Shown here: positions 1 to 64,000 of the stretch, one piece after another
Numbering within the stretch: the first letter of the stretch is position 1
Layout of the letters: every line of letters begins with the position of its first letter
Program-made: the position numbers and the translations under genes
Sequence record: NC_041917.1
DNA: 64,000 nt
Reading direction: 5' to 3' (one strand)
Notes under the pieces: generated by a model
What the model was told of the DNA's origin: nothing
The model's database searches: none
The model's input: the letters and a program-made list of their open reading frames with translations, nothing else

Positions 1-243
1 AACGATAAAGATGTAAAAAGTACCCGCAAAGAACTTATGTACAAAAACGAGCAGCTTGAGAATCTATTAGAGCTACGCCGCAAGGGTATTCTAACCCGTC
101 AGCAGTTCCGTCTATTGACCTTTGATAAAGGTCTACAGGGCAGCACCAAGGGTTCTCCACTAATCGAAGTGTTCGAGTTGGAGAAACAAGGAAAGGGTAA
201 ACCAGTCCTTGTCCAAAAAGTTCGTCAATGGACTCGCACTTAA
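1..243 (+). CDS. C-terminal fragment of an unknown protein, truncated by the window edge
   Basis: The frame of ORF 37..243 is open back to base 1 (NDKDVKSTRKELM...). Confidence 0.6.
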   Translation, partial: NDKDVKSTRKELMYKNEQLENLLELRRKGILTRQQFRLLTFDKGLQGSTKGSPLIEVFELEKQGKGKPVLVQKVRQWTRT

Positions 244-332
244 TTTCTGGCCTGTTTTGATATAAACAACATAAATAAGTTTACAATAATAAAAATATTT
301 TTGACTCCATGTTGTTTATATTACATTCTTTT

Positions 333-357
333 AAGGCCACGCAATGTGGCCTTTTTT
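333..357 (+). terminator. Intrinsic terminator
   Basis: AAGGCCAC-gcaat-GTGGCCTT followed by a T run. Confidence 0.75.
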
Positions 358-371
358 ATTGGAAAAATAAA

Positions 372-1097
372 ATGATTAACAAAGAAGAAGTAAGTAAAGC
401 AGCAAGAGAAATTGTTCATCACATTATTCTAGATAATATCTATGGATATTTCGAAGAATTAGGTACACCAAATATTGTTGTGTACGGTTCATTCATCGAA
501 ATGACTTCTGGTTTTGATGTGAAGCCAAATGATATTGATGTTACGATTGTACTTGATGGGGAGTTACCTGAACCACGTCATAAATCATTCTATTTAAACT
601 TTGTTGAACTACCCATTAATGTAGAGTATATGAGTCGTGAATCATTTCAAAAAGAATTGCATTCATTTCAACCAAAATACTTTATGTGCACAGCTACTCC
701 TGAACTAAGTGAAGAAATTGATTCTGTATGGAAGAATAAAGAAATTCACGAAGTACGTTCTGGTATAAGTTCAGTAACTTCCAAAGCCTTTGATAAAGGT
801 CGTAAAAAACTACTAGTTGAAGATGACTATGATGAAGTACTAGGATTAAAAAATATCTATCATGCGTTTAAGTTTCCAATTTATGCTAAATGGTATTTCT
901 ATCCAGAATTGGCTGAACGTGATTATATTACAGACATTCAGTACTTGAATGAGATTCATAAAGGAATTTATGAGGCTTACAATAATAGTACTGGCACATT
1001 AGAAGAACGTTGTGCGGCGGTTGTACAATTTGCTAAACCACATCATTTATCATTGATGACTGGCTTCCGCATACTATTTCCTAAAAAGGTAGAATAA
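372..1097 (+). CDS. Pol-beta-superfamily nucleotidyltransferase-like protein
   Basis: VVYGSF...NDIDVTIV (GS + DxD motif). Start moved to ATG 372. Confidence 0.55.
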   Translation: MINKEEVSKAAREIVHHIILDNIYGYFEELGTPNIVVYGSFIEMTSGFDVKPNDIDVTIVLDGELPEPRHKSFYLNFVELPINVEYMSRESFQKELHSFQPKYFMCTATPELSEEIDSVWKNKEIHEVRSGISSVTSKAFDKGRKKLLVEDDYDEVLGLKNIYHAFKFPIYAKWYFYPELAERDYITDIQYLNEIHKGIYEAYNNSTGTLEERCAAVVQFAKPHHLSLMTGFRILFPKKVE

Positions 1098-1309
1098 TGA
1101 TAGTGTTTATAATTATTGGAATGGTTTTATTATTTCTATTTGGCCTCGCTGCTATTATTGGAAGTGTTATTATTCCAATGTATGTATGTGCATGGACAGG
1201 AAAAGTATCAAAGGGTGAGATTGCAATCAGTATTATAATGTTTGTAATTGGTGCATTTTCATGGTACTATGTGTTTTCTCATATGAGTCTCAACATAGGT
1301 ATTAGTTAA
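1097..1309 (+). CDS. Small membrane protein
   Basis: 70 aa with two hydrophobic segments; translationally coupled. Confidence 0.7.
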   Translation: MIVFIIIGMVLLFLFGLAAIIGSVIIPMYVCAWTGKVSKGEIAISIIMFVIGAFSWYYVFSHMSLNIGIS

Positions 1310-1446
1310 TGGGTGAAATTATTTTTGCATTAATTGAATGTTTAGTTGAATTAATGTGTATGGGTGCAGCAGGATTTTGGATTGTTATGTGTATTTTAGC
1401 AATTGCTGCTGTTGCTGGTTTTGGTTATTGGGCATATATTTGTTAA
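1309..1446 (+). CDS. Small membrane protein (45 aa)
   Basis: TAATG overlap; MGEIIFALIECLVELMCMGAAGFWIVMCILAIAAVAGFGYWAYIC. Confidence 0.55.
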   Translation: MGEIIFALIECLVELMCMGAAGFWIVMCILAIAAVAGFGYWAYIC

Positions 1447-1523
1447 GGAATTAAAATGATATTACTTATAAAAGGGCGAATGACTTTCCGATTATGAATT
1501 TTTAATCATAATAAGGAGGACAT

Positions 1524-2066
1524 ATGTTCTTTAAGCAAAAATTTAAAATCTGCTATGATAATGGCAATTTCGTAGAAGTTGATGATTTATTAGGATATAT
1601 TGGTTACACTTACGGTGCAGCCGAAGCATTCTACCAAAGAATGAAATTCACTGTTAAAATTGATAAAAGTAGCTTCTGGTCATATTCTCATTCAAGTATG
1701 AATGATTTGGTTGAAACATTTTACTTATTCACTGAAAACAATATCATGATTTCTCCTGAATTGTTTAAAGGTGAGTACTTAAAATATCGTAATCTAGAAA
1801 CTCAAATTTGGCACAGAAATCGTTTATATTCAATGAAACAATGGCGTCATTTCAATTATCGTCGCAGTCATACGACTACCTATGATCGTCGTATGGAAAC
1901 TATCGCAGAACGCCGAGCTATTGCTGGTGTTGTGAAAGAAGAAGGTGAACCAGAATTTCGTGGTCGCCGCCGTTGTATTCCTAATCCGTGGGATGATATA
2001 ATGGCTCGTCGCAGTCTTTCTTGGAAAGATTGTACAAAAAGAAAACGTCAATATAAAGGAAGCTAA
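1524..2066 (+). CDS. Hypothetical protein, Arg-rich C-terminus
   Basis: AGGAGG RBS, 180-aa ORF. Confidence 0.75.
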   Translation: MFFKQKFKICYDNGNFVEVDDLLGYIGYTYGAAEAFYQRMKFTVKIDKSSFWSYSHSSMNDLVETFYLFTENNIMISPELFKGEYLKYRNLETQIWHRNRLYSMKQWRHFNYRRSHTTTYDRRMETIAERRAIAGVVKEEGEPEFRGRRRCIPNPWDDIMARRSLSWKDCTKRKRQYKGS

Positions 2067-2093
2067 ATGCTTCCTTTTTTCTTAGGAAAAATC

Positions 2094-2915
2094 ATGAACT
2101 CTGATGATCTATTACAAGCACGAACATTACTAAATGAACTTACTGTTGAAGGTCGAAGCTTTGCTGCAACTCGTTATATGTTTAGTAACGAACCGTCATA
2201 CCAAGATAACAAATATTCATCTGAATTAATTAACTGGATGAATATCAATAATCTAATAGTACTATCCAGTACTTACGATTTAGATTCCTACTATACTGTT
2301 GAAATTTTTTCAGTTACTGAATTAGGTACATGTATTTCATGGTTCCTTTCATTGACAGAATATTATAATGCAGGTGTAGATGGTGAAGATAATTTTAGAT
2401 CTGCGGGTCAAGCATTGTTTACTATTATGAATAAGTACAATGAAACTGAACTTGAACCATTGATTAGTATTATCACAGTTGAAGAACAAGAAGCGTATCA
2501 ACATTTTTACCGTACCCAAATTTGGGATGCAATTGGTAATCGCGGAACAACAACTCGTACTCGTGAAGAAGCATTACAAGCAATTGAAGTTTCGAAAGGT
2601 CTTCTACCTATGTTTGAAATGTCAGTACTTCTTGGTGCTCGTGGTACTGATCCTACCCGTACTAACAACTATGTATTCAAAAAATGTATGGAAGAATTGG
2701 GCGAAATGGCACTAGAAGATCAAATCGAAAATGGCCTTTCATATAAAGATGCTGGTTCTGATGGGGTTGCTGGAGAAGCGGTTGACCTTGCTATTTGTGC
2801 AATGGATATGTTTGCATTACAGCATGGTCATTTAAATCCTGAAGAAATTCAAGAGAGATTTATTGAGTATATGAATAAAAAATTAAACAAATGGAAAAGT
2901 ACTTTAGGGAAATAA
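2094..2915 (+). CDS. Protein with C-terminal MazG-like NTP pyrophosphohydrolase domain
   Basis: KCMEELGEMALE...AGEAVDLAICAMD (EExxE...ExxD). Confidence 0.6.
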   Translation: MNSDDLLQARTLLNELTVEGRSFAATRYMFSNEPSYQDNKYSSELINWMNINNLIVLSSTYDLDSYYTVEIFSVTELGTCISWFLSLTEYYNAGVDGEDNFRSAGQALFTIMNKYNETELEPLISIITVEEQEAYQHFYRTQIWDAIGNRGTTTRTREEALQAIEVSKGLLPMFEMSVLLGARGTDPTRTNNYVFKKCMEELGEMALEDQIENGLSYKDAGSDGVAGEAVDLAICAMDMFALQHGHLNPEEIQERFIEYMNKKLNKWKSTLGK

Positions 2916-2916
2916 T

Positions 2917-3531
2917 ATGACAGATCATGCAAAGACAAAAGCGTTATTGGACGTTCTTGCAGAAATGAATCAACAGGATGAAAAATGGGGTGCTGATAGA
3001 AATCAACATCCTTTTCTATGGCAAGTTATTTTAGGTGAAGAATTTGGTGAAGTTTGTCAAGCAATTTTGCATGATGAATTTGGTGGTTCTCATGCAGGTA
3101 CAGCACGTGAGGAATTAGTACAAGTCGCTGCTGTAGCCTTGCAATTTATTGAACAGTATGATAGACTAAACGCAGTTCAGAACGTAAATCGTGAACCAAA
3201 ATTGGTTATTCTTGAATCTCCATTTGCTGCCACCGATGAACACACTGTACAAGAAAATATTGAATATGCACGGAAATGTGTTAGACATTCTCTTTCGTTA
3301 GGTGAAGCACCAATTGCAAGCCACCTACTTTACACTCAAGATGGTATTTTGGATGATAATATTCCAGAAGAACGTCAATGGGGTATTGATGCTGGATTAG
3401 CATGGAAAGAAGTTGCACAATGTTCAGTTGTTTATATTGACCGTGGAATTAGTAAAGGTATGGAATATGGTATCAAGGCTGCTGAACAAGCAGGACTTAC
3501 TATTGAATATCGTAAAATTGAGGAAGAATAA
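2917..3531 (+). CDS. MazG-like domain fused to a nucleoside deoxyribosyltransferase-like domain
   Basis: ILGEEFGEVCQA...REELVQVAAVA, then VILESPFA...APIASHLLY...GISKGMEYGI. Confidence 0.6.
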   Translation: MTDHAKTKALLDVLAEMNQQDEKWGADRNQHPFLWQVILGEEFGEVCQAILHDEFGGSHAGTAREELVQVAAVALQFIEQYDRLNAVQNVNREPKLVILESPFAATDEHTVQENIEYARKCVRHSLSLGEAPIASHLLYTQDGILDDNIPEERQWGIDAGLAWKEVAQCSVVYIDRGISKGMEYGIKAAEQAGLTIEYRKIEEE

Positions 3532-3809
3532 TGAATATCCGTCCAGTATATAATCATATTATTGCAAAGAAATATGAAAATGAACCAAAAAGTGCAGGTG
3601 GTATTTTACTTACAGCTAGTGGAGAGGATGAATCAACTCATGCTGAAGTAATATCTATTGGCAGTGCTTATAAAGGTGATATTAAAGTTGGTGATATTGT
3701 TTCTTACCTTGATGATAAACGTGTTCATATTGAAAAAATTGAAAATGAATATCTATTAATAATGCCAGAAGATTGTGTTCTGGCGGTAATTGAAAAAGAA
3801 GGCGAATAA
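3531..3809 (+). CDS. groES: Co-chaperonin GroES
   Basis: MNIRPVYNHII...KSAGGILL...AEVISIG...IKVGDIV...CVLAVI. Confidence 0.9.
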   Translation: MNIRPVYNHIIAKKYENEPKSAGGILLTASGEDESTHAEVISIGSAYKGDIKVGDIVSYLDDKRVHIEKIENEYLLIMPEDCVLAVIEKEGE

Positions 3810-3810
3810 C

Positions 3811-5073
3811 ATGCATAAGGCGTTGGTAGAATTACAAGCTCGTGGTCTAATTAATCAAAGTACTGAACTTTCAGTATTATCTTCTCTACTTGAGAAGGGT
3901 TCTTCAGTGTATTGTGGATTTGATCCAACGGCTGACTCATTGCATATTGGTAGTCTTCTACCTCTCATGACTCTGAAAGTACTTAAAGAACACGGAGTTC
4001 ATGTTATTGCACTTGTTGGTGGGGCAACTGGTCGTATTGGCGATCCAAGCTTTAAAGCACAAGAACGGCAAATGCTAACTGAAGAAATGGTAGACCGAAA
4101 TATTGCGGGGATTACTTCTGTAATTCGCAAATTTCTTGGTTCAGATACATTAATTGTGAATAATCACGATTGGACAAAAGACATTTCAGTACTTGATTTC
4201 TTGCGAATATACGGTAAATGCTTTACTGTTAATAACATGATTTCTAAAGAAGCAGTTCGTTCTCGCATTGAACGACCAGATCAAGGAATTTCATTTACTG
4301 AATTTACATATCCAATTCTTCAAGGAATGGATTTTGAACATCTATTTAATATTGGATGTTCTATTCAAATTGGTGGTTCAGACCAATGGGGTAATATGAT
4401 TGCTGGAACTGACTTGATCCATAAGATGCACGGTAATGATGCTGAAGTGGGGGTTATCACTTTACCCCTACTATTAAAATCGGATGGTACTAAATTCGGT
4501 AAATCAGAATCGGGAACTGTATGGTTAAGTCCTAATCATACTTCTGCATATCACATGTATCAATTCTGGTTGAATGTTACTGATGATGAAATGATTACCA
4601 TGTACCAGTACTTTAAACCAATGTCATTTTCGGTCGATGTTGTAAAAACAGAAATGGAACAAAACGTAGTACTAATGAAGAAACAATTTGCTTATAGCAT
4701 GACTGCATTAGTTCATGGTACTGATAAAGCCGATCAAGCATATAAAGTTAGTCAATTCTTGTTCGGTGCAAAAATTGAACTTGATATTGAGTCAATTAAT
4801 ATGATGGTGGATTCTGGTATGGAATCGACTACAATTATTGAACCAATAGGATTGATTTCACTATTGGTCGAAACTGGTCTAGCATCGTCTAATAAAATGG
4901 CTCGTGAGTTCATTACTAATGGTGCCGCTAAGATTAATGGTCGCAAAATTAATGAGTTCTACGATCCAGTACAATATGAATTTACTGAAGATGTTGATAT
5001 ATATGACAACCGTTATTTTGTTCTACAACGTGGTCGTGATAATTTTGTAATTATTCGAAATGGGAGGATTTAA
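3811..5073 (+). CDS. tyrS: Tyrosyl-tRNA synthetase
   Basis: YCGFDPTADSLHIGS (HIGH), QIGGSDQWGN, KFGKS (KMSKS), C-terminal S4-like domain. Confidence 0.97.
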   Translation: MHKALVELQARGLINQSTELSVLSSLLEKGSSVYCGFDPTADSLHIGSLLPLMTLKVLKEHGVHVIALVGGATGRIGDPSFKAQERQMLTEEMVDRNIAGITSVIRKFLGSDTLIVNNHDWTKDISVLDFLRIYGKCFTVNNMISKEAVRSRIERPDQGISFTEFTYPILQGMDFEHLFNIGCSIQIGGSDQWGNMIAGTDLIHKMHGNDAEVGVITLPLLLKSDGTKFGKSESGTVWLSPNHTSAYHMYQFWLNVTDDEMITMYQYFKPMSFSVDVVKTEMEQNVVLMKKQFAYSMTALVHGTDKADQAYKVSQFLFGAKIELDIESINMMVDSGMESTTIIEPIGLISLLVETGLASSNKMAREFITNGAAKINGRKINEFYDPVQYEFTEDVDIYDNRYFVLQRGRDNFVIIRNGRI

Positions 5074-5075
5074 TA

Positions 5076-5540
5076 ATGTCACAAACATACACAGCGGTAC
5101 TGTACCGTTATAACCACTCAGATTACTGTCGTGGTTGTTTAATGGGTTCATCTGATTCTGATTTGAAAATTTATACTGGAACTTCACAGCAAGATATTAT
5201 TGATATGATTTTACCAGTACTTGTTGAATCTAAATTAAATTCTGATAAGCATTATGAATATGCTGAATATGAACCAATTATTTTCTTTAACGGCATTACT
5301 GATGGTTATAGTGGATACGAAGAAAATTCAGCATTTGTGAATACTTTTGCACAACAATACTTAAATGAAGTACGGGGAATGCTAGATACTCAACTTACAC
5401 AGGCAATTACTGAAGCTCGTAAAGAAGTTAAAATACAAGAAGAACGTAAAGCTCGTGAAAATGCAGAATTAAATCGTCAACGTGCTGAAGAAGAAGAAAG
5501 AGCAGAATTTGAACGTTTGAAATCTAAATTTGGTGAATAA
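5076..5540 (+). CDS. Hypothetical protein with coiled-coil C-terminus
   Basis: 154-aa ORF in operon context. Confidence 0.7.
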   Translation: MSQTYTAVLYRYNHSDYCRGCLMGSSDSDLKIYTGTSQQDIIDMILPVLVESKLNSDKHYEYAEYEPIIFFNGITDGYSGYEENSAFVNTFAQQYLNEVRGMLDTQLTQAITEARKEVKIQEERKARENAELNRQRAEEEERAEFERLKSKFGE

Positions 5541-5789
5541 ATGAAAATATTTCTTGCAATTGTTGCCATGTTTATGTTATCATCTTGCCGAGTTGAATCA
5601 GATTCAACCAGTTCACCTGTATTTTCAGGAATTGTAAAACAAGATCCTCGCATTGTCACGGCAGATTTTGAAATGGACAATAATAAGTATCATTGTTTTA
5701 GTTTCGATCCCACTAAAGACAATTTAATTTTTATGTGTAAGAAGGTTAAAAATGAAGAAAATTCTTCTAGCTCTACTAGTACTAACTAG
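5541..5789 (+). CDS. Small putative lipoprotein
   Basis: Signal peptide with lipobox-like LSSC. Confidence 0.6.
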   Translation: MKIFLAIVAMFMLSSCRVESDSTSSPVFSGIVKQDPRIVTADFEMDNNKYHCFSFDPTKDNLIFMCKKVKNEENSSSSTSTN

Positions 5790-5940
5790 TACTGCATGTA
5801 CCAGTGTAAGTAATGGTTCATACGAAACGTATAGTCCATTTAATACTGATGCTGGTTATAATTGTGCAGTTGAAAGTTCAGACATATATCTCATTAATGG
5901 TGTACCATCTTTGAAATATATTTGTAATAAGGTAAAATAA
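5752..5940 (+). CDS. Small putative lipoprotein
   Basis: MKKILLALLVLTSTAC signal peptide and lipobox. Confidence 0.6.
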   Translation: MKKILLALLVLTSTACTSVSNGSYETYSPFNTDAGYNCAVESSDIYLINGVPSLKYICNKVK

Positions 5941-6470
5941 TGGAAATAACACGTTCATGGGCGATGCCGAATAAGAATACTTTTTCGATTAAGCCTATAA
6001 GGGATTTTATTGAACGCGAACTATCGAAAGCAGAGTTGATTGAAGGTGCAGTACTTGTTGATGCGTTTGCTAACAATAGCGTCTTCAATCCTCGCTTAAC
6101 ATATACAAATGATTTAGATCCTGATATGCCAACAACACATCATATGGATGCGTTGGAGTTTCTTAAATCGTTAGAAACAGGTTCAGTAGATTTTCTACTA
6201 TTCGACCCACCATATAGTCCACGACAAGTTTCAGAATGTTATAAAAGTTTAGAAATGACTGTTAACATGCAAACTACACAATCAAGCTTTTGGGGTAATC
6301 TAAAGAAAGAGATTGCAAGAGTTATGAAAAGTGGTGGTGTAGTAATGACATTTGGTTGGAATAGTGGCGGTATTGGAAAAACTGCTGGATTTGAAATTGA
6401 TGAAATCCTTTTAGTTGCACATGGTGGTTGGCATAATGATACCATCATAACTAAAGAAATTAAAAAATAA
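5940..6470 (+). CDS. Small DNA adenine methyltransferase-like protein
   Basis: VDAFANNS and FLLFDPPYS motifs. Confidence 0.75.
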   Translation: MEITRSWAMPNKNTFSIKPIRDFIERELSKAELIEGAVLVDAFANNSVFNPRLTYTNDLDPDMPTTHHMDALEFLKSLETGSVDFLLFDPPYSPRQVSECYKSLEMTVNMQTTQSSFWGNLKKEIARVMKSGGVVMTFGWNSGGIGKTAGFEIDEILLVAHGGWHNDTIITKEIKK

Positions 6471-6477
6471 GAATTGA

Positions 6478-6594
6478 GAAATACAAAGCCGTGCCTCTGG
6501 CAAAATCCAGTATAAGTCCGTTTACGCTTCATCGCAAGTACTGAGAGAATATTCCTACTCGTTAGCACTACCAACTCTTGGGGCGTTGTATTTC
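6478..6594 (+). ncRNA. Candidate 117-nt structured RNA (unassigned)
   Basis: Terminal helix GAAATACAA-a-GCC / GGC-g-TTGTATTTC enclosing GTGC/GCAC, CTGG/CCAG and CCAA/TTGG helices; intergenic. Confidence 0.55.
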
Positions 6595-6622
6595 TTTTAA
6601 GTTAACTATAGAGAGACAAAAA

Positions 6623-7258
6623 ATGAATATATGTGAAAAATACTGGTGGATTTCACATCACCCAAAAATTGTTGATTTCGCTGATTCAGCAATTATCGAA
6701 GTTACTCCACACATGGTTTGTCCAGAAACAAATCAAATTGAAAATTTATCAATTTTGAATACAAAGTTGCAGTTTTGGGTCGAATTCATGACTCCACATT
6801 TCGATGAACAATTTAAAATTCACGGTCATGCACATGATTGGGAATTAGATTGTGGTGGTGATACATGGGAAGAAGCAATCGAAGCCTTGTACCAAGGAGT
6901 ACTTGCAAAGTATGGTGATTATACACAAGAAGACTTGGACAAGCAACGAGAAGAAGCAATGAAGGATTTTGATGCTGATAAATTCTTTGCTAACGCTACC
7001 GTATTGAAAACTGAACCAGAAGAACGAAAACCATTAGAAGATTATGAAATCGATGCATTTAAACGTGACATTGAACATATTAAAAAATTACTACCAGTAC
7101 TATCAAATAAACTTAAAGATGCTAACTTAACAATGCAAGAATATGCAGATGTTGAATTGGAAATTATCTGTGCTGACCGTGATTTGTACGTTGCAACAAA
7201 ATCATTGGAATGTGGTTACGATGTTGAAGTATATGGTATTACGGATGAAAATAACTAA
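6623..7258 (+). CDS. Hypothetical protein
   Basis: ORF with start moved to ATG 6623 behind GAGAG. Confidence 0.7.
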   Translation: MNICEKYWWISHHPKIVDFADSAIIEVTPHMVCPETNQIENLSILNTKLQFWVEFMTPHFDEQFKIHGHAHDWELDCGGDTWEEAIEALYQGVLAKYGDYTQEDLDKQREEAMKDFDADKFFANATVLKTEPEERKPLEDYEIDAFKRDIEHIKKLLPVLSNKLKDANLTMQEYADVELEIICADRDLYVATKSLECGYDVEVYGITDENN

Positions 7259-7610
7259 ATTGGTTGGTATATTGAAAGATATGCCACAAAAAAAGAAATC
7301 CAGTTCTACACGTAAACGTTATACAATTATTGCGTGTGCACTAGATAAAAAAGGGCGAGTACTATCTATGAGGACAAATGATTATAATTGTTCTCACCCA
7401 TTACAAAAGTACTTTGCAGAGCAAGTAGGAAAACCAGAAGCAATATTTCTTCATGCTGAAGTCGCAACATTAATAGCAGCCCGAAAAGAAGTTCATAAAT
7501 TGCTTATTGCACGAATAGATGTGAAAGGTAACCCATTACCTGCGAAACCATGTCCAATCTGCGAAAAAGCAATTGCAGCATTTGGGGTAAAGGAAATTGA
7601 GTACACATAA
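7245..7610 (+). CDS. Zinc-dependent cytidine/dCMP deaminase-family protein
   Basis: FLHAEVATL...AKPCPIC (HxE...PCxxC). Confidence 0.8.
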   Translation: MKITKLVGILKDMPQKKKSSSTRKRYTIIACALDKKGRVLSMRTNDYNCSHPLQKYFAEQVGKPEAIFLHAEVATLIAARKEVHKLLIARIDVKGNPLPAKPCPICEKAIAAFGVKEIEYT

Positions 7611-7842
7611 ACATTTAGATGAAATAATTCAACTATTAACGGATGAATCAGATACTTATATTAGTACTGTTAAGTTTTTACATTCGATGATGATTGAAGC
7701 TAAAGAAGCTGGTACATATAACAGAAAGGATTTTAGTGCTGCATTATTAGTGCATAATTGCTTACGTAATAAGTACAAGCAAGATTTTAACGGCGAATTA
7801 CTTTCTTGGTATCGTCGTTTTATAGGACTATACGACAACTAA
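7597..7842 (+). CDS. Hypothetical protein
   Basis: TTG start behind AAGGA. Confidence 0.55.
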   Translation: MSTHKHLDEIIQLLTDESDTYISTVKFLHSMMIEAKEAGTYNRKDFSAALLVHNCLRNKYKQDFNGELLSWYRRFIGLYDN

Positions 7843-7852
7843 TAGGGAACAT

Positions 7853-8407
7853 ATGAAAAATACAATCATTGTGAACTTAGTTGGTGGACCATGTTGCGGT
7901 AAGAGTACTACCGCAGCAGGACTATTCGCTAAGATGAAATTACATACTAAGCAACAAGTTGAAATCGTAACAGAAGTCATTAAAGATTATGTATACGATG
8001 AAAATAAAATGGCTATGCAAGATCAAGTACTAATTACTGCAAACCAAAATCACCGCCTATTCCGGTTAAAAGGAAAGGTGGATTTTGTCGTTTCTGATGC
8101 TTCCCTTTTGAACGGAATTGTATATAATGAGTTTTATCATGACATGGAAAATATCAGTTCAAGAGTAGCATTTCAATTGTACGAACAGTACGAGAATATA
8201 GTATTTTTGCTTCCACGTAAACCAGAATACGATCAGTATGGTCGTACACAAACACTTGAAGAAGCAAAAGAACTTGACCGTTTATTTGTTGAAAATTTAG
8301 AACATTTACGTATTCCATATATTGATATGCGTGAATACACACATGAAGAAATGCCTGATCGTATTCTTGATGTTCTAAGCAATCGTTTTGGATTTGACGT
8401 TCATTAA
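7853..8407 (+). CDS. NadR-like AAA_28 P-loop ATPase/kinase
   Basis: GGPCCGKST Walker A; VVSDASLL; GRTQTLEEAKELD. Confidence 0.7.
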   Translation: MKNTIIVNLVGGPCCGKSTTAAGLFAKMKLHTKQQVEIVTEVIKDYVYDENKMAMQDQVLITANQNHRLFRLKGKVDFVVSDASLLNGIVYNEFYHDMENISSRVAFQLYEQYENIVFLLPRKPEYDQYGRTQTLEEAKELDRLFVENLEHLRIPYIDMREYTHEEMPDRILDVLSNRFGFDVH

Positions 8408-8465
8408 AAATTATATTTTATCAACTTTTTTATATTGGGTAAACGTTGACCTAAGTATTAAAAAC

Positions 8466-8508
8466 TTGATCTAGATCAAAGATAATACCCCTTCATATGG
8501 GGTATTAT
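8466..8508 (+). promoter_or_regulatory. FNR box (TTGAT-CTAG-ATCAA) plus -10 TATTAT: class II FNR-type promoter for nrdD
   Basis: Exact TTGAT-N4-ATCAA at 8466-8479; TATTAT at 8503-8508, placing the box centre near -41.5/-42.5. Confidence 0.75.
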
Positions 8509-8555
8509 ATATTTTAAGTGCGTAAATAATTCACCTTAACAGACACGGAGCGTCA

Positions 8556-10379
8556 ATGATGAATAATGATAGATTGTATAGTGACATTAACGAATTTCTA
8601 AACCAAAGTAATAAAGATCTTCTAAATGAGAATGCTAACAAAGATGCCAAGATTGTAAACACTCATAGAGACTTGCTTGCTGGCATTCTTTCCAAGCATT
8701 GGGCTGAAGATATTCTTTCTGAAGATTTAATGCAATGGCATAAAAATGGATATGGTCACATACATGATCTGGATTATTTTATTAGTCCTTTAACAAATTG
8801 TTGTTTAGTAAATTACAGAGATATGTTAGAGAATGGATTTAAAATCGGTAATGCACAAGTTGGAACTCCTAATAGTATTGGAGTTGCTAGTACTATATTG
8901 ACTCAAATTGTACTCGCCGTATCAGCTAGTCAATATGGAGGTCAAACATTAGCACATATTGACTATGGTCTTGAGCCATACGTTCAGAAGTCCTATGAGA
9001 AGCTACAGCAGCTTCAAACAGAATTCAACCTACCGGATGAATATGTGGAAAAAGCCTTACAGAAGGAAGTGTATGATGCTATGCAAGCCCTCTTGTATCA
9101 AGTTAACACCATCACGTCTAGTAATGGACAAACGCCATTTGTGACAATAAGTTTAGGATTAAATAAATCCAAATTTGGTCAAATGATAACTGATTCATAT
9201 TTGAAAGTACATGAAAAAGGTTTAGGTGTTGATGGCAATACTCCAGTATTTCCTAAAGTAGTTTTCTTCCTTGAAGATGGTGTTAATCTTAAACCTGAAG
9301 ATCCAAATTACTTTTTAAAAGAACAAGCTATGCGTACTGCATCCAAAAGAATATATCCAGACTTTGTTTCAGTACCATTGAATAGAAAGGTCACTGGTTC
9401 AAAAAGTGTTCCTGTATCACCAATGGGATGCCGTTCATTTTTAAGTAAATGGGAAGATGATAGCGGTACTGAACAGTATGATGGTAGATTCAATCTTGGT
9501 GTAGTTTCTATTAACTTACCACTACTTGCATTAGAATCCGAATCAGATGGTGATTTCTTTGGTAAGATCGATCATCATATGAATATGGCCTATAGAGCAC
9601 AGATGAACCGTGTAGAACGTCTTAAAAAGATGAAAGCACGTCAGAATCCAACAATGTTTATGGAAGGTGCAATTGCCCGTTTAGGAGCAGATGATACTAT
9701 TGATAAATTATTTTATGATGGATATGCTAGTATTAGTATTGGGTTCGTTGGATTAGCAGAATGTTCAGAAATCATAAAAGGGCATTTGAACAAAGATTAT
9801 TGTAAGTCTATTTTACATTATATGAAATATAAATGTGAACAATTCAAAAAGGACAGTACTTTATCATTTAGCTTATATGGAACACCAGCAGAAAGTTTAT
9901 GTTATAAATTTGCTAAATGTATCGAATTGAAGTATCCAAATGTTTTAAAACGTGACTTTATTACAAATTCATTCCATCAACCTGTGTGGGTAGAAAGTAC
10001 TCCATTTAGTAAGTGGGATTATGAAGAAAGTTTTGCATATCTAAGTAATGGTGGTAATATAAGTTACGTAGAAACACCAAATCTATCTAACAATATTAAG
10101 GCACTTGAAACCTTAATTGACTATGCGTATGATAGAATTCCATATTTTGGTATTAACCAACCAGTTGATAAATGCTATAAATGTGATTTTGAAGGTGAAT
10201 TTGCTGTAGATAAAATTGGTTTCCATTGTCCATCATGTGATAATAGAGAAGAAGGTACTATGTCAGTAATTAGACGAGTATCAGGTTATCTAAGTGCACC
10301 TAATAGTAGAGCGTTCAATACTGGAAAACAACAAGAAGTTATTCAGAGAGTAAAACATGAAAGACAATCGAAAGAATGA
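8556..10379 (+). CDS. nrdD: Anaerobic (class III) ribonucleoside-triphosphate reductase
   Basis: HIHDLDY, TNCCL, MGCRSFL, GRFNLGVVSINL, YGTPAESLC, CxxC...CxxC, RRVSGYL glycyl-radical loop. Confidence 0.97.
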   Translation: MMNNDRLYSDINEFLNQSNKDLLNENANKDAKIVNTHRDLLAGILSKHWAEDILSEDLMQWHKNGYGHIHDLDYFISPLTNCCLVNYRDMLENGFKIGNAQVGTPNSIGVASTILTQIVLAVSASQYGGQTLAHIDYGLEPYVQKSYEKLQQLQTEFNLPDEYVEKALQKEVYDAMQALLYQVNTITSSNGQTPFVTISLGLNKSKFGQMITDSYLKVHEKGLGVDGNTPVFPKVVFFLEDGVNLKPEDPNYFLKEQAMRTASKRIYPDFVSVPLNRKVTGSKSVPVSPMGCRSFLSKWEDDSGTEQYDGRFNLGVVSINLPLLALESESDGDFFGKIDHHMNMAYRAQMNRVERLKKMKARQNPTMFMEGAIARLGADDTIDKLFYDGYASISIGFVGLAECSEIIKGHLNKDYCKSILHYMKYKCEQFKKDSTLSFSLYGTPAESLCYKFAKCIELKYPNVLKRDFITNSFHQPVWVESTPFSKWDYEESFAYLSNGGNISYVETPNLSNNIKALETLIDYAYDRIPYFGINQPVDKCYKCDFEGEFAVDKIGFHCPSCDNREEGTMSVIRRVSGYLSAPNSRAFNTGKQQEVIQRVKHERQSKE

Positions 10380-10773
10380 AACTTGTTATCGTAGATGGGT
10401 GTTCGATAAGCCTAAAAACGGTAAGAAAAGAGAAAAAACATATTTTCCAAAGGGCAAGAAAATGCCCTTAAAAAAAGCATTTGATATTGTAGTGCAAGGA
10501 TTACTTGCAGGAAAAGGGTTACATCCATCCGTTGATTATATCTGGTACGCAGAGAAAATTTCAGCAGAATGTAATGTTCATGTTGATTTAGTTCGTCAAG
10601 TACTACATAAATTAAATCTAGAGGGATGTTGCTCTAAAAGAATACTGTGGGATGCTAGAGGTGGAATGTTCGCCATGCATACACGGTTAGATTGGGGTGA
10701 CGCAGTAGTTCCTTGGGAAGCAAAAGAGTATCATGTAAATATGGATAAACTTAAAGAGAAATATGGAAAATGA
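10357..10773 (+). CDS. Hypothetical protein
   Basis: 138-aa ORF overlapping the nrdD stop. Confidence 0.6.
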   Translation: MKDNRKNETCYRRWVFDKPKNGKKREKTYFPKGKKMPLKKAFDIVVQGLLAGKGLHPSVDYIWYAEKISAECNVHVDLVRQVLHKLNLEGCCSKRILWDARGGMFAMHTRLDWGDAVVPWEAKEYHVNMDKLKEKYGK

Positions 10774-10959
10774 TTCAATATGTAATTACTGAAGGAATAC
10801 ATACTGGAACTATATTTTCTATTATAATGTCAAGAAGTGTTGTTTTGAAATCTGACACTATTCCAGTTGGTACATTGCTATCAAATATACCAGATGATGA
10901 ACGCATGAAAATGAGATTTAGAGTTTATGATCCCAATTGATTTAAAAGAAAGAGAGAAT

Positions 10960-11436
10960 ATGATCTTATATTTCTCTCTTAAAAATAAGCATGGTTATTC
11001 ATTAGATAATTATGATGAAGTACTAGAACAATTAATTTCAGATCTTAAACCAAAAGTACAACAATATTATGCAATTATAATTCCTGAAAGTTCATCACCA
11101 TTTTTAGAAGATGTTGTTAAGCGATGTGGAAAACCATATATTATTGTAAAGAAAAATAATATACAGTACTTTAAAGATTTAGCACCAACATTAGGATTAC
11201 AAAAGGCTGAGCTTAAAAGTCATTTATCTAGAATGGATGACATGGGAGAATCTTTCAAAATTAATATGTTGAAAGCTACTCAGCGTGATAAGTACATTGA
11301 AAGTTTATTTTGTACTACAATCTCCCCTAACAATTCTATCATTATTGATGATAGTAATTTCTCTGGAAGTACCAAAAAGGCATTACAGTTTAGTACTGGA
11401 TGTTCTGAGTACTTACCAATTTTTACAAAAGGATAA
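10960..11436 (+). CDS. Phosphoribosyltransferase-fold-like protein
   Basis: [12 protein letters not shown] resembles the PRPP-binding loop. Confidence 0.4.
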
Positions 11437-11440
11437 TAAA

Positions 11441-11803
11441 ATGACAATCAAAGCAATTCAAATTCTACGTGGTGAACACGAAGGTACAATTTTGATTCAT
11501 GATGAAACAACTGCACGTGTAATTGTTTCCAAAACATTAGAAGAAGATTCTGAATTACCAATGGCACAATTTTGGGGTGAATCTGTTCGTGAGGTTAATA
11601 TCGAATATCCAACCTTAATTGAGGGTGGTCAGCATTTAAATGTTAACGTACTAACACGTGAACAATTGGAAGATGCACAACAAAATCCAGAAAAATATCC
11701 ACAACTAACTATTCGAGTTTCAGGTTATGCAGTTCGCTTTAACTCTTTAACCAAAGAACAGCAAGATGATGTAATTTCTAGAACTTTCACTACTAAGGTA
11801 TAA
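11441..11803 (+). CDS. grcA: Autonomous glycyl radical cofactor GrcA (YfiD / T4 Y06I-like)
   Basis: [11 protein letters not shown]...[35 protein letters not shown]. Start at ATG 11441. Confidence 0.93.
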
Positions 11804-11807
11804 TATT

Positions 11808-12254
11808 ATGATTCACGATAAGGTTAATACTTTATGGGGTCTTCGTTTTAATGATTCAGAATTACTTGGGTATCTTCCAGTATTTGATGAAGAACATAAG
11901 GCTATTTCATATTATTCATGTGAAAATATGCATCCTGAATATGAATATCGTCGAGTTGTCCCATGTTATCAGTACAAAGTATCTGAAGAATGGACTTCTT
12001 CTGAAGAAGATTTCTTTATGCAAGAAAAATTACCCAAAAAGTCTAGGGAAGATTTAGTACTTCAACATGAAATCTATCGTGATGATTATATCAAGAACTT
12101 CCAAGACAACAAATATGTTGTAATTTTTGTTGGTTGTGATGATGGGGATAAGGTGATGCGTTTCAAAGATAGAGAATCAGCAATCAAATTTTTGGAAGGT
12201 ATTACCTATTATGATGAAATTTTTGATGATATGCTACTAATGAGTAATTATTGA
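11808..12254 (+). CDS. Hypothetical protein
   Basis: 148-aa ORF in operon. Confidence 0.7.
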   Translation: MIHDKVNTLWGLRFNDSELLGYLPVFDEEHKAISYYSCENMHPEYEYRRVVPCYQYKVSEEWTSSEEDFFMQEKLPKKSREDLVLQHEIYRDDYIKNFQDNKYVVIFVGCDDGDKVMRFKDRESAIKFLEGITYYDEIFDDMLLMSNY

Positions 12255-12727
12255 TGAACTATCAAACAATAGTGAAAGATGATTTGATTAATGGAACTGG
12301 CGTTCGCGTCAGTTTATATGTTTCTGGATGCAGTCATGGATGTGCTGGGTGTTTTAATGAATCAGCATGGGATTATCGTTCAGGAATACCATTTAGTACT
12401 GAACAAATCAATGATATTCGAATTGAATTATCAAAATCTTATGTTGAAGGATTAACACTTTTAGGTGGAGATCCTTTAATGCCAAAGAATATTGATACAG
12501 TACTAGAATTATGTAGAATCGTTAAAGAAGAATTTCCAGATAAAAACATATGGTGCTGGACTGGATATACATTAGAGCAAGTACTTTCCAATCACGCACA
12601 TGATGCATTACAATATATTGATGTATTAGTAGATGGAAAATTTGAGGAAGAATTAAAAAATCTAAAATTATCATTTAGAGGTTCAGAAAATCAAAGAGTA
12701 CTTTTTAAAGGAAAGGACTATGACTAA
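12254..12727 (+). CDS. nrdG: Anaerobic RNR activating enzyme (radical SAM)
   Basis: NGTGVRVSLYVSGCSHGCAGCFN (CxxxCxxC); GLTLLGGDPL; FRGSENQR. Confidence 0.96.
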   Translation: MNYQTIVKDDLINGTGVRVSLYVSGCSHGCAGCFNESAWDYRSGIPFSTEQINDIRIELSKSYVEGLTLLGGDPLMPKNIDTVLELCRIVKEEFPDKNIWCWTGYTLEQVLSNHAHDALQYIDVLVDGKFEEELKNLKLSFRGSENQRVLFKGKDYD

Positions 12728-12899
12728 AGAAGTTATTGTTTATGATAAGAAATTTCATGAAGATGAAATAGAAATGATTGATCCGATGGATTTTTTAACA
12801 GATGATGTTGTAACTGATGTATTTGGACTACCACGAGGAACGTTTCATGTAGTGGTTACATTTACACCAGATCCAAATTATGATCCAGATGAAGAATAG
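12720..12899 (+). CDS. Small acidic protein (59 aa)
   Basis: AGGA RBS; MTKEVIVYDKKFHEDEIE...YDPDEE. Confidence 0.55.
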   Translation: MTKEVIVYDKKFHEDEIEMIDPMDFLTDDVVTDVFGLPRGTFHVVVTFTPDPNYDPDEE

Positions 12900-12921
12900 G
12901 CACCCATAGGGTGCCTTTTTT
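12898..12921 (+). terminator. Terminator of the nrdD-nrdG operon
   Basis: AGGCACC-catag-GGTGCCT plus T run. Confidence 0.8.
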
Positions 12922-12935
12922 GTTTATACCCTCAA

Positions 12936-12941
12936 TAAATA
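12936..12941 (+). promoter_or_regulatory. T4-like late promoter core TAAATA
   Basis: Same core precedes other structural/late genes (29506, 31980, 48545, 49370, 50422, TATAAATA at 53189, 53970, 53995). Confidence 0.65.
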
Positions 12942-12976
12942 CAACAATGAATATCTAAATTTTTTAAGGATATAAA

Positions 12977-15676
12977 ATGAGTAAACAAATAAAAGGAAGC
13001 GTACAAGTTGGTAGATACGCTTCATCACAAGGACGAAACTTAGTCCGATCTTTAAATGGGTTACCATTTGATGGTACTGGTAATTTAGAAATAAATGCAT
13101 ATACAAAAGATGAATTCGAAAAAATAATTAGCGTTTTACCACTATCACACTATGGTTCATTTAGCTTTTTACCTGCTGGTGTATATGGTTCTTTTGAAGG
13201 TGCGAGTGATGTTCCTAGTTATAGATACAGAAGAATACACGTAGAAAATGATGGTACATTAATTATTTTACGTCCAGGAACTAACGGAGCTAAGCGTGGT
13301 TTATATTATTCATATCTAGATAATATATTAACAACAACATCTCTGAATAACGCAATAAACTCAAATAAAGAATATAAACCTGGATATTTTGGTAGTTCTT
13401 ATACTGCTAAAATGGCATATGCTAGTGATTCTAGAGTTGTTGCTGGATTAGCACAAAATAATGCAGGTGAAAATTATACCTTTATATCATGGGCTAATAA
13501 TACATTAAATGATGCACAGCATGTGGGTTCAATTGTACCATCATCTATTATACAACCTAATTCTGGTTCTATGAGATTTGTAATGACGGGAAATACGGAA
13601 ATATTTTTCTTCGTAGAAGTTAGTACTGGTAATAATTTAATTATGGAAGTACGTTCAGTTCCTATTTCACAAATACAGGAATCAGCAACAACATTAACAG
13701 TTACTGAATATCCAAACTGGACAACAAATTCATTTTATGGAAATGTTTATACGAACCAAAATATTGTACTGAATAATAACAAAATGAGTTCAGTTGCATC
13801 AGACCAACCATATGTATTAATACCTGCTGGTGGTTCTGGTGAACCATATATGACAGGTGTTGATATATATGCTGCTCAAAATGCATCAGGAATGATACGA
13901 TTAAGAGTGGTTGGTGACTGTTATTGTACAACACAAACTGCAAATATTCGCCCAAAACATAGCTATAGTTTCTTATTAAATCCAGCAACAAGAGTTGCTA
14001 CATTAGAAGCGGGAAATACTGCACCATTAACTATTACTCAAACTGGTAATAATATGTCTGTTACTGGTAATACATATACTACTGACCCAATACTTACTGT
14101 TAATGGTGGTCGTGGTAACATAGTTATGTCATATTACTATTTTAATAATGGAACAACAATTGGTATTGGATCTCAAAATTTAGGTTCAGCACCTACTTAT
14201 ATCATGAGAGCTAATTATCCAAATGCTACTTCAATTTATGATACTTTACAAGTTCGTAATCATACTAGTACTAATTGGCTTTTAGGATCAATGAAAACTT
14301 CATATGGTTCACCAGTTGGTGCTGAAGTTATGGGATATGAATGGGTTACTGGAAATAGATATAAGGTAGCTTCGTGGGATGCAAATTCACAATACCGTTT
14401 ATCATTAAACCAAACAGCACCTACACCAACATTCACATTCGGTTCAGTTGGATTAGGTACAATTAAAGGATTCCAGCCAACTACAAATAGAAAATTCATT
14501 GATAATACCAATGATAACAAATTGTTTATATCGACAATTTCTGGAAGTACTGTTGCAACAAATGGTGGTGTTTTTGTAGAGTCAATTAAATTAAGTTCCC
14601 CATTATCATATGATCAAGATTTAAATACATCAGGTTCAATGAGTATAAGTAATATATTATTACAAACATTAAAAAATCAACAATTAGCGAATGCAACAAT
14701 TCCAGTAGATTTGAATAATAAGTCAACCATAACATTATATGTACCACAACAATCTGATATTCCAGCATTTGCATTGATTTCTGGAATAACCCCAACATTT
14801 TCTAATTATATGAAAATTATAGAAGTGAATGTTAATACTAGAACTGGAGTAATCAGTACTCTAACTTTTAAAAGACTTGTATATGAAGGTGGTAATACAA
14901 TTGGTGGCTTTAGTTCAGATGCTACATATGGCTTAGCTAATGGGGCTGTTGGATTAACAATTTATGATGCAGGTGCATTTTACTTTATTGGTGGAGTAGA
15001 TCCTTATATGTATAAAACATTAGGAGACACCAATAGTACTACATGGAGAGCCAAAGTTACTAAGAGCACACAACAAATGGACTCATTCGTTATCAGTGGT
15101 TCTTACCAACATCATACCCCAGGAAATGGTCAATTACCGTGGGCAGTTCCTGGCGTTGGTTTTGGATATATTGATTTTACACTAAATGCTGGTGATGATA
15201 GAGTACGTACTATATTCCAACCAGTAGGTACTACATTAGCTCAATACAATGCATGGACAGACACTGGTAGTCCTATTTTATTGGCTGGACAGGACGTTGC
15301 ACAGGGATTTGTAATATATTTTACAGAGAATACTCCAGTACTTTTATCAGGAAAATCATTCACTATGCCAATTCAAAATATTGATTTGACAACAGTTAAA
15401 GCTAATCCTGCTAATAGTACTTTTTATATCTACGTAACGATGAAAGAAGGTTTAGCACAATATTTGGCTACAGAAACAGTAATAGCAGAAACAGGAACTA
15501 CAGCATATAATACACTATGGATTGGTACAGTGACTACAAATGCAATTCAGATTGATACGATTAATATTTTAAAACGTAGTCGATTAGATGTATTTGGTGC
15601 ATCACTAGAAGCTGCTGGTTCTTCATTCCCTGTTAGCTATGGTCTACCATCAGCGACAGGTATTATCAATTGGTAA
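12977..15676 (+). CDS. Large putative virion fibre/structural protein, paralog 1
   Basis: 899 aa, T/S/N/G-rich; shares LPLSHYG, ENDGTL..LRPG.NG, QDVAQGF.IYFT and P..TG.I.W with the next two ORFs; late promoter upstream. Confidence 0.6.
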   Translation: MSKQIKGSVQVGRYASSQGRNLVRSLNGLPFDGTGNLEINAYTKDEFEKIISVLPLSHYGSFSFLPAGVYGSFEGASDVPSYRYRRIHVENDGTLIILRPGTNGAKRGLYYSYLDNILTTTSLNNAINSNKEYKPGYFGSSYTAKMAYASDSRVVAGLAQNNAGENYTFISWANNTLNDAQHVGSIVPSSIIQPNSGSMRFVMTGNTEIFFFVEVSTGNNLIMEVRSVPISQIQESATTLTVTEYPNWTTNSFYGNVYTNQNIVLNNNKMSSVASDQPYVLIPAGGSGEPYMTGVDIYAAQNASGMIRLRVVGDCYCTTQTANIRPKHSYSFLLNPATRVATLEAGNTAPLTITQTGNNMSVTGNTYTTDPILTVNGGRGNIVMSYYYFNNGTTIGIGSQNLGSAPTYIMRANYPNATSIYDTLQVRNHTSTNWLLGSMKTSYGSPVGAEVMGYEWVTGNRYKVASWDANSQYRLSLNQTAPTPTFTFGSVGLGTIKGFQPTTNRKFIDNTNDNKLFISTISGSTVATNGGVFVESIKLSSPLSYDQDLNTSGSMSISNILLQTLKNQQLANATIPVDLNNKSTITLYVPQQSDIPAFALISGITPTFSNYMKIIEVNVNTRTGVISTLTFKRLVYEGGNTIGGFSSDATYGLANGAVGLTIYDAGAFYFIGGVDPYMYKTLGDTNSTTWRAKVTKSTQQMDSFVISGSYQHHTPGNGQLPWAVPGVGFGYIDFTLNAGDDRVRTIFQPVGTTLAQYNAWTDTGSPILLAGQDVAQGFVIYFTENTPVLLSGKSFTMPIQNIDLTTVKANPANSTFYIYVTMKEGLAQYLATETVIAETGTTAYNTLWIGTVTTNAIQIDTINILKRSRLDVFGASLEAAGSSFPVSYGLPSATGIINW

Positions 15677-15685
15677 GGAAATCAA

Positions 15686-18427
15686 ATGGCATATATAGTT
15701 AAAGGCGATTTAGACGCCAAACAACAAATAACAGTACAGGGAAAAACTGTAGGTGTAAATTTTACAACCACAGATAATAGTGCTGTATATTCAGCAGATA
15801 CATCAGGACATGTGGATTTACCAATTACAACATCTTCTGACGTAGATTACATTTTTAAACAATTGCCCCTATCCCAATATGGGGCAATTAATAGCGTACC
15901 ATTGGGCGTAGCTGGTACATTTGATGGTGGTAGTACTATACCATATTATTCATCAATGCCAGTACTTTTAGAAAATGATGGAACTTTAGCGTTTCTTCGC
16001 CCTGGTTCTAATGGTAGTACTATAAATTATTATTACACATATATTAATACACCAGATTCTTCAACAGTGCCTAATACTACAATAAGAAAGTATTATGAAG
16101 GCCCAAGTAAGAAGATTGTATTTTATGATTCATATACCAAAGATACATTAATTTATGAAGATATTGATAATCATATCATTCATTTAGTTCTTACGAACGG
16201 AACTTTAGATAAAAATTCCCATCAGGAAGGAACATTTAGTAATACACTAATACCATATAATATTTTAACAGCATTAAAAGTGGGTAGTTATGTTTATATT
16301 ATAGCATTATATAATACTGCATACAACTTGAATAATCCAGTATCGATAAATTATAACATTGCTGATCCTCTACAATTTGTATTCTATAGAGTTCCAGTAT
16401 CTGAAATACAAGCTGGAACAATTAATACAGTACAACAGGTTACCGGTATTAATGGTACAACTATGTATGGTGATGTAATATCATCATCAAATGCTGTAAA
16501 AATTGCTGATGCTTGGGGTAGTACTACAGCAAGTGCAACTAAATCCTTTATGAAATATGATTCAGGAATTCCTGGTTTATCACCATTTACCTATTCTATT
16601 ATTGGTACAGGTAAAGCCTATTTTGATGGAACTAATATTATATTTTCATTCTATACAAATGGTTATTGTGTTAATAACACAAGAAGAACGGACACGATGT
16701 ATGGCATGACAATTACTTATAATACTACAAATAATACATACACCCATGATTTAACTAGTACCCCACTTGTATGTACTGGTGGAATTTCTGGTTCATTAAC
16801 TTGGTCAAATCCATATTCCATTAATTCATCTAAGATTGCTGGTATTGGAGCAGATATTAGTGATGGGTGGTCATCAGCATGGTATATTACTGATTCTGGA
16901 ATTCAATACACGGTTAAAGAAAAATATGTATTACATGACTATTATATAATTACCCGTTGTACAATTCCTAATTTTACAAATAAAGCTGATGCATATAAAA
17001 TACGTTCCAAGCAATTATCAATGACTTCTAGATCTAATGTCATGGGCGATTTTGCTTCTAGGGTTGGTGATCAATTAGTTGGTGGTTCACCATTAAGTCC
17101 AACTCGTATAATGTTTACAGGTACTGGTTCATATCAAGGGACACAGTATACAAAATATAAAAGAGGTATTGCAGATATAGGTAGTACTAGAACATACACA
17201 TATAATTCATTTGACCGTGGAACAATTACGGGATATGCACCTCAGAATTTTCGTGTACCATTAAGTGATACGAATGAAAATTTAACTCGTTCAAAAATAT
17301 CATTTTGTGATGCGGCGGGAAATATTTCTATGTACGGTTGTGTATTCAGTGAAGATATTATGTTGACGACTGGATATAAACTAGATGCATCAACATTAAC
17401 ATATGATAAAACTGTTAGTATTGATAATTCAACATTAGTTGCATTAAAAAATTCAATTATAAGTACTTCAGGAATTGACTCAGCTAATGCCAAAGTTGGT
17501 TTGTATTTTTCACCTGATACCAGTTTTTGTAAAAGTATTGCTTGTGTAGTTTCTAAAAATACAAGTCCAGATGGTGGTAATGTATTATTTGCTACGGTTG
17601 ATTGTACTATGGTCAATAATGTAGTTACTGTGGCAAATCTTAACACTATTTTTTATACTGGTTCATTTCCTACTATGCAATCAGTATTAATTTCAAGTGA
17701 AATGCTTGCAAAATCTGGTTTAAGTTGTGTGAAATATTCCGATTTTACATATATTTCATTTAGTGGACTGAACGCATATGGTACACCTGGTGATAGTGCT
17801 GAATTATCTGGATGTGGAGTTGTTAATGGTAATACTATTTCCAATGTTACTGTATCTCAGAGTTATCATGCTTCTGGAATTGCAACAAATGCACGAGAAT
17901 ATAGTTATATACCAAATGTAGGATTTGGATATTATATATACGCTAATAACGACCGTGGAACTAAATTAATATTTAAAAATTGTGGAAATACTTTAGCACA
18001 ATTTAATTCGAATATTTCTCCAGGAACGGGAACAGATATAGTTATACTTGCACAAGATGTGGTACAAGGTTTCTATTTGTATTTCACTGAAGTTACACCT
18101 TTATTCATGGGTGGACAATATTTTGATGTACCAATTAGTACTGTAGATTTAAATGCAGTAACATCTAATCCAGGAAATAAAACATTTTACATTTATATTC
18201 AGTTGATACTTGGTACACCAACATACGTTGCAAGTTTAACCGAGATTCCTGAAACTGCAATTAATATGTTCATTGGTACAATACAAACTGATGGAACAAA
18301 AGTATCTGCGTTAAATATAAGTAAGGTTTCACGCTTTGATGTGTACAGACCAAGTTTAACACAAATAGGTTCTGGTTTCCCTGTAAGTTCTGGAAATCCC
18401 CAACAAACAGGAACCATCAACTGGTAA
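15686..18427 (+). CDS. Large putative virion fibre/structural protein, paralog 2
   Basis: 913 aa, same conserved N- and C-terminal blocks. Confidence 0.6.
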   Translation: MAYIVKGDLDAKQQITVQGKTVGVNFTTTDNSAVYSADTSGHVDLPITTSSDVDYIFKQLPLSQYGAINSVPLGVAGTFDGGSTIPYYSSMPVLLENDGTLAFLRPGSNGSTINYYYTYINTPDSSTVPNTTIRKYYEGPSKKIVFYDSYTKDTLIYEDIDNHIIHLVLTNGTLDKNSHQEGTFSNTLIPYNILTALKVGSYVYIIALYNTAYNLNNPVSINYNIADPLQFVFYRVPVSEIQAGTINTVQQVTGINGTTMYGDVISSSNAVKIADAWGSTTASATKSFMKYDSGIPGLSPFTYSIIGTGKAYFDGTNIIFSFYTNGYCVNNTRRTDTMYGMTITYNTTNNTYTHDLTSTPLVCTGGISGSLTWSNPYSINSSKIAGIGADISDGWSSAWYITDSGIQYTVKEKYVLHDYYIITRCTIPNFTNKADAYKIRSKQLSMTSRSNVMGDFASRVGDQLVGGSPLSPTRIMFTGTGSYQGTQYTKYKRGIADIGSTRTYTYNSFDRGTITGYAPQNFRVPLSDTNENLTRSKISFCDAAGNISMYGCVFSEDIMLTTGYKLDASTLTYDKTVSIDNSTLVALKNSIISTSGIDSANAKVGLYFSPDTSFCKSIACVVSKNTSPDGGNVLFATVDCTMVNNVVTVANLNTIFYTGSFPTMQSVLISSEMLAKSGLSCVKYSDFTYISFSGLNAYGTPGDSAELSGCGVVNGNTISNVTVSQSYHASGIATNAREYSYIPNVGFGYYIYANNDRGTKLIFKNCGNTLAQFNSNISPGTGTDIVILAQDVVQGFYLYFTEVTPLFMGGQYFDVPISTVDLNAVTSNPGNKTFYIYIQLILGTPTYVASLTEIPETAINMFIGTIQTDGTKVSALNISKVSRFDVYRPSLTQIGSGFPVSSGNPQQTGTINW

Positions 18428-18438
18428 AAGGAATTACA

Positions 18439-21201
18439 ATGTCTAAAAAAATTATGGGCGATTTGAATGTTGCCCGAAATACCTTATCATTTAGTAAAAA
18501 TACAATCCGTGATGTTAACAACATCACGGCTGATGTTAATGGTGATGTTATATATCCATATTATTCTAAAGAAGAAATTGACAAAATTGTTGCAACATTA
18601 CCAGTTTCTAGGATTGGTACTATGGATTATCTACCAATGAGTATCAATGGTTCATATGAAGGTGCTACTAACTACGATACGAAACGTATATTTCCAGTAA
18701 TGCTTGAAGATGATGGTACAATGGTTCTATTACGACCTGGAACAAATGGTAGTACTTTCGGGTACTACTATTCATATATTCCAAATGCACGTAGTAGTGA
18801 TTCGTTTATTCCAATACCAACAAATACAAAATATATACCAACTTTCTTTACGGCGAATCATTCATTAATTAATTTCATTGGTTCTAATGCTGGTGAAATT
18901 TTGATGATGCGTACAAATAATGGTACTAATGATACATATACACTAGCGTTAACAAATGGTACAATGAACTCTGTTTCCCATCAATATGTTGAATTTAACA
19001 GAACATTAATACCAAATACAGATCCTCAATATGTTATGATTTGTAATGGTATTGCATATATTTGGTGTATAGATAGCTATAATAATGCTGACCCATTTTC
19101 AATATCATTATATACAATAAGTGTAGATAATATTAGAAATGGAGTTACTACAACATTATCACGTATTACTGGATTTTCTGGAAAAACATTATATGGAGAT
19201 AACGTAACTGGTAGTTCTAATATCCAAATTACTCCAAAATTATCAAGTACTGTTACTTCTGATAAACCATTCACATTAGGTGTACCTAACGGATATTTCC
19301 TAAGTGTTAATACATGGCAATTGAATACAGATGGTGCAATACAAGCAGTTGGTAATGATAATAATACATCTATTAGAGTATCAGTATCACATGCGTATGA
19401 TAGTAATTCAAGTACTGGAAATCTAAGTCAAAAAGTATGGGGTTTTAGTTTCACTTACAATATTAGTACTAAAGCATATGCTTATGATACTACCAGTTTA
19501 GCACCAATAGTAGTTACTGCGAATGCAAGTACTGGTGCAGTTACAAGTACTACACAGTTCGATGTTAGAATGGAAAATATAAATGGATTCCCATCAGGAT
19601 CACAGGGTAATGTTCCAACAATATTTCAAACATTAGATGGGCAGGTTTTTAGTGCAGTAGCTCGATATGTTACTACTGCTGATTACAAAGTTACTCGTGC
19701 CACAATATCAGGTTTTACATCAAAATTTGATTCATTAAATCTAACAACTAGAACATTAACTAATCAAAAAGTTACATATGTTCAGCCACAATATGGCTCA
19801 GTTATTGGGGAAAATTTAATAAATCCGCAAATTATATCTCCTACTAAAATTGTAATGGCGGGTAGTGGTACTGAAAATGGGGTTACTTTTGGTTTCAACT
19901 CATTGGTAAGTACTGATTTCACTGGTTCTAGAAATTATGTATATCAATCTGTTAATGGTTCTCCAATAAATGGATATGCACCAAATATAAATCGGGCACA
20001 TCTAACGAATACAAATTTGATGTATAATGCTATGATTTCTATTGTTGCACAAGATGGAACAACAAAAGTATATGGCTCATCATTTATTGAAGGTGCACCA
20101 AATAAACCAGCGAATGGATTACTGAATCCAAGTACTATGCAATTTACTGGTTCATACACATTACAAAATGCTGCGGTTTTAACAACATTAAAAAATAATA
20201 TTCTTTCTAGAATAACTTTACCAGATAATATTTTAGATAGTAAAATTGTATTATATTACGTGCCAGATCAATCATTATGTAAAAGCATTGCAGCGGTTAT
20301 GGTAAGAACTGATGCTGATGCTGGGACAAATAATATTAATATTTTAACAGCAGAAGTTGATTTAACACTTTCCGGTACAGTTGTGACTGGTGGGACTGTA
20401 TTATCTACTTTCTCAAATCAACGTGGATTATATTCAACAAATATTAATACTAACCTTATAGAGCGTATGTGTGGATTAACAGTTGCAAAATATTCAGATT
20501 TTACATATCTTGGGGTTGGGACGGTTTATAATTCAAGAACAACAGGTAATGACATGTACTGTTCAATATTGGGTAAAATTGATAACTCAACACAGCGTAT
20601 ATCATCTAGTGCCTTAACATTAGTTGGTACACAATATGTTGCATTAGGTGGAGCTTACCAAGTTGGTGTAATTCCGAATGTAGGTTTTGGTGTATTTGAA
20701 ACTGGTCAAGTGGCAGATTTAGGTACTAAATTAGTATTCAAAAATTTCGGGACTACTAGTGCACAATTTGATACAATGATAACAGATTTAAGTGCTAATC
20801 CTATAGAGAGATTTGTCATCACTTCACAGGAAGTAGCACAAGGATTTAATGTATATTTTACACAAATTATACCAATACTACTAAATGGTAAGTACTATGA
20901 AATGTTACCAACAACAATAAATCTGAATTCTATTGAGTCAAATCCAGCTAATAAAACATTTTACATTTATATCGTTATAAATGAAGGTGTAGCTCAATAT
21001 CAAATTAGTACTTCTATACTTTCTGATGAATTGTATAGAGTATTCATTGGTACAATCGTAACTGGTGCATCAAGCATAACTTCATTAGTTACTGAGAAAG
21101 TTACTAGATTCTTAACTTATAGACCAAGTGTTACTAAACGTGGTTCAGCAATACCAGCAAGTACTGGTGTACCTTCAGGTACTGGTACACGTTGGCATTA
21201 A
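18439..21201 (+). CDS. Large putative virion fibre/structural protein, paralog 3
   Basis: 920 aa, same conserved blocks. Confidence 0.6.
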   Translation: MSKKIMGDLNVARNTLSFSKNTIRDVNNITADVNGDVIYPYYSKEEIDKIVATLPVSRIGTMDYLPMSINGSYEGATNYDTKRIFPVMLEDDGTMVLLRPGTNGSTFGYYYSYIPNARSSDSFIPIPTNTKYIPTFFTANHSLINFIGSNAGEILMMRTNNGTNDTYTLALTNGTMNSVSHQYVEFNRTLIPNTDPQYVMICNGIAYIWCIDSYNNADPFSISLYTISVDNIRNGVTTTLSRITGFSGKTLYGDNVTGSSNIQITPKLSSTVTSDKPFTLGVPNGYFLSVNTWQLNTDGAIQAVGNDNNTSIRVSVSHAYDSNSSTGNLSQKVWGFSFTYNISTKAYAYDTTSLAPIVVTANASTGAVTSTTQFDVRMENINGFPSGSQGNVPTIFQTLDGQVFSAVARYVTTADYKVTRATISGFTSKFDSLNLTTRTLTNQKVTYVQPQYGSVIGENLINPQIISPTKIVMAGSGTENGVTFGFNSLVSTDFTGSRNYVYQSVNGSPINGYAPNINRAHLTNTNLMYNAMISIVAQDGTTKVYGSSFIEGAPNKPANGLLNPSTMQFTGSYTLQNAAVLTTLKNNILSRITLPDNILDSKIVLYYVPDQSLCKSIAAVMVRTDADAGTNNINILTAEVDLTLSGTVVTGGTVLSTFSNQRGLYSTNINTNLIERMCGLTVAKYSDFTYLGVGTVYNSRTTGNDMYCSILGKIDNSTQRISSSALTLVGTQYVALGGAYQVGVIPNVGFGVFETGQVADLGTKLVFKNFGTTSAQFDTMITDLSANPIERFVITSQEVAQGFNVYFTQIIPILLNGKYYEMLPTTINLNSIESNPANKTFYIYIVINEGVAQYQISTSILSDELYRVFIGTIVTGASSITSLVTEKVTRFLTYRPSVTKRGSAIPASTGVPSGTGTRWH

Positions 21202-21203
21202 TC

Positions 21204-21245
21204 AAAAAAAAGCCCCTTGACAGGGGCTTTTTTTATGTGTACAAT
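21204..21245 (+). terminator. Bidirectional-type terminator whose loop is the -35 of a sigma70 promoter
   Basis: A8-GCCCC-TTGACA-GGGGC-T7; TTGACA (21217) N17 TACAAT (21240). Confidence 0.75.
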
Positions 21246-21280
21246 TTTCTGCATCTGACGAAAATAATGAAAATTATCCC

Positions 21281-21309
21281 TTGACAAGAGATTAAAAAAC
21301 ATGTACACT
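21281..21309 (+). promoter_or_regulatory. Sigma70-type early promoter
   Basis: TTGACA-N17-TACACT. Confidence 0.7.
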
Positions 21310-21325
21310 GTATAGGAAATTTCAT

Positions 21326-21883
21326 ATGGGATACCAACCAATGCCTAGAAATCCACCACCTCCAACAAAGAGTGATGAAGGTATAATTAATTTAGCAACA
21401 ATGTTAGAGATTCATCAACATTTGCATATTCTAGTACTTCGTAAAAGTGCGGGAAAGCTAATTGAATATATCATGCAGTTCAGGAATAAGAAACAAGCTA
21501 CAAATGCTATCATTCAAACAAAATATGAATTAAGTAAATGTCGTCCTGAAGTACTTGCAATGATGTTGTCAATGGCCAAAGACCCACGTAGGTTCAAATT
21601 TGCTGACACAACATGTGATAGCCGAATGGTACTGAACGATACAGTACATGGTACATATTTCCAAATTTATAATTTTAGTTCAAATCCAAATCGTTATTTG
21701 CCTAAAGTGTACATTAACAGTAAGGAATTTCTAAATGATAATGAAGAAATGGTTTTGTTCAAGATTGTAAAATCAATGAATATGATGCGTAATAATGAAT
21801 ATAAACTTCAAGAAGAATTGAAAACGTTAGAGGAACAAGAGAATGTTTTCCAAATATACCAAAATGAAAAATTGTTATCCTGA
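21326..21883 (+). CDS. Hypothetical protein, paralog family A
   Basis: Shares the IIxxKYxxSKxxP...MxxDxxRF block with 22857, 23681 and 24166. Confidence 0.65.
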   Translation: MGYQPMPRNPPPPTKSDEGIINLATMLEIHQHLHILVLRKSAGKLIEYIMQFRNKKQATNAIIQTKYELSKCRPEVLAMMLSMAKDPRRFKFADTTCDSRMVLNDTVHGTYFQIYNFSSNPNRYLPKVYINSKEFLNDNEEMVLFKIVKSMNMMRNNEYKLQEELKTLEEQENVFQIYQNEKLLS

Positions 21884-22112
21884 TAAATTGTATGAAATTC
21901 TGTTAAAACGGTTCTTTTTTGAAAATTACCCATCAGCAATGAATGTGATTTTACATCATGCAAGTACTTATAGTGATGGGAAAATTGTGGCATCCATTGA
22001 ATTTTGGTTCCCTAACAAACTTGTATTTGTAAATGCTCATATTTTTATTGATGAAGAATATCATTCAATTAATGTTTTTAACACTGATAAACTATTGGAG
22101 TTTGTGGAATGA
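21843..22112 (+). CDS. Hypothetical protein
   Basis: 89-aa ORF coupled to thg1. Confidence 0.5.
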   Translation: MFSKYTKMKNCYPDKLYEILLKRFFFENYPSAMNVILHHASTYSDGKIVASIEFWFPNKLVFVNAHIFIDEEYHSINVFNTDKLLEFVE

Positions 22113-22879
22113 AACTCGGTGATCGTATTAAACTGTACGAAAAAATGGAAACCTCAAACAAATTTATGCCATGGCTTCCGATTTATGCACGTATCGATGG
22201 TCGTTCATTTAGTAAATTTACTAATGGTATGATTAAACCATACGATCCTATTCTTAGTCGTATTATGCAAGAAGTTACTGCGTATCTTGTTAAAGAAACG
22301 AGTGCATGTATTGGTTATACTCAATCGGATGAAATTAGCTTAGTGTTTATGCAAAAATCACCAGAGAGTGATGTTTTCTTTAGTGGTAAGAAGCAGAAAA
22401 TGGTTTCAGTACTTGCAGCATTAGCTACTGCTAAGTTCATTGAACTTGCACTGAAATTCTATCCTGAAGAATGTGCAAAACGTCTTCCAGTGTTTGATTG
22501 TCGTGTATTTCAGGTTCCAAATAAATCTGAGGCGGCGAACTGTTTGATTTGGCGGTCACAAGATGCAATTCGTAACAGTATTCAAATGGCTGGACGTGCA
22601 GTATTCTCGCATAAAGAACTAGATCGTAAAAATCAAAATGATATTCTTGATATGCTTATCAATGAAAAGGGTATCAACTGGAATGAATATCCTAAGTTCT
22701 TTAAAGAAGGTTCATTCTTCCAACGAGTAACTTATATGAAAGAAGTACTTGATGGGGAACCAGTGATGCGGTCTAAAGTTGATGAAGTTATCGTTGATAC
22801 AAAATTTGAAGATCTCAATACTGAAGAAAAGGTTAAACTTATTTTTGGAGATGAGGATGTTCAAAAAACGCAAGAATAA
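22109..22879 (+). CDS. thg1: tRNA(His) guanylyltransferase Thg1-like protein
   Basis: IYARIDGRSFSKFT, GYTQSDEISL, FDCRVF, WRSQDAIRNSI. Confidence 0.92.
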   Translation: MKLGDRIKLYEKMETSNKFMPWLPIYARIDGRSFSKFTNGMIKPYDPILSRIMQEVTAYLVKETSACIGYTQSDEISLVFMQKSPESDVFFSGKKQKMVSVLAALATAKFIELALKFYPEECAKRLPVFDCRVFQVPNKSEAANCLIWRSQDAIRNSIQMAGRAVFSHKELDRKNQNDILDMLINEKGINWNEYPKFFKEGSFFQRVTYMKEVLDGEPVMRSKVDEVIVDTKFEDLNTEEKVKLIFGDEDVQKTQE

Positions 22880-23363
22880 AATTTCTCCAGATGAGAAGTA
22901 CTTGATTGCGTATATATTACGAGGGAGCACTAGCTCCCTTTTGAATTATATGGCAACTCATCCATATGGAATGAATGCTGCTCGAAAAGATATAATTAAA
23001 ATCAAGTACTGGTTTTCTAAATGCCATCCTGTTGTTCAAAATCTTATTCGTAAAATGGTAACGAAATTTGAGTACTTTAACATTGACACGAATTTACATT
23101 ATAATTTTCATGATGATGATTACATTGTATATACCACAACGGATATAGATACTGGATATTGGTTCAGATGTTATGATATTGGTTGTGGTCAACCGGATAT
23201 TAAAATTGCGGAAGATGGGATTTTAACCAACTCATCACTTGAACACAAAATGTTTGTATATGCGATAAAGTCTGTTTCGTACATCAAAGAAAATATTGTT
23301 CAAATTCAAAAAGATCAAAAAACGGATCAAATGAAACAACAATATATGGAAGTATATAAATGA
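22857..23363 (+). CDS. Hypothetical protein, paralog family A
   Basis: RKDIIKIKYWFSKCHP. Confidence 0.65.
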   Translation: MFKKRKNKISPDEKYLIAYILRGSTSSLLNYMATHPYGMNAARKDIIKIKYWFSKCHPVVQNLIRKMVTKFEYFNIDTNLHYNFHDDDYIVYTTTDIDTGYWFRCYDIGCGQPDIKIAEDGILTNSSLEHKMFVYAIKSVSYIKENIVQIQKDQKTDQMKQQYMEVYK

Positions 23364-23662
23364 ATTATATTACTCCTATATTAATAAATCGTCATAAAGA
23401 AAAATTTGACATTTATATTGGTCGTGGTACAATATGGGGAAATCCACACCCTATTGACAAAGGTGCTGGTATTTCCCGACAAGTTTCTATAGAAATGTAC
23501 AAAGATCACTTGTATTCTTCGATTGAAGCTGGTACAATCACCATAGATGACTTTTTAAGCCTCTCAGGTAAACGAATAGGCTGTTCATGTGCACCGTTGC
23601 CATGTCACGGTGATGTAATAATTGAAGTATTCAATGAAATTGTTGCAATGTTGCAATGCTAA
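23360..23662 (+). CDS. DUF4326-family protein
   Basis: DIYIGRGTIWGNPH...LSGKRIGCSCAPLPCHGDVI. Confidence 0.85.
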   Translation: MNYITPILINRHKEKFDIYIGRGTIWGNPHPIDKGAGISRQVSIEMYKDHLYSSIEAGTITIDDFLSLSGKRIGCSCAPLPCHGDVIIEVFNEIVAMLQC

Positions 23663-23680
23663 ATGAAAATTGAGGTTCAG

Positions 23681-24160
23681 ATGAAACGTTCAGAAGTTTT
23701 ATTTGCAATACTAAGAAAGAGTAAAAAAGTACTTGAAGAATTTGCAGTTTCTAATCGTCAACGTAAATTCATTATTGAAATGAAATATAATTATTCTAAA
23801 CTACAACCAACATTACGCAACATGATGCGTATTATGGCTACTGACATTGAACGTTTTGAACTTTTAAATGAGAAAAATATGAAAGACGTTCTTGAAAATT
23901 TTCATTTAAGTGGTATGGAACGTCCCGAATGTTACATCGAACAACACCCAGCATTGATTGATATTAATACTGGTAAAAAGTTTATTATCAAGCGTGAAGA
24001 AATTATTTCTGGTGATGTTGTTGTATTCAAAGATGCTGAACATAAAGCATTTATTGTAGCATATAATTGTTTAGTATTGGCTAAAGAAAATCAGGAAATC
24101 ATGATTCGAACTCGTGATGAAGAAGAAAAACGCCAATCAGTACTTTCAGAATATCAGTGA
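23681..24160 (+). CDS. Hypothetical protein, paralog family A
   Basis: RKFIIEMKYNYSKLQP...MATDIERF. Confidence 0.65.
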   Translation: MKRSEVLFAILRKSKKVLEEFAVSNRQRKFIIEMKYNYSKLQPTLRNMMRIMATDIERFELLNEKNMKDVLENFHLSGMERPECYIEQHPALIDINTGKKFIIKREEIISGDVVVFKDAEHKAFIVAYNCLVLAKENQEIMIRTRDEEEKRQSVLSEYQ

Positions 24161-24165
24161 GGATA

Positions 24166-24732
24166 ATGATGAATGATATTATGTTGATGATTCTGATGTT
24201 CAGGCAGAATTCAAAACTTTTAAAAGAATATACTAATAGCGATTCGGCTACAGTTCGAAAAGAATATCGAAAAAAATTGATTCAAATAAAGTCGTATCTT
24301 TCGACTATCAGTTCTGAGCAATATAACATTATAAAAGCTATCAGTACTGATTTTGATCGTTTTAACGTTTTCCATATGAAAACAGATTATAATCCCCAAA
24401 TGAGTATGGTAAGATTAAGGTTTTCCTTCATACATCCTTCAACTGGTGAAATATACCGAATTATAGATCGAGCAAATTCAAATGGATACTATCATCCATT
24501 AGTACTACATGATACTAAAATGGATGTTTTCTTTATATTAGACCGAGATACAACTATAGTAGATAATGTTGAAGTTTTTGAAAAAGGTGAACATAATCTA
24601 CTAGTTAAATTTGTTTCAGAATTACAAAAAGCTAAAGAACGTGAAGCACATATTTTACACCAGAAAAAAGTGCGTGAAGAAGAATTAGCCAAGGAACGTA
24701 AAAAAGCAAGCATTCTAGCAAAATATTCATAA
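24166..24732 (+). CDS. Hypothetical protein, paralog family A (diverged)
   Basis: RKKLIQIKSYLS...ISTDFDRF. Confidence 0.6.
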   Translation: MMNDIMLMILMFRQNSKLLKEYTNSDSATVRKEYRKKLIQIKSYLSTISSEQYNIIKAISTDFDRFNVFHMKTDYNPQMSMVRLRFSFIHPSTGEIYRIIDRANSNGYYHPLVLHDTKMDVFFILDRDTTIVDNVEVFEKGEHNLLVKFVSELQKAKEREAHILHQKKVREEELAKERKKASILAKYS

Positions 24733-24740
24733 GGAAAGTA

Positions 24741-25601
24741 ATGGAATATAACGGACAATTCCCGCACCAAACAATTGAATTTAACTCAAGTACAGTCATT
24801 GTGATAAACGGTGACTGTACTGAAGTACTTAAAGAATTGAATGAATTAGGTTTTAAGTTTAACACAACTATAACATCCCCACCATATGCTGAACAACGCA
24901 AAGATGTATACGATAGTATTAGTCCTGCTGATTTTCCATCATGGTATACCGGAATAAGTACTGACATTATGAATGTTCTTCATGATGATGGTTCTTATTT
25001 CTTTAATATTAAAGAACATGTTGACAAAGGTAAGCGTGATGTATATGTATACAAAACAATTATTGATATGTCTAATGTTTATAATTGGAGTGATGAATAT
25101 ATTTGGAATAAAACAAATCCATTCCCAACTGGTGCAAAAACTAGATTAAAAGATGGGTTTGAAAGAATATATCAATTTAATCATACTACGAAATATAAAT
25201 TCTTTCCAGATGAAGTTAAAGTTCAGAGTACTTCAAAATATCTAGAAAGTGAGAAGAAAAGAAAAAACAAAGGTGAACATAACGTTAACAATGGTTCCTC
25301 TATGAACATGACTAAGCGTGTTGCTGAAGACATGGTTAGACCAAGTAACGTTCTAACTTGCAGTACCAGTAATTTAAATATTGGTCATCCAGCAGTATTC
25401 CCTATTGATATTCCCAACTTCTATATAAAATTAACTACTGAGCCTAATGATTGGGTACTAGACCCGTTTGGTGGTTCAGGAACTACCGCACTTAGTTCAA
25501 TACAACTTGGACGAAATTGTGTTCTAATAGAAAAATCTGAACAGTACTATAATCTAATTATAGAACGATTACTACAATATGGTAGGGAGAATTATCAATG
25601 A
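24741..25601 (+). CDS. Beta-class DNA N4-cytosine/N6-adenine methyltransferase
   Basis: TSPPY (motif IV) N-terminal; HPAVFP and VLDPFGGSGTT (motif I) C-terminal. Confidence 0.92.
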   Translation: MEYNGQFPHQTIEFNSSTVIVINGDCTEVLKELNELGFKFNTTITSPPYAEQRKDVYDSISPADFPSWYTGISTDIMNVLHDDGSYFFNIKEHVDKGKRDVYVYKTIIDMSNVYNWSDEYIWNKTNPFPTGAKTRLKDGFERIYQFNHTTKYKFFPDEVKVQSTSKYLESEKKRKNKGEHNVNNGSSMNMTKRVAEDMVRPSNVLTCSTSNLNIGHPAVFPIDIPNFYIKLTTEPNDWVLDPFGGSGTTALSSIQLGRNCVLIEKSEQYYNLIIERLLQYGRENYQ

Positions 25602-25888
25602 GTGATGATAGATTAAATCAACGAATGAATGAAGAAGCAAAAAGTGTTGAAGTTTTTAACTTAACTAAATCTAGTGATGTTTTTAGATTATTGTCTGAAA
25701 CAGTTGAAACGCCAAAAGAGTTAGAACCAGTACTTGCTAAAATTGCTGTAATTGGAGAACTTGGTAAATCTTCATGGTATGAAGTAGTATATCATAACGG
25801 AGATGAATGGTGCTGTTATGCTGGATCAAAAACATTCCAAGATGGTGAACGAGTTTTGGATTGGAAATATTGTACTGATGTTTTATAA
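25598..25888 (+). CDS. Hypothetical protein
   Basis: 96-aa coupled ORF. Confidence 0.65.
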   Translation: MSDDRLNQRMNEEAKSVEVFNLTKSSDVFRLLSETVETPKELEPVLAKIAVIGELGKSSWYEVVYHNGDEWCCYAGSKTFQDGERVLDWKYCTDVL

Positions 25889-25897
25889 GGAAAAAAA

Positions 25898-27142
25898 ATG
25901 AAAAATAATCACCTAGACAATTTAATTGTTAGACACCTTGCAGGTTCACAAGCTTATGGCACAAGTACACCTACATCAGATACTGACTATAGAGGTATTT
26001 TTGTTGCTGATAAAGAATTCATCATTACTCCATTCTTTAAAGTTAATGAAGTTAATGATGCATCCGAAGAAGATACTAAGTATTATGAACTTAACAACTA
26101 TATGCAACTTTATTTGACTGCTAATCCAAATATTCTTGAATCTCTTTGGGTAGATGAGTCTGATATTGTTTTTAAAAATGAAATGTATGATCATCTTCGT
26201 TCCGCTCGTACTGAACTTCTATCCACAAAAATTGCATTTACATACACTGGCTATGCTCATAACCAAGCGAAACGTATGAAAAATCACCACACATGGATGG
26301 AAAAAGAGCGTACTGGTGTTCGTATTTTACAAGAACTAATTGACCAATATCCATGCGAACAAATGGTTCAATGGATTGGCGATTCATTCCCATCTTATAT
26401 TATGAATCTAGTTAATCTAGAAAAAGCACGTGGTGTTTGGATTAAAGGTATTATTGATTTTGAAAAATTTATGCGTAATGCTTCATTGCAAATGCTAAGT
26501 ACTAATCCATTAAAACAATACCACTTTGTAAAATTAGTACATAACTATTTTGACCACCAAGTACTTGATCGTGATTTTAATATTCTAAATTATAATCATG
26601 GATACCAACTTGTTCCTTATGGAGATAACATTTTTGGTCTTGTTGAGCGGGAAGGTTCTAAAACTATTAATGATGATGGTAGTATTCATCGTATTGATAC
26701 TTCAAATCTTACACTACAAGAGGTGAAAGAAACACCTAAATTGATCGTTAAATTCAACAAGGATGAATATGAGAAAAGTTCTGACAATCGTCACAACTAT
26801 CATCATTGGAAGGAAAATCGTAATGAAGCTCGTTCTGAACTAGAACAGTTAAATGGTTATGATACCAAACATGCAATGCACGTTGTTCGTCTACTACGTA
26901 CTGCTGAAGAAGCCTTAGAAACTGGTGAAATTCATGTTAAACGACCTGATGCAGCAGAACTTTTAGCTATCCGAAATGGTGCGTGGAGTTATGATGAAAT
27001 GATGCAGTACTGGAATGAAAAAGACCAGTATATTCGTGAAGTACTATATAAACAATCAGATTTACCAAAAAATCCCGATATTCATAAAGCAGCACAGCTA
27101 CTTATTGAACTTCGTGAAATTCAATGGTATGGGAAAAAATAA
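25898..27142 (+). CDS. Pol-beta-superfamily nucleotidyltransferase (RlaP/PF10127-like) with central insertion
   Basis: LAGSQAYGTSTPTSDTDYRGIF, NPNILESL, YDTKHAMHVVRLL, ELLAIRNG. Confidence 0.85.
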   Translation: MKNNHLDNLIVRHLAGSQAYGTSTPTSDTDYRGIFVADKEFIITPFFKVNEVNDASEEDTKYYELNNYMQLYLTANPNILESLWVDESDIVFKNEMYDHLRSARTELLSTKIAFTYTGYAHNQAKRMKNHHTWMEKERTGVRILQELIDQYPCEQMVQWIGDSFPSYIMNLVNLEKARGVWIKGIIDFEKFMRNASLQMLSTNPLKQYHFVKLVHNYFDHQVLDRDFNILNYNHGYQLVPYGDNIFGLVEREGSKTINDDGSIHRIDTSNLTLQEVKETPKLIVKFNKDEYEKSSDNRHNYHHWKENRNEARSELEQLNGYDTKHAMHVVRLLRTAEEALETGEIHVKRPDAAELLAIRNGAWSYDEMMQYWNEKDQYIREVLYKQSDLPKNPDIHKAAQLLIELREIQWYGKK

Positions 27143-27570
27143 TGAACTTACTAGAACAATTTAAAACTGCACAAGCAGTTTATCTAGGTCTTATCAATGA
27201 ACACGGCTCTGATATTATCGTGGAGCTACTTAACGACATTCAATCTCGTCATCCAAAATTTAATGCAACTACAATTGTAGGTTATACTCCAGAATGGAAT
27301 GATGGCGAAGCATGTGAACATAGTTCTGATATTTGTGTATCATATCTATCAGATGATATTCTTGATAAACTTACTGATATGACCGAATCATTAGGTGAAG
27401 ACTTTGAACTTAATGATATGTCTCGTGAAGAAGCACGTGATATTGAAAAACAACTCAATCTCGCAGATGTAATTTTACAAGAAATCTATGGTACTAATTA
27501 CCAACTTGGTGCAATCTTTGTAGATGGTACTTTTAAACTTTTCCACTCTGAATATGAATGCGGGTACTAA
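27142..27570 (+). CDS. Acidic hypothetical protein, triplicated family B copy 1
   Basis: GYTPEWNDGEACEHSS...EYECGY. Confidence 0.75.
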   Translation: MNLLEQFKTAQAVYLGLINEHGSDIIVELLNDIQSRHPKFNATTIVGYTPEWNDGEACEHSSDICVSYLSDDILDKLTDMTESLGEDFELNDMSREEARDIEKQLNLADVILQEIYGTNYQLGAIFVDGTFKLFHSEYECGY

Positions 27571-27572
27571 TT

Positions 27573-28058
27573 ATGTCAATTTATAATGATTATAAAACAA
27601 AGAAAAACGAATATTTTACTTTTCTAAATTCTAATAAAAACGATATTTTCAATTCAGCAATTGAAGAATTGAAATTACTAATACCTGATGTAAAAACTAT
27701 TGGTATTATTGGATATACACCAGGATTTAATGATGGTGAACCATGTACCCATAGTTCGTATTCATTTTTTGATGATTTCGGGGAATTAATAGAATTATCC
27801 GATTACAATTCTGAAGTACTCTCATGTTTCAACATTCCTGAAGATGTACTAGATGAAGATGAAAGTGATATTTATGATTGGATTAGTGACAATACTTCAC
27901 TAAAATTAACATCAGCAGATCGACAATTGGGTAATGCAATTATGAGTGATTTGGAAGCATTGGCTGAAGATATTTGGTACACAGACTTCATTATCATGGT
28001 TGACCTATCTGAAAATACGCCAGTCGTTAAGCATATTGAATATCAGTGCGGGTACTAA
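27573..28058 (+). CDS. Acidic hypothetical protein, family B copy 2
   Basis: GYTPGFNDGEPCTHSS...EYQCGY. Confidence 0.75.
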   Translation: MSIYNDYKTKKNEYFTFLNSNKNDIFNSAIEELKLLIPDVKTIGIIGYTPGFNDGEPCTHSSYSFFDDFGELIELSDYNSEVLSCFNIPEDVLDEDESDIYDWISDNTSLKLTSADRQLGNAIMSDLEALAEDIWYTDFIIMVDLSENTPVVKHIEYQCGY

Positions 28059-28060
28059 TT

Positions 28061-28534
28061 ATGTTTGATAAAATTACTATTGCTTCAAAGGAATACAAAG
28101 CTGCGATAAAGCAGCTTAAAACAACTTTACGAAATGAATTCAATGATAAATTGAAATCTGACTGCACAGAACTCAAATCCGCGTACCCTAATTTGGATCG
28201 TATTTTTATTCTTGGTAGCACTCCAGAATGGAATGATGGTGAAGAATGTACTCATGACTCATCTGTGTATATTGAAAATACTTCTAATTACAGCGACTGT
28301 AAAGAATATTTTGAGTGTGTATTTGGATGGGATGAACCTGAAATTCCTGAGCATTTAGTAGATTCTAACAAGAATCTATCTGATAATGATGTTACAGAAA
28401 TTAAAAATATTATTCGTCAAAGTGGTTTAGAAAATATTCTAGAAGTAATTTATGAAACTAACTTCAACGTTGTGATCGATTTTACTGGCGACGAAGTACA
28501 AGTGACGGTAGAAGACTATGAATGTGGACACTAA
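28061..28534 (+). CDS. Acidic hypothetical protein, family B copy 3
   Basis: GSTPEWNDGEECTHDS...DYECGH. Confidence 0.75.
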   Translation: MFDKITIASKEYKAAIKQLKTTLRNEFNDKLKSDCTELKSAYPNLDRIFILGSTPEWNDGEECTHDSSVYIENTSNYSDCKEYFECVFGWDEPEIPEHLVDSNKNLSDNDVTEIKNIIRQSGLENILEVIYETNFNVVIDFTGDEVQVTVEDYECGH

Positions 28535-29093
28535 TACATTAAATCCATCAGGAAGTATCGAGTTGAACCTATTTTCATGGGAGATTCCAGAGAATCTTCC
28601 AGAACAAGAATTCAAATATGAAAAACCAAAAAAAGTACTTGAAAATATTCCATCTGAAATGGCTGAATTAGTCCAGAAAATGATTGATGAAGTTCAAAAG
28701 TACGATTCTCGTAGTGTTGTTGTTGATTATAAAGTTAGGAACCTTAAAGCTGGAGATACTGGTTCTAAAATCTATGGGTATCACTTGGACTGTTGTAATG
28801 ACATTCATGATGATTTTGAACCTGAAACCCATATTTTATTTGGTACAGTACAAGGTACTAGTTTTATTATGAATCCAATCAATGTTTCAATATACGACAC
28901 TGTTGATGATGTAATTAAAAACGAAGTACTTTTGGAATCAATATGTGCAACAAATACTGCACATAAGTACACTAGTAAAGTACTTCATAATTGTCCAATT
29001 ATTGAACACGATTGTCAACGAGTTTTGATTCGTGTAACTGCTGGATTCAAAGAAAGGATCAAAAATGCAAAAGCTAAACAACATCAAGTCTGA
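28518..29093 (+). CDS. 2OG-Fe(II) dioxygenase-like protein
   Basis: GYHLD...LHNCP...RVLIRV, resembling HxD...H...R of the DSBH fold. Confidence 0.45.
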   Translation: MNVDTNTLNPSGSIELNLFSWEIPENLPEQEFKYEKPKKVLENIPSEMAELVQKMIDEVQKYDSRSVVVDYKVRNLKAGDTGSKIYGYHLDCCNDIHDDFEPETHILFGTVQGTSFIMNPINVSIYDTVDDVIKNEVLLESICATNTAHKYTSKVLHNCPIIEHDCQRVLIRVTAGFKERIKNAKAKQHQV

Positions 29094-29469
29094 GTTATCA
29101 TCGGTTTATTTGAATGCAAAAGATTCAATTGAACGTTATAATATCCTAAATGAGATGGAAAAATACATGAATGAACTACGTACTAACTTTGTTGAAAAAT
29201 TAAACAAAGCTGAAGAACAAGGTCACGGTGTATTAGCACGACTACAAAATATCGTCGCAGAACATTGTATTCCAGAATATGATGTATCTGAGGTTATGCA
29301 TGATGAAACTGTATCGTTACGTCATGTAATTAATGAATTAGGTCTAGATTCTCTCGATGAAATTGAAATTATAATGTCTATTGAAGAATGTTTTGAGGTC
29401 GAATTGCCTGATTATGATCTAGAACTTTGTCAAACCATTAATGATGTAATTAAACTTATACAAAAATAA
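29065..29469 (+). CDS. Acyl carrier protein domain with N-terminal helical extension
   Basis: ELGLDSLDEIEIIMSIEECFEVELPD...TINDVI (DSL phosphopantetheine site). Confidence 0.85.
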   Translation: MQKLNNIKSELSSVYLNAKDSIERYNILNEMEKYMNELRTNFVEKLNKAEEQGHGVLARLQNIVAEHCIPEYDVSEVMHDETVSLRHVINELGLDSLDEIEIIMSIEECFEVELPDYDLELCQTINDVIKLIQK

Positions 29470-29476
29470 GTACATA

Positions 29477-29503
29477 AAACCCGCTACCAAAGGCGGGTTT
29501 TTT
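29477..29503 (+). terminator. Intrinsic terminator
   Basis: AAACCCGC-N8-GCGGGTTT plus T run. Confidence 0.8.
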
Positions 29504-29544
29504 CGTAAATATGGTATATACCTAAGCATTATTGAGGTGCAACC

Positions 29545-29910
29545 ATGTTAGAATTTATTAAGTTATACAAATGGCCTATCGGGTTAGCAGCATTCTTACT
29601 ATACACAGTACTAATGCTATTTTCTGGCTGGCAAGTACATACCTATTATGTTGGTTATCAACAAAATATTGAACAAAAAATAGAAAAGATAGTAGATAAT
29701 GGAGTTAGAAATTATCAACAAAATCAAGCTAAGGGTCTTGAAGATACAAAATCATTATTAGATAATGCTAGAGTTAATACAATTATTAAAGAACCAACAA
29801 TAATAAACCGACCAATCTATATGCAACAATGTATGGATCAAGCTGGTGTAGATTTGTTGAAACAATATAAATTGGACTCTAAAGCAGCAATAGAAGGAAC
29901 TAAAAAATGA
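29545..29910 (+). CDS. i-spanin (Rz-like)
   Basis: N-terminal TM then coiled periplasmic region; TAAATA upstream; overlaps a lipoprotein gene. Confidence 0.7.
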   Translation: MLEFIKLYKWPIGLAAFLLYTVLMLFSGWQVHTYYVGYQQNIEQKIEKIVDNGVRNYQQNQAKGLEDTKSLLDNARVNTIIKEPTIINRPIYMQQCMDQAGVDLLKQYKLDSKAAIEGTKK

Positions 29911-30218
29911 GAAAAATAAAATTATTCTTAATGGTTCTTGTTCTACTAATGACTGTACTTTTAAGTGCATGTAGTACGATTCCGGTTCAAACTAAACCTA
30001 TTATAGAACAGCAATCATTACTTAAAAAATGTACTACTGATACACCATTACCTACCCAATTTGTCCTTGACGAAAAAGGTCAACCAGTGTATACTGGACA
30101 GGAATTATACAAAACGCTTCGTGACTGGCAGACAGTTTACAATGACTGTGCGAGTACACATAATAAGCTAGTTGATACAATCAACGGGCTACAAGAGATG
30201 AAAGAAGTTAAGAAATAA
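29907..30218 (+). CDS. o-spanin (Rz1-like lipoprotein)
   Basis: Lipobox LLSAC, Pro-rich, YNDCASTHNKLV. Confidence 0.75.
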   Translation: MRKIKLFLMVLVLLMTVLLSACSTIPVQTKPIIEQQSLLKKCTTDTPLPTQFVLDEKGQPVYTGQELYKTLRDWQTVYNDCASTHNKLVDTINGLQEMKEVKK

Positions 30219-30219
30219 C

Positions 30220-30247
30220 TTGACATTATTGAAAAATTTGCTAAAAT
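30220..30247 (+). promoter_or_regulatory. Sigma70-type promoter
   Basis: TTGACA-N16-TAAAAT. Confidence 0.55.
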
Positions 30248-30292
30248 AAAGGAAATCGTGAGGTTTCCTTTTTTCGTTTGTGGAGTTAGATC

Positions 30293-30682
30293 ATGTTGAA
30301 AGATTTAGAATTTTCTGGTTTAGAAGTTATTAGTGCTACAAAAAACATCAATGACTACGATACAGAAAAAGATTTTATTATTGCTATTACTATGGTACGC
30401 AATGAAGATTCTTATTCACATTTGACTGGAATTGAAAAATTAATACATGAAACTAACCTACAAAATGATAACAAATATATTAAGTTAAGTTGTACATATC
30501 GTACAAATGATAAGGGACAAATAGTTCTTCCTATCAAAATTGCATACAATGGTAGTACTGAGAAGTACTCTAAACGTGCATACTATGATCGTGATTTAAC
30601 CCCCGATTTGTTTGAAGATATTGCATTTATTGATGATTTCTTTGAACGCACACCAACTGAAATTAAACGTTTATATATGTGA
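30293..30682 (+). CDS. Hypothetical protein
   Basis: GGAG RBS, 129 aa. Confidence 0.7.
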   Translation: MLKDLEFSGLEVISATKNINDYDTEKDFIIAITMVRNEDSYSHLTGIEKLIHETNLQNDNKYIKLSCTYRTNDKGQIVLPIKIAYNGSTEKYSKRAYYDRDLTPDLFEDIAFIDDFFERTPTEIKRLYM

Positions 30683-30689
30683 GGAAATA

Positions 30690-30947
30690 ATGAACGATGT
30701 ATATTATCGTATTATCCGTTCATACGAGGATGATGAACTACTTCGAGTAGTAACTATGCAAGATTTTGATGAATATGATTATGACCATAGTCGTTTTCTA
30801 TGTGCTAAAGGAACAAATGAACGTTTACAATTTAGTACTGAAGAAAAAGCTATCAAATTCTTAAATGATAATATCAATCTAGAAAATATTGATCCAGAGT
30901 TTAGGGTAAAGACTCAGAATTATAATGACAAATTCTATAAAGATTGA
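30690..30947 (+). CDS. Hypothetical protein
   Basis: GAGG RBS before ATG 30690. Confidence 0.7.
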   Translation: MNDVYYRIIRSYEDDELLRVVTMQDFDEYDYDHSRFLCAKGTNERLQFSTEEKAIKFLNDNINLENIDPEFRVKTQNYNDKFYKD

Positions 30948-30952
30948 AATAA

Positions 30953-30982
30953 GTGAAACACATTAAAAAAATGTGGTATAAT
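30953..30982 (+). promoter_or_regulatory. Promoter of the TGAAAC...TGGTATAAT class, driving the large ncRNA candidate
   Basis: GTGAAAC-N17-TATAAT with extended -10 TGTGG. Confidence 0.75.
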
Positions 30983-30984
30983 AT

Positions 30985-31452
30985 GTATGAAGACCTGAAA
31001 AGGTACTTCATACAACTCTGATTGATCCGTTTTACGGAATAGTTTAAGCCTGACCTCGTTGAAAATGTAAACAGCAGATGAGTAGTTCAATCAGTACGAG
31101 TGCAAAAGAAACCCGTTAGGAGATGGCATAGTTTGTACCACCCACGGCAATGCGGCACTATAAATACGTCCTTGATATGAACGTACTAGATAGACATATG
31201 AGATGCATACTCACCTATTAAAAGGGAGATATTCTACGGAATATCAATAGTATTTGTTGCTGAATTAGCGAGTACTATATGCGAAGGAATGAGAAATCTT
31301 CGACCGTTGTATGCGACTGTAGTAACTGGAAACCGGACAACCCGCCAGTGTAGCTACAAATATTAGACAATATAGATCCGTCTAAAATTTGAGTTAATCT
31401 ACAAATTCAGAGGTAAGACTACCACCGTCAGATATTATTCTGACTTTTTTTT
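30985..31452 (+). ncRNA. Candidate ~465-nt highly structured non-coding RNA (unassigned)
   Basis: No ORF of 60 aa or more on either strand; promoter at the 5' end, terminator GTCAGA-N6-TCTGAC-T8 at the 3' end; many hairpins including GAAA, GAGA and cUACGg loops. Confidence 0.7.
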
Positions 31453-31604
31453 CGTTCCCCTGTTGCGGGGGGATGCAAATGGATCAACAAACCCCGTCAG
31501 TATAATAGTATTGAACGTACTTAAATACATTGATGATGAATGGAAATTATTCGAGTTCGTCAGAACGAGAAGAATTGAACATTCTTGACTAACGGAGTTA
31601 GGCA

Positions 31605-31979
31605 ATGACCCTTTCAGAAAACAAGTACTTCGAACAGATTATGACAAAGTACTTTTTAATATTAATTGAGCAAGACCTGTATCAATACAGGGGAAATACA
31701 TTATTCATAGATAAATCATCTCAGGATGATAGAACTCTTGGCATTTATAATGCTATGTGTGATATGGCATATATTGGTGAAAATATTGTATGTGTTAATT
31801 TTGATAAAGCATTTCCAATTAAACACTTGGATAAATTGCACTTTTTTATTGGAAATAATGCATATTACTTAAATCCAGTGCCATGTGATTTTTTGTTTAT
31901 TTTTGACGCAGTAAAAAATCGTGAGGAATTAAATAAAATCATTAATTTTTACAATCCTAAATTTATTTTTTACTGCTAG
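31605..31979 (+). CDS. Hypothetical protein
   Basis: GGAG RBS, 124 aa. Confidence 0.65.
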   Translation: MTLSENKYFEQIMTKYFLILIEQDLYQYRGNTLFIDKSSQDDRTLGIYNAMCDMAYIGENIVCVNFDKAFPIKHLDKLHFFIGNNAYYLNPVPCDFLFIFDAVKNREELNKIINFYNPKFIFYC

Positions 31980-32006
31980 TAAATACAGTATCAATAATTA
32001 AAAAGG

Positions 32007-32459
32007 ATGATGATTATGAGTGAACCTTTTGATCCTAATGACATACGTAGTATGATTGATTATGTAGAAACAACCGAAGACAATGCTCACGAAGATGTAC
32101 TAATCAAATTCGTAGAGAACAGTCTATTCCTAGAAGCCCAAGCACACCATTGGCACTTACAATGTAAGTACTATTCAAAACATATGGAACTCGATGAATT
32201 TTACAAAGAGCTTCCTGAATTTGTTGATTCCTTTATAGAAGGAATGATGGCAGAACGTGGACCAATATTCAGTACTGGAACATCTTATGTATTTCAACCA
32301 TTAGAGGCAGCAATTCCTATATTGGAAGAATATGTACAACATTGTAACAAGATTCATGAAATATTGGATTCACTTGATGAATTTGGGTCTGTTAACACAC
32401 TAGAAGATATTATTAGTTTTGTTAACAGCATATTATATAAACTTAAAGTACTACAATAA
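32007..32459 (+). CDS. Dps/ferritin-like protein
   Basis: AQAHHWHLQCKYYSKHMELDEFY...FVDSFIEG...YKLK. Confidence 0.75.
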   Translation: MMIMSEPFDPNDIRSMIDYVETTEDNAHEDVLIKFVENSLFLEAQAHHWHLQCKYYSKHMELDEFYKELPEFVDSFIEGMMAERGPIFSTGTSYVFQPLEAAIPILEEYVQHCNKIHEILDSLDEFGSVNTLEDIISFVNSILYKLKVLQ

Positions 32460-32464
32460 TCAAT

Positions 32465-32492
32465 AAGGACACATTTTGTGTCCTTTCTTTTT
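32465..32492 (+). terminator. Intrinsic terminator; near-identical copy at 33030-33054
   Basis: AAGGACAC-loop-GTGTCCTT at both sites. Confidence 0.75.
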
Positions 32493-32503
32493 AGGAGAAA
32501 TTT

Positions 32504-33031
32504 ATGTTCAATGTAATAATCAATACCCACGATTCATATTGGGATTGCGACGATTGTGGTTGTTCAGGTTCTGAAATCATTAGTTTCAATTCTGAAGAAT
32601 TGTGAGAATTCTATGATGGGGATGCTGCATATTGCTATGGTTCTAATAGTGGATCTATGATAACAGTACTTCGTGAATTAAACAGACGTTTAGCAGATAA
32701 GGGAATAAATGTGAAGCTTAAAGAACATGGTGACGAATATGATAAAGCAGAAGATGCTTTCTATAGTATTCTACGAGATTTAGATTGGGCAAATCGTGAT
32801 ATTTGGACTGATGAACAAAAACGTATTCATGAAGAATATTGTACATTAGACGAAGAATATGAAGCGTTTTATCGGGAAGAAAATCTATCCAAGTACTATG
32901 AGCAATTCGGAGTATCACTTTCTTTTACATCATCGTATGATGAATTTGATGAACAAGACCAGTACTATGAAGATACGTTTGACAGTGGGTATAGTACGGA
33001 CGAATCTTATGATTCAGATGAAGACAAATAA
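32504..33031 (+). pseudogene. Acidic hypothetical protein interrupted by an in-frame TGA at 32603-32605
   Basis: AGGAGA RBS and ATG 32504 are in frame with ORF 32657..33031; a single TGA lies in ...EEL*EFYDG... Confidence 0.5.
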
Positions 33032-33067
33032 GGACACTATGTGTCCTTTTTTTTATTGGAGAAAGAT

Positions 33068-33547
33068 ATGCGACCATTAATTGCAATATGTATAGAAGAT
33101 GATCAAGGGGGGACTTTTTATCATAATCCAACCATTATTAACTCATATCAAGATGCAGTTAAATTTCAATTAGAAAATGATGTTAAATTTGATGGATATA
33201 TTGAGTTTCTATTATATCCTGAGAATTTAGATTTAAATGAAGTAATTGAAAATATTGAATATTGTTATAGTGATTATGATGACTATTTTGATCTAGAAGA
33301 ATTAACTCGATATTTTAATCTTACAGCACCTTTGTATAAAGATGGTACTGTAGCTAAAATTGGTGATAGTGTGATTATATACTCTGAAGATTTATTATGG
33401 GGATATATGACAAAAAATGTACCATTGTATGGTACGGTAACTAATATTGATAACTTGTACAGAATTCAATTCAAAATTGAACCGTATGAAAAGGAAATGT
33501 GTTTAGACCATTTTCGTGTGAATAAATTGGGAGAAAATAATGAATAA
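33068..33547 (+). CDS. Hypothetical protein
   Basis: GGAG RBS before ATG 33068. Confidence 0.7.
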   Translation: MRPLIAICIEDDQGGTFYHNPTIINSYQDAVKFQLENDVKFDGYIEFLLYPENLDLNEVIENIEYCYSDYDDYFDLEELTRYFNLTAPLYKDGTVAKIGDSVIIYSEDLLWGYMTKNVPLYGTVTNIDNLYRIQFKIEPYEKEMCLDHFRVNKLGENNE

Positions 33548-33935
33548 ATTATATGAATTTTATCTAGACTGTGGTAGAATGGGTGACTTATCCGGTCTAT
33601 TTGTAGCAACTGAAGATGAACTAAGAGCACTTCAAGGCTCTACTATTTGGTTCGGTGAAGCCCTTGGTAAGCATTCAGAAGTGTGGATTGATGAATTCAA
33701 ATTCGAAGATTATTGTGAAGTTAAATGTGATGATCAAGAAAAAGTTGAATGGTTGGCTGGTCTATTGGGATACACATTATCTGGTTATAATCCATTGGAT
33801 TATTTCTATATTGAAGAACAAAGTGAATATCAAGAAGGTAAAGATTCAGAAGACGGTGAAGAAAATCCGTATGATGCAACTGAAGAACCAGGAGCACATA
33901 TTCGTTGGAAATTAGGTTCAAAAGATAAAAAATAA
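33540..33935 (+). CDS. Hypothetical phage protein
   Basis: GGAG RBS; DCGRMGDLSGLFVAT...FGEALGKHSEV. Confidence 0.75.
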   Translation: MNKLYEFYLDCGRMGDLSGLFVATEDELRALQGSTIWFGEALGKHSEVWIDEFKFEDYCEVKCDDQEKVEWLAGLLGYTLSGYNPLDYFYIEEQSEYQEGKDSEDGEENPYDATEEPGAHIRWKLGSKDKK

Positions 33936-33948
33936 GGAAGTTTGTTGT

Positions 33949-34455
33949 ATGAAGATTAAAGATGGATATTTCTTTTTTTGGGGAAATGAAGATTACATGT
34001 CAAATTGGCACAAAGCGTCATTTGAATTGCATGGAATTACATTCAACTGCTCAGAACAATACATGATGTATGCAAAAGCAATGGTATTCAATGACACTAT
34101 TATTGCTAATAAAGTACTTGAGACTAGTTCTCAATCTAAACAAAAAGCATTAGGTCGGCAAGTAAGTAATTATGATGATGAAATTTGGAATGAAGTACGT
34201 TTTGAAATTGTCTATGATGCTTGCCTAGCTAAATTTTCACAGAATGAAAAACTCAAAGAACAACTTCTAAGTACTGGTAATCTACATCTAGTAGAAGCAT
34301 CACCATATGATAAGATTTGGGGTATTGGTATGAAAGATGACCATCCAGATGCAACTAATCCTGAAAAATGGGATGGTTTAAATCTATTAGGTGAAGTACT
34401 AATGAAAGTTCGTGATACTCTAAAGGTAACCACATATGAGCAAAAACTTTACTAA
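33949..34455 (+). CDS. NADAR (YbiA-like) family protein
   Basis: SEQYMMYAKA, KALGRQV, AKFSQN, LVEASPYDKIWGIG, GLNLLGEVLMKVR. Confidence 0.93.
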   Translation: MKIKDGYFFFWGNEDYMSNWHKASFELHGITFNCSEQYMMYAKAMVFNDTIIANKVLETSSQSKQKALGRQVSNYDDEIWNEVRFEIVYDACLAKFSQNEKLKEQLLSTGNLHLVEASPYDKIWGIGMKDDHPDATNPEKWDGLNLLGEVLMKVRDTLKVTTYEQKLY

Positions 34456-34672
34456 ACAAGAAACTTTTTATATTAACAATCGTTTTCTTAAAACATTAGC
34501 AATAAAGTTATTACGTCAAAAACCAGAAACAAGGTCTGAACAAGATCGTGAAGATTTTTGGTACGTATTTCATAAGTTAAATCCAGGTTATCTCGGACGT
34601 GATTTAACATTACGTGCACGAGTAGAATCATTTGTACTTTATAGTTCAATACGTGTGGAAGTGAACGATTAA
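34436..34672 (+). CDS. Hypothetical protein
   Basis: 78-aa coupled ORF. Confidence 0.55.
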   Translation: MSKNFTKQETFYINNRFLKTLAIKLLRQKPETRSEQDREDFWYVFHKLNPGYLGRDLTLRARVESFVLYSSIRVEVND

Positions 34673-34697
34673 CCTAAACAAATAACAAGGATGTTAT

Positions 34698-35279
34698 ATG
34701 GCAAAATTATATTTTAGATATAGTACAATGAATGCAGGTAAAAGTGCTAGTCTATTACAAACAGCATTCAATTACAAAGAACTAGGTTATAAAGTTTTGA
34801 TTTTTACATCAGCTTTAGATGATCGTTATGGGTATGGTAAAGTAACTTCTAGGATAGGGATTGATGCAGATGCCATTATTATTCCTAAAGATAACAATGA
34901 CGTATTAAATGATGCTAAGATTACTATCAGGGCATTAGGAATAAAAGCAGTATTTGTGGATGAATGTCAGTTTCTTAGTACTGAACAAGTGGATATATTA
35001 GGTCAAATGGTTGATGAATTGAACGTAACTGTATTTTGTTATGGTATACGTACTAATTTTGAATCTAATTTGTTTAGTGGTTCAAAACGTTTATTTGAAG
35101 TTGCTGACTGTATCGAAGAATTACGAAATCTTTGTCAATGTGGTAAGAAGTCCACCATGAATGCCAGATTAGTTAACAGTACTGAACAAGTACTTATTGG
35201 TGGTAATGATATGTACAAGAGTATGTGCAGAAAATGTTACTTAGAATTTACAAAGAAAAAGCTTGACAGCGGAGAATAA
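34698..35279 (+). CDS. tdk: Thymidine kinase
   Basis: YSTMNAGKSASLL, VFVDECQFL, YGIRTNF, CQCG...Y...CRKC. Confidence 0.96.
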   Translation: MAKLYFRYSTMNAGKSASLLQTAFNYKELGYKVLIFTSALDDRYGYGKVTSRIGIDADAIIIPKDNNDVLNDAKITIRALGIKAVFVDECQFLSTEQVDILGQMVDELNVTVFCYGIRTNFESNLFSGSKRLFEVADCIEELRNLCQCGKKSTMNARLVNSTEQVLIGGNDMYKSMCRKCYLEFTKKKLDSGE

Positions 35280-35291
35280 AATCGGTAAAAT
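35263..35291 (+). promoter_or_regulatory. Sigma70-type promoter
   Basis: TTGACA-N17-TAAAAT. Confidence 0.7.
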
Positions 35292-35320
35292 GTGGACATG
35301 AACTAACAGAGGTGATTTAA

Positions 35321-35821
35321 ATGACAATCGCATTAATTATAGCAGTAATCATATCTGCTATTTGGTTTTGGTGTTTTTCCGCTCGTGCTGGTTGGTATGG
35401 TGTCCACATTGAACGTAAGTATAAGCTTAAATTTGATGAAGATGCTTCATCCCAATTACTACGAATAATTGCACGTTATCGGGCAGGTGAATTTTTAGTA
35501 GAGAAAAGTATGTACGGTGAAAATTTATTATTCACTAAACCTGTAAAATCTTCTAATACAATCACTGAGTATAGTGAAAGTAAGTACTTTATTAATATTG
35601 AAAAACCTTTTTCACGTTCATTTGGATGGGTTTCTGATGAATCACATTTAAGTGCATGGATTTCTGAAAGAAGCGATGAATATAAAGGTGCTATTAATAA
35701 TGACGCATTTGATGCTTTAATAGAAGTACTTGTAGAAATTTCTCCTGAAACAATTGGTGTTGATATTTCTGGAAACCGCCGATTCCGTAAATCGAAAAAC
35801 GAGGAAGTACAATTATCATGA
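35321..35821 (+). CDS. Membrane-anchored hypothetical protein
   Basis: N-terminal TM; GAGGT RBS. Confidence 0.7.
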   Translation: MTIALIIAVIISAIWFWCFSARAGWYGVHIERKYKLKFDEDASSQLLRIIARYRAGEFLVEKSMYGENLLFTKPVKSSNTITEYSESKYFINIEKPFSRSFGWVSDESHLSAWISERSDEYKGAINNDAFDALIEVLVEISPETIGVDISGNRRFRKSKNEEVQLS

Positions 35822-36417
35822 TTATTGATGCAAGTCTCGTAATTGGGTTGATAGCAACTCATATTATTGCTGCCGTAGCACCTATGGTTATACGTGAACA
35901 ATACCGAATGGCTAAAAATGGTCTTCAGTTAAAGAAACTTGCTGCACAGCAAGCTGCATTAGCTGAACTTCGGAAACCATCTAATCCATTACAGGCAGGT
36001 TTAGTTACAGAAGATATTGAATCTGTTGTAATGACTGAAGATGAACATTTTGATCATTTAAAACGTTTATATCCTAATGCATGGAAAGAATATAGTGAAC
36101 GAAATAGTAAACCAATCTTTAGTCGTGGTGACCGTTATATTATGCGATTAATACTTGCATATGAGCGAGGTGATCTTACTGCAACTGTTGATGAATATAA
36201 TATCAATTTTTCAAATGGTGATAAAGTTTGGATAGCAAACAAATATCATGGGTATGGACGGTTGTATAAATCGGATCATAATCCGCATTGTGTGTTTGAT
36301 AATAATTTTATTGTAAGTCCATATACATTTATGCGAATTGTAGATATTGAAGAAAAAATTGCAGAACCTATTTTACATTTAACTCCAATTAAGGTACTTA
36401 ATAATGTCGGTATCTAA
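35818..36417 (+). CDS. Membrane-anchored hypothetical protein
   Basis: N-terminal hydrophobic segment; coupled ORF. Confidence 0.7.
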   Translation: MIIDASLVIGLIATHIIAAVAPMVIREQYRMAKNGLQLKKLAAQQAALAELRKPSNPLQAGLVTEDIESVVMTEDEHFDHLKRLYPNAWKEYSERNSKPIFSRGDRYIMRLILAYERGDLTATVDEYNINFSNGDKVWIANKYHGYGRLYKSDHNPHCVFDNNFIVSPYTFMRIVDIEEKIAEPILHLTPIKVLNNVGI

Positions 36418-36937
36418 ATCAGATTTTGAACGAATTTATCAAGATTGTGAAACTATTGAAGAATGGCATACCCGTAGTACACCACTCATCAATGAAATTA
36501 AAACGACTTCAACTGAACTTGAGCTTGATGAATTATCATCGTGGTTACAAGTTATGTATCAACGTTTGTCATTGAAACAACCAGTACAACATGAATTTTA
36601 TAAAGAAGTAAATTCTGTAAAAACTTCTTATTGTACTATTCATATGGCTGGTGATTATGATACAGCAGTTTCACATGCACGTGAATATACGTTCAATCAT
36701 GGGGCATGTTTCCAAATCACTAAATGCGATTATGTATATACTGGCGGTAAAGAATCTGGAATTACTGCTCGTGTATTATGTTATCCTCGCTTCCCAAAAA
36801 CTGACCGTCAGTTACTTGATGAAGCTAAAGAGTTTGCATTTGGTTTAGCTGAAAAACTTTGTCAAAAGAGCTTTACAATTGAAACCAGTACTGATACAAT
36901 ATATTTCCAAAGCAATAAGAATTTACATGGGAAATAA
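36404..36937 (+). CDS. Hypothetical phage protein
   Basis: 177 aa; YVYTGGKESG...YPRFP. Confidence 0.7.
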   Translation: MSVSKSDFERIYQDCETIEEWHTRSTPLINEIKTTSTELELDELSSWLQVMYQRLSLKQPVQHEFYKEVNSVKTSYCTIHMAGDYDTAVSHAREYTFNHGACFQITKCDYVYTGGKESGITARVLCYPRFPKTDRQLLDEAKEFAFGLAEKLCQKSFTIETSTDTIYFQSNKNLHGK

Positions 36938-36938
36938 T

Positions 36939-37259
36939 ATGAAACATCCATATGACGGTGAAATAAAATCATGTCCATTTTGTGGACATGAACCATTACG
37001 TGATAATTTGATTGATAGTTTACATCCAACTGGTATGGAATGGTTTAAATGCCCATTGTTAGATATTCAATTGTACGGAGAAGATTTGGACTGTACTCAT
37101 AGTGCAATCAATCCAGAAGTATATGTATTGAAACATGATGTTACTGAACGTGGAAAGTTCTGGACATTTAGTTGTTTAGAATCTGAAGGTGGATGTAGTT
37201 GTACTTTTTTTGGTACTTCTATTGATGATGTAATGAATAAGTGGAACAAGAGGATTTAA
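36939..37259 (+). CDS. Lar-like (restriction alleviation family) Zn-finger protein
   Basis: IKSCPFCG...GGCSC...KWNKR. Confidence 0.5.
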   Translation: MKHPYDGEIKSCPFCGHEPLRDNLIDSLHPTGMEWFKCPLLDIQLYGEDLDCTHSAINPEVYVLKHDVTERGKFWTFSCLESEGGCSCTFFGTSIDDVMNKWNKRI

Positions 37260-37260
37260 C

Positions 37261-37395
37261 ATGAAATCAGGATTAATTATACTAGCAGGACTTGTACTAT
37301 GTGGAGTAGGTGCATTTGGTTATTTTAAAGATCTTGATTTATGGGGTGCATGGGTAATTGTTGGTGGTTTAATAGTTTATTCACAGGTTGATTAA
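37261..37395 (+). CDS. Small membrane protein (44 aa)
   Basis: GAGG RBS; two hydrophobic segments. Confidence 0.55.
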   Translation: MKSGLIILAGLVLCGVGAFGYFKDLDLWGAWVIVGGLIVYSQVD

Positions 37396-37396
37396 T

Positions 37397-37729
37397 ATGA
37401 AACGTAAAATTGTAAAACGAAATAAAGCAAAAATGACTTTTTGGATTAATAATCCATTTTGGTATAAAGTAGTTCATCAAAACCGTGAACATTTTGAACA
37501 AACACGGAACCGAAAAAAATATGTTGAAGTTTTTGATCATGTAAATGCGTATCGTATTACTGAACGTAGTGAACGAATTATGGTTCCAATTTTGATAACT
37601 TCAAAAGTAAAACGTTCACGCATCAAGAATCGTCTTCATGCGTATCGTAGTTTCAAAAATCTTGAAGAAATGAATAACGAATGCGGAACAGCGTACACGA
37701 TTGATGAAATTTATGTCGGATGGCGTTAA
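37397..37729 (+). CDS. Basic hypothetical protein
   Basis: K/R-rich ORF. Confidence 0.6.
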   Translation: MKRKIVKRNKAKMTFWINNPFWYKVVHQNREHFEQTRNRKKYVEVFDHVNAYRITERSERIMVPILITSKVKRSRIKNRLHAYRSFKNLEEMNNECGTAYTIDEIYVGWR

Positions 37730-37736
37730 AAATCAC

Positions 37737-37765
37737 TTGACATAGCTGAATGGGTACGATATTAT
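37737..37765 (+). promoter_or_regulatory. Sigma70-type promoter with -10 inside an inverted repeat
   Basis: TTGACA-N17-TATTAT; GGGTAC-gatattat-GTACCC. Confidence 0.65.
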
Positions 37766-37794
37766 GTACCCACATTAAATGAACTGAGAGAAAA

Positions 37795-39054
37795 ATGAAA
37801 ATGGCAGAACTGATTAAAGAAGGTCGTAAACTGGTTACCATTCGCCGCATTAATGCGATTAACCCGATTCCAAATGCTGATGCAATTGAAGTTGCAACAG
37901 TTGATGGCTGGAATGTTGTCACTAAAAAAGGTGAATTCTCTGAAACCAATTTTTGCGTATTCTTTGAAATTGATTCATTCCTACCAGCAGATAACCCAAT
38001 TTTTGGTTTCCTTCTGCGTAATGGAACCAAAACTGATGAAGCGGGTGTAGAGCGTATTCGCCTCCGTACTGTAAAACTTCGTCAGCAAATTTCTCAAGGG
38101 CTGGCACTTCCTATTGATATTATCAATAAAGATATGATCAATGCATTTGCTGAAGCTATTGGTATTAAAAGTACTGATGATTTTGAACGTTTTTCTGAAG
38201 TACTCCGTACTCTTGAAGAAAGCCGTGATGGTATTGAACAGTTCTTCAATGTAACTAAGTACGAGCGTCCAGATGAGCGTCAGGGTGGTGGTGCAAACCG
38301 TGCAAAAACAGCAGGTAACTTCCCTCTGGTAATTCCAAAAACTGATGAAGACCGTGTTCAGAATATTTTTGGAAAATTCAGTCAAACTATGAAGGGTGTT
38401 CCATTCCGCAAATCTTTAAAACTTGATGGCTCTAGTCAGACTATTGCATATTTCAATAATCCAGATTTCTTTGTGGATAAAGTTGATGAAGAAGTTGTAG
38501 AATGGAATGAAGAAACCCAAGAACTGACAGTTGTTGAAGTTAAACCATATCCGTTCCAGTGGGAAAGTGCACAGATTGTTGTTTGCTCTCGCAACCTTGC
38601 ATTGAAGTTTGATGAATCTGCGGCATTCTGGAAAGCAGCATTGAAAGATGATATTCCAGCACGTCTTAAAAAGTACTGTGAAGATCATGAACGTCAGCTT
38701 GCATTGCAGGGTGAATGTATGGGACCTGGTATTCAAGGCAACCGTGAAGGTTTATCTGAACATGAGTTCTTCTGCTTCCGTATTTGGGATGTAGATGCAC
38801 AGAATTTCCTTGATGATGCAGAGTTCTTTGAAGTAACTGCTATTCTTGGCATCAATGTTGTTCCACAGGGTGATATTGTATATTTCTTTGATGTATACAG
38901 TACTATTCAGGAAGCACTTAATAGTGCAGAACATGCAAGTATTGTTCATCCTATTGCAGAAGGTGACGTATACAAAAGTACTGAAAAGGTGAATGGACAA
39001 ACTATCCACTTTAAAGTAATTAACAATAAATTCCTAATGAAATGTGAAGACTAA
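37795..39054 (+). CDS. ATP-dependent RNA ligase, DRB0094/Rnl2-like family
   Basis: IPNADAIEVATVDGW, FFEIDSFLP, KTDEDRVQN, KLDGSS (motif I), QGECMGPGIQGN, EGDV, FKVINN. Confidence 0.9.
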   Translation: MKMAELIKEGRKLVTIRRINAINPIPNADAIEVATVDGWNVVTKKGEFSETNFCVFFEIDSFLPADNPIFGFLLRNGTKTDEAGVERIRLRTVKLRQQISQGLALPIDIINKDMINAFAEAIGIKSTDDFERFSEVLRTLEESRDGIEQFFNVTKYERPDERQGGGANRAKTAGNFPLVIPKTDEDRVQNIFGKFSQTMKGVPFRKSLKLDGSSQTIAYFNNPDFFVDKVDEEVVEWNEETQELTVVEVKPYPFQWESAQIVVCSRNLALKFDESAAFWKAALKDDIPARLKKYCEDHERQLALQGECMGPGIQGNREGLSEHEFFCFRIWDVDAQNFLDDAEFFEVTAILGINVVPQGDIVYFFDVYSTIQEALNSAEHASIVHPIAEGDVYKSTEKVNGQTIHFKVINNKFLMKCED

Positions 39055-39063
39055 AATTTGTAC

Positions 39064-39087
39064 AGCAGCTTGAAAAAGCTGCTTTTT
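39064..39087 (+). terminator. Intrinsic terminator
   Basis: AGCAGCTT-gaaa-AAGCTGCT plus T run. Confidence 0.8.
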
Positions 39088-39099
39088 AAGTAAAAAAAA

Positions 39100-39129
39100 T
39101 TGAAACGCCACAAAATATTGTGGTATAAT
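39100..39129 (+). promoter_or_regulatory. Promoter of the TGAAAC...TGGTATAAT class
   Basis: TTGAAAC-N17-TATAAT with TGTGG. Confidence 0.7.
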
Positions 39130-39136
39130 ATACGAC

Positions 39137-39424
39137 ATGGAGAAGGTGCTTATGACTAAGCAAGAATATCTAGCCAATCTACAGGTTGGCGATGTAGTGA
39201 AACGTGGTATGCATGGTGCGGGTTTTATCACCGATGGTGAAGATGCCGAGATTGTTCATATCAATGAATCTACCATTTGGGTTGATGAATCTATGGAAGA
39301 AGATAGTGATTATAAGCGTGACAGTGTATATGCATATGATCGCCGGACAGGAAAACAAACAGAGTCAACGTTTGGGTTCTTTAAAACCATTGAATTGCCT
39401 GATTGGGAAGCACCTGATCAATAA
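39137..39424 (+). CDS. Hypothetical protein
   Basis: 95-aa ORF after the promoter. Confidence 0.65.
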   Translation: MEKVLMTKQEYLANLQVGDVVKRGMHGAGFITDGEDAEIVHINESTIWVDESMEEDSDYKRDSVYAYDRRTGKQTESTFGFFKTIELPDWEAPDQ

Positions 39425-39476
39425 GAGTTAAGAAGTGAGTCAACAAAAATTTAATCCATTTCTGAGGAAAACAAAT

Positions 39477-41003
39477 ATGTCAGCATTTAAAAACGCAGTA
39501 AACAACATGAATACACCAGCATCAAGCAACCGTTCTACAACTGCCAACGGTGGTGCTTCATTGAAAAGTTCATTAAATCCACTTGTGGATATGTTCTTCA
39601 TGATCGGTTCTCTACGTAACAAAGACCTTGGTCAGTACAAAGCACAGTTCGACGCTGCGTATACAGCTAACCCAACGTTAGCTCTACAAATGATTCTTTG
39701 GGCACGTGATGTTCGTGGTGGTGCAGGTGAACGTAATACACCACGTGAACTTTTGAAGTATTTGGAAGTTAAACATCCAGAAGATGTTCTACGTGTAATT
39801 CCAGTACTTGCAGAATTCGGTCGTTGGGATGATCTGTTGATCTTTAAAACTAAAGCTGCGAAAGCAGTTGCTTATGAAAAGATTGCAGAAGCTTTAAAAA
39901 CTGGCAACGGTCTTTGTGCAAAATGGATGCCACGCATCTATAAATTCAAGAAGAATGCACAAGGTGTGGTTAATATGTCTAGTACTGCTAACCAAAACCG
40001 TGCTGCGAACAACAAAATTGCACGTGAACTAATGTCTGTAATGGGTATTAATGAACGTCAGTACCGTAAACTTCTATCATCTATGAGCAACACTGTTGAA
40101 CAGAAGATGTGTGCGAATGAATGGGAAGCAATTGACTATAACAAACTACCATCGGTAGCAAGTTCTCGTTATTTGCCAGCTTTCATGAAACACGACGAAG
40201 GTCGTTACCGTGATTACTTAGCTTCTCTTGAAAAAGGCGAAGGTAAGGTTAACGCAGCAACGTTGTTCCCATACGATGTATTGAAGAATTTGGTAACTCG
40301 TTATGGTACTACCACAGCAGAACAGACTCGTCTAGGTATTGCACAGTGGGATGCATTGAACAATCTAATGGGTGATAACCGTATTCTACCAATGGTAGAT
40401 ACATCTGGCTCAATGGGTGTGGGTATCGCTGGTACTTCACTAACTGTTCAAGATGTAGCAGTATCACTTGGTTTGTATGTAAGTACAAAACAAACTGGTG
40501 CTTTCAAGGATATGTGGTTGAACTTTAGTACCCGTCCAAAATTGAAAGTACTTCCACGTGGAGATATTAGTGTAAAAGCTAATGACTTGTACCGCAATCA
40601 CGGTTCCGATTGGGATGGTAGTACAAACGTTGAAGCAGCATTTGATCTAGTATTGAGTACTGCGGTGAAGCAAAACGTTCCACAGGATGAAATGCCAAAA
40701 GTTCTAATGATCTTCAGTGACATGGAATTTAATGGTAGTGGTGGTCGTAACTGGAACAAAACAGCGTTCCAAACGGCTAAACAGAAGTTTGAACGTGCTG
40801 GTTATGAGCTACCAATGGTAGTGTTCTGGAACCTAAACGCACGTGCTAACAACAATCCAGTTCGTTTCGATGAAGCTGGAACGGCGTTGGTAAGTGGTTT
40901 CAGTCCTAACGTAATTCCTGCGATTCTAAGCGGCAACGCAGTTGATCCAGTGAGTATTATGTTAGCTGCAATCGATACTCCACGCTACCGCGTGTTGGGT
41001 TAA
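39477..41003 (+). CDS. DUF2828 / TROVE-like (Ro60-related) protein with C-terminal vWA domain
   Basis: WARDVRGGAGER, FGRWDDLL, AKWMPR, LFPYDV, MVDTSGSM (MIDAS), IFSDMEF, VFWNL, VSGFSP. Confidence 0.85.
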   Translation: MSAFKNAVNNMNTPASSNRSTTANGGASLKSSLNPLVDMFFMIGSLRNKDLGQYKAQFDAAYTANPTLALQMILWARDVRGGAGERNTPRELLKYLEVKHPEDVLRVIPVLAEFGRWDDLLIFKTKAAKAVAYEKIAEALKTGNGLCAKWMPRIYKFKKNAQGVVNMSSTANQNRAANNKIARELMSVMGINERQYRKLLSSMSNTVEQKMCANEWEAIDYNKLPSVASSRYLPAFMKHDEGRYRDYLASLEKGEGKVNAATLFPYDVLKNLVTRYGTTTAEQTRLGIAQWDALNNLMGDNRILPMVDTSGSMGVGIAGTSLTVQDVAVSLGLYVSTKQTGAFKDMWLNFSTRPKLKVLPRGDISVKANDLYRNHGSDWDGSTNVEAAFDLVLSTAVKQNVPQDEMPKVLMIFSDMEFNGSGGRNWNKTAFQTAKQKFERAGYELPMVVFWNLNARANNNPVRFDEAGTALVSGFSPNVIPAILSGNAVDPVSIMLAAIDTPRYRVLG

Positions 41004-41009
41004 TACCCC

Positions 41010-41039
41010 AAAAGCCTCACCTTCGGGTGGGGCTTTTTT
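41010..41039 (+). terminator. Intrinsic terminator
   Basis: AAAAGCCTCACC-ttcg-GGTGGGGCTTTT. Confidence 0.85.
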
Positions 41040-41056
41040 ATTATAAGGATATAATT

Positions 41057-41272
41057 ATGAAAACGTTTGAAGAATGGAAAATGCATTTTGCATATCATTT
41101 TACTAACTTCCTAATTAGTATTGATACACCAGAAGAACATTGGTTCAGTACTATTCAGGGTGAAATATCACCGTGGGAAGATGAAAAAGATTCAGAAAAT
41201 CCTATGTTGGATTGGAAGAATACTCCCCCTAAAGAAGCAGTAAAAGAAGCAATTAGCTATTGGGAAGAATGA
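41057..41272 (+). CDS. Hypothetical protein
   Basis: AAGGA RBS before ATG 41057. Confidence 0.6.
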   Translation: MKTFEEWKMHFAYHFTNFLISIDTPEEHWFSTIQGEISPWEDEKDSENPMLDWKNTPPKEAVKEAISYWEE

Positions 41273-41418
41273 TATGAAATCAATTAGAAATAACCTATTT
41301 GGTGTAGTACTCATGTACAAAGTATCCTTCGCAGTAAATCCTATTTTAACAACAATCGGTACTGGTATTGTAGTATCTTTTGTTTATTCTGTTTCTAAAA
41401 TCTTCGGCCTATAAAAAT

Positions 41419-41447
41419 TTGACAACAGTGTAGCCTTGTGCTATACT
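41419..41447 (+). promoter_or_regulatory. Sigma70-type promoter overlapped by an inverted repeat
   Basis: TTGACA-N17-TATACT; AACAGTGTAGC / GCTATACTGTT. Confidence 0.75.
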
Positions 41448-41475
41448 GTTTTCTATTATTGAAATGAGGTGCATC

Positions 41476-41901
41476 ATGACTACTGAATATATTGAAATTC
41501 AGGGGTATCTAGAATACGACCCTGACCGACAAGATATGAAAAGTCGCACTCAGTATTGGTGTGTCCTCCAACTACCGAATGATCTGGTTCGATACTATCA
41601 GTACTTTGTGCGTAAAGAAAAACACGTTGAAATGCAAATGCCAGCGTGGGGTGCTCACGTAAGTATTATTCGTGGTGAAAAACCCGATGATGAGCACATA
41701 CACTTGTGGAAGAAATATCACAAGCAAAAATTCACTATACGATTCAATCCGTATATTGATCAAATAAAAGATAAAAAACAACCAGGTTCTTTCTATGTAA
41801 TTAATTTTGAATCACCAGAGTTGATGCAAATCCGTGCAGAATTGGGATTGCCAGTACATAGAGATTTCCACTTAACCATAGGTCGTACTTACTATGACTA
41901 A
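41476..41901 (+). CDS. 2H phosphoesterase-superfamily protein
   Basis: Two Hx[ST]-hydrophobic motifs: AHVSII and FHLTIG. Confidence 0.7.
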   Translation: MTTEYIEIQGYLEYDPDRQDMKSRTQYWCVLQLPNDLVRYYQYFVRKEKHVEMQMPAWGAHVSIIRGEKPDDEHIHLWKKYHKQKFTIRFNPYIDQIKDKKQPGSFYVINFESPELMQIRAELGLPVHRDFHLTIGRTYYD

Positions 41902-42466
41902 TATGAAGTACAAGATTAGAAATAAAAAAACATTTCTATACATAGATGATATATATTCAGATGGGGATAGATCATCTATGTATGGAAGGATTTTTGATAG
42001 TCATGCAATTGCTCAACAATTTTTATATGAAAGGCAACATGAGTTATTTGAAATGAATCAATATCTTGATATTTCAAATTATACAATAGATGAATATCAC
42101 TTATCACTTTCTAGATCTATTGCAATTTATAATACAGTTGAAGAACATATTATGAATTCTCCTGATAACGAAGGAAATGTTAAAAAAGTCAAAGCAATGT
42201 TACATCAATGTATATTGCATGGTTTTTCTTGTATTAGCACACCGTTTTTTGATTTTCTCTTGACTTCAGATAAATATGAACCTATACTGTTAGAACTTGT
42301 CCCTCCCCATATACTTCACAGTGTGAATGACTTTATGGATGTTGGGATAATGGAATGTGACCTTGATGAATTAGGTGCAATTTCCTTGACAGCAACGACT
42401 GAACAGATTAAAATGAATCAAATAGTTGAGATTTTAAGAGCTAGGTCAGAAAAAGTTTCTAAGTAG
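41894..42466 (+). CDS. Hypothetical protein
   Basis: 190-aa ORF. Confidence 0.65.
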   Translation: MTNMKYKIRNKKTFLYIDDIYSDGDRSSMYGRIFDSHAIAQQFLYERQHELFEMNQYLDISNYTIDEYHLSLSRSIAIYNTVEEHIMNSPDNEGNVKKVKAMLHQCILHGFSCISTPFFDFLLTSDKYEPILLELVPPHILHSVNDFMDVGIMECDLDELGAISLTATTEQIKMNQIVEILRARSEKVSK

Positions 42467-42574
42467 TATTCGTACTATTGTAGAAAGTCCAAAGCGACTT
42501 TGTGCATAAGGCTTTGGGCAATCCAAATGTTTCCTTATTGCATGAGTCTAACAAAATGTATATAAGGAGGAATT

Positions 42575-43510
42575 TTGTATAAAGCGATACAAGAACTCAA
42601 GACTCGTGCTGGACGTATGAAATACGTTTTAGTAGGTTTTCTGTTGCTTGCCGCTGCATTTGGATTTATTGGTTATAACTCACATGATCGTACTACATCA
42701 TTAGTTTCTCAGGAAGCAGTAGTGCAACAATATGAACCACAAGTTACAATTCAAAAGCAACCGCCAGTTATTATTCAAATTGAAGAACCAACTGCAAGCA
42801 GAGAACAATACAAAGTACTTAACGGTGATAGTCTATGGACAATATCATCAAAAATTAAACCACAAAATGTCGAACTGAATGACTATGTGAAAACATTAAA
42901 AGTGATTAATGCGGGTGTAACATTACATCCTGGTACAATGTTTGAAATCCCATCAGCAGAAGATTTAAAGGATGTAGCACTTCCTGAAATCGAAATTAAA
43001 ATCGATACAAGGGATGAATTAATTATAGCACACCTTAAAAATTCTGAAGGTACAAGTGAATCGCAAGCTGTATTAAAACGGCGTTTACTTGGCGGTAAAG
43101 TTGGACCATCTTTCAAAAATGGTAAATTCTATCCATACCGTGACAGTACTGGTCATTTTACGATTGGTTATGGTCATTATCTTGGAAAGAGTGATAGTGC
43201 TGCAATGAAGTACAAAAATGGCATCACTAAGCGTCAAGCTCACGATATGTTAATAATGGATATGGAAAGAACTATGGGTGATTTCGTCCTGTTATTACAA
43301 CGTAAACGTGCAGTAGATTTAACTGTTGAGCAACAACGTATACTTTATGAAATGGCATATACTATGGGATGCGATAAATTAGCACGTTTTAATAAAATGT
43401 GGAAAAGTGTAGAACATAGTAATCCTCATAAATTCAAAAAAGAAATTAAAAGCTCACTATGGTATAGTCAGGTCGGAAATCGGGCTGAAATATTATTGAG
43501 TAGCATTTAA
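42575..43510 (+). CDS. Membrane-anchored LysM + T4-type lysozyme (GH24-like)
   Basis: N-terminal TM; YKVLNGDSLWTIS (LysM); SEG...YRDSTGHFTIGYGH...WYSQVGNRA. Confidence 0.85.
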   Translation: MYKAIQELKTRAGRMKYVLVGFLLLAAAFGFIGYNSHDRTTSLVSQEAVVQQYEPQVTIQKQPPVIIQIEEPTASREQYKVLNGDSLWTISSKIKPQNVELNDYVKTLKVINAGVTLHPGTMFEIPSAEDLKDVALPEIEIKIDTRDELIIAHLKNSEGTSESQAVLKRRLLGGKVGPSFKNGKFYPYRDSTGHFTIGYGHYLGKSDSAAMKYKNGITKRQAHDMLIMDMERTMGDFVLLLQRKRAVDLTVEQQRILYEMAYTMGCDKLARFNKMWKSVEHSNPHKFKKEIKSSLWYSQVGNRAEILLSSI

Positions 43511-43529
43511 TATAAAAAGGAGTACTTTT

Positions 43530-43877
43530 ATGATTAATCATACAATAGCATATAATGATCGTATTGGAGTATCTGAAGAACTTGAATTCCATACTTTTGA
43601 TGAATTTGAAAAATTGGAAAAATTTATTGGGGAAACACCAGTAGATTTTCGTACATCGTTCTCAAAAGATGGTGATAAGTTTAAAGCACATTCTCATGGT
43701 CATTTTGAAGGTGTAGACTATATTGCTACTGCATCTACTGATGATATGTATAAAAGTATTGATCTTCTTGTTGAAAAACTTGAAGCACAACTACGGAAAG
43801 AAAAGGGTAAACGTACTAGTATTGTTCGTGATACTTTGATTGCCGAATCTGATGAAGATGAAGAAATCGAAGATTAA
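43530..43877 (+). CDS. hpf: Ribosome hibernation factor HPF/RaiA (S30AE) family
   Basis: ATASTDDMYKSIDLLVEKLEAQLRKEK. Confidence 0.8.
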   Translation: MINHTIAYNDRIGVSEELEFHTFDEFEKLEKFIGETPVDFRTSFSKDGDKFKAHSHGHFEGVDYIATASTDDMYKSIDLLVEKLEAQLRKEKGKRTSIVRDTLIAESDEDEEIED

Positions 43878-43881
43878 TCCC

Positions 43882-43910
43882 TTGACAGCACTAACTTAAT
43901 GTGCTAAATT
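43882..43910 (+). promoter_or_regulatory. Sigma70-type promoter
   Basis: TTGACA-N17-TAAATT, with AGCAC/GTGCT inverted repeat. Confidence 0.6.
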
Positions 43911-43914
43911 ATAT

Positions 43915-43942
43915 GGACAGGCAGAGATGCTTGTCCTTTTTT
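43915..43942 (+). terminator. Intrinsic terminator
   Basis: GGACAGGCA-gaga-TGCTTGTCC-T6. Confidence 0.8.
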
Positions 43943-43963
43943 CGTTTTAATTGAGGTTTTTTT

Positions 43964-44347
43964 ATGTGGAATATTGAAGATATAAACATATTCACCGACA
44001 ACTCATTAGATAAATTCTATGCAGAATGTAATGGGTATCGTGCAGAATTAGCTAAAGGTAAAATAAAACAATTACTTCTTGCAAAAACTGAATATGATTT
44101 GTATACTAGTTTAAAAGATGCTGTGTTTCGTCATGGCGTTTGTGTAAAAGAGGTTAATATGTCAATGATGCTGGATGAATATATGGGATGGGATGATAAC
44201 ACAACTTTCTCATCCATTAAAATTTCTGAATACAGCACACAACGTGCAGAAGAAATAAAACGTAATTTTAAGTTGGGACAGAACCGAATAGAATTAAATT
44301 CTAATTTTTGGGGTTCTCTAATCGTTGAAGATATATTGGAAGGTTAA
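43964..44347 (+). CDS. Hypothetical protein
   Basis: GAGGT RBS, 127 aa. Confidence 0.7.
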   Translation: MWNIEDINIFTDNSLDKFYAECNGYRAELAKGKIKQLLLAKTEYDLYTSLKDAVFRHGVCVKEVNMSMMLDEYMGWDDNTTFSSIKISEYSTQRAEEIKRNFKLGQNRIELNSNFWGSLIVEDILEG

Positions 44348-44349
44348 AA

Positions 44350-45462
44350 ATGAAAAAATACATTGTAGGTGGTTTTGTACGCGATAAACTTCTTGGTCTT
44401 CAACCTAAAGATAAAGACTATGTACTTGTCGGAGCTAAACCGAAAGATATTGAATACCTAACTGGTATTGGTTATAAACAAGTTGGTGCCGATTTCCCTG
44501 TGTTCTTGTCTCCAGATGGTGATGAATATGCACTAGCTCGTATTGAACGAAAAACTGGTACTGGTTATGATGGATTTACTGTTCAAACTCAAGGTGTTAC
44601 TCTTGAGCAAGATTTGTATCGTCGTGACCTTACTATTAATGCTATTGCATGGGACCCAATTACTAAGACTCATGTTGACCCATATAATGGTAAAGTAGAT
44701 TTGCAGAACAAAGTACTAAAGCATGTATCTGAAGCATTTAAAGAAGATCCACTTCGTGTACTACGTCTTGCACGTTTTGCCGCACGTTATAGTACTTTCA
44801 CTATACATGCAGATACTAATGTTATGGTAAAAGAAATGGTTAAGAATGGTGAAATAAATCATTTGACCAAAGAGCGTGTATACATTGAATTTGAAAAAGC
44901 ACTCTCTGAAGAAAAGCCTAGTATCTTTTTCAAGTACTTGAAAGATATTGGTGCGTTAAAAGTATTACTTCCAACATTCGAAGCTACGAATAAGGAATTG
45001 GAACTTATTGATCATATTGCAATGAACAGCACTGAACAGTACCGTGAAGAATTCATTTGGTCTGTAATTTTGTCAAAAGCTACTCCTACAAAAGATTATG
45101 TTGTTGGTGGGATAAAACTACCTGCACGTTTTGTTAAGTTCAGCAACTTTGTCAAATTGCATTCAGATGGTTTGATTAAATTCAGGAAGAAAAAACCTGA
45201 AGGTATGGTTGAACTATTCACTGCAATGAATGTCAAAAACAACGGTGGTGAGGAATTCTTGTATAAAGTGGTAGAGTACTTTATCATTCGCCGTGAAATT
45301 GATATTGAGTTGGAAGATTTGATCATGAAAGTATATGATAAGTTCTATGATGCACCTGTTGGTAACATTGAAGAAATGGTGAAAACTGGTGCATTGGAGG
45401 CAGCCAATATCCGTACTCACATCAAGACAATTCAGGTTGCTGAAATTAAGAAAATGTTCTGA
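44350..45462 (+). CDS. cca: CCA-adding tRNA nucleotidyltransferase
   Basis: YIVGGFVRDKLLG, DKDYV, VGADFPVF, EYALARIERK, DLYRRDLTINA, FKEDPLRVLRLARF. Confidence 0.95.
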   Translation: MKKYIVGGFVRDKLLGLQPKDKDYVLVGAKPKDIEYLTGIGYKQVGADFPVFLSPDGDEYALARIERKTGTGYDGFTVQTQGVTLEQDLYRRDLTINAIAWDPITKTHVDPYNGKVDLQNKVLKHVSEAFKEDPLRVLRLARFAARYSTFTIHADTNVMVKEMVKNGEINHLTKERVYIEFEKALSEEKPSIFFKYLKDIGALKVLLPTFEATNKELELIDHIAMNSTEQYREEFIWSVILSKATPTKDYVVGGIKLPARFVKFSNFVKLHSDGLIKFRKKKPEGMVELFTAMNVKNNGGEEFLYKVVEYFIIRREIDIELEDLIMKVYDKFYDAPVGNIEEMVKTGALEAANIRTHIKTIQVAEIKKMF

Positions 45463-45467
45463 TAAAT

Positions 45468-45497
45468 TTGGAACAACTTTAAAAAATATGGTATACT
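45468..45497 (+). promoter_or_regulatory. Promoter of the TG(A/G)AAC...TGGTATAnT class
   Basis: TTGGAAC-N17-TATACT with TGG. Confidence 0.6.
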
Positions 45498-45531
45498 ATA
45501 AGTATCTGATAATTTTAGTGAGAAAGTTATT

Positions 45532-45957
45532 ATGCGTCATACGTGTGGGATAATTTTTTATCGTGATGGTCAGATACTTATAGGACATACAACAGGTCAG
45601 GAACATTGGGATTTACCTAAAGGTAAAACTGAAGAAGGTGAAAGCTATAAAGAAGCTGCTGTTCGGGAATGTTATGAAGAAACTGGTTATGAAATCTCCG
45701 AGGATGATTTATTATTAATTGGAGAAGTCGCTTACCGTAAAGGAAAGCGTTTAGTACTATTCTTTTATACTGCACGAGATAAACCAGATTCTGAAAAGTT
45801 GGAATGTATTAGTACATATACGAATCGTTATGGTCAAGAAAAACCAGAACTAGATAAGTTCATGTATATTGACGTAGAAGATTGTCAAATGTACTTAACA
45901 GAACGTATGTGTAACAGTATAATAAAGGCTGTCACGCAATTTGTAGAAAGTAATTAA
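45532..45957 (+). CDS. Nudix hydrolase
   Basis: WDLPKGKTEEGESYKEAAVRECYEETG Nudix box. Confidence 0.92.
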   Translation: MRHTCGIIFYRDGQILIGHTTGQEHWDLPKGKTEEGESYKEAAVRECYEETGYEISEDDLLLIGEVAYRKGKRLVLFFYTARDKPDSEKLECISTYTNRYGQEKPELDKFMYIDVEDCQMYLTERMCNSIIKAVTQFVESN

Positions 45958-45980
45958 AAAAAACATAATAAGGGAATATT

Positions 45981-46217
45981 ATGAATGTAAAAATGTATGG
46001 TCGAAGTCAAGGATGTAAGTTTTGTGATCGTGCTAAACTCATTTGTGAAATGAATGGGTTTGTGTTGGAATTTATTGATATTGAAGCACAAGGTCTAAGT
46101 GCTGCTGATTTAGCAGAAATCGTAGGTACTCCAGTTCGGACAGTACCGCAAATTTTCGTAGATGAACAGTATGTTGGAGGATGTGATAAGTTTGAAGCTT
46201 TCTTAAAAGGAGAATAA
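45981..46217 (+). CDS. Glutaredoxin (NrdC/NrdH-like)
   Basis: GCKFC, TVPQIF, VGGCD. Confidence 0.9.
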   Translation: MNVKMYGRSQGCKFCDRAKLICEMNGFVLEFIDIEAQGLSAADLAEIVGTPVRTVPQIFVDEQYVGGCDKFEAFLKGE

Positions 46218-46218
46218 C

Positions 46219-46626
46219 ATGAGTCTATTAACGACCATTCAAACGGAACGTCAAGCTGCTCTTGGCAAAGACAAAGTAAAATACAGTCTATTTGGTGTAA
46301 TTATTGCAGAAGTACAACGTAAAACAACTGCAAGTGATGTTGATGATAGTGTCGTATTACAATCTGTAAAAAAACTACTTGAAAGTGTTAATGATACTTT
46401 GAAGTACGGTTCTACTGAAGTACTTGAAGCTGAAAAAGTCCTTCTAGAAAATCTCCTACCAAAGCAACTTTCTAATGATGAACTACTTGCAATTATGCAA
46501 GAAGCCATTTCTAAAGATTCTAGTATGAAAGAAAAGAAAAATATGTTCCCTTATCTAAAAGCTAACTATGATGGTCAGTATAATGGTAAAGATGCAAATA
46601 TTCTATTCGGTCAATTAGGAGCTTAA
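46219..46626 (+). CDS. YqeY/GatB-domain protein
   Basis: IIAEVQRK...EKVLLENLLPKQLSNDEL...LKANYDGQY. Confidence 0.8.
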   Translation: MSLLTTIQTERQAALGKDKVKYSLFGVIIAEVQRKTTASDVDDSVVLQSVKKLLESVNDTLKYGSTEVLEAEKVLLENLLPKQLSNDELLAIMQEAISKDSSMKEKKNMFPYLKANYDGQYNGKDANILFGQLGA

Positions 46627-46627
46627 T

Positions 46628-46972
46628 ATGATCAGAAAGGATTCGACTGAAATAAATCCGTATATCTTAGATGAAGATACTCGGTATAAAGTAAACATGA
46701 CTCATTTCACATTAGGTGAAGGTGGTCTTCGCAATATGCAGCAACGTCATCATGACCGTTTAGCAAAGGTTAAAGAACTGGCTGAAAGTTTAGGTGTTGA
46801 ATACACTCCATGCTTACCTTCACCAGAAGATATAATCAAAAAGACGGAAATGATTAAAGTCTACCATGAAAATAAAGAACTATATGATTCAGTACTAGAA
46901 CAAGTATTATCTGTTTGTACTGCTGAAGAAGTTCTTGATTTTTTGGAGAAGCAAATAAACAGCCCTAAATAA
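46628..46972 (+). CDS. Hypothetical protein
   Basis: GGAG RBS, 114 aa. Confidence 0.65.
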   Translation: MIRKDSTEINPYILDEDTRYKVNMTHFTLGEGGLRNMQQRHHDRLAKVKELAESLGVEYTPCLPSPEDIIKKTEMIKVYHENKELYDSVLEQVLSVCTAEEVLDFLEKQINSPK

Positions 46973-46974
46973 AA

Positions 46975-47259
46975 GTGAAGGAACAATCCTTCACATTACA
47001 ATTTGGGAGAAAATTTATGCTTAGTTTTCGTGATCAATTAGCAAAAGGTATTTTTGAAAGTACAAAATCAAATGTTAATATTCCAAAGAAATCAGCATTC
47101 TTAGGAAAGATTACTGAAGATGGATTCTGTGACTATGATGTTCCAGAAGACACTTGGTATCTAACGCGAGATTTAAAACGAGGCTCTAGACTTCACCAAA
47201 GTAATATAGCGAGACAGCATCGCAAAGAGACAAAGCGAATCCGTTCAGGATTAAATTAA
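46975..47259 (+). CDS. Hypothetical protein
   Basis: 94-aa ORF with GTG start. Confidence 0.5.
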   Translation: MKEQSFTLQFGRKFMLSFRDQLAKGIFESTKSNVNIPKKSAFLGKITEDGFCDYDVPEDTWYLTRDLKRGSRLHQSNIARQHRKETKRIRSGLN

Positions 47260-47262
47260 TAC

Positions 47263-47291
47263 AAAAGGACTTCTTCGGAAGTCCTTTTTTC
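47263..47291 (+). terminator. Intrinsic terminator
   Basis: AAAAGGACTTC-ttcg-GAAGTCCTTTT. Confidence 0.85.
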
Positions 47292-47303
47292 ACTTGAGGT
47301 TTT

Positions 47304-47804
47304 ATGATAAACTATTATTATGGTGATTTGTTCGAACATGTGGATGAATTACTTACAGGCGGTGACTGTGTAACCCATTTTATTATTCATGGGTGTAATG
47401 CTCAGGGACGTATGGGAACTGGATTTGCAAAAACACTTCGTGCAAAATATCCAGGAGCATACGAAGAATATAGAAAAGAATATAGTGCAAATAATAATAG
47501 ACTTCAAGTAGGAAGTGTAATAAATTATGCACATAGTACTGATTTGATTATCAGTAACGCCATAACCCAAGATTTCTATGGTTATGATGGTGGTAAATAT
47601 GTTAGTTATGATGCAATCGATACTGCTTTTGCAGAACTTGATAGTATCGCTAAAGTACTAAAAACTCTTAGTGGAGTTGAAGAAGTTCATTTTCATTTCC
47701 CTAAAATCGGTTCTGACTTAGGTGGTGGTCATTGGGATGTTATTGAATCTATCATCGATCACCGTGTACAGAACGCAACCAAGAATCTATATGAACTAAG
47801 ATAA
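47304..47804 (+). CDS. Macrodomain (ADP-ribose-processing; T4 Tk.4 / TARG1 / DarG-like)
   Basis: GDLFE, IIHGCNAQGRMGTGFAKTLRAKYP, NAITQDFYG, FPKIGSDLGGGHW. Confidence 0.9.
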   Translation: MINYYYGDLFEHVDELLTGGDCVTHFIIHGCNAQGRMGTGFAKTLRAKYPGAYEEYRKEYSANNNRLQVGSVINYAHSTDLIISNAITQDFYGYDGGKYVSYDAIDTAFAELDSIAKVLKTLSGVEEVHFHFPKIGSDLGGGHWDVIESIIDHRVQNATKNLYELR

Positions 47805-47832
47805 GTTCAAACTAATTAACAAGGAATGTTAT

Positions 47833-48156
47833 ATGTCTAAAGTAAATGCAAGTGTAAAACTAATTTTTATTAACGGTGTTGGTCCTCTTATTGGTACTGT
47901 GCAATCAGAAGCAACTGATGCAATCGTTATGAGAAATCCATGTCAATTTGGACTAGATGAAGATGGTAATTTTATCATTCGTGATTATCTAGAAGGTATT
48001 ACCAATCCAAATGAGCCTGTGATTTTCATGAAGTACGCAATTGTTTCTATGAATGTTCCTGAAGAATCTATTGCATTGGCGTATGTTGACGCAATCGATG
48101 CACTTGAAGCACAGAAATCAAAAGTATTTGTACCGGACAATAAAATCATTATCTAA
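47833..48156 (+). CDS. Hypothetical protein (Sm-like fold possible)
   Basis: AAGGA RBS, 107 aa. Confidence 0.65.
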   Translation: MSKVNASVKLIFINGVGPLIGTVQSEATDAIVMRNPCQFGLDEDGNFIIRDYLEGITNPNEPVIFMKYAIVSMNVPEESIALAYVDAIDALEAQKSKVFVPDNKIII

Positions 48157-48169
48157 TGGTAACTAAACA

Positions 48170-48532
48170 ATGAGTGTACATCAAGTAATTATCGTAGTAA
48201 AAGATTTAGAACCAATGCAATTAGTTCGTATGAGTGTAAGGGCTGGTATGGAAATAATGAATCAATTTGACCCAACACGTACTGCATATGCAGGTTCACA
48301 TGAACATAAGAACTTTAATGCATGGTTTGATGAATGGATTGAAGCGGGTTCACCTCAAAATATATATGTAGCTGATGAGTCAGCAGGATTAGATGAAGTT
48401 GAATTTCATGCTAATCTAGAAGGTGCACCAACAAACTTTATTCAAGACGGATCAAATTCAACTATTCTAGTAGTTGGACCATTTGATTCTGCACGATTGA
48501 ATTACTATACTCAGAACTGTAAACCAATCTAA
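48170..48532 (+). CDS. Peptidyl-tRNA hydrolase 2 (PTH2)-like protein, degenerate
   Basis: HQVIIVVKDL...W...G...TILVVGPFD pattern; canonical GK..AQ motif absent. Confidence 0.5.
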   Translation: MSVHQVIIVVKDLEPMQLVRMSVRAGMEIMNQFDPTRTAYAGSHEHKNFNAWFDEWIEAGSPQNIYVADESAGLDEVEFHANLEGAPTNFIQDGSNSTILVVGPFDSARLNYYTQNCKPI

Positions 48533-48584
48533 AACATTTACCCCTAAATATGTTATACACAAACATGTTTAGGGGTATTTTTTT

Positions 48585-49367
48585 ATGTATAATTATGCTG
48601 GTAATCCAGATTCTCCACAGTACGATCACCGTGAAGAATTAAAACGTGTTATTACTGTAATGCTAGGTGCAGGTGCAGTGAATGTTGAAATCACTGATGA
48701 ACAACTCGAAGTTTGTATAGATAATTCTGTAGCTAACTATCGTGCTTGGTCAGCAGCTTCTAAAGAAGAAGCATTCTTGCATATGAAATTCTATGAATCA
48801 GACTCAGTTTATGTACTACCAACTGAAGTAGAAATAGTTCGCAGAATTTATCGCCGTGGTAATGGTGTAGTATCTGGTTCAGGTGCTACTGTAGATCCAT
48901 TCTCACTTGCTTATAGTAATACATATCTATTAAGTGCAGTCCGTGGAAGTACTGGTGGTGGTCTATTAACTTATGATCTATATCACCAGTTTGATAGTAC
49001 TGTTGGTCGTTTGTTTGGTCGTGAGATCATGTTCTTATGGAATCCGGTCACAAAGAAACTAACATTAGAGCGTGATATTCGTGGTGAGGAAGAAGTACTT
49101 TTACACGTATATCATAATAAACCTGAAGCCATGCTTTTCAGAACACAAATGTCTTATCCGTGGTTACGTGATTGGGCATTGTCTGAAGCAATGATGATTT
49201 TAGGTAGAAACCGTGTTAAATTTGCAACACTTCCTGGACCACAAGGTACATTCTCTATGGATGGTGCTGATTTGGTTCAGAATGCAATTCGTATGCAAGA
49301 AGACTTAAAACAACGCTTACACAATCATGAAGATGGTAGTGACCCATTATCATTCATTATTGGCTAA
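48585..49367 (+). CDS. Neck protein (T4 gp13-like)
   Basis: MLGAGAVNVEITDEQLEVCIDNSV...LP...WLRDWALS...GRNRVKF..LPGP; late promoter upstream. Confidence 0.75.
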   Translation: MYNYAGNPDSPQYDHREELKRVITVMLGAGAVNVEITDEQLEVCIDNSVANYRAWSAASKEEAFLHMKFYESDSVYVLPTEVEIVRRIYRRGNGVVSGSGATVDPFSLAYSNTYLLSAVRGSTGGGLLTYDLYHQFDSTVGRLFGREIMFLWNPVTKKLTLERDIRGEEEVLLHVYHNKPEAMLFRTQMSYPWLRDWALSEAMMILGRNRVKFATLPGPQGTFSMDGADLVQNAIRMQEDLKQRLHNHEDGSDPLSFIIG

Positions 49368-49408
49368 CATAAATACACCATAATTGGAAACAGTATGGTG
49401 GGTATTAT

Positions 49409-49666
49409 ATGCGTTACAAAGCGTTTTTAGGTTCAGATGAATTCACATACAGTGATGAATGCACTGAATTATATAACAAAGTGAGTTCATTTATGACTAA
49501 CATTGCTGAGTCCGATGGTAGTACAGGCACGTTTGAAATTGTTCAGGAACCTCTTTGTGAGATTCCATTATTTTATGCTTTAGTTGATTTTCCAACATGG
49601 GCTGAAGCATTATTTTTAATACAATTTCGTGAATATAGTTGGGATATTTTGGAAGAATCTGAATAA
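49409..49666 (+). CDS. Hypothetical protein
   Basis: 85-aa ORF; TAAATA at 49370. Confidence 0.6.
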   Translation: MRYKAFLGSDEFTYSDECTELYNKVSSFMTNIAESDGSTGTFEIVQEPLCEIPLFYALVDFPTWAEALFLIQFREYSWDILEESE

Positions 49667-49701
49667 GGTTCTTCCTTTTTTCGTTTAAAGGAAATATAAA
49701 C

Positions 49702-50388
49702 ATGGAACGTACAATAGTAGCAATTAATGGGACAATTGGATCTGGTAAAGATACTTTTGCACAAATATTCGTTGAAAATGGTTTTCATAGAGTATCATAT
49801 GCAGAATCATTAAAAGATGCAGTAAGTTATATTTTTGGTTGGGACAGAGAAATGTTAGAAGGGTCAACACCAGAATCAAGAATAATTAGAGAGCAACCGG
49901 ATGAGTATTGGAGCAAAGTACTTGAACGAGAAGTAACTCCACGTTGGGTATTACAAAATTTCGGTACTGACGTATGTAGACGATTTTTTCATGATAACAT
50001 TTGGGTGTTCAGTTTAGAACATAAAATTAGAAATATGGATTATGATAAAATAATTATTTCTGATTGTCGTTTTCCAAATGAATTAAAAATGATTCGTGAA
50101 AATAATGGAATTATTATTGAAGTACAAAGGACATTACCAGATTGGTATTTTGATGCAGTTGATTATAATATTGAGTGTGAAAGAAAACTAGCAGGATATG
50201 TTTTGGATTCTAAATTAGACAATGAACTTGGAATTACTGCCAGTAAACCTAGCTCACTAGCTAATGTTCATTCATCTGAATATGGTTGGGTTGGTATAAA
50301 TCGTCCTGATTTTATTGTAGAAAATACCTCCACTATTGAGCATTTACACAATCAAGCTTACCAAATTTTATCACAAATTAGTATATAA
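49702..50388 (+). CDS. Deoxynucleoside monophosphate kinase (T4 gp1-like)
   Basis: INGTIGSGKDT, TPRWVLQNFGTD, IIISDCRFPNE, HSSE. Confidence 0.9.
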   Translation: MERTIVAINGTIGSGKDTFAQIFVENGFHRVSYAESLKDAVSYIFGWDREMLEGSTPESRIIREQPDEYWSKVLEREVTPRWVLQNFGTDVCRRFFHDNIWVFSLEHKIRNMDYDKIIISDCRFPNELKMIRENNGIIIEVQRTLPDWYFDAVDYNIECERKLAGYVLDSKLDNELGITASKPSSLANVHSSEYGWVGINRPDFIVENTSTIEHLHNQAYQILSQISI

Positions 50389-50411
50389 ATTAGTTTTCAT
50401 ACATAACTTTA

Positions 50412-50471
50412 AATCCTCCAATAAATAACAGTATACGAATATTCGAATAAACCCAAAATTTTTGGAGGATT
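50412..50471 (+). promoter_or_regulatory. Late promoter with RBS-sequestering hairpin for the sheath gene
   Basis: AATCCTCCAA (50412-21) pairs with TTGGAGGATT (50462-71); TAAATA at 50422-27 lies between them. Confidence 0.7.
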
Positions 50472-50473
50472 AA

Positions 50474-53125
50474 ATGGCTGATTTACTATCACCTGGTGTA
50501 AGTGTAACAGTTACCGATGAAACTATTAGTTCAACTAGCGGTGCAGGTACTGTACCATTGTTTGTCATTGCGACGGCACAAGACAAGCTAGTTACAGGAA
50601 GTACTTCTGTAGCTGCTGGAACAACTAAAGCTAATGCAGGAAAACTACAACTTATTACATCACAACGAAATGCTCTTGAAATGTACGGATCACCAATATT
50701 TCAAAAAAGTAATGGATCTGTCGTTCAAGGCGACGAACTTAATGAATATGGCCTACACGCCGTATATAGCTACATGGGTATTGCAAACCGTGCATATGTA
50801 GTTCGTGCTGATGTTGATATGGCACAACTAGCACCAACAGGAACTGAACCTACCGGTCCAGTAACTAACGGTACACTATGGCTAGATACTTCTGCAACGC
50901 AAATTGAAGCGTATGTAGCACGTATTGCTAACCCAACCAGTTTTTATGACTGGCAACTAAAACCTGTAACAATTGTCAGTTATGAAGATATTGATGATGT
51001 TCCTACTAATACTCTCAATGTAGATGATTTAGTACTACGTCATATCCCAAGTACTGGACAAATGCTAATGTATAAATTCGAAGCTATTGGCTTAGTACAG
51101 GTTGAAACTTATCTATCACCAATTAACAAAGTGCCAACAGGTACTGGTATCCTTAAAGGGAATATTTGGATTCGTGATGGTTATACAAAAAATGGATCAA
51201 ACTACTTCGGTACTCGTTTCGTACTAAAACGTTATGCTTCTCTAACTGCCGTTTGGAATGAAGTAAACGTATGGACTGGTAACAGTTTCTATGAAATTGA
51301 ATCTAAAGCTGGTACGTTTGATAATACATATTTCGGTTCACTATTTGATGAAGACAGTAAGAGTTTTTCTCTATATACTAAGTCTGGAAGCATTGCTGCA
51401 ATTTCTGCACCTGCAACACCAATTGGTCAATCTTCTAGCCAAGTTGCTACAAGTATTGGTTATTTGACAATCAAGTATTTGAACAAGTCAGTACAAGTTC
51501 CTGCTATTTTACAATCTCAGGCAATCACTACTGCAAATCTAATTGCAAATCTAAATCAAAGTGCTGTATTAATCAATGCCGGATTTACATTTACAGGTAC
51601 AAATGCTCTTGTTGTAACAAACAAAAATGGATATAGCTTCCAAGTGTCTGCATCTGGACAACAAATTTTCAACACGGCTGAATTGGCTAAATTAACAGTT
51701 GATAGTAATAACTATTCACTAATTAATGTAAACAATCTACGTGTTAGTGCAACAACTCCAACTGCAAAAGCAGCTAATGGTACGTACTGGTATGATTTCA
51801 GTAATTCTGATTCATTGAAAGTAACTATGTATGTTGCAAATGTTAGTACTGAAGATTGGGATCTAATTGTTGAGTCTGACCAATATGTACAACTAGATGA
51901 ACCAGCAGCAGATCGTGATTTTTGGGTTAAACCATTATCACAAGGTGTTGAAGGATATGAATTCTATCGTAATGTTAGCGGTTCATGGGTAAAACTAGAT
52001 TCAACCGACCAAAGTACTCTAAACGGTATGGTATTTGAAGACTTTACTTCTGGTAATGTTCCAAGTGCTGCATTATACCAAAATGGTATGTTAGCAATCG
52101 ACTTAGGTAATACTGAAGGTGTTGTAAAAGTCATGACTAACGGCATTTGGACTATTGCTAGTGGTGTAGCGTTAGATGGAGCTGGTCTATTTGGTCGTGC
52201 GGCTCAACGTCAAATCATTGTTGAAGCTTTAGCTGCTGTTGTTATTGGTAATGAAGAAATTCGTGCTGAAAGTATTGACTATAACTTAGTGTGTGTTCCT
52301 GGTTATGTTGAACTATTAGATGAACTAGTAACTCTAAACACTGACCGTAAAGAAACTGCATTCATCGTAACTGATGTTCCTGCACGTTTAGCACCATCAA
52401 GTACTGATGTTCAAGCTTGGGCGACCAATGCTAATAACGCAGCAAGTAATGGTGATGTTGGTCGTACAACTGGATATGCATATGCTGCACAGTATATGGG
52501 ATGGTGTCTAAGTACTAACGTTGATGGTTCAGAAATTGCTGTTCCAGGAAGTACGGTTGCAATGCGTACATATGCTTATAGCGATAGCGTAAGTTATGTA
52601 TGGTATCCACCTGCTGGTACACAACGTGGTGTTGTAACAAATGCTGCATCCGTAGGTTTCATTAATAGTGAAGGTGAATATGCTCCTGTAGTATATAACC
52701 AAGGCCAACGTGATACAATGTATGTTAACAAAATTAACCCAATTGCAATGCGTCCTAATCGTGGATTGCTAGTATACGGTGATAAAACTCTAGCACCAGA
52801 TGATGGTTCTGCACTAAGTCGTGTGAACGTAGCTCGTCTAGTAGTTTATATTCGTCGTCAATTGGAAATTATGGCAGAACCATTCTTATTCCGTTTGAAT
52901 ACACCAAGTACTCGTCAAGAGTTTACATCTGTAGTTAACAACTTCTTAGCTGAAATTGTTCAATTAAATGGTTTGTATGACTTCTTAGTAGTATGTGATG
53001 AATCAAATAACACTACAACTCGTATCGATAGAAATGAATTGTGGATGGATATTGCACTTGTACCAACTCGTTCAATTAACTTCATCTATATACCAATTCG
53101 TCTAGAAAACAGTTTAACACAATAA
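50474..53125 (+). CDS. Contractile tail sheath protein
   Basis: LLSPGVSVTVTD N-terminus; WYPPAGTQRG, NKINPI, YGDKT, LSRVNVARL, RIDRNELWMDIALVPTRSINFIYI. Confidence 0.95.
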   Translation: MADLLSPGVSVTVTDETISSTSGAGTVPLFVIATAQDKLVTGSTSVAAGTTKANAGKLQLITSQRNALEMYGSPIFQKSNGSVVQGDELNEYGLHAVYSYMGIANRAYVVRADVDMAQLAPTGTEPTGPVTNGTLWLDTSATQIEAYVARIANPTSFYDWQLKPVTIVSYEDIDDVPTNTLNVDDLVLRHIPSTGQMLMYKFEAIGLVQVETYLSPINKVPTGTGILKGNIWIRDGYTKNGSNYFGTRFVLKRYASLTAVWNEVNVWTGNSFYEIESKAGTFDNTYFGSLFDEDSKSFSLYTKSGSIAAISAPATPIGQSSSQVATSIGYLTIKYLNKSVQVPAILQSQAITTANLIANLNQSAVLINAGFTFTGTNALVVTNKNGYSFQVSASGQQIFNTAELAKLTVDSNNYSLINVNNLRVSATTPTAKAANGTYWYDFSNSDSLKVTMYVANVSTEDWDLIVESDQYVQLDEPAADRDFWVKPLSQGVEGYEFYRNVSGSWVKLDSTDQSTLNGMVFEDFTSGNVPSAALYQNGMLAIDLGNTEGVVKVMTNGIWTIASGVALDGAGLFGRAAQRQIIVEALAAVVIGNEEIRAESIDYNLVCVPGYVELLDELVTLNTDRKETAFIVTDVPARLAPSSTDVQAWATNANNAASNGDVGRTTGYAYAAQYMGWCLSTNVDGSEIAVPGSTVAMRTYAYSDSVSYVWYPPAGTQRGVVTNAASVGFINSEGEYAPVVYNQGQRDTMYVNKINPIAMRPNRGLLVYGDKTLAPDDGSALSRVNVARLVVYIRRQLEIMAEPFLFRLNTPSTRQEFTSVVNNFLAEIVQLNGLYDFLVVCDESNNTTTRIDRNELWMDIALVPTRSINFIYIPIRLENSLTQ

Positions 53126-53130
53126 ACTTA

Positions 53131-53156
53131 AAGGGAGCCTTATGGCTCCCTTTTTT
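53131..53156 (+). terminator. Intrinsic terminator
   Basis: AAGGGAGCC-ttat-GGCTCCCTT plus T run. Confidence 0.85.
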
Positions 53157-53235
53157 ATTACTGAAATCCACATCTATGCTAAAAACTTTATAAATACATT
53201 AAAGATTATTCCTTAAATTATTAGGAGAGATAATA

Positions 53236-53926
53236 ATGGCAAATTTACTGGATAAATATGGTGTTCCAATTCCAGGTGGCAGTCGTGCTCCAATGAAGCA
53301 ACCTAAGCCAAAGTACCGTTTCAGAATTTTATTCTTTGGATTCGGTAATGCGGAAGATGGTAACTACATTGCACTAGACACGAATACTGTAGGCACACCT
53401 CATGTTGAACATGAAAACGTAACTGTTCACAGTTACAACAGTAGTGCTCACTACAAAGGGAAGTACACATGGAGTACTATTGAAGTCGCATTTCGTGACT
53501 CAGTAGGTAACATGTCATTGAAAGCCCTTTATAACCAAATGCGTAAAGAATTCAACTACTACTCACAAGAATCTCGTATGACGGGTTCTCAGTATAAGTT
53601 TGAAATGTGGATTCAAGCTCTTGACGGTTCTAATAGTGAAAATACTACAAACCTATATCCAAGGTACGCTTCATACTTGGATCTGTCAAGGTTGTTTCAT
53701 TACTGAAAGTAATTTCGGTGATTGGGATTACTCAAGCTCAGAAGCTCAAGTTATTACTGCAACAATTCAACCAGATGGTTGTGTACTAGTTGGTCCAGAA
53801 GGACAAGCTCTTGGTGATGAAGTTACTGGTAACGGTACTCCTGAAAATGCGGTGGCTATTACGTCTAGCCCAACAGCAGTTAATTCAGATACATTACCTG
53901 ATTCAAACTTCTACGAAGGACAATAA
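53236..53926 (+). CDS. Tail tube protein 1, split by a +1 frameshift near 53659-53661
   Basis: Frame 1 gives QPKPKYRFRI...GKYTWSTIEVAFRD; frame 2 gives TWICQGCFITESNFGDWDYS...ITATIQPDGC. Both halves align to paralog 54014. Confidence 0.8.
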
Positions 53927-53935
53927 TAATATCCT

Positions 53936-53964
53936 AAAAGCCCTGACTAGTCAGGGCTTTTTTT
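53936..53964 (+). terminator. Intrinsic terminator
   Basis: AAAAGCCCTGAC-ta-GTCAGGGC-T7. Confidence 0.8.
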
Positions 53965-54013
53965 ATTGCTAAATAATAATATAAATTCCAAATCTAAATA
54001 GGGGAAAGTATAA

Positions 54014-54787
54014 ATGGCAAATATGATGGATAAGTATGGTGTTCCTCTACCAAGTGGACGAAATAAAACCATGAGCCAGCCCAAAATTAAACATAAATTT
54101 AGAGTTGTTGTATCAAATTTTGGTACTGATATTGATGAAAAAGATCATGTTGCATTAGAGGCATCAGAAGTTGATCGTCCTAGTGTTAGTTTTGAAACTC
54201 ACCAATTATATCAGTTCGCAACAAACACTTCTTATGTTGGGCGTTGGGATTGGAAACCAATAACACTTACAATTCGTGATTCAGTTGATAATAAAGTAGC
54301 TAAATCTATTATTCGTCAACTACAAAAACAACTAGATTTCCAAAGACGAATATCTGCGAAATCTGAACAAGAATATGCTGGATATAAATTCCGCATGATG
54401 ATTGAAACTACTGGCGGTGCAAATCCTGATGATTCATTGACTAATCTTGGTCGTGATACAGCAGTTGATGCAGGTACTGCAATTACTAATAATGCAGGAT
54501 TAGTTAATGCTATCGATGATTTTGTTGGTGGAAATGGCTATAATGCAGTTAGTACTATAGATCGTTGGGTATGCTATGGTTGTATCATTACTGATATATC
54601 ATGGGATTCATTAGATTATGGTTCATCACAATTCTTGACTATTAAGTTAACTATTAAACCAGATAATTGTGTACAGTACGATATGATTGAAGAAATGTAT
54701 TCTGATCGTATTAGTTCATTACTACCAGATAGTGTAGATAATGCATTAGATATTGTAGATAAAATATTTGGATCAGCGGGAATTTAA
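54014..54787 (+). CDS. Tail tube protein 2
   Basis: QPKIKHKFRV, VGRWDWKPITLTIRD, RWVCYGCIITDISWDSLDY. Confidence 0.8.
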   Translation: MANMMDKYGVPLPSGRNKTMSQPKIKHKFRVVVSNFGTDIDEKDHVALEASEVDRPSVSFETHQLYQFATNTSYVGRWDWKPITLTIRDSVDNKVAKSIIRQLQKQLDFQRRISAKSEQEYAGYKFRMMIETTGGANPDDSLTNLGRDTAVDAGTAITNNAGLVNAIDDFVGGNGYNAVSTIDRWVCYGCIITDISWDSLDYGSSQFLTIKLTIKPDNCVQYDMIEEMYSDRISSLLPDSVDNALDIVDKIFGSAGI

Positions 54788-54799
54788 GAGGGATAATAT

Positions 54800-56352
<1,553 letters not shown>

Positions 56353-56353
56353 T

Positions 56354-56911
56354 ATGAAAGCAAAACGTAGTGTAGAAGAAGCTTTAGGTCTTCCATCAAC
56401 TGACGAATTGAAAAAAATTCTTGGAGATAATTATGACGAGAATGATTTATATTCAGATGAAGATGACGAAGATAGTACTGAAATTACTGGCGTGGACGTA
56501 GATGAAGCAAGACGTTCAATGCAACAATTAAAAGAATATCGTGAACAATTAAAAGATATTCCAGATATAACAAACCGAAAATCACATCTAGACAGATTGG
56601 CAAAATTAGCCGAAGATAAGTTCGAAGATATTTTTGATAGAGGATTTAATTGCGAAGATAGATTTATGGCTGAGATTATCAATGCTGCAAATGCTATGTT
56701 AAAGATTGCACTTGATGCACATTCTAAGGTTATTGATTCTGATATTAAATTAATTGATATGCAAATCAAGAAAGATAAAATGGAAATTGAGTTAAATCTT
56801 AAACCAAAAACTGCTTTAGCCAATAATTCTGATCCAAATTCAATCGAAGGTGAGAAGGTAGTAGTTAAATCTCGGAATGAGCTACTTGCTTCGATGAATC
56901 GGAATAAATAA
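56354..56911 (+). CDS. Hypothetical helical protein, possibly small terminase-like
   Basis: 185 aa, helical/coiled; placement among morphogenesis genes only. Confidence 0.35.
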   Translation: MKAKRSVEEALGLPSTDELKKILGDNYDENDLYSDEDDEDSTEITGVDVDEARRSMQQLKEYREQLKDIPDITNRKSHLDRLAKLAEDKFEDIFDRGFNCEDRFMAEIINAANAMLKIALDAHSKVIDSDIKLIDMQIKKDKMEIELNLKPKTALANNSDPNSIEGEKVVVKSRNELLASMNRNK

Positions 56912-56938
56912 ATTAAAATACTGTGACTCGGAGTTAAC

Positions 56939-57484
56939 ATGAATAAATTACAGAAATTTTTAATAGATCTCACTCCAGAATATTCATATCGCGTAAAATT
57001 TGCATGTGAGCCAAGCTCAGAAGAATTGCATAAAGTTGTTTCTAGACTTACTGATAGATATGATGCTTTTGAAGTTGGTCCATTAAAGAAAACAATCTTC
57101 CAAGATCGTCCACTAGATTTTTTCAATCTAGATTGTGGTGAAATTTGGATGTTCGATTTTAAATGCAATCGTGGTGTGCAGCCTCAAGTACTTCTATTTG
57201 AAATTGGAAGTTTACTAAAATGGCCTGAAACGTTGATTCATATTCGTAATAATATGGAACCTTCTCAAGAAGAAATGGCTAATTCAGAAGATGATATTGA
57301 TTTTGATGAATATGAACCACGTCTTTTAGATCCTGATTATACTGAAGTTCCAGAGGTTAATGCCGAAGAATTAGGTGGTCAAGGTCGTGCAGATACTGCC
57401 GTGAAAGATGCAATTGAAAATTATAAAAAAGATAGAACACCATATGCAGAATACATGTCTGCTGGATTCGGTAAAAAGGAGTAA
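56939..57484 (+). CDS. Hypothetical protein (probable virion-associated)
   Basis: 181 aa; TAAATA at 56905. Confidence 0.6.
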   Translation: MNKLQKFLIDLTPEYSYRVKFACEPSSEELHKVVSRLTDRYDAFEVGPLKKTIFQDRPLDFFNLDCGEIWMFDFKCNRGVQPQVLLFEIGSLLKWPETLIHIRNNMEPSQEEMANSEDDIDFDEYEPRLLDPDYTEVPEVNAEELGGQGRADTAVKDAIENYKKDRTPYAEYMSAGFGKKE

Positions 57485-57487
57485 TCA

Positions 57488-58045
57488 ATGAGTCTTTTAG
57501 AAGAAATGTTCGATGGTTCTCAAGAACAATTGAATGAACGTCCTTATAGTCGTACCCAATCAGCGATTGATTCGGTAAAAGGTAAAGCAAAAGGAATGTT
57601 CGGATCTGGTCAAGTTGAGCAAGGTGCACAGCAAACTGGACAACAAGCTAATCAACTATGGAACGATTTTAAACGTTATGTTGGTAGAAAATACGGTTCA
57701 CATCCACAAGCAGTATCATATGCAGATGTAGCAGCATTTTTTAAAGGTAATAATTTAGACACTAAGTTTTTAGGTAATAATGAACGCCGTTCGTTTACTC
57801 CTAAAGATGTTGGTAATGCAATTCTTTCAGCAGCACGTGAACTTGGGGATGACTATACCAATCAAGATGATGAACAAGAAGAACAAGGCCAACCACCAGC
57901 AGGTGATAATAGTCAAGGCCAACCACAAGGTGGTAGCCAAGGTGGACAGCCACCAGCCGGAGGATCTGGTTCATCTGATTTAAGTGGAAAATTATCTTCA
58001 CTATCTGCATCAGACAGAGCAAAACTATTGAGACTAATTTCGTAA
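57488..58045 (+). CDS. Putative internal head protein with G/Q/P linker
   Basis: LxE site near the N-terminus; low-complexity linker. Confidence 0.5.
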   Translation: MSLLEEMFDGSQEQLNERPYSRTQSAIDSVKGKAKGMFGSGQVEQGAQQTGQQANQLWNDFKRYVGRKYGSHPQAVSYADVAAFFKGNNLDTKFLGNNERRSFTPKDVGNAILSAARELGDDYTNQDDEQEEQGQPPAGDNSQGQPQGGSQGGQPPAGGSGSSDLSGKLSSLSASDRAKLLRLIS

Positions 58046-58059
58046 CAGGAGAAGAAAAA

Positions 58060-59055
58060 ATGATAAAATATCTCGGCAATGATAATAAAGTTCCGAATAA
58101 TTACGTTTATACTTCTCACACTGGTTCAGAATATATATTTCTAGAAGGATTATGGTATAATTGTAAAAATATGACAATTATAGATCCTTCTAAGAATTAT
58201 AAAATGAACAAGGCCGCAGCACAACAAATCTCTGAACAAAATATTTCTAGTACTTTGAAAATTGGTCAAAAGTATATTGTAAATGAATCAGAATATGTTT
58301 ATGTTGGACGTAATAAAGTAACAAAAAATGATTCACTATTACATGAAAGTATTAACAACAATATTATTTCATTGATGGAAGCAGATAATGCAGGTGGACA
58401 ACCACCAAGTAATCCAGCAGCAGGTAGTTCTGCACCAGATGGATACGTATATACTTCTAATAAAGGAAAATCATACGTAAAACGTGGTGGAAAATGGTAT
58501 GATACTAGTACTAAAAAACCAATTAATAGTTCAGCAGTTCCTAGTTTAGAACGAGCAGCGGCAAATAAAATTGCACAACATGATGCTAGTTCTCCTGTTA
58601 AAATTGGTCAAGAATTTAAAGCTAAAAGTGGGAAGACCTATCGTTATGTTGGTGGTAATCGATTCATGTCAGATGACGGAAAATTACTTCCAGATAGTAC
58701 AGCAAGACAAGTACTTGCTAATTTGAATAATAATGCTAATAACGGTCAAGGTAGTTCTAGTTCACAAGGACAAGGGCAACCACCAGCAAGTAATTCCGGT
58801 GGACAACCACCAGTTCCACCAAGTAATCCACCATCAAGTGGAAGTGGTGCTGGAAACACAGGAGGTAATCCACCAAGGGGTGGAGGTAATGATCCTTTAC
58901 AATCACTAGCTGATGAAATTAAATCTAGTCCAGATGCACCTAGAATTGTAGTACTATTGAGCCGTGGTGATGCATTATCACTATTAGCTGCTGATATACT
59001 ATTATCTGGACAGAAAAAAGAAGCAGCACAGATTCTAAATTCATTAAATAATTAA
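58060..59055 (+). CDS. Putative internal head protein with duplicated domain
   Basis: YVYTSxxGxxY...GxWY and KIGQ...YVG.N each occur twice. Confidence 0.55.
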   Translation: MIKYLGNDNKVPNNYVYTSHTGSEYIFLEGLWYNCKNMTIIDPSKNYKMNKAAAQQISEQNISSTLKIGQKYIVNESEYVYVGRNKVTKNDSLLHESINNNIISLMEADNAGGQPPSNPAAGSSAPDGYVYTSNKGKSYVKRGGKWYDTSTKKPINSSAVPSLERAAANKIAQHDASSPVKIGQEFKAKSGKTYRYVGGNRFMSDDGKLLPDSTARQVLANLNNNANNGQGSSSSQGQGQPPASNSGGQPPVPPSNPPSSGSGAGNTGGNPPRGGGNDPLQSLADEIKSSPDAPRIVVLLSRGDALSLLAADILLSGQKKEAAQILNSLNN

Positions 59056-59082
59056 GATTAATTAGAAAAGGAATTGATTAAA

Positions 59083-60051
59083 ATGAAAAAACAAATTAAT
59101 GAAGCATCAGTACGTATCGATGTTCAAGGTTTAGAATCTAATGATCTTGAAACTCTATCACGTATGCTTGCTTTAGCTGGACAAGCAGAAAATAAAGGAC
59201 CACAATTAGGTGGTATGGCTTCTATCCCAGCAATTCGACCATTAGATATGGATAGTATTGGTGGAGATGAAACACAAGCCATTATGAGTCCTGAAACGTC
59301 ACCAAGTGCCGATGATATGTCAGGTGTAGGTGGTTCCGATCTAGGGGCTGCTGTAGGTGAATTGGCAGGTTCAATCACTGATTTCGGTGATGAAGGGCTT
59401 GACAACGGTATGGGTTCTGATGTAGAATCTATGGAAGTTCAAGACGAATCCAGCCCTGATTTTGGTTCAGACGACATTAGTTCTGAACTGGACTCTGAAT
59501 ATACTGGTGATGATGATTTCGATATGGGTCGTATGTCATCACTTGCAGGTATTCACGAAAGTCAAGATGTGGATGATTCAGATGATGTGTCTGATGATTC
59601 AGATGATGAAGTTAATCCCGATGACCAATCAGCCGATGAAGAAACAATTGGTGAAAGCCTACTACCTGATCTATCATTAGATGAAGATGCAATTTCTCCT
59701 GAAGAACAACCGAATCAAGAATTCGGACCATTCAGAACTGAATTTGAATGTGTTAATGATGGTCAAGAAAAAACAAATGGTGTCGAAGGTGATAACTTCA
59801 TCGTAGTACCAAAAGGTAATGCGTTCTATTGGAAACGTACAGTGCAAGAAGATGCTGACAATCGTCCAGAACCAGATTTTTATGATGATGAAGGAATTCG
59901 TAACTCACGTCATGAATACCGCCATAAACGTACTGCTCTAGGTGACAATCCAATTCTTTCAGTTGATGAATCTGAAGAAGATGATGAATCAGTAGATTCA
60001 ATCTTCGAATCAATCAACGACAAATATAAGAAATTTATGGAGGGTCTATAA
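59083..60051 (+). CDS. Very acidic putative prohead core/internal protein
   Basis: D/E-rich; several [ILV]xE[SA] sites. Confidence 0.5.
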   Translation: MKKQINEASVRIDVQGLESNDLETLSRMLALAGQAENKGPQLGGMASIPAIRPLDMDSIGGDETQAIMSPETSPSADDMSGVGGSDLGAAVGELAGSITDFGDEGLDNGMGSDVESMEVQDESSPDFGSDDISSELDSEYTGDDDFDMGRMSSLAGIHESQDVDDSDDVSDDSDDEVNPDDQSADEETIGESLLPDLSLDEDAISPEEQPNQEFGPFRTEFECVNDGQEKTNGVEGDNFIVVPKGNAFYWKRTVQEDADNRPEPDFYDDEGIRNSRHEYRHKRTALGDNPILSVDESEEDDESVDSIFESINDKYKKFMEGL

Positions 60052-60052
60052 T

Positions 60053-60430
60053 ATGAGTATGATACGTAATTTAATGGAATCTATTGATGACATTTACGAA
60101 GCTGATGATGAATCAATGGAACAGGCACCAGAAGCCTCTCCAGCAGAAGTACTAAAAGATATAATTGGTTCGTTAAAAGAACTGTCAACAATGATTGCTG
60201 ATGGTTCTATTGAAGAACAAGGTAATTTACTATCTGATTTGCAAAACATTTCATCTTCATTGAAAGAACTAATTGGTTCAGATGATGATTTTTCAGATGA
60301 AGCATTAGAAGAAGAATATGGTACAGAAGATTTTGGACCATATATTGATAAAGATGGTGTTCAAAACTATGAAGTAGCGGCAAAAGAAGCTGATTCATAT
60401 CCTGAACATAAAGGTTTTGTGGGAATGTAA
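60053..60430 (+). CDS. Acidic putative head protein
   Basis: MIRNLMESIDDIYEAD. Confidence 0.5.
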   Translation: MSMIRNLMESIDDIYEADDESMEQAPEASPAEVLKDIIGSLKELSTMIADGSIEEQGNLLSDLQNISSSLKELIGSDDDFSDEALEEEYGTEDFGPYIDKDGVQNYEVAAKEADSYPEHKGFVGM

Positions 60431-60431
60431 T

Positions 60432-60806
60432 ATGATACCAAAAACCAACAGTACTGAAATCCAATTTGATGTATTAGTAAAAATCAGAGAAGTTTATGAA
60501 TTTGATTCAGAACTCTCTGATAGAATGTTACTTATATCTATTTTTGATAATTACAGAACTGGTGGTGGTCTTAGGTTGAGTAAGCTGGGGTACACTATCT
60601 GTGCAGAAAATAATTTGTATGATTTCACCCCCATTCCTATTAAAAGTCAGGATCGCAACTCAATGGTTTATACCTCACTAGACCGTATTTGCACTAGCCC
60701 CTATTATATAAAAGGGGATGTTTTGTACTTATCTGACGAATTAGTTTTGGCACAACTCACGTTCTGCCGTGACGATTTTATGAAATTATTTGCTGCATTT
60801 ATGTGA
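60432..60806 (+). CDS. Hypothetical protein
   Basis: FDNYRTGGGLRLSKLG...SPYYI. Confidence 0.6.
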   Translation: MIPKTNSTEIQFDVLVKIREVYEFDSELSDRMLLISIFDNYRTGGGLRLSKLGYTICAENNLYDFTPIPIKSQDRNSMVYTSLDRICTSPYYIKGDVLYLSDELVLAQLTFCRDDFMKLFAAFM

Positions 60807-60832
60807 AACACAAAATAAAAATCTGGTATAAT
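60803..60832 (+). promoter_or_regulatory. Promoter of the TGAAAC...TGGTATAAT class
   Basis: GTGAAAC-N17-TATAAT with TGG. Confidence 0.7.
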
Positions 60833-60950
60833 AAGCTCATTAAGACAGTTTATGGATTAATTAAAGGCACTGATTTCTCAGTGCCTTCTCTTTTGGCAAA
60901 TGGATTTGTGAATTTCAATACAGTAACCACAACACATAGGTATAAGAAGT

Positions 60951-62282
60951 ATGAGCGAAAAAACTAACGTAGATATTCTAAAGTATGATTTGAAACCATC
61001 CCAAATTTTTGAAGCAATGCAAGTTGCAGACTATGTTGGTGATAGTATGATGATTTGGGGTTCTCCTGGTATTGGTAAATCCGCAATTGCACGTCAATAT
61101 GCAAATGAACAGTATCCCCTTCGTAAAGATAACCAAGGAAAATTAGCATATCTACTTCAACGTGCCGAAGATCCTGAAGATAACCTAGTTTCAATGGCTG
61201 ATTATACCGAGTTTGCTAACTCATTACTAGATCAAGAAACTAACTTCATCGACTTCCGACTATCACAGATTGAACCATCGGATCTCCGAGGTATTCCAAT
61301 TCCAGTAAAAATGTACTACAATCTTGAAGGTGAACAGATTTTAGAATCTGAACTACCAAATTACCCAATGTATCGTACTGAAACATCCGTTGTTTGGGCG
61401 GCACCAGATGTTCTAAAACTACATCCTAATTGGAAAGGTGTAATTCTATTTGACGAAATCAACTCAGCAATGCCAATTGTTCAAGCTGCATCATATCAGC
61501 TAATTCTTGATCGTTGTGTTGGTGATATGGTACTACCAAAAACTGCATTAATTCTTGCAGCAGGTAACCGTGAAACGGATGGTGGTGTAACTTTCAGTCT
61601 TGCAACTCCATTACGCGACCGTATGACACACGTTGAAATGATTCCAGATTATAATGATTGGATTGAACATTATGCAATTCCTAACCGAATCAATGCAGGT
61701 ACTGTTGCGTATATCAAGAATACTGGTACAAAACATTTTAACACACTAAGTCCAAAAGATACCAGTCATGCAGGTGGTGCAAGTCCTCGTTCATGGACTC
61801 GTGTTTCTGAAATTGAAACGGCTCGTAAACGTCTAGGCACTTCTTCACCAGTATATAAAGCTCTTGTCGCAGGTCGTGTTGGGAACGCAGCAGCAATTGA
61901 CTATATCACGTATATTGAAAACATGGCTGATCTACCGGATGCAATGGATATTATGGACGGTACATTTACTGACTTCAGTAACTATGTAACTGACGTATCT
62001 AAGAACTACTTTATTGTACTAAATCTAGTGTATAAAATCATTGAATTCAATACTGCTAAAATTGAAGGTACTATTACTAAAGAACAATGGTGCACGTACT
62101 GTACTAACTTCTTAACGTTTATTGATGATAATTTCTCTAAAACACAAGCAGAACTTATTGTACACGCAGTACGTACTTTCACAGATGCAAACGTTAATAT
62201 CGCTTACTCTGAAGTTCCAGTATTCAAAACCTTTGTTCAGAAATATGGTCCACTTCTTCGTAAAGTACGTACAATGAAATAA
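60951..62282 (+). CDS. MoxR-like AAA+ ATPase
   Basis: GSPGIGKS (Walker A), DFRLSQIEPSDLRGIP, ILFDEINSA (Walker B), AAGNR, LRDRM, SPRSW. Confidence 0.88.
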   Translation: MSEKTNVDILKYDLKPSQIFEAMQVADYVGDSMMIWGSPGIGKSAIARQYANEQYPLRKDNQGKLAYLLQRAEDPEDNLVSMADYTEFANSLLDQETNFIDFRLSQIEPSDLRGIPIPVKMYYNLEGEQILESELPNYPMYRTETSVVWAAPDVLKLHPNWKGVILFDEINSAMPIVQAASYQLILDRCVGDMVLPKTALILAAGNRETDGGVTFSLATPLRDRMTHVEMIPDYNDWIEHYAIPNRINAGTVAYIKNTGTKHFNTLSPKDTSHAGGASPRSWTRVSEIETARKRLGTSSPVYKALVAGRVGNAAAIDYITYIENMADLPDAMDIMDGTFTDFSNYVTDVSKNYFIVLNLVYKIIEFNTAKIEGTITKEQWCTYCTNFLTFIDDNFSKTQAELIVHAVRTFTDANVNIAYSEVPVFKTFVQKYGPLLRKVRTMK

Positions 62283-62324
62283 TACTTTAGGGGCATATAT
62301 TGCCCCTTTTTCTATGAGGTTTAT

Positions 62325-63665
62325 ATGAAAAAAGAAAAACATGTAGTATCTGATGCATATGCAGCAGAATGCTACGAACGAATTATTATTGCACGTACTG
62401 CGATGATTATGTCTTGTCCATTCTTTGGAATTTTAGCTGCAAGACTACAATTAGTACCTAATAATACATGGTGCCGAACTTTAGCAGTAGATGGTAAACA
62501 CTTGTACTATAATGTTGAATTCATTATGGGAGTTGAAGACCCTGCTCGTCGTCAAGAGTATGAAGACAAACTTAAAGAATCTATTGATGGGATTACTGCT
62601 GAACAAATCAACGATGCATTAAATGGATTAACACATCAAAATCTATTGGCTGCAATTTGTCATGAGATTCTACACTGTGCATATAACCACTTTTTAAGAC
62701 GTGGTGCACGTAATCCTAAAAAATGGAACCAAGCAGCAGACTACGCCATTAACCAAATCATAAATCGTGATAAAAAAATGGGTGAAATTAAGAAGTCGTG
62801 GTTATTCAAAGCTGAATACGATGGAATGACTGCTGAAGAAATCTATAATATCTTAGAAGAACAAGATGGAAACGGTGGTGGTGGTTCTGGTTCTGGTGGT
62901 GGAACTTTAGATCAACATGACATTCCACAACAAGGCGATGATCAATCAGATGATGGGGACAATTCTGGAATACCAGGATATAGTACTGAAGAATTAGAAT
63001 CATTCATGGAAGAATTTAAAGATGCTATGCTAAGTGCGGCAATGGCTGAAGGTGCACCACAAGAAATTCGTGCAATGATCGATGAGTATAAAACTCCTAC
63101 TATTGATTGGCGTTCTAAACTAAATCGTACTATTCGTTCATTGATTAAAAATGATGTATCTTATATGATGCCATCTCGCCGTTCATGGAGTACTGGTTTT
63201 GGAAGTACTGGTTCATATTATGGTTCTCCAATTTATCCAGGTTTAAAACCAGATTTGGATATTGATATTTGTGTTGCATTAGATGCATCAGGTAGTATTA
63301 GTACTGAAATGCTAAAAGATTTCTTGTCTGAAGTAATGGGTATGACTAAACAGTTTAGTCAGTTCAAGATTCGAATCTTGACATTTGATACTAATGTTTA
63401 TACAGTACGAGATTACGTTACTGGTGAAGAACGTAAGATTCTTGAATATCCAGTAACTGGTGGCGGTGGTACGTTATTCACTGCTGTTTGGGATCATATG
63501 AAGGAAGATGACTATTGTCCAAAACAATTAGTTATGTTCACTGATGGAGAACCTTGGGGTTCTTGGGGAGATCCTACATATTGTGATACTTTATTCATTA
63601 TTCACTCGAATCCAAAGATTGAAGCACCATTTGGTACTACAGTGCATTATGAATTAGAGAAGTAA
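62325..63665 (+). CDS. HExxH metallopeptidase-like + vWA domain protein (DUF2201-like)
   Basis: TLAVDG, CHEILHC, DYAIN, ALDASGSIS (MIDAS), GGGGT, FTDG. Confidence 0.85.
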   Translation: MKKEKHVVSDAYAAECYERIIIARTAMIMSCPFFGILAARLQLVPNNTWCRTLAVDGKHLYYNVEFIMGVEDPARRQEYEDKLKESIDGITAEQINDALNGLTHQNLLAAICHEILHCAYNHFLRRGARNPKKWNQAADYAINQIINRDKKMGEIKKSWLFKAEYDGMTAEEIYNILEEQDGNGGGGSGSGGGTLDQHDIPQQGDDQSDDGDNSGIPGYSTEELESFMEEFKDAMLSAAMAEGAPQEIRAMIDEYKTPTIDWRSKLNRTIRSLIKNDVSYMMPSRRSWSTGFGSTGSYYGSPIYPGLKPDLDIDICVALDASGSISTEMLKDFLSEVMGMTKQFSQFKIRILTFDTNVYTVRDYVTGEERKILEYPVTGGGGTLFTAVWDHMKEDDYCPKQLVMFTDGEPWGSWGDPTYCDTLFIIHSNPKIEAPFGTTVHYELEK

Positions 63666-63707
63666 CAATACTAAATAAAAGGTCGCTAGGATGGCGGCCT
63701 TAATCTT

Positions 63708-63737
63708 TTGAAACAGGCCACATTTTTGTGGTATAAT
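63708..63737 (+). promoter_or_regulatory. Promoter of the TGAAAC...TGGTATAAT class
   Basis: TTGAAAC-N17-TATAAT with TGTGG. Confidence 0.7.
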
Positions 63738-63771
63738 ATAGATAATTAAAAAATACATGGAGTGTATAATT

Positions 63772-64000
63772 ATGAGTAAAGAAGTTGATATTCAAGATCT
63801 AGACGAAGTTGTTGCTGGTCCACAATTGGAATTCATTGATATTATCAATGCTACTAAAATTATGGAAGCTGCGATTGAGCGTAAAGCATTTTCAATCAAA
63901 GAACTAGGTGAAGTTGCTCCTATTGTTTCTCGTTTCCAAGAATTCTCTCAAGCAATCATTGCAGAACAAGAAGCAAAAGATGCTAATACTGAGGGAGATG
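63772..64000 (+). CDS. N-terminal fragment of a hypothetical protein, truncated by the window edge
   Basis: GGAG RBS; MSKEVDIQDLDEVVAGPQLEFIDIINATKIMEAAIERKAF... Confidence 0.65.
   Translation, partial: MSKEVDIQDLDEVVAGPQLEFIDIINATKIMEAAIERKAFSIKELGEVAPIVSRFQEFSQAIIAEQEAKDANTEGD

Follow-up and report, generated by a model that had tools for sequence, protein, structure and literature searches.

A highly iterated AGTACT palindrome in Serratia phage BF and other Rak2-like jumbo phages

AGTACT in a 64-kb window of the phage BF genome

The stretch of DNA analyzed here (the window, 64,000 nucleotides) corresponds to positions 62,001-126,000 of the record of Serratia phage BF, a 357-kb Rak2-like jumbo myovirus. 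The following features are relevant to the distribution of the palindrome AGTACT and to its possible modification.

1..64000, unstranded: dispersed AGTACT copies, 164 in number (2.56 per kb), 160 intragenic and 4 intergenic
2258..2273, unstranded: example of an AGTACT pair 10 bp apart, with like pairs at 5778/5788 and 30554/30564
5940..6470, + strand: gp129, small DNA methyltransferase with a DPPY motif (adenine type; FDPPY in the translation, no match in Pfam)
12254..12727, + strand: anaerobic ribonucleotide reductase small subunit, the gene densest in AGTACT (4 sites, 8.5 per kb)
24741..25601, + strand: gp151, beta-class amino-methyltransferase of the N4-cytosine type (Pfam N6_N4_Mtase, PF01555, E = 2e-37)
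43521..43526, unstranded: one of the four intergenic AGTACT sites, overlapping the ribosome-binding site of gp186 (AAGGAGTACTTTTATG)
60456..62981, unstranded: longest AGTACT-free stretch (2.5 kb), spanning the gp212 ATPase gene and compatible with Poisson spacing

The 164 copies compare with 16.0 +/- 3.9 (maximum 31) in 100 dinucleotide-preserving shuffles, an over-representation of about 10-fold relative to chance. Markov models of order 0, 1, 2 and 3 predict 21.5, 15.8, 31.4 and 69.4 copies, respectively; the order-4 expectation of 139 is high because the overlapping 5-mers that it reuses carry the same enrichment. A preliminary description of this DNA had reported strong enrichment from 25 positions counted by hand in 1-8,100. 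All 25 are exact, and the enrichment extends beyond the window.

By RefSeq CDS coordinates, the 160 intragenic copies lie wholly within genes and occupy all three reading phases, with 76 in AGT-ACT, 25 in xAG-TAC-Txx and 59 in xxA-GTA-CTx (hyphens mark codon boundaries; the last class counts 60 in the shuffle tallies, for a total of 161). Density is lower between genes than in coding DNA (0.9 versus 2.7 per kb), with the four intergenic copies representing about three times the 1.4 expected from composition. Spacing is near-Poisson (CV 0.92), with a mild, non-significant deficit of close pairs (KS p = 0.09) and no overall excess of them, 12 gaps under 40 bp being found where 15.9 are expected. 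Counts per gene are likewise Poisson-like (chi2 78.9, df 95), the position of sites along genes is flat, and regions transcribed from the + and - strands have equal densities. No extended flanking motif surrounds the sites in the window, except that G is infrequent at -1 and C at +1. A required regular spacing or helical phasing was rejected, as the 3-bp codon period is the sole periodic signal.

Specificity of the hexamer under codon-aware nulls

Could the excess be a by-product of codon usage, dipeptide content, base composition or an abundance of cryptic promoters? AGT, ACT and GTA are preferred codons, the order-4 Markov expectation comes close to the observed count, and early promoters of the phage do contain AGTACT. 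Against this, shuffling synonymous codons within each gene, which keeps proteins, dipeptides and per-gene codon usage, yielded 37.4 +/- 5.3 copies (maximum 53) versus the 161 observed, with 21, 3 and 13 expected in the three phases versus 76, 25 and 60, each phase being raised 3.5- to 9-fold. A stricter shuffle that also preserves every codon-junction dinucleotide yielded 75.0 +/- 6.0 (maximum 87; 38, 13 and 24 by phase). The phase AG-TAC-T is used in 25 of 64 permissive contexts despite its dependence on minor codons (Tyr is written TAC in 24% of cases, and the share of xAG among codons for Lys, Glu and Gln is 11-21%), the order-4 figure merely recycles enriched 5-mers, and the promoter-type sequence AGTACT[GT]TA[TA]AAT does not occur in the window. 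The two protein-preserving shuffles rule out codon, dipeptide and composition effects, and we assign a negligible probability to an artifact of this kind. The enrichment thus persists when codons and dipeptides are preserved, and it is present in every phase and not in a single one, in agreement with the preliminary account of sites inside genes in different reading frames.

Under the codon-aware null, AGTACT ranks first among hexamers by a wide margin (z = 24.8), and the next-ranked words are mostly overlapping shifts of it. Within the NGTACN series in the window, the A..T combination alone stands out at 164, no other form exceeding 45 and both GGTACC and CGTACG being absent; all 18 one-mismatch neighbors of AGTACT occur at 0.5-1.5 times their codon-aware expectation. 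GTAC-core variants, which had been described as common too, are therefore not themselves enriched, and a looser GTAC core as the enriched unit is ruled out. The enrichment is limited to the exact hexamer.

Clade distribution, turnover and early promoters

Across 345 kb of the BF genome we counted 1,036 copies, with at least 6 in every 5-kb bin and a level of about 3 per kb throughout and in every reading frame. An excess of 7- to 12-fold is common to CBB, GAP32, fHe-Yen9-04, TH47, RaK2 and XaC1, and the seven enriched phages comprise four named genera and the unclassified XaC1. The remoter phages RAS14 (8 copies versus 11.5 expected) and XacN1 (0 versus 6.7) have no excess, nor does a lactococcal 936 phage (0 versus 6.9). 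One 50-kb sample of E. coli K-12 contained 3 copies where 11.6 are expected, about 50-fold fewer per kb than the phage. We also scanned 2.9 million viral contigs with a query of three clustered AGTACT copies. Among the strongly enriched matches examined outside the Rak2-like phages, most were arrays of tandem repeats whose period is 18-30 bp. One metagenomic contig of 31.8 kb has dispersed AGTACT enrichment and no GCGC, and is probably a distant relative. The AGTACT excess appears confined to the Rak2-like clade, a group of enterobacterial jumbo phages. Neither AGTACT nor ScaI is mentioned in the papers on BF, CBB, RaK2, Eneladusvirus and fEgEco12, and full-text literature searches found no report of this enrichment.

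Individual sites are exchanged while total density stays constant. Only 39-48% of AGTACT sites are common to two genera or species, though the totals are equal (119 and 120), and lineage-only sites number 39, 32, 28 and 22, compared with 24 that all four genomes share. A persistent pressure keeps 40-76% of the AGTACT-capable amino-acid contexts filled, with occupancies of 0.4-0.76 that are nearly independent between phages, and ancestral copies are retained at 0.70-0.82, compared with 0.50-0.61 for other equally conserved hexamers. Under this pressure Ser-Thr and Val-Leu pairs have become more frequent, and protein sequence has thereby been reshaped: the window encodes 132 Ser-Thr pairs versus 94 expected and 145 Val-Leu pairs versus 98 expected, neither pair being raised in reverse order, and AGTACT encodes 76 of the 132 Ser-Thr pairs (58%).

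Outside the window, the first 20 kb of BF contain 11 early promoters of the sigma-70 type, each carrying two AGTACT copies in fixed register, 20-22 bp apart and adjoining the -35 and -10 elements. GAP32 has the same class of double-AGTACT early promoter, which includes two of its three author-annotated promoters. These promoters may in part be duplicated modules and not independent evidence. None of the copies in the window, nearly all of which are intragenic, is followed by a -10 hexamer.

How does this pattern relate to known iterated sequences? HIP1, the highly iterated palindrome GCGATCGC of cyanobacteria, is dispersed in all frames of coding DNA and in non-coding DNA, is shared within clades, and turns over in position by point substitution. 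The comparison with HIP1 made in the preliminary description is apt, as both are short perfect palindromes, over-represented many-fold in all frames and in non-coding DNA, and clade-shared with turnover; a genome-wide excess, presence in every coding frame and clade sharing with turnover, three features of a HIP-type element, were found for AGTACT. It differs in being a hexamer of another sequence rather than an octamer, in residing in genomes of lytic phages from which other palindromes are purged, in apparently having no clade-conserved cognate methylase (HIP1 contains the sites of resident methylases), and in being built into early promoters in fixed register. With the motif AGTACT, in an enterobacterial phage whose genome has no GCGC, the element is HIP-like but not HIP1 itself.

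AGTACT is also a type II recognition sequence (of ScaI/Eco255I-type systems). As in restriction-site avoidance, the same genomes purge other sites: GCGC, CTTAAG, CTGCAG and CAGCTG are each absent from 345 kb of BF, and GCGC is absent from every enriched phage, in which other palindromes are purged too. For AGTACT, however, the sign is reversed, while the outgroup XacN1 and the lactococcal 936 phage avoid it. Chi, KOPS and the uptake sequences DUS/USS resemble AGTACT as frequent, exchangeable short words whose high density serves a genome-wide function and contrasts self with foreign DNA, but they either lack symmetry and depend on orientation or extend over 9-12 bp. Of the repair or recombination signal suggested earlier, the oriented Chi or KOPS type is excluded because AGTACT is its own reverse complement and carries no orientation; its density is also equal by transcribed strand. 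The central six bases of the SlmA-binding consensus GTGAGTACTCAC, a 12-bp palindrome acting in nucleoid occlusion in Enterobacteria, are AGTACT. Neither the full GTGAGTACTCAC nor the TGAGTACTCA core occurs in 345 kb of BF, GAGTACTC accounts for 4 of the 1,036 AGTACT sites, and the flanking bases seen least often are G at -1 and C at +1; mimicry of SlmA sites was rejected on these grounds.

Candidate explanations and their relevance

We lean, tentatively, towards the view that AGTACT is an iterated palindrome positively maintained throughout the genome, a phage counterpart of HIP1, and that it is read by a symmetric DNA-binding protein. Weak selection per site would act on total AGTACT density. 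The reader, probably dimeric and sequence-specific, would recognize AGTACT as double-stranded DNA and discriminate in the all-or-none manner of restriction enzymes, would mark or organize the phage DNA, and may act on early promoters at their paired copies. In BF and close relatives, gp151 plausibly shields the roughly 1,000 ScaI-type sites from host restriction, a role that would not explain why the sites are there. Of the maintained functional mark originally suggested, the maintained part is upheld by the clade-wide excess, the protein-preserving nulls, the retention of ancestral copies and the reshaping of proteins, while the functions then offered are not established. A binding site for a symmetric protein stays the best reading among them; Pfam searches of about 30 proteins in or near the window, mostly of unknown function, identified no such protein, as they returned no DNA-binding or restriction-enzyme-like domain.

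A more specific and rather doubtful form of the proposal is that AGTACT constitutes a clade-specific self mark: a symmetric protein, encoded by the phage and possibly delivered with the virion, would read the roughly 1,000 copies in each genome and so separate phage from host DNA without base hypermodification. Such a mark would control early promoters and direct protection, transcription or replication to phage DNA.

It is conceivable, if on balance unlikely, that AGTACT is instead recognized and modified by a phage methyltransferase (in BF by gp151, to give AGTA-m4C-T), with the methylated site itself as the signal. Such a signal could tag self DNA, switch promoters or allow the strands to be told apart, along the lines suspected for HIP1. 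The strict hexamer specificity recalls recognition by a methylase or restriction enzyme, and early promoters offer a modifiable C at about -36 and -15. The window encodes gp151, whose motifs follow the beta-class order and include a catalytic SPP[YF] (motif IV SPPY at residues 46-49, motif I FGGSGTT near the C-terminus) and whose best solved relative is the N4-cytosine methylase M.PvuII (E = 6e-19). M.ScaI is likewise of the N4-cytosine type. The sequence of gp151 makes it a candidate protector of AGTACT that is not common to all enriched lineages: its orthologs are confined to Eneladusvirus and Mimasvirus type phages and are absent from the records of RaK2, Asteriusvirus and XaC1, which are equally enriched. 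Its specificity could not be read from neighboring restriction genes, as the homologs examined are orphans in phage or prophage contexts with no such gene beside them.

The other methylases fare no better. Apart from a few Gram-positive phages, homologs of gp129 are limited to Eneladusvirus, so that within the enriched clade it is confined to one genus and was rejected as a conserved AGTACT methylase; the "endonuclease" beside its fHe-Yen9-04 ortholog is a homing-type zinc-finger nuclease and not a restriction enzyme. The sole methylase family common to all enriched genera tested is that of gp063 (PF05869, Dam type). A lactococcal relative about 50% identical is experimentally GATC-specific, as the family enzyme here probably is too, and phages of Geobacillus and Lactococcus carrying PF05869 have no AGTACT excess. 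RaK2 gp194, the second methylase of that phage, was rejected as a C5 enzyme, and CpG methylation is reported in the RaK2 paper. We found no DNA methylase with plausible AGTACT specificity common to all enriched lineages, and the methylation or self-tag reading of the preliminary description is weakened accordingly by the distribution of gp151 and the GATC specificity of the PF05869 relative.

Decidedly unlikely, in our assessment, is a neutral drive, in which sequence-specific repair, gene conversion or mutational bias makes AGTACT from near-cognates with no function. T4-like phages recombine heavily, density is held despite rapid positional turnover, the distribution is Poisson-like, and the force per site is weak, with occupancy odds about 8 times the codon-usage expectation. 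Selection and sequence-specific fixation bias both predict a density kept with turnover, and the data do not cleanly separate them. Against a drive, none of the near-cognates is depleted (AGTATT 45 versus 45.0 expected, AATACT 36 versus 39.6). Where a lineage-specific site is a single step from the sister sequence, the change may fall at any of the six positions and is of many different types, most lineage-specific sites lie 2-3 changes from the sister, amino-acid changes included, and the fixed register in promoters points to use. In E. coli, Vsr/Dcm raises CCWGG, likewise a methylase-type palindrome over-represented in coding DNA; the undepleted deamination neighbors of AGTACT, the spread of substitutions and the lack of a Vsr-like gene in the annotation examined speak against a footprint of that kind. 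Very improbable is a purely physical role, with a flexible GTAC/TA step easing the bending and packing of a 350-kb genome in the capsid without any reader: the excess is genome-wide, position-independent and found in phages with very large heads, but near variants that should share the property (TGTACA, GGTACA, AGTACA and other GTAC contexts) occur at expectation, no helical period is seen, and no such excess exists in RAS14 and XacN1, which are remoter jumbo phages.

What is the relevance of such an element? Avoidance of palindromes is a textbook property of phages, and these jumbo phages lack many palindromes altogether. That a single palindrome should be present some 1,000 times in each genome throughout the enriched genera is therefore unexpected. 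A pressure strong enough to bias amino-acid pair usage, and wired into early promoters, implies an unrecognized sequence-specific reader or process. The phage group is under development for biocontrol of Erwinia, Pectobacterium, Klebsiella and E. coli, and restriction systems of the ScaI type would be expected to be either devastating or fully countered. AGTACT density provides a simple diagnostic of the clade in metagenomes, and the phage, with its small genome and fast life cycle, is a tractable model for the purpose of HIP1-type palindromes. If AGTACT is indeed a self mark, it would do for these phages what hydroxymethyl-cytosine marking does for T4, through sequence and not through chemistry.

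Enrichment of the exact hexamer in all reading frames

Serratia phage BF (KY630187/NC_041917; 357,154 bp) is a Rak2-like jumbo myovirus of the genus Eneladusvirus. By megablast, 8.2 kb of the window is 100% identical to the BF record, and the offset of the match makes the window record positions 62,001-126,000. The 96 complete annotated genes in it all lie on the + strand, and their products include enzymes of nucleotide metabolism and of tRNA and RNA repair, a pair of DNA methyltransferases, the tail sheath and tail tube, and virion proteins. The palindrome AGTACT, the ScaI site, occurs 164 times in the window, compared with 16.0 ± 3.9 (maximum 31) in 100 dinucleotide-preserving shuffles. Markov models of order 0 to 3 predict 21.5, 15.8, 31.4 and 69.4 copies, and the order-4 expectation reaches 139 because the overlapping 5-mers AGTAC and GTACT hold the same excess. 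By RefSeq coordinates, 160 sites lie inside genes and occupy all three phases: AGT/ACT (Ser-Thr) 76 times, xxA/GTA/CTx (x-Val-Leu) 59-60 times and xAG/TAC/Txx 25 times. Shuffling synonymous codons within each gene of the window, with proteins, dipeptides and per-gene codon usage held fixed, yields 37.4 ± 5.3 copies (maximum 53) versus 161 in the real sequence, every phase being raised 3.5-9-fold. A stricter shuffle that also fixes codon-junction dinucleotides, and so retains part of AGTACT by construction, yields 75.0 ± 6.0 (maximum 87), with each phase about twofold enriched. Given these two shuffles and the enrichment in each phase, the excess neither vanishes under a codon- or dipeptide-preserving null nor falls in a single frame; the preliminary description, which had claimed enrichment in several reading frames, is therefore borne out, and its 25 hand-counted coordinates are right in 25 of 25 cases.

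The signal is confined to the exact hexamer. Ranked by enrichment under the codon-aware null, AGTACT stands far ahead of every other hexamer in the window (z = 24.8), the runners-up being mostly its frame-shifted overlaps. In a table of all NGTACN words in the window, the A..T form alone is conspicuous (164), no other form exceeding 45 copies and GGTACC and CGTACG having 0, and all 18 one-mismatch neighbours of AGTACT lie at 0.5-1.5 times codon-aware expectation. Thus the GTAC-core variants, earlier said to be common as well, do not constitute a separate signal. No longer motif surrounds AGTACT, the flanks being merely short of G at -1 and of C at +1, symmetrically. Such all-or-none discrimination would be typical of restriction/modification enzymes; ordinary transcription factors would seldom show it.

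Along the window, spacing is near-Poisson (CV 0.92), counts per gene fit a Poisson distribution (chi2 78.9, df 95; 32 site-free genes versus 28.5 expected) and placement within genes is flat. In 264 kb of BF, the gaps between sites have a CV of 0.90, pairs less than 100 bp apart show a mild, non-significant deficit, and there is no periodicity beyond the 3-bp codon period. The 345 of 357 kb of BF covered, in pieces (record 1-50,000 and 62,001-357,154), hold 1,036 copies, or 3.0 per kb, with at least six in each 5-kb bin. Avoidance of palindromes, which had been described as normal for phages, is strong in BF, AGTACT being one large exception: GCGC, CTTAAG, CTGCAG and CAGCTG are absent from the 345 kb and GATATC occurs once. 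In the window alone, about 15-19 copies would be expected for CTTAAG and GATATC, about 7 for CTGCAG and CAGCTG, and 52 for GCGC. GATATC varies by lineage, the comparison giving 21 copies in TH47 and 0 in BF and CBB.

Two other words deserve mention. The most depleted in-gene hexamers of the window under the codon-aware null are TAAATA (11 versus 50) and its complement TATTTA (4 versus 42), both corresponding to the core of the late promoter of T4 type, TATAAATA; ATAAATA has been proposed for CBB. This suggests that genes are purged of late-promoter-like words on either strand. Across the 345 kb of BF there are 17 copies of the E. coli Chi octamer GCTGGTGG and 12 of its complement, the respective expectations being 1.7 and 0.9 (first-order Markov) or 10.9 and 6.1 (fifth-order). 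The octamer is densest at 176-226 kb (piece L005; 7 on the + strand, 0 on the - strand) and at 1-50 kb (piece L003), and the surplus may be either a codon effect (GCT GGT GG) or genuine Chi enrichment.

Clade-wide maintenance with positional turnover

Six relatives of BF, sampled as 24-50-kb pieces, share a 7-12-fold excess of AGTACT, its rank as top hexamer and the complete lack of GCGC.

AGTACT counts in sampled pieces of six relatives of BF
Pectobacterium phage CBB, 50 kb: 137
Cronobacter phage GAP32, 50 kb: 128
Yersinia phage fHe-Yen9-04, 50 kb: 136
E. coli phage TH47 (Asteriusvirus), 42.6 kb: 87
Klebsiella phage RaK2, 48 kb + 24 kb: 108 + 65
Xanthomonas phage XaC1, 40.5 kb: 159

The excess is missing from two more distant jumbo relatives: Stenotrophomonas phage RAS14, with 8 copies versus 11.5 expected, and Xanthomonas phage XacN1, in which 27 other palindromes are avoided, with 0 versus 6.7. 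The trait therefore arose in, and was kept by, the Rak2-like clade. A single 50-kb sample of E. coli K-12 contains 3 copies versus 11.6 expected, so that the phage-to-host contrast is about 50-fold in that sample. The 31.8-kb metagenomic contig IMGVR_UViG_3300011833_000042 (L091) has 28 evenly spread copies in 1-9082 versus 3.5 expected, no GCGC and weak protein similarity to BF, and probably comes from an uncultured, remoter relative within the AGTACT-rich clade. In unrelated viral and giant-virus IMG/VR contigs (L119, L140, L102, L087, L114), AGTACT is strictly periodic at 18, 27 or 30 bp; these arrays are tandem repeats, not dispersed enrichment.

Individual sites turn over. In codon alignments of BF and CBB (70% nucleotide identity; 120 CBB copies in the aligned DNA), 46 of 119 BF sites are also AGTACT in CBB, compared with about 20% conservation for ordinary hexamers; the comparison of BF with fHe-Yen9-04 (74% identity) gives 56 of 116 versus 29%. 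Where a conserved amino-acid context permits AGTACT synonymously, each phage chooses it in 40-76% of cases, and the choices are near-independent between the two phages (for Ser-Thr, 13 shared versus 11.8 expected). Across four genomes, sites present in one lineage only (39, 32, 28 and 22) outnumber the 24 present in all four. Ancestral sites are retained at 0.70-0.82, versus 0.50-0.61 for other hexamers of equal conservation, and new sites separated from the sister sequence by a single step affect all six positions through many substitution types. The picture is one of persistent pressure, weak at each site, that holds total density while leaving individual sites exchangeable.

The pressure has left an imprint on amino-acid pairs. 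In the window's proteins, Ser-Thr pairs number 132 versus 94 in shuffled proteins (z = 4.4) and Val-Leu pairs 145 versus 98 (z = 5.2), with neither reverse order, Thr-Ser or Leu-Val, raised. Ser-Thr is written AGTACT in 76 of the 132 cases, where codon usage predicts 15%; Val-Leu takes the form A/GTA/CT in 60 of 145; and AG/TAC/T fills 25 of 64 permissive Tyr contexts, despite TAC and xAG being minor codons. Gly-Thr is also raised (120 versus 81, z = 4.8), yet GGTACT is not enriched (42 versus 39).

Two annotations in the window disagree with the domain matches. The product of gp164 (32016-32459, + strand), annotated as a starvation-inducible transcriptional regulator, is a DUF5856 protein with a weak ferritin-like (Dps-type) match and no recognisable sequence-specific regulator; its gene is among the richest in AGTACT (6.8 per kb). 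The gp213 product (62325-63665, + strand), annotated as an HNH endonuclease, matches in Pfam DUF2201_N (putative metallopeptidase) and DUF2201 (VWA-like), not HNH.

Methyltransferases and early promoters

DNA methyltransferase genes of BF
gp151: window 24741-25601, + strand; beta-class N6_N4 enzyme with SPPY catalytic motif
gp129: window 5940-6470, + strand; DPPY motif, confined to Eneladusvirus
gp063: BF record 31476-32015; PF05869 Dam family, found in each enriched genus tested

Could AGTACT be a methylation mark, that is, the target of a phage methylase? ScaI-type modification is N4-cytosine, and the best solved relative of gp151 is the N4-cytosine methylase M.PvuII, so gp151 is the natural candidate for AGTACT. 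Only phages of Eneladusvirus and Mimasvirus type have orthologues of it (the phage match next in rank, from a Cellulophaga phage, is 52% identical), and RaK2, TH47 and XaC1 remain enriched in its absence. Metagenomic homologues of gp151 are orphans in phage or prophage surroundings, with no restriction partner beside them to point to a specificity. Phages of Geobacillus and Lactococcus with the PF05869 family have 1 and 0 copies of AGTACT, and a lactococcal relative about 50% identical to gp063 is G-m6A-TC-specific by experiment (PMC4190342). The second RaK2 methylase is a C5 enzyme, and the RaK2 authors describe CpG methylation (PMC3622015). Given the limited distribution of gp151 and gp129, the GATC specificity of the gp063 relative and the C5 type of the RaK2 enzyme, none of the methylases compared is both clade-wide and plausible for AGTACT, which lowers the probability of a methylation mark and leaves it an unlikely reading. 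Alternatively, gp151 may be a later acquisition, a candidate protector of about 1,000 ScaI-type sites from host restriction. In fHe-Yen9-04 (L016, 6776-7708), a 310-aa homing-type nuclease with DUF723 and a treble-clef zinc finger directly follows the gp129-type methylase; at the same place BF has just a 150-bp gap (window 6470-6623) holding one AGTACT.

Early promoters are the sole positional link of AGTACT to a known process. Small early genes occupy the opening 25 kb of the BF record, where density rises to 6.5 per kb, and to 12 per kb between genes. Many of these sites are incorporated into sigma-70-type promoters built as aaaAGTACT-TGCAA/TGACA ... (g)AGTACT-t/g-TATAAT, with one copy directly adjoining the -35 hexamer and the other just upstream of -10, 20-21 bp apart.

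Double-site early promoters
BF record 3351-16730 (piece L003)
GAP32 piece L024, 7761-19870

The 11 in BF 1-20 kb, one of them at record positions 7750-7790, include near-identical duplicated modules and are not all independent. The GAP32 early region shows the same architecture with 20-22-bp spacing, and the class takes in two of the three promoters annotated there by the GAP32 authors. The window has no double-site promoters, and a middle-region promoter common to BF and GAP32 is without AGTACT. The pairs also score as hairpins because AGTACT is self-complementary.

Proposed selection for density and the likeness to HIP1

We tentatively favor, at somewhat less than an even chance, a model in which AGTACT density is under selection and is recognized by a putative DNA-binding reader. 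Such a reader would be a symmetric double-stranded-DNA-binding protein, since AGTACT is palindromic and recognized with enzyme-like stringency; about 30 proteins in or near the window offered no informative domains for a candidate. A neutral drive, in which DNA repair generates the sites, appears distinctly improbable, because no neighbour is depleted and gains take all substitution paths, which argues for selection as the force. An explanation by physical properties of the DNA or by artefact is very improbable, and the rest of the probability is given to no particular reading.

Among known systems, cyanobacterial HIP1 (highly iterated palindrome) comes closest. The HIP1-like signature suggested earlier stands as regards pattern, an iterated palindrome in all frames, clade-wide and turning over in position. 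AGTACT is not HIP1 itself: it differs in sequence, length and host, with no plausible cognate methylase conserved among those compared. Restriction-site avoidance is the opposite of what is seen, the Vsr-driven excess of CCWGG entails a neighbour depletion missing here, and Chi and KOPS are oriented signals, which AGTACT cannot be. The SlmA site GTGAGTACTCAC has a core in common with AGTACT; its mimicry was rejected, with 0 extended sites found in the 345 kb of BF and SlmA-type flanks the rarest. Full-text literature searches gave no mention of AGTACT or ScaI for these phages, and the enrichment goes unremarked in the genome papers on BF, CBB, RaK2, the Erwinia Eneladusviruses and fEgEco12. 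HIP-type palindromes as such are already known; the apparent novelty is that an iterated palindrome of this type occurs in a group of phages.

Follow-up and report, generated by a model that had tools for sequence, protein, structure and literature searches.

The locus described here raises the question whether a virulent phage has placed the genes of its anaerobic ribonucleotide reductase under the oxygen sensor of its host. The DNA analysed, referred to below as the window, is a stretch of 64,000 nucleotides from record NC_041917, the genome of Serratia phage BF (genus Eneladusvirus), a Rak2-like jumbo myovirus with a genome of 357 kb. Window positions equal BF genome positions minus 62,000, and the region 7800-11500 of the window is 100% identical to BF. 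A sequence with the appearance of an FNR box is located in the 148 nt that separate nrdD from a thymidylate-kinase-like AAA gene ending at 8407. The preliminary description of this DNA had guessed a facultatively anaerobic gammaproteobacterial host, and the BF record names such a host, the facultatively anaerobic enterobacterium Serratia marcescens. Enterobacterales carry fnr. The phage itself gave no FNR homologue in a tblastn search with the E. coli protein (noise only, E above 1), and no Crp/Fnr-type regulator is named in the BF annotation outside about 54 kb of the window's stretch. BF also encodes the aerobic reductase, nrdAB. The host counterparts of the genes behind the box are linked to FNR, as had been stated for E. 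coli: the host nrdDG operon is FNR-activated (PMC2892513) and yfiD/grcA is listed in the FNR regulon table (PMC3688515).

An operon nrdD-grcA-nrdG had been proposed downstream of the box. All three genes are present, all on the plus strand; their order is interrupted by small ORFs, three between nrdD and grcA and one between grcA and nrdG. The first gene, nrdD (8556-10379), codes for a class III anaerobic ribonucleotide reductase (Pfam NRDD PF13597, E 1e-159; Gly_radical). Its start is more likely the ATG at 8559 (ATGAATAA...) than the annotated in-frame ATG at 8556, judging from the alignment with relatives. The ribosome-binding region GACAyGGAGnGTC (8542-8554, plus strand, GGAG at 8547-8550) is conserved in the alignment of related phages; it is near-invariant in all Rak2-like lineages, which exceeds the need of a plain ribosome-binding site, and has GAC...GTC symmetry. 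The three small ORFs that follow nrdD (10357-10773, 10770-10940 and 10927-11436) have no Pfam match, and in relatives they are absent or replaced. Next comes a GrcA/YfiD-type autonomous glycyl-radical cofactor (11441-11803; Gly_radical, E 1e-17), whose best solved relative is GrcA (PDB 6owr, E 7e-30) and which also matches the C-terminus of pyruvate formate-lyase (E 4e-27). GrcA serves as a spare part of pyruvate formate-lyase. Origin of this gene as a copy of the NrdD C-terminus was considered and rejected by sequence comparison. An ORF of 148 amino acids (11808-12254) is kept beside nrdG in relatives, some of which carry a DNA methyltransferase gene, or in Pectobacterium phage CBB a gene labelled "structural protein", between the two (L002 6878-7621, L004 5360-6124, L005 4894-5637; L numbers denote individual loci or lineages). 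The activase gene nrdG (12254-12727) codes for the radical-SAM partner of NrdD (Fer4_12, E 1e-51; Radical_SAM). The last member of the unit is, by ORF list and annotation, a small ORF of 59 amino acids (12720-12899), and a strong terminator-like hairpin with T-run, at 12898-12916 on the plus strand, closes the unit. Its equivalent in CBB is Torf146, and the CBB promoter and terminator tables hold no entry for the nrdD leader (PMC5259590).

The box itself (TTGATCTAGATCAA, 8466-8479, no strand assigned) is a perfect 14-bp palindrome with centre at 8472.5, composed of TTGAT and ATCAA around CTAG. It carries T (TTGA, as in FNR sites) at the position where CRP sites have G (GTGA). All ten specified bases of the FNR consensus TTGATnnnnATCAA are matched (10/10; consensus according to PMC3688515), so that the exact match claimed in the preliminary description is indeed there, and it is the sole one in the window. 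The single exact match is not above chance by itself: 0.46 exact boxes are expected per window, at least one occurs in 36% of shuffles, and sites with one mismatch show no enrichment either (12 found, 9.1 expected). A scan of the whole BF genome, which had been suggested as a check, gave three exact boxes against about 2.2 expected, of which the one in the nrdD leader is the only intergenic one. The other two, at genome positions 296175 and 299096, are located inside small genes in a tRNA-rich region and fit chance. A palindromic box with one mismatch (TTGATTTAATTCAA) is found at genome position 286294 (L149 10294-10307) in an intergenic gap of 340 nt, with no convincing -10 hexamer at class II distance. 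No further convincing composite of box and -10 was found in the BF genome, and a phage-wide FNR regulon was rejected, with exact and 1-mismatch boxes at chance level in the window and exact boxes at chance level genome-wide. What goes beyond chance is the position of the box and its conservation. The chance of a random box falling within the 148-nt leader of nrdD is roughly 1e-3, a post hoc estimate for which the prior expectation was set by the host nrdDG and yfiD promoters.

Conservation upstream of nrdD in related phages, one of the checks proposed for this site, was assessed on nrdD loci taken from GenBank phages and IMG/VR. The box is kept in 11 of the 11 Rak2-like lineages examined, 73-89 nt from the nrdD ATG. 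These lineages comprise phages of Serratia, Erwinia, Yersinia, Pectobacterium, Cronobacter, Escherichia and Salmonella type together with metagenomic contigs, and the identity of their NrdD proteins is as low as 72%. The CTAG core is present in BF, Yersinia phages fHe-Yen9-03/04 (Yen9), CBB, Cronobacter phage GAP32, L009/L012 (about 92% identical to Erwinia phage Kaldavass) and L023; it is kept in 7/10 aligned lineages, and the other centres are CCAG, TTAT and ATAG. Boxes with diverged sequence include those of L019 (TTGATCCAGATCAA; distantly similar to Erwinia phage Hallingskeid), L020 (TTGATCTAGGTCAA; about 80% identical to Salmonella phage Munch), L022 (TTGATTTATATCAA) and E. coli phage 121Q (TTGATATAGGTCAA). 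In the alignment of ten sequences, pairwise identity is 1.0 at 8466-8470 (5/5 positions of the left half-site) and at 8476-8479 (4/5 of the right one), compared with 0.2-0.6 in the flanks, and the central 4 bp are variable. Contact bases are thus kept above their flanks and non-contact bases are free, as in a phylogenetic footprint. FNR reads the half-sites of its box, and fixed half-sites around a free centre are, as far as sequence can tell, the pattern expected of FNR; the comparison argues for a genuine site maintained by selection. A conserved Dam/GATC or CTAG motif was rejected as the explanation because the half-sites are fixed and the central bases variable: both motifs are gone in L022 and 121Q, in which the FNR half-sites are still there.

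Several other observations concern the surroundings of the box. In the Yersinia phages, a gene of 1137 bp is inserted after the kinase gene (L002 2579-3715), and the box still adjoins nrdD. The motif AAACGTTRAYC (8440-8451), 15-25 nt upstream of the box, is kept in BF, Yen9, CBB, GAP32 and L009 and missing in L019, L020, L023 and 121Q, and no matching -10 was found for it; TTGACC (8446-8451) was likewise discarded as a -35 hexamer, being neither conserved nor accompanied by a matching -10. Phage XbC2 (OP292654), recorded on Xanthomonas vesicatoria, shares 91% identity with L009 over nrdD and the leader. With Xanthomonas regarded as an obligate aerobe, this record weighs against FNR control; it reflects either an odd host range or label, or an anaerobic operon carried unused.

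A candidate sigma70 -10 hexamer, TATTAT, is located at 8503-8508 (plus strand), 23 nt after the box, and from it class II FNR geometry had been proposed. With the hexamer set at -12 to -7, transcription is predicted to start at 8515 and the box centre falls at -42.5, or at -41.5 if the start is 8514. Among FNR-activated E. coli promoters, 19 of 23 have the site centre at -41.5 +/- 4, for example yfiD and focA-pflB at -40.5 and fnrS at -42.5, and class I FNR promoters are rare (1/23; PMC3688515). TATTAT matches the -10 consensus at 4/6 positions, with A at -11 and T at -7 present, and no -35 hexamer accompanies it in BF; T8503 and T8508 are invariant in the alignment. Relatives offer better hexamers: in L019, L020 and L023, TGnTATAAT follows the box at exactly 23 nt, the offset of TATTAT in BF, and 121Q has TATAAT 22 nt after it. 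Lineages with the perfect TATAAT thus place the box centre at -41.5 or -42.5 relative to their predicted starts. The promoter scan called GGGACA-17-TATAAT in L019 and L020, and the extended form GGGACA-17-TGnTATAAT of L019, L020 and L023 has 10/12 matches; promoters of these three may be partly FNR-independent. Elsewhere the hexamer reads TATTAT (BF, CBB), TATTTT (GAP32, L009), TTGAAT (Yen9) or TTTTTT (L022), and in the last two the critical A at -11 is lacking, with box and TAAATA intact.

The same hexamer is also the 3' arm of a terminator-like hairpin found by terminator scan at 8482-8508 (plus strand), with a stem of 10 bp, a loop of 7 nt and a U-rich tail at 8509-8517. Its folding energy is -14.5 kcal/mol (z = -3.8 against shuffles), and 4/10 pairs stay paired through changes on both sides among seven lineages. 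Because of this fold score and the compensatory changes, we take the hairpin to be maintained by selection; its simplest role would be to end transcription of the genes upstream. It has the GC-containing stem-loop, the U-tract and the conserved structure of an intrinsic terminator; the U-tract is interrupted in BF (ATATTTT) and cleaner in L022, L009 and GAP32. Lineages without this hairpin have another terminator (AAAAGCACCC...GGGTGCTTTT) roughly 40 nt ahead of the box, so that a terminator precedes the promoter in every Rak2-like lineage examined. The nrdD unit is therefore insulated in all of them and requires a promoter of its own. In the BF/CBB/GAP32 lineage the terminator appears to fill the spacer and the -10 of the presumed class II promoter, the spacer being free sequence there, and a weaker -10 would be the cost. 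The BF leader would then be a compact natural case in which promoter and terminator occupy one and the same stretch of 30 bp.

The preliminary interpretation can be kept in part. The distances of -41.5/-42.5 follow both from TATTAT and from TATAAT of the relatives; TATTAT, for its part, doubles as a hairpin arm and has decayed in two relatives. Since the -10 is lost in Yen9 and L022 with the box kept, the class II start in the hairpin-bearing lineage may be weak or unused. In the best-supported reading, host FNR binds the box under anoxia and activates the operon, and the class II sigma70 arrangement, clearest in the hairpin-less relatives, is ancestral; BF itself may start at 8514-8515, at about 8534, or at both.

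Downstream of both elements lies TAAATA (8523-8528, plus strand; GTAAATAA in BF), a candidate T4-type late promoter. It is invariant (identity 1.0), starts exactly 43 nt after the box in 11/11 Rak2-like lineages, 20 bp or two helical turns downstream of TATTAT, and precedes the nrdD ATG by 33 nt. Phage 121Q keeps the distance of 43 nt even with its TATAAT displaced by 1 nt and with unalignable sequence between box and TAAATA. Transcription from this motif is predicted to start about 6 nt after it (near 8534), which puts the box at about -61.5, in class I phase. The earlier suggestion that TAAATA at 8523 could give a late input agrees with the late-promoter motif of this phage. Intergenic DNA of BF is strongly enriched in [A>C,G,T]TAAATA, most copies of which stand 30-45 nt upstream of a start codon; ATAAATA is 18-fold denser in intergenic than in coding DNA, and a gp55-like late sigma factor is annotated. 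The authors of the CBB genome analysis proposed the TAAATA motif as a T4-like late promoter (PMC5259590). GTAAATAA agrees with the T4 late consensus TATAAATA at 6/8 positions, and the base before TAAATA at nrdD is G, C or T across lineages, as opposed to the preferred A. Across BF, a terminator T-run is often followed at once by late-type [A/C/G]TAAATA (TTTTTTCGTAAATA), for example around window position 29545 (genome 91545), as is the case at nrdD; terminator and subsequent late promoter look like a recurrent punctuation unit.

Similar composites of box and -10 precede nrdD in phages unrelated to the Rak2-like group. In Stephanstirmvirinae, four boxes, each with one mismatch, are located 21-22 nt before TAAAAT: phiWec179 (L063 ~420-470) has TTGATCCTGAACAA, 21 nt and TGgTAAAAT, Klebsiella phage 05F01 (L064 ~112-160) has TTGATTAAGATCAT, 22 nt and TAAAAT, and L069 (~497-545) and L070 have TTGACTAAGATCAA, 22 nt and TAAAAT. 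Vibrio phage ICP1 (L067 ~150-200) has a symmetric box with two mismatches (TTGACACAAGTCAA), 22 nt and TGgTATAAT. Control sequence yields 0.02-0.03 such composites per 220 nt, at thresholds that were set after the first cases had been seen. FNR-wired nrdD promoters thus appear, on prediction, to recur in unrelated phage groups. They are not universal: none of the 37 nrdD loci of T4-like phages showed a credible box (a match with two mismatches and a poor hexamer occurs in one clade), no FNR box precedes nrdD in the T5-like phage DT571/2 and in a Felix-O1-like phage, and the composite is missing in most distant relatives of ICP1 NrdD from metagenomes with unknown hosts. The Vequintavirus locus L143 is uninformative, as its gene extends upstream beyond the flank examined. 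DT571/2 (L065 ~390-425) has a near-consensus constitutive TTGACA-17-TATAAT and a long structured leader, a different solution for the same gene. In Stephanstirmvirinae, the nrdD leader carries a terminator-like hairpin with T-run, downstream of the predicted -10 and ahead of the ribosome-binding site (L064 ~165-190, L069 ~552-580), which may act as an attenuator.

We propose that the box is a selectively maintained site for the [4Fe-4S] FNR dimer of the host and gives the nrdD-grcA-nrdG unit an oxygen response, an explanation that we consider probable, with a good deal of room for doubt. Transcription of the upstream nucleotide-metabolism genes would end at the hairpin and U-tract (8482-8517), and the unit would use its own promoter. 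This promoter has no usable -35; anaerobically active FNR at 8466-8479 would recruit the host sigma70 polymerase in class II mode, with TATTAT (8503-8508) as -10 and a start near 8514-8515, provided that its contacts with FNR survive phage modification of the polymerase. The same bound FNR, at about -61.5 from the TAAATA start, could assist late transcription or at least not hinder it. The result would be a terminator-bracketed, oxygen-responsive unit from about 8.5 to 12.9 kb of the window, in which GrcA and the oxygen-labile NrdD would be made only when workable, with aerobic nrdAB serving otherwise. Oxic and anoxic cells alike contain FNR protein, on whose activity oxygen acts through the iron-sulfur cluster. 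The phage could therefore read oxygen at once, without new host expression, which would suit a lytic virus that turns off the genes of its host. An oxygen-dependent choice of reductase makes sense because BF carries aerobic nrdAB as well. FNR binding, activation and the start sites are predictions, drawn from the observed sequence, conservation, geometry, hairpin and gene content.

An alternative that keeps FNR as the bound protein moves the productive start. In BF and the rest of the hairpin-bearing lineage, transcription would begin at the TAAATA late promoter (about 8534), FNR would act at about -61.5 in a class I-type manner, through the alpha C-terminal domain or by stabilising the polymerase, and TATTAT would be a terminator arm only. 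The fixed distance between box and TAAATA in all 11 lineages, including 121Q with its shifted TATAAT, speaks in its favour, as do the decay of the sigma70 -10 in Yen9 and L022, where the box is retained, and the enrichment of the late motif before genes in a phage that encodes a gp55-like sigma (PMC5259590). We nevertheless hold it unlikely. The base before TAAATA at nrdD is not the preferred A, class I FNR promoters are the exception noted above (PMC3688515), and boxes of Stephanstirmvirinae and ICP1 stand at class II distance from good sigma70 -10 hexamers, with an equally placed TAAATA missing there; only phiWec179 has one, 1 nt closer. A T4-type late promoter that uses a host activator is moreover not known to us. 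A bolder combination, to which we would give little chance, is that FNR gates the gp55-type late promoter from about -61.5 and that this promoter and the class II sigma70 start form a dual-sigma, oxygen-gated module, adopted separately for nrdD by jumbo phages, Stephanstirmvirinae and ICP1. It is suggested by the box-TAAATA distance of 43 nt, fixed while the intervening sequence changed, and if true it would present the first T4-type late promoter depending on a host activator.

The palindrome could instead be the operator of another dimeric protein, either a phage regulator or another host member of the Crp/Fnr family, with the match to FNR coincidental or a partial mimicry. A perfect 14-bp palindrome would suit such a protein, most of the 580 phage genes are without known function, and the frequent CTAG centre goes beyond any known need of FNR. 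Yet the invariant bases are exactly those that specify FNR, and the centre does vary; unrelated phage families with different gene sets have FNR-like boxes equally far from a -10; the genome holds no second intergenic copy, as a set of operators might give; and neither tblastn nor the annotation, in the scope stated above, offered a Crp/Fnr homologue. We consider this reading improbable. A negative or neutral role of bound FNR, as a roadblock to upstream read-through or as repressor of TTAAAA-17-GATAAT (8458-8486), is very improbable. The promoter scan does find this 9/12 sigma70-like promoter with the box as its spacer, and FNR overlapping core promoter elements represses (PMC3688515). However, the element is not kept in Yen9, CBB, GAP32 or others, and for its lack of conservation it was also rejected as the promoter of the operon; its transcript would run into the terminator at once, shutting an anaerobic enzyme operon under anoxia would be physiologically senseless, and the kept spacing to downstream -10 elements favours activation. 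That the palindrome arose by chance, is neutral, or results from its content of methylation or restriction sites (two GATC, one CTAG) is hardly credible, for although 0.46 boxes per window and 2.2 per genome are expected and the phage encodes several DNA methyltransferases, the box has held its position while proteins diverged by more than 25% and flanks became unalignable, and L022 and 121Q lose GATC and CTAG and keep the half-sites.

Activation by host FNR, the reading that we prefer, has to our reading no precedent in phage nrdD. Literature searches found no report of FNR control of phage nrdD or of the BF site, and the literature searched on Rak2-like phages and ICP1 yielded no mention of FNR. 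Class II promoters activated by FNR are known, and so are metabolic genes of phages under host regulators; the setting is new. If confirmed, the locus would clearly exemplify a virulent phage that exploits a global regulator of its host as an instant oxygen sensor, by which it picks between two ribonucleotide reductase systems and tops up pyruvate formate-lyase via GrcA. The nrdD genes are probably switched on only in an infected cell that lacks oxygen. The hosts of Rak2-like jumbo phages, Stephanstirmvirinae and ICP1 are bacteria of the gut, of plant rot and of cholera-associated settings, and they alternate between oxic and anoxic niches. As the composite recurs in phages of such hosts, oxygen-conditional expression may be common among phages and relevant to their performance in the anoxic gut or in rotting tissue.

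Four known systems invite comparison. T4-type late promoters (TATAAATA, gp55 sigma) share with BF the TAAATA before a gene and an encoded gp55-like sigma. Unlike them, the nrdD motif has G, C or T upstream instead of A across lineages, and TAAATA of the Rak2-like phages stands at a fixed distance of 43 nt from an FNR box, an arrangement not known from T4 late promoters.

The host nrdDG promoter of E. coli and Salmonella, FNR-activated and NrdR-repressed, serves the same enzyme pair under the same predicted oxygen sensor (PMC2892513). The E. coli nrdD leader is long and has two imperfect boxes 31 bp apart (TTGAGCTACATCAA, TTGATGCAAAGCAC) and NrdR-like boxes, whereas BF has one perfect box, a short leader, no NrdR box and no sequence similarity to it. 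No match to an NrdR box pattern was found in or near 8400-8560, and the rest of the window gave two matches with three mismatches against four expected. These differences in boxes, NrdR sites and sequence point to the FNR wiring of the phage having been recruited independently, not captured with a host promoter. Among the phages themselves, the BF hairpin stands before the predicted start, as opposed to the hairpin of Stephanstirmvirinae in the leader after the -10.

E. coli class II FNR promoters (yfiD/grcA, focA-pflB, dmsA, narG, nirB, fnrS) resemble the BF promoter in the TTGATnnnnATCAA-type site about 41.5 (+/-1) bp before the predicted start, in the lack of a good -35 beside the site with a recognisable -10 after it, and in a cargo of anaerobic metabolism that includes a grcA homologue. 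The BF promoter differs from them in belonging to a virulent jumbo phage, with start and FNR control predicted from its sequence, in the perfect consensus of its box, which is rare in E. coli, and in having spacer and -10 that double as an intrinsic terminator hairpin.

Finally, cyanophages have pstS and phoA under pho boxes of the host regulator PhoB, and NtcA sites in their promoters. BF is similar to them in that a virulent phage, as predicted here, puts a metabolic operon under an environmental sensor of the host, for expression only when useful. It is unlike them in that the signal is oxygen, the regulator is of the Crp/Fnr type and the hosts belong to another group, and in that the BF site is a textbook consensus with a defined activation geometry.

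Follow-up and report, generated by a model that had tools for sequence, protein, structure and literature searches.

The stretch of DNA analysed here (the window) comprises 64,000 nt of record NC_041917.1 from Serratia phage BF, a RaK2-like jumbo phage with a genome of 357 kb. Six genes on the plus strand form a tightly packed run. The first encodes a 414-aa nucleotidyltransferase (NTase) of the Pol-beta RlaP family (25898-27142; PF10127 and phrog_388). It is followed by three paralogs of a small acidic Cys/His family, all belonging to its CG-type: paralog A (27124-27570, pI 4.2), paralog B (27558-28058, pI 4.1) and paralog C (28046-28534, pI 4.4). Paralog C lies directly 5' of the gene for a 191-aa protein with a Fe(II)/2-oxoglutarate (2OG) oxygenase fold (28518-29093; phrog_21561/phrog_1843, assigned by AF2 fold and motif). 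The last gene encodes an ACP-like protein with a PP-binding domain (29065-29469; PF00550), and the run ends at an intrinsic terminator on the same strand (29476-29501), a 10-bp hairpin with a U tract behind it (dG -15.3 kcal/mol, z -3.9). A consensus terminator scanner did not pick up this hairpin. The original prediction had described six coupled or overlapping genes ending at a terminator, namely a PF10127-like NTase, three paralogs with a common TPx[WF]NDGExCxH motif, an HxD...H...R protein and an ACP with an intact DSL site, and all of these features were recovered.

The ORF calls overlap at the successive junctions by 19, 13, 13, 17 and 29 nt. If the RefSeq starts of paralog A (27142) and paralog C (28061) are used instead, two of the junctions become a 1-nt overlap and a 2-nt gap. 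Gene overlap is the norm throughout the BF genome. Upstream, outside the core module, an N6/N4 DNA methyltransferase gene (24741-25601, plus strand; PF01555, E 2.1e-37) overlaps by 4 nt the gene of a 96-aa protein (25598-25888, plus strand; phrog_23756), which is syntenic in most BF-like relatives and is separated from the NTase gene by 9 nt. As these two genes are coupled likewise, and no upstream terminator was found back to about 23.4 kb, the six-gene boundary is an arbitrary cut.

The BF NTase matches the RlaP family PF10127 well over the cut-off (E 7.5e-17, 62.3 bits against 23; residues 8-132) and phrog_388 over its full length (E 1.4e-78), and the Pol-beta catalytic motif hG[GS]x9-13D[hx][DE] is present as A-G-S ... 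S-D-T-D at residues 15-30. Sequence searches against solved structures gave no match. Both the PF10127 domain and the G-S...D-x-D motif are shared with RlaP of P. fluorescens and P. aeruginosa and with T4 NrdC.11, whereas the long C-terminal region of the BF protein, typical of phage phrog_388, sets it apart from the known RlaP enzymes. RlaP-family enzymes of Pseudomonas add one to two NMP to the 3'-OH of RNA at damaged ends (bioRxiv 10.64898/2025.12.29.696909), and by analogy the BF NTase is predicted to extend RNA 3' ends in the course of repair. This function is at odds with the role originally proposed for it, that of an adenylating enzyme loading a carrier. The genomic context resembles that of other jumbo phages, in which RlaP occurs with RNA ligases and Thg1 in one genome (PMC7824862). 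BF likewise holds an Rnl2-type ligase (PF09414) about 9 kb and an Rnl1-type ligase (PF09511) about 50 kb from the NTase gene, with a Thg1 gene 3 kb upstream; RtcB is absent from the genome. In contrast to RlaP systems, however, the BF NTase gene does not stand beside a ligase gene.

The three paralogs are clearly related to each other (mutual phmmer E 1e-10 to 1e-14) and all match phrog_10375 (E 3.8e-51, 3.1e-51 and 1.2e-53 for A, B and C, respectively). Paralog A has a first-position ortholog in all RaK2-like phages, while the middle copy, paralog B, is represented by zero to two copies in relatives. The family comprises 674 clusters and is phage-specific: only seven loci were found in bacteria and archaea among 185,579 species genomes. 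Searches with the paralogs returned nothing meaningful in Pfam, NCBIfam or PADLOC, and profile searches against PDB sequences were blank. The AF2 model of paralog C has a high confidence (pLDDT 92.8) and its Cys/His block is well ordered (pLDDT >90), but comparison with PDB folds yielded no match (best Z 4.3), and Foldseek searches of PDB, VIA-wide and BFVD retrieved only the protein's own family. A likeness to EsaG/DUF600 (Z 4.0) was discarded as noise, and an identity as a Tad/Acb-like defence or anti-defence sponge was rejected because such structures are present in the PDB, yet were not matched. Two subtypes can be distinguished. The CG-type has H70, T138 and a C-terminal end Y[DE]CG[YH], whereas the HD-type has F70 and ends in EYxH[DE]; the genes beside HD-type members are heterogeneous (RuvC, kinase, ferritin, NUDIX, DUF6915). 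In some multi-copy arrays C160 is lost from the oxygenase-adjacent copy.

The 191-aa protein reached no Pfam, NCBIfam or PDB sequence match and no curated 2OG profile, and PADLOC likewise yielded nothing meaningful. Its AF2 model (pLDDT 92.4), compared with 48,161 PDB representatives, retrieved 2OG/Fe(II) oxygenases as its 13 best neighbours and, with one exception, throughout the 50 best (Z up to 9.5; up to 9.8 in a Foldseek-seeded structural comparison). H89-x-D91, H157 and R168 do not vary across 24 close homologs or across a set of 12 homologs reaching down to 20% identity, and R172 is likewise invariant down to that level. On the strength of this model we confidently assign the protein to the 2OG/Fe(II) oxygenases with a double-stranded beta-helix fold and an HxD...H triad, in which H89, D91 and H157 are the putative iron ligands and R168 would be placed to bind 2OG, as the basic residue for the C5 carboxylate. 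The prolyl-4-hydroxylase/PhyH-type enzymes (PHD2, the Pseudomonas P4H with EF-Tu, SnoK) share this fold (Z 9.0-9.8 over 140-166 residues), the triad and an Arg 11 residues past the distal His. The BF protein differs from them in its very small size, in the lack of any Pfam or PDB sequence match and in always occurring with a small co-encoded partner. Among the structural neighbours, protein prolyl hydroxylases score within 1 Z unit of small-molecule oxygenases, so that neither substrate class is favoured.

The most conspicuous feature of the run is the association of these two families. In 46 of 46 loci with a homolog of the 191-aa protein, representing 33 unique sequences and seven clusters at 50% identity, a paralog-family gene stands directly upstream on the same strand, with one to four paralogs per oxygenase. 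The carriers include RaK2-like phages, Acinetobacter phage TaPaz, ~88-kb phages, 140-176 kb phages, a 395-kb phage and alphaproteobacterial prophages. The gene directly before the oxygenase is exclusively of the CG-type; no HD-type gene occupies this position in about 16 HD-only lineages, and an iterated oxygenase HMM found no homologs adjoining HD-type genes. Only incomplete records showed CG-type genes without an oxygenase; in two complete records with such genes it is encoded elsewhere in the same genome. The search for fusions or named members of either family was negative; the ESM Atlas lists a 317-aa structural neighbour. We found no description of the pair in the literature. Judged from sequence and gene order, the core of the run is thus an undescribed two-gene pair of a small Cys/His protein and an oxygenase, which occurs in many unrelated phages, and we infer that the two proteins interact physically.

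Could the adjacency reflect mere inherited gene order among unrelated accessory genes, the two members of the pair having no functional link either? The accessory regions of phages are mosaic in structure, the seven deep clusters imply few independent events, and the pairwise identities of small protein and oxygenase across these clusters show no significant co-variation (mirror-tree, Spearman 0.27). The association may also stem in part from a single ancient acquisition that was vertically inherited. Nevertheless, the two genes remain adjacent and keep their orientation at protein identities of 20-30% and amid otherwise different neighbours, the genes overlap or stand no more than 64 nt apart in every sampled locus, and the link is restricted to the CG-type. 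We therefore regard a purely inherited arrangement as very unlikely.

The ACP-like protein presents a different picture. It consists of a helical N-terminal extension of about 55 aa followed by the PP-binding domain (PF00550, E 2e-9, 38 bits against a cut-off of 20.8) with an intact DSL serine, and its gene is the sole PP-binding gene in BF. Common to BF and AcpP-type ACPs are the PP-binding domain, the DSL serine in helix II and acidity; the N-terminal extension and the extreme divergence between close phages distinguish the BF protein from AcpP, as do its scores below every cut-off of the NCBIfam ACP models (best 48.9 bits against 92). Identity to an ortholog from the same genus is only 37%, and sequence comparison indicates that the protein is lineage-specific and evolving very fast. 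The serine is retained in 13 of 14 RaK2-like variants, whereas RaK2/K64-1 carry DTW instead. Also in contrast to AcpP, the protein was detected in virion preparations, by LC-MS/MS of phages that encode an identical product (PMC7760394).

These observations bear on the original prediction that the six genes constitute one pathway, in which the NTase activates a moiety, the ACP carries it and the oxygenase tailors it for transfer to DNA, RNA or protein, the paralogs being helpers or targets. Such a pathway would account for the translational coupling, for the gene order kept in all RaK2-like genera and for the widespread retention of the serine. A carrier-bound substrate is also suggested by CurA halogenase, the best Foldseek match of the oxygenase, which acts on ACP-bound substrates. 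The BF oxygenase has its fold in common with carrier-protein-dependent halogenases and hydroxylases such as CurA Hal and SyrB2, in BF the ACP gene begins before the oxygenase gene has ended, and one unrelated prophage lineage has a short ACP 6.4 kb from the module. However, the conserved order is confined to a single lineage, whose genomes are collinear over their whole length. The expected neighbourhood conservation holds for the paralog family and the oxygenase but not for their companions, as PF00550 is present in only one of ten, and PF10127 in only two of eight, other module-bearing records. A functional link among the genes is accordingly upheld for the paralogs with the oxygenase, while NTase and ACP are co-conserved with them only inside the RaK2-like lineage. 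Loading and tailoring on the ACP is further contradicted by the absence of a phosphopantetheinyl transferase (PF01648) and an ANL adenylating enzyme (PF00501) from the 357-kb genome, although host AcpS could substitute for the former, and by the replacement of the serine in RaK2/K64-1. RlaP enzymes, moreover, target the RNA 3'-OH, and the BF oxygenase is not a halogenase because it has HxD and not HxA/G. Taken together, a single pathway appears quite unlikely.

We instead interpret the run, with a probability of roughly 55%, as composite, its three units being transcribed together in RaK2-like jumbo phages. In the first, the RlaP NTase would restore nucleotides at damaged 3' ends of RNA or tRNA as part of a repair kit with Thg1, Rnl1 and Rnl2. 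The second would be the conserved module of one to four CG-type proteins and one Fe(II)/2OG oxygenase. Here the small proteins would be the working effectors, probably metalloproteins using C68, H70 and C160, and the oxygenase a dedicated accessory enzyme that may hydroxylate them or something bound to them, likely in the setting of phage RNA-repair or host-takeover functions. The third would be the fast-evolving, lineage-specific ACP-like protein, possibly virion-associated; the module does not appear to need it, because so few other module-bearing records encode PF00550.

In other lineages, the genes around the module are in part consistent with this setting. Thg1 lies directly 3' of the module outside the RaK2-like phages, HD_4, RtcB and Metallophos are found near it elsewhere, RlaP and PTH2 in another lineage, and a TilS-like PP-loop, Macro and Metallophos in still others. 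In about half of the lineages, by contrast, the module stands among genes of replication or nucleotide metabolism and not of RNA repair, which counts against the composite reading, as do the non-significant co-variation and the loss of C160 beside the oxygenase. The order of the Cys/His block likewise speaks against it, since such well-ordered residues would be more fitting for metal binding than for an exposed target of hydroxylation. That the oxygenase acts on the small protein is a tentative assignment of direction, which we put at clearly less than even odds.

In a less likely alternative, the CG-type protein would be an obligate activator or targeting subunit and not a substrate, directing the oxygenase to a host or phage macromolecule (a tRNA, translation factor, ribosomal protein or the like), with the paralogs setting the targets. 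The oxygenase is never found without the small protein, and the variable paralog number, the tRNA and RNA-repair genes nearby and the EF-Tu prolyl hydroxylase (4iw3, Z 9.0) among the structural neighbours would all fit such a role. A precedent is 5mYOX, a phage thymine dioxygenase dependent on a ParB partner (PMC13229309), which is comparable as a phage 2OG dioxygenase with a co-encoded non-catalytic partner. The comparison has its bounds, as 5mYOX is a TET/JBP-type enzyme that acts on DNA with a partner of ParB fold, whereas the BF partner matches no known fold and the dependence of the BF oxygenase on it is deduced from gene linkage alone. A pI near 4 also argues against direct RNA binding, and the HD-type relatives work alone, which suggests an independent function of the scaffold.

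Under the composite reading, what looked like a plausible pathway resolves into known and unknown parts. It isolates a compact target, a phage-specific family of small proteins with no known fold, whose CG subtype occurs in strict pairing with minimal 2OG oxygenases of a new family, and leaves the ACP-like protein as a separate oddity, marked by its extreme rate of divergence and its detection in virions. If the pair proved to be a second, unrelated partner-dependent phage 2OG oxygenase, it would widen a theme that has only just been described, for DNA modification. As a more specific and unlikely scenario, the oxygenase would turn the cluster of Cys, His and C-terminal aromatic residues in CG-type proteins into a protein-derived cofactor or an oxidised residue, maturing a new class of small phage metalloprotein effectors against host defences aimed at tRNA or translation, with the ACP-like protein as an extra virion-delivered partner in RaK2-like phages. 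More generally, the recurrent RNA-repair neighbours suggest that the module takes part in the struggle over the host's tRNA and translation.

The region matches Serratia phage BF (Eneladusvirus, 357 kb; window position 25898 is record position 87898) at 100% identity and six Erwinia amylovora phages at 99.6-99.8%; the genome is that of a RaK2-like jumbo phage. The original prediction called the genes correctly. ORF calling yields six genes on the same strand with overlapping ends: a nucleotidyltransferase (25898-27142, +; Pfam PF10127, RlaP), three motif-bearing small paralogs A, B and C (27124-27570, 27558-28058 and 28046-28534), a 191-aa HxD...H...R protein (28518-29093) and an ACP-like protein with a DSL site (29065-29469, +; Pfam PF00550, PP-binding). 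The intrinsic terminator predicted 3' of the ACP gene is likewise a good hairpin (29476-29501; dG -15.3 kcal/mol, z -3.9). Pfam gives no assignment for the four middle genes; PHROGs places the paralogs in one family, phrog_10375, to which it assigns no function, and the 191-aa protein in phrog_21561, phrog_1843 being a weaker match. Common to the paralogs are G-x-T-P-x-[WF]-N-D-G-E-x-C-x-H and a C-terminal Y-x-C-G-[YH]. The run extends beyond six genes: similar coupling continues upstream through a 96-aa gene and a methyltransferase gene, and in Salmonella phage Munch ten genes are bracketed by annotated terminators. Immediately upstream, within the same coupled run, are another two tandem paralogs, BF gp149 and gp150 (23663-24160 and 24157-24732), which match each other at 25% identity (E 2e-8). 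Directly after the terminator follows a spanin pair (29545-29910 and 29907-30218), of which the i-spanin is Rz-like (phrog_1152) and the o-spanin has an L-S-A-C lipobox; an earlier paper speculated that the ACP might be linked to the maturation of lipoprotein spanins.

The predicted structure of the 191-aa protein (pLDDT 92.4) assigns it to the Fe(II)/2OG oxygenase superfamily. In a comparison with 48,161 PDB representatives, such oxygenases took the top 13 places and 49 of the top 50. Matches include SnoK (Z 9.5), PHD2 (9.5), the Pseudomonas EF-Tu prolyl hydroxylase (9.0) and AlkB homologs (7-8), and since the best of these tie within 1 Z unit, the substrate class is not readable from them. 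H89, D91, H157, R168 and R172 are invariant in homologs down to 20% identity, and their spacing fits the usual HxD...H...R pattern; in PHD2 the first four correspond to H313, D315, H374 and R383.

The small proteins belong to a large, almost wholly viral family. A profile of the three paralogs retrieved 674 clusters at 50% identity from 1.8 billion proteins; ESM Atlas clusters are 92-96% viral, and only 7 loci were found among 185,579 bacterial and archaeal species genomes. The very acidic protein (pI 4.0-4.4) is confidently modelled (paralog C, pLDDT 92.8) with a helix of 40 residues at the N-terminus, a sheet of four strands and some short helices, a predicted fold without a match among solved structures (best Z 4.3). 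C68, H70 and C160 occupy well-ordered parts of the model and likely form a putative metal site. Alignment to the family profile distinguishes a CG-type (G57, H70, T138, end Y[DE]CG[YH]) from an HD-type (Q57, F70, end EYxH[DE]).

Forty-one viral loci were sampled via the small-protein profile, eight via the oxygenase profile and more via exact-protein look-up, and all ORFs were scanned with HMMs of both families. At all 46 loci with an oxygenase homolog (33 unique sequences, forming 7 clusters below 50% identity), the gene immediately upstream, in the same orientation, belongs to the small-protein family. Among the carriers are Acinetobacter phage TaPaz, phages of ~88 kb and 140-176 kb, a phage of 395 kb, and Agrobacterium and Ancylobacter prophages. 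The converse fails: small-protein genes often lack a neighbouring oxygenase, and many are solitary, adjoining unrelated genes. The gene directly before the oxygenase is exclusively CG-type, with no HD-type there in ~16 HD-only lineages. HD-type (phrog_9564-like) loci (L023, L025, L027, L030, L031, L033, L036-L039, L041-L043, L045-L047, L071, L073, L075) have heterogeneous neighbours and never immediately precede an oxygenase; at locus L070 an HD-type copy lies 4 kb away from the pair, and L063 has a second small-protein copy with an atypical end. CG-type genes without a nearby oxygenase occur in incomplete records and in two complete genomes that encode an oxygenase at another site, in one case adjoining a fragment of a small-protein gene. 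A lineage-level 2x2 table gives Fisher p ~3e-7, which is only indicative because lineages are not independent. The link between CG-type small proteins and a minimal 2OG oxygenase is strongly supported, and we found it undescribed in the literature searched.

The complete genome with the fragment is that of a 176-kb phage (L081, record G002:C1:10896-14393; L029): there the oxygenase adjoins only a 70-aa piece of the small-protein gene, and an intact CG-type copy lies ~27 kb off, across the genome ends. The 395-kb phage (L082, record G004:C1:163265-166552) encodes a second, distant oxygenase-like protein of 231 aa (profile match at E 6.5e-8), with no small-protein gene within the fetched 3.3 kb.

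Within RaK2-like phages (K64-1/RaK2, Munch, CBB, GAP32, XbC2, fHe-Yen9 and many ~360 kb metagenomic contigs) the order NTase, two to four paralogs, oxygenase-like gene, ACP-position gene, terminator and spanins is kept, which by itself says little on function because long stretches of these genomes are collinear. The genes diverge at very different rates: BF and fHe-Yen9-04, of the same genus, share 93% identity in the NTase, 90% in the oxygenase, 77-82% in the paralogs and 37% in the ACP. The first and last paralogs are old orthologs; the middle copy number is 0-2 among relatives. The ACP value (fHe-Yen9-04, L010 7987-8436) stands against 77-93% for the flanking genes, a contrast that points either to replacement of the allele or to strong diversifying selection; an ACP-like copy at 72% identity is kept in metagenomic contig L007.

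The proposal that all six genes load and tailor a moiety on the ACP is not supported. The BF genome (357 kb) has this single PP-binding gene and neither a PPTase nor an AMP-binding enzyme. Neighbourhood conservation holds for oxygenase and small protein but not for the others: a PP-binding gene occurs in one of ten other pair-bearing records (6.4 kb from the pair; six of the ten at least 98% complete), and RlaP in two of eight outside RaK2-like phages, at 7 and 19 kb. The DSL serine is retained in 13 of 14 RaK2-like variants; RaK2 and K64-1 have D-T-W instead (K64-1, L003 4575-4982; RaK2, L015), with no Pfam PP-binding match, so that the carrier serine appears lost in Alcyoneusvirus. A 15.6-kDa 'putative acyl carrier protein', identical to that of BF, was detected with 3-5 peptides by LC-MS/MS in virions of three Erwinia phages (PMC7760394, Table S6). 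It may have been packaged or, as an abundant acidic protein, merely carried over.

Nor is the NTase the adenylating enzyme once proposed: RlaP is a Pol-beta enzyme, not a carrier-protein-loading ANL-type enzyme. PF10127 was named RlaP after its linkage to RNA ligases; two Pseudomonas RlaP extend damaged RNA at its 3'-OH by one or two nucleotides, and RlaP is required there for repaired tRNA to regain function (bioRxiv 10.64898/2025.12.29.696909). A jumbo-phage survey counted RlaP and Thg1 as phage RNA-repair enzymes (PMC7824862). Judged by its gene content, BF carries a broad predicted RNA-repair kit: RlaP, Thg1 (3 kb upstream, window ~22109-22879), an Rnl2-type ligase (PF09414; window 38419-39021, record 100419-101021) and an Rnl1-type ligase (PF09511; record 36730-37356). 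Elsewhere, genes connected with RNA or tRNA turn up repeatedly near the pair. Thg1 lies directly 3' of it in two contig types; other neighbours are HD_4, RtcB and Metallophos, or RlaP and PTH2, or a TilS-like PP-loop protein, Macro and Metallophos; lone small-protein genes have RlaP-like genes 2-3 kb off. In further lineages the pair sits amid replication or nucleotide-metabolism genes, and we regard the RNA-repair setting as a lead rather than a finding.

As to mechanism, the small protein might direct the oxygenase to a target, which is nearly as likely as the reading we prefer, namely that the small proteins are effectors that the oxygenase modifies. We prefer modification because the HD-type scaffold works alone, several paralogs share one enzyme, and the positions that set the paired subtype apart are concentrated at H70 and the C-terminus. 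Taken on its own, this proposed modification has a probability of roughly one in three.

Follow-up and report, generated by a model that had tools for sequence, protein, structure and literature searches.

The locus considered here is a 657-bp gap (30948-31604) in a 64-kb stretch of phage DNA, the whole of which is referred to as the window. No other ORF-free gap in the window is as large, as had been claimed in an initial annotation of this DNA; the runners-up measure 214-335 bp. The gap is flanked by BF_0162 and BF_0163, neither of which has an assigned function, and its sequence is 100% identical to that of Serratia phage BF (KY630187, Eneladusvirus, 357,154 bp; window positions equal KY630187 positions minus 62,000). 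The gap carries no annotation in KY630187 or in almost every relative, and tiny ORFs are annotated there in some relatives, inconsistently. No ORF of at least 60 amino acids is found in the gap on either strand. Coding readings were rejected; in the alignments, a short GGGGGGAUG-led frame shifts among relatives and its peptide is unconserved. Both strands fold better than shuffled sequences (MFE z = -4.9 for the plus strand and -4.6 for the minus strand), and energy alone therefore cannot decide which strand is functional.

A phage-specific promoter lies at the start of the gap (30953-30982, plus strand, as are all RNA features described below). It consists of TGAAAC (30954-59), a 17-nt spacer and the extended -10 element TGgTATAAT (30974-82); the extended -10 had already been noticed just upstream of the RNA, and that observation stands. 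The predicted transcription start is at about 30987-30989. The promoter motif has four matches in the window against 0.25 expected, every one of them on the plus strand, and TGAAAC-N17-T(G)nTATAAT heads every paralogue of the RNA as well as a copy in a Serratia chromosome. This motif has been reported as a “divergent RpoD-like” promoter of phages CBB and GAP32, near DNA-synthesis genes (PMC5259590). On the minus strand of the gap, promoter-like matches are no commoner than in shuffled sequence (15 found versus 13.7 expected), and an antisense regulator comparable to the RNA I of ColE1 was not identified. It had also been suggested that an internal TATAAATA at 31159 could serve as a late promoter for a shorter isoform. 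This sequence lies in the conserved junction UAUAAA, relatives read CTTTAAATG or CAATAAAGG instead, and comparative support for the shorter isoform was not found.

The same gap, approximately 650-740 bp long and unannotated, is present at the syntenic site in several relatives, with identity ranging from 99% down to 71%. These relatives are the pEa_SNUABM phages, fHe-Yen9-03/04, GAP32, CBB, Kaldavass, XbC2 and EJP2, together with 7t3/Munch/fENko-Kae01, Hallingskeid and XaC1. For 14 orthologues, RNAalifold predicted 108 pairs, 33 of them with compensatory double changes, and a curated structure comprises 116 pairs in 22 helices, a pseudoknot included. In the curated structure 93.5% of cells are paired versus 85.9±0.4 in shuffled controls (none of 500 shuffles reaches the observed value), changes on both sides affect 45 of the 116 pairs versus 24.8±2.2 when shuffled, and sliding the partners by 1-3 columns drops pairing to 37-44%. 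The wider comparison of 45 family members gives 98% canonical pairing over 54 core pairs, with double changes in 31 of these; slid partners reach 30-51% and shuffles 79±0.5%. Mutual information in the 45-member alignment mostly recovers Watson-Crick pairs. Compensatory changes among homologues, by which the initial annotation had proposed to judge the RNA, are thus found both in the orthologues and in the wider family. Since G-U pairs make up 10% of paired cells in the 45 members (247/2414) and pairing falls to 87% when the alignment is read as minus-strand RNA, the functional molecule is the plus-strand RNA. Conservation of at least 93% is seen at 147 of 547 positions, many of them in junctions and loops, and the invariant blocks are chiefly of this kind (ACCCGU, CGGCAAU, GAUAGA, AAGGGAG, CGACCGUUG, GAAAC, CAACCCGC and GGGGGAUG). 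Judged by these comparisons, what the gap encodes is a large, pseudoknotted non-coding RNA of the plus strand, and its functional form is the folded RNA rather than a protein or duplex DNA.

The RNA begins with a 5'-terminal hairpin, GUAUGAAGACCU-GAAA-AGGUaCUUCAUAC (30985-31013), whose sequence is class-specific. Compensatory versions (GGGGAAG/UUUUCCUC and GGUGAAG/CUUCACC) occur in orthologues, 52-60% of its cells are paired in a region where the alignment is poor, and paralogue class P1 has a different, GC-rich 5' hairpin. Domain 1 (31018-31094) is a three-way junction with helices that are 97-100% paired. Its covarying helix P1 joins CUGAUUGA (31018-25) with UCAAUCAG (31087-94), helix P1a (31026-29 with 31035-38) has compensatory changes in every pair, and helix P1b (31050-60 with 31070-77) closes the loop GAAAAUGUA; a near-invariant junction, AGAUGAGUAG, occupies 31076-86. 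Domain 2 (31095-31158) is built on GUGC/GCAC (31100-03/31155-58) and CCGU/ACGG (31113-16/31144-47), both canonical in 45/45 sequences, with 31100/31158 being GC or CG and 31101/31157 being UA or AU. The internal loop of Domain 2 contains the invariant ACCCGU (31111-16) and CGGCAAU (31145-51), and its apical hairpin is variable. The segment that follows (31159-31200) comprises the junction UAUAAA, which contains TATAAATA, a hairpin (31165-69/31181-85) with up to four pair types per position that is canonical in 42-45 of 45 sequences, and the invariant GAUAGA (31189-94).

Domain 3 (31205-31314) contains hairpins at 31228-45, 31247-78 and 31281-31304 as well as the invariant segments AAGGGAG (31222-28) and CGACCGUUG (31301-09); a closing helix, GCAUAC/GUAUGC, is found only in the class of the window copy. 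The loop of the second hairpin, UGAAUU (31261-31266), forms a pseudoknot with AAUUCA (31404-31409) downstream of Domain 4. This pseudoknot is canonical in all ungapped sequences (43-45 per position) and exists in four versions (GAAUU/AAUUC, UCAUGU/ACAUGA, UCGAAU/AUUCGA and UUGUAU/AUACAA), and it had been overlooked both by the earlier reader and by RNAalifold. Domain 4 (31318-31403), canonical in 45/45 sequences with two to three pair types, is closed by UGUAG/CUACA (31318-22/31399-31403). Within it, the invariant GAAAC..CAACCCGC is enclosed by ACUGG/CCAGU (31325-29 with 31345-49), and the 11-nt loop AAUAUAGAUCC tops a peripheral hairpin (31363-68 with 31380-85). The position of this 11-nt-loop hairpin varies between paralogue classes. 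Most of the helices that had been proposed from the single sequence are borne out by covariation, namely the 5' hairpin, TCCGT/ACGGA, GATATTC/GAATATC, TAGTAT..TTGCT/AGCGA..GTACTA, CGAAG/CTTCG, ACTGG/CCAGT and TTAGAC/GTCTAA. Others needed revision: the family-wide partner of TGTAG (31318-22) is CTACA (31399-31403) and not GCTACA (31353-58), and AATTTG/CAAATT competes with the much better supported pseudoknot 31261-66/31404-09. The helix GGTA/TACC holds in the paralogue class of the window copy but fails family-wide (12-29 of 45).

The 3' region is organised around a direct repeat of approximately 28 nt. The first copy (DR1, 31405-31431) ends in an invariant CGUCAG, and the second (DR2, ..AUGGAUCAACAAACCCCGUCAG, 31474-31500) is followed by a TAtAAt-like box. 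The two copies co-vary by identity: positions 31413 and 31482 carry the same base in 43/44 sequences, whether G, C, U or A, and positions 31422 and 31492 agree in 45/45. Mutual information, 5-mer complementarity and RNAduplex gave no consistent Watson-Crick partner shared by DR1 and DR2 through which RNA-RNA pairing could account for their identity covariation. In the class of the window copy, GGAUCAA (31481-87) is complementary to UUGAUCC (31022-28) over 7 bp, a match that is class-specific and uncertain. Between the repeats is inserted a terminator-like hairpin with U8 (31427-31452; GTCAGA-N6-TCTGAC-T8; 6 bp, 3 GC), which is found in the class of the window copy and, with other sequence, in class P3, and is missing from classes P1 and P4. 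It is probably leaky. The terminator had been described as the 3' end of the gene; the motif is indeed present, but it does not mark the boundary, as conserved sequence and structure run past it.

Downstream of the terminator, a C4-loop-G6 hairpin (31457-31475) is followed by AUG and contains GGGGGAUG (31468-75), invariant in 45/45 sequences. Its 5' arm varies by C-to-U changes only, so that G-U pairs are kept on the plus strand only. A conserved AT-rich tail (31501-31604) then carries the motif GAACGAGAAG (31563-72, GAACGWAGUGA-like), UUCUUGAC and a hairpin, CUAAC-GGA-GUUAG (31589-31601), followed by GGCA and the AUG of BF_0163 at 31605. The tail hairpin occurs in seven fully complementary variants across copies, and in the class of the window copy it stops four bases short of the BF_0163 AUG. 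Copies of classes P3 and P4, whose downstream genes are unrelated, have this tail as well. The previously proposed 3' limit of 31452 is thus too short, with conservation and covariation reaching 31500 and the hairpin at 31589-31601. From the promoter to the second CGUCAG the RNA would measure approximately 515 nt, or approximately 620 nt with the conserved tail included. As delimited by the alignments, the conserved unit is the entire gap, extending beyond 30985-31452.

The description of this gene as “stand-alone” also proved incomplete. A profile HMM of the orthologues detects full-length relatives elsewhere in the same genomes, amounting to at least four paralogues per genome. Phage BF has copies at record positions 30240-30939, 92948-93604 (the window copy), 258701-259439 and 335297-335940, all on the plus strand, in unannotated gaps and co-oriented with their neighbours. 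Yen9-04, GAP32 and CBB carry copies at the same four positions as BF, five copies are present in one metagenomic genome, and the paralogue positions are syntenic across at least three genera. The BF paralogues are mutually only 61-69% identical, and when 45 non-redundant members are clustered each class spans several genomes, which together indicate that the duplications are old and that each copy has been kept. Genes flanking different paralogue classes show no homology across classes, and the idea of a linked protein was rejected on this ground. In IMG/VR, two independent motif scans gave 33 and 51 matches, all on contigs of this jumbo-phage clade, and in a metagenome motif scan 32 of 36 matches were real, all of them falling into the same classes. 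As far as these searches reach, the distribution in phages is confined to Rak2-like enterobacterial jumbo phages (Eneladusvirus, Mimasvirus, Asteriusvirus and relatives). Sharanji and 121Q-type phages are examples of coliphages positive for the family, and RaK2, K64-1 and PA5oct count as Rak2-like phages negative for the RNA.

One match was found among 185,579 bacterial and archaeal genomes, a full-length copy in the chromosome of Serratia fonticola GTA-SR07 (nhmmer E = 7e-88). Its promoter is of the type seen in the phages, its fold is preserved, and it possesses its own compensated pseudoknot, UUAUGUAG/CUACAUAA. The 1.3-kb non-coding stretch that holds it has no ORF of at least 70 amino acids, the longest being 61 amino acids (25-amino-acid cut-off), and no same-strand gene lies within approximately 200 nt downstream. 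Adjoining the copy, at a site next to rof and tilS, are genes for a large serine recombinase and for two proteins of the ParB_N/RepB kind, and the same island is also present on an independent 152-kb metagenome contig. Serratia is the genus infected by phage BF. The recombinase/ParB/ParB triad is widespread, with 549 relatives, and in other Enterobacterales its cargo slot contains a SMODS nucleotidyltransferase module or a type III restriction-modification system. The triad is a generic island backbone with defence cargo elsewhere, and the adjacency of ParB/RepB genes to the RNA is therefore not specific.

Comparison with known RNAs gave negative results throughout. Rfam 15 yielded no match at gathering score in the whole window. 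On 30850-31650, a threshold of E up to 10 gave nothing but noise that lay outside the core, and for three BF paralogue loci and the Serratia copy there was no match inside the RNA at E up to 1. The families without a match include GOLLD, ROOL, OLE, group I/II introns, tmRNA and RNase P, against which a search had been recommended, and also raiA, 6S, Y RNA/YrlA and self-cleaving ribozymes. ARAGORN found no tRNA or tmRNA in the window. The reported lack of tRNA, tmRNA and RNase P hallmarks is thereby confirmed with covariance models and, for tRNA and tmRNA, with ARAGORN. Neither a description of the RNA nor a transcriptome for these phages was found in the searchable literature. The large non-coding RNAs ncRNA001 and ncRNA002 of the related jumbo phage PA5oct, which are proven by RNA-seq, have no homology to the BF RNA with nhmmer filters off. 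With no Rfam family and no literature description, the view of the locus as an undescribed large phage RNA holds, and by these searches the RNA is a new family and a member of no known one. Several specific candidates were also considered and rejected. A group I/II intron does not fit because the RNA starts at its own promoter and because the ORFs on either side are complete, are annotated as distinct genes in every relative and are unrelated between classes. A hammerhead-like arrangement of CUGAUUGA, AGAUGAG and GAAA was dismissed since these segments form the covarying helix P1 and give no covariance-model match. A CsrA sponge was rejected because the GGA motifs are mainly in stems and junctions and not in repeated hairpin loops, and a mini-CRISPR (repeat-spacer-repeat) because the supposed spacer is the most conserved part.

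As to function, we tentatively and only narrowly prefer a cis-acting RNA of the replication-origin or primer type, as one possibility among several, to a trans-acting RNP or ornate RNA. Transcription would start at about 30988, and the weak terminator at 31427-52 would release a species of approximately 465 nt; read-through would append the C4/G6 hairpin, the second copy of the repeat (28 nt) and the tail, as far as the gene that follows. Each copy would work in cis, like a T4-style promoter-driven origin transcript or a ColE1 RNA II-like pre-primer. The fold would position the 3' repeat and the G-run, the RNA would stay hybridised to, or re-pair with, the template DNA just downstream, and the hybridised RNA would prime leading-strand synthesis. 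The Serratia island copy would be an origin mimic, either decoy or hitch-hiker, fired by the phage's own promoter. Such a model has precedents: T4 oriF and oriG fire from middle-mode promoters via R-loops, and ColE1 RNA II (approximately 555 nt) requires an RNA-DNA contact between a G-run and a C-run. RNA-based prophage origins located beside par genes have been described in cluster A mycobacteriophages (PMC7157519).

Scaffold, decoy and ribozyme roles, suggested initially, are conjectural; the four diverged copies kept in synteny, and conservation as far as the next gene, speak at least as strongly for a role in cis. A role tied to each locus is suggested by the retention of four diverged copies at fixed sites, by the missing terminator in two of four classes combined with conservation up to the next gene, and by the same-strand identity of the repeats together with G6/C4. 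That this role may be of the origin type is favoured by the four to five dispersed, co-oriented, ancient paralogues at the same positions in BF, Yen9-04, GAP32 and CBB, by flanking genes that are unrelated between classes, and by a promoter class reported near DNA-synthesis genes (PMC5259590). The par-linked RNA origins of mycobacteriophages (PMC7157519), set beside the two ParB/RepB genes next to the Serratia copy, point the same way. The model also fits the repeats, since pairing of the upstream RNA with downstream template DNA would yield same-strand identity. The BF RNA resembles ColE1 RNA II, T4 oriF/oriG and the cluster A mycobacteriophage origins in having a dedicated promoter and a non-coding transcript of approximately 0.5 kb, and its number of dispersed copies would suit a genome with several origins. 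Further likenesses are a G-run/C-run together with same-strand repeats close to the 3' end, and one family member adjoining ParB/RepB genes. However, it has no sequence or structural homology to these origin RNAs, and its fold is far more conserved and intricate. The origin model is weakened by the invariant junctions, the pseudoknot and the swapped peripheral hairpin, which are RNP- or ribozyme-like; we know of no primer RNA that needs so elaborate a fold. It is weakened further by the repeats, which share only about 6 + 7 contiguous identical bases and would give a feeble RNA-DNA hybrid, by the unspecific nature of the ParB/RepB adjacency, and by the 5' hairpin and terminator in the class of the window copy, which fit a discrete stable RNA equally well. 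GC skew shows no inflection at the locus within the window, a measure that is a poor origin marker in T4-like phages.

The main competing account, of comparably tentative standing, is one in which a stable RNA acts in trans during mid-infection as an ornate structural, catalytic or RNP-forming molecule, similar in kind to GOLLD and ROOL. Its release would depend on the 5' hairpin together with the terminator, or else on processing at CGUCAG. Dosage or variant subunits would come from the paralogues, and the Serratia copy, driven by the phage's own promoter, would serve as a dominant-negative decoy. This account draws chiefly on the elaborate conservation, which recalls that of ribozymes. The multi-domain pseudoknotted fold speaks for it, as does the location of many of the 147 highly conserved positions in junctions and loops and the movement of the 11-nt-loop peripheral hairpin between classes, as is seen in large ribozymes. 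A 5' hairpin and terminator in the class of the window copy, with a terminator at the same position in class P3, would suit a released RNA, and the island copy keeps the fold and its own pseudoknot variant in a slot that holds defence genes elsewhere. A trans-acting RNA does not readily account for four diverged copies that stay at syntenic sites and are not homogenised, for two classes without the terminator, or for conserved sequence that passes the terminator and reaches the next start codon, and no partner protein is consistently encoded alongside. GOLLD and ROOL are large ornate RNAs of phages and prophages without known function. Like them, the BF RNA is several hundred nt long, multi-domain, pseudoknotted, phage-encoded and non-coding, and was likewise discovered through conservation and covariation and not through function. 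It differs from them in that covariance models show no similarity, each genome has four to five paralogues at syntenic sites, the promoter is dedicated and phage-specific, the 28-nt direct repeats co-vary by identity, and the conserved tail continues into the next gene.

A cis-acting 5' leader of the downstream operon, which would mediate processive antitermination or other co-transcriptional control as do HK022 put and EAR, is considered unlikely. Mid-phase transcripts would pass the internal and later terminators, and the leader would be processed off the mRNA. The element is always located between a promoter and co-oriented genes, transcripts can include the conserved 3' elements only by getting past the internal terminator, the tail hairpin (31589-31601) abuts or overlaps the BF_0163 ribosome-binding site (AUG 31605), and a bidirectional terminator follows two genes on (32465-85). 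This placement directly 3' of a promoter and 5' of co-oriented genes, with a terminator to be passed, is shared with put and EAR. However, known antitermination RNAs measure 70-120 nt, and the BF RNA is five to seven times larger. Its core of approximately 440 nt in four domains lacks the short two-hairpin fold of put or the approximately 120-nt fold of EAR, and it has no Rfam resemblance to either. Furthermore, the genes downstream of the copies are unrelated and differ by class, the class P4 tail resembles a separate sigma-70-type promoter (TTGACT-17-TAnnnT), and the Serratia copy has no same-strand gene for approximately 200 nt downstream.

A divergent member of a known family (group I/II intron, RNase P, tmRNA, TROVE-partner Y RNA, GOLLD or ROOL) is very improbable. 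The size and ornateness of the RNA would fit, and a putative TROVE-like protein was earlier reported elsewhere in the window. Against this stand the searches described above, which gave nothing relevant for the window, the locus, the three paralogues or the island copy, and the start at a promoter outside any gene, hence no intron. For Y RNAs, the existence of several paralogues (as in human Y RNAs) and the putative TROVE-like gene are points of likeness. However, no Y RNA/YrlA model matches the BF RNA, which exceeds Y RNAs three- to fivefold in length; the putative TROVE gene does not adjoin it, and all four BF copies are beside unrelated genes. A terminal Ro60-binding stem, formed in Y RNAs by pairing of the two ends, has no family-wide support; the only predicted upstream pairing of DR2 (31096-98 with 31495-97) consists of three invariant bp without covariation, and its upstream segment lies approximately 110 nt from the 5' end. 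A duplex-DNA element without an RNA fold, such as protein-bound iterons or a packaging or recombination site, would agree with direct repeats in concerted evolution and a multicopy, dispersed element, but it is highly unlikely because it cannot explain hundreds of compensatory changes, a pseudoknot strand in a loop and strand-specific G-U pairs (247/2414). The duplex-DNA, coding and known-family readings are essentially excluded.

To our knowledge, few large and highly structured RNAs lack an assigned role, and all those found so far have opened new biology. The family described here has an unusually strong comparative signal, including a pseudoknot in four co-varying versions. Its promoter is defined, and its phage-host pairs can be cultured, in some cases with E. 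coli K-12 as the host. We know of no other large phage RNA with four to five ancient syntenic paralogues or with a phage-promoter-driven copy in a host island. It may be, though we put this forward with considerable reserve, that Rak2-like jumbo phages possess a new large RNA machine, either an origin system or a ribozyme/RNP, which has been captured by bacteria and turned against the phage. In the origin variant it would be an RNA-primed, structure-dependent replication system acting at four to five sites per genome, and it would explain how replication starts in 350-kb T4-related genomes. If the RNA is instead an RNP or ribozyme, it would be a novel one. In Serratia, the recombinase/ParB defence-island shuttle would carry as its sole cargo a diverged, fold-preserving copy under a phage promoter, which would represent an infection-triggered decoy defence made of RNA only or a minimal satellite. 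Should the island copy protect the cell, it would constitute an RNA-only anti-phage decoy.

The RNA gene is headed by the first of four copies of the motif TGAAAC-N17-T(G)GTATAAT on the + strand of the window (30954-82, 39101-29, 60804-32 and 63709-37); none of the other three heads an RNA gene. The expected number of copies is 0.25. The motif represents a phage-specific promoter class, which is probably of the middle type. Short 'hypothetical protein' ORFs have been annotated within the RNA gene, on either strand, in several deposited genomes (e.g. related loci L002:1844-1948 and 2030-2146; L005:1837-2162; L009:1459-2061; L011:1464-1860). These ORFs disagree from relative to relative and are probably annotation artefacts.

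Two 28-nt direct repeats (window 31405-31431 and 31474-31500) evolve in concert: the base at 31413 equals that at 31482 in 43 of 44 members of the family, and the bases at 31422 and 31492 are identical in all members compared (45/45). A common pairing partner of the two repeats was looked for and none was found, and ordinary RNA secondary structure does not explain their concerted signature. A UUCUUGAC motif followed by a hairpin and GGCA recurs 3' of three paralogue classes (window 31582-31604; L169:3396-3424; L170:3356-3386), and the hairpin exists in seven covarying stem variants. Since the TTGAC of this tail resembles a -35 box and class P4 carries a TAnnnT box 17 nt further on, the hairpin may lie inside a sigma-70-type promoter spacer or at the next gene's ribosome-binding site. 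Window 32465-32485, two genes further downstream than the RNA, holds an intrinsic terminator that is perfect and bidirectional: AAGGACACA-nnn-TGTGTCCTT, with a T-run on each strand.

The copy at about 32 kb in phage CBB (L076:7971-8600) has the flanking genes of class P1, and its sequence clusters with the 335-kb class (cf. L145, the CBB copy at about 336 kb), a pattern that points to paralogues having undergone exchange or gene conversion. In XaC1 an HNH homing-endonuclease gene directly precedes the RNA gene (L012:527-1162), and in 7t3 and fENko-Kae01 such a gene is located two genes upstream of it (L009:1-591 and L010:1-591); the association is possibly coincidental. PA5oct, a related jumbo phage, has two large ncRNAs proven by RNA-seq, ncRNA001 and ncRNA002 (L134:764-999 and 14452-14902), and these show no sequence homology to the present RNA family. 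Large ncRNAs in these phages may have more than one origin.

A full-length, fold-preserving copy of the RNA, behind the phage-type promoter, is the sole 'cargo' of a small integrated island in Serratia fonticola GTA-SR07 (NZ_CP183218 4240001-4245500; L142:1-5500) and at a second locus (L171:3551-8528). The island's protein-coding part consists of a gene for a large serine recombinase and a pair of genes for ParB_N/RepB proteins. The island is adjoined by rof and tilS, and rof is duplicated in one of the two genomes (L142 / L171) and single in the other. In other Enterobacterales, the recombinase/ParB/ParB triad has defence-type cargo immediately after the second ParB gene, either a SMODS nucleotidyltransferase module or a type III restriction-modification system (L207-L209, L210-L213). 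The triad thus has the appearance of a general-purpose vehicle by which defence islands are moved.
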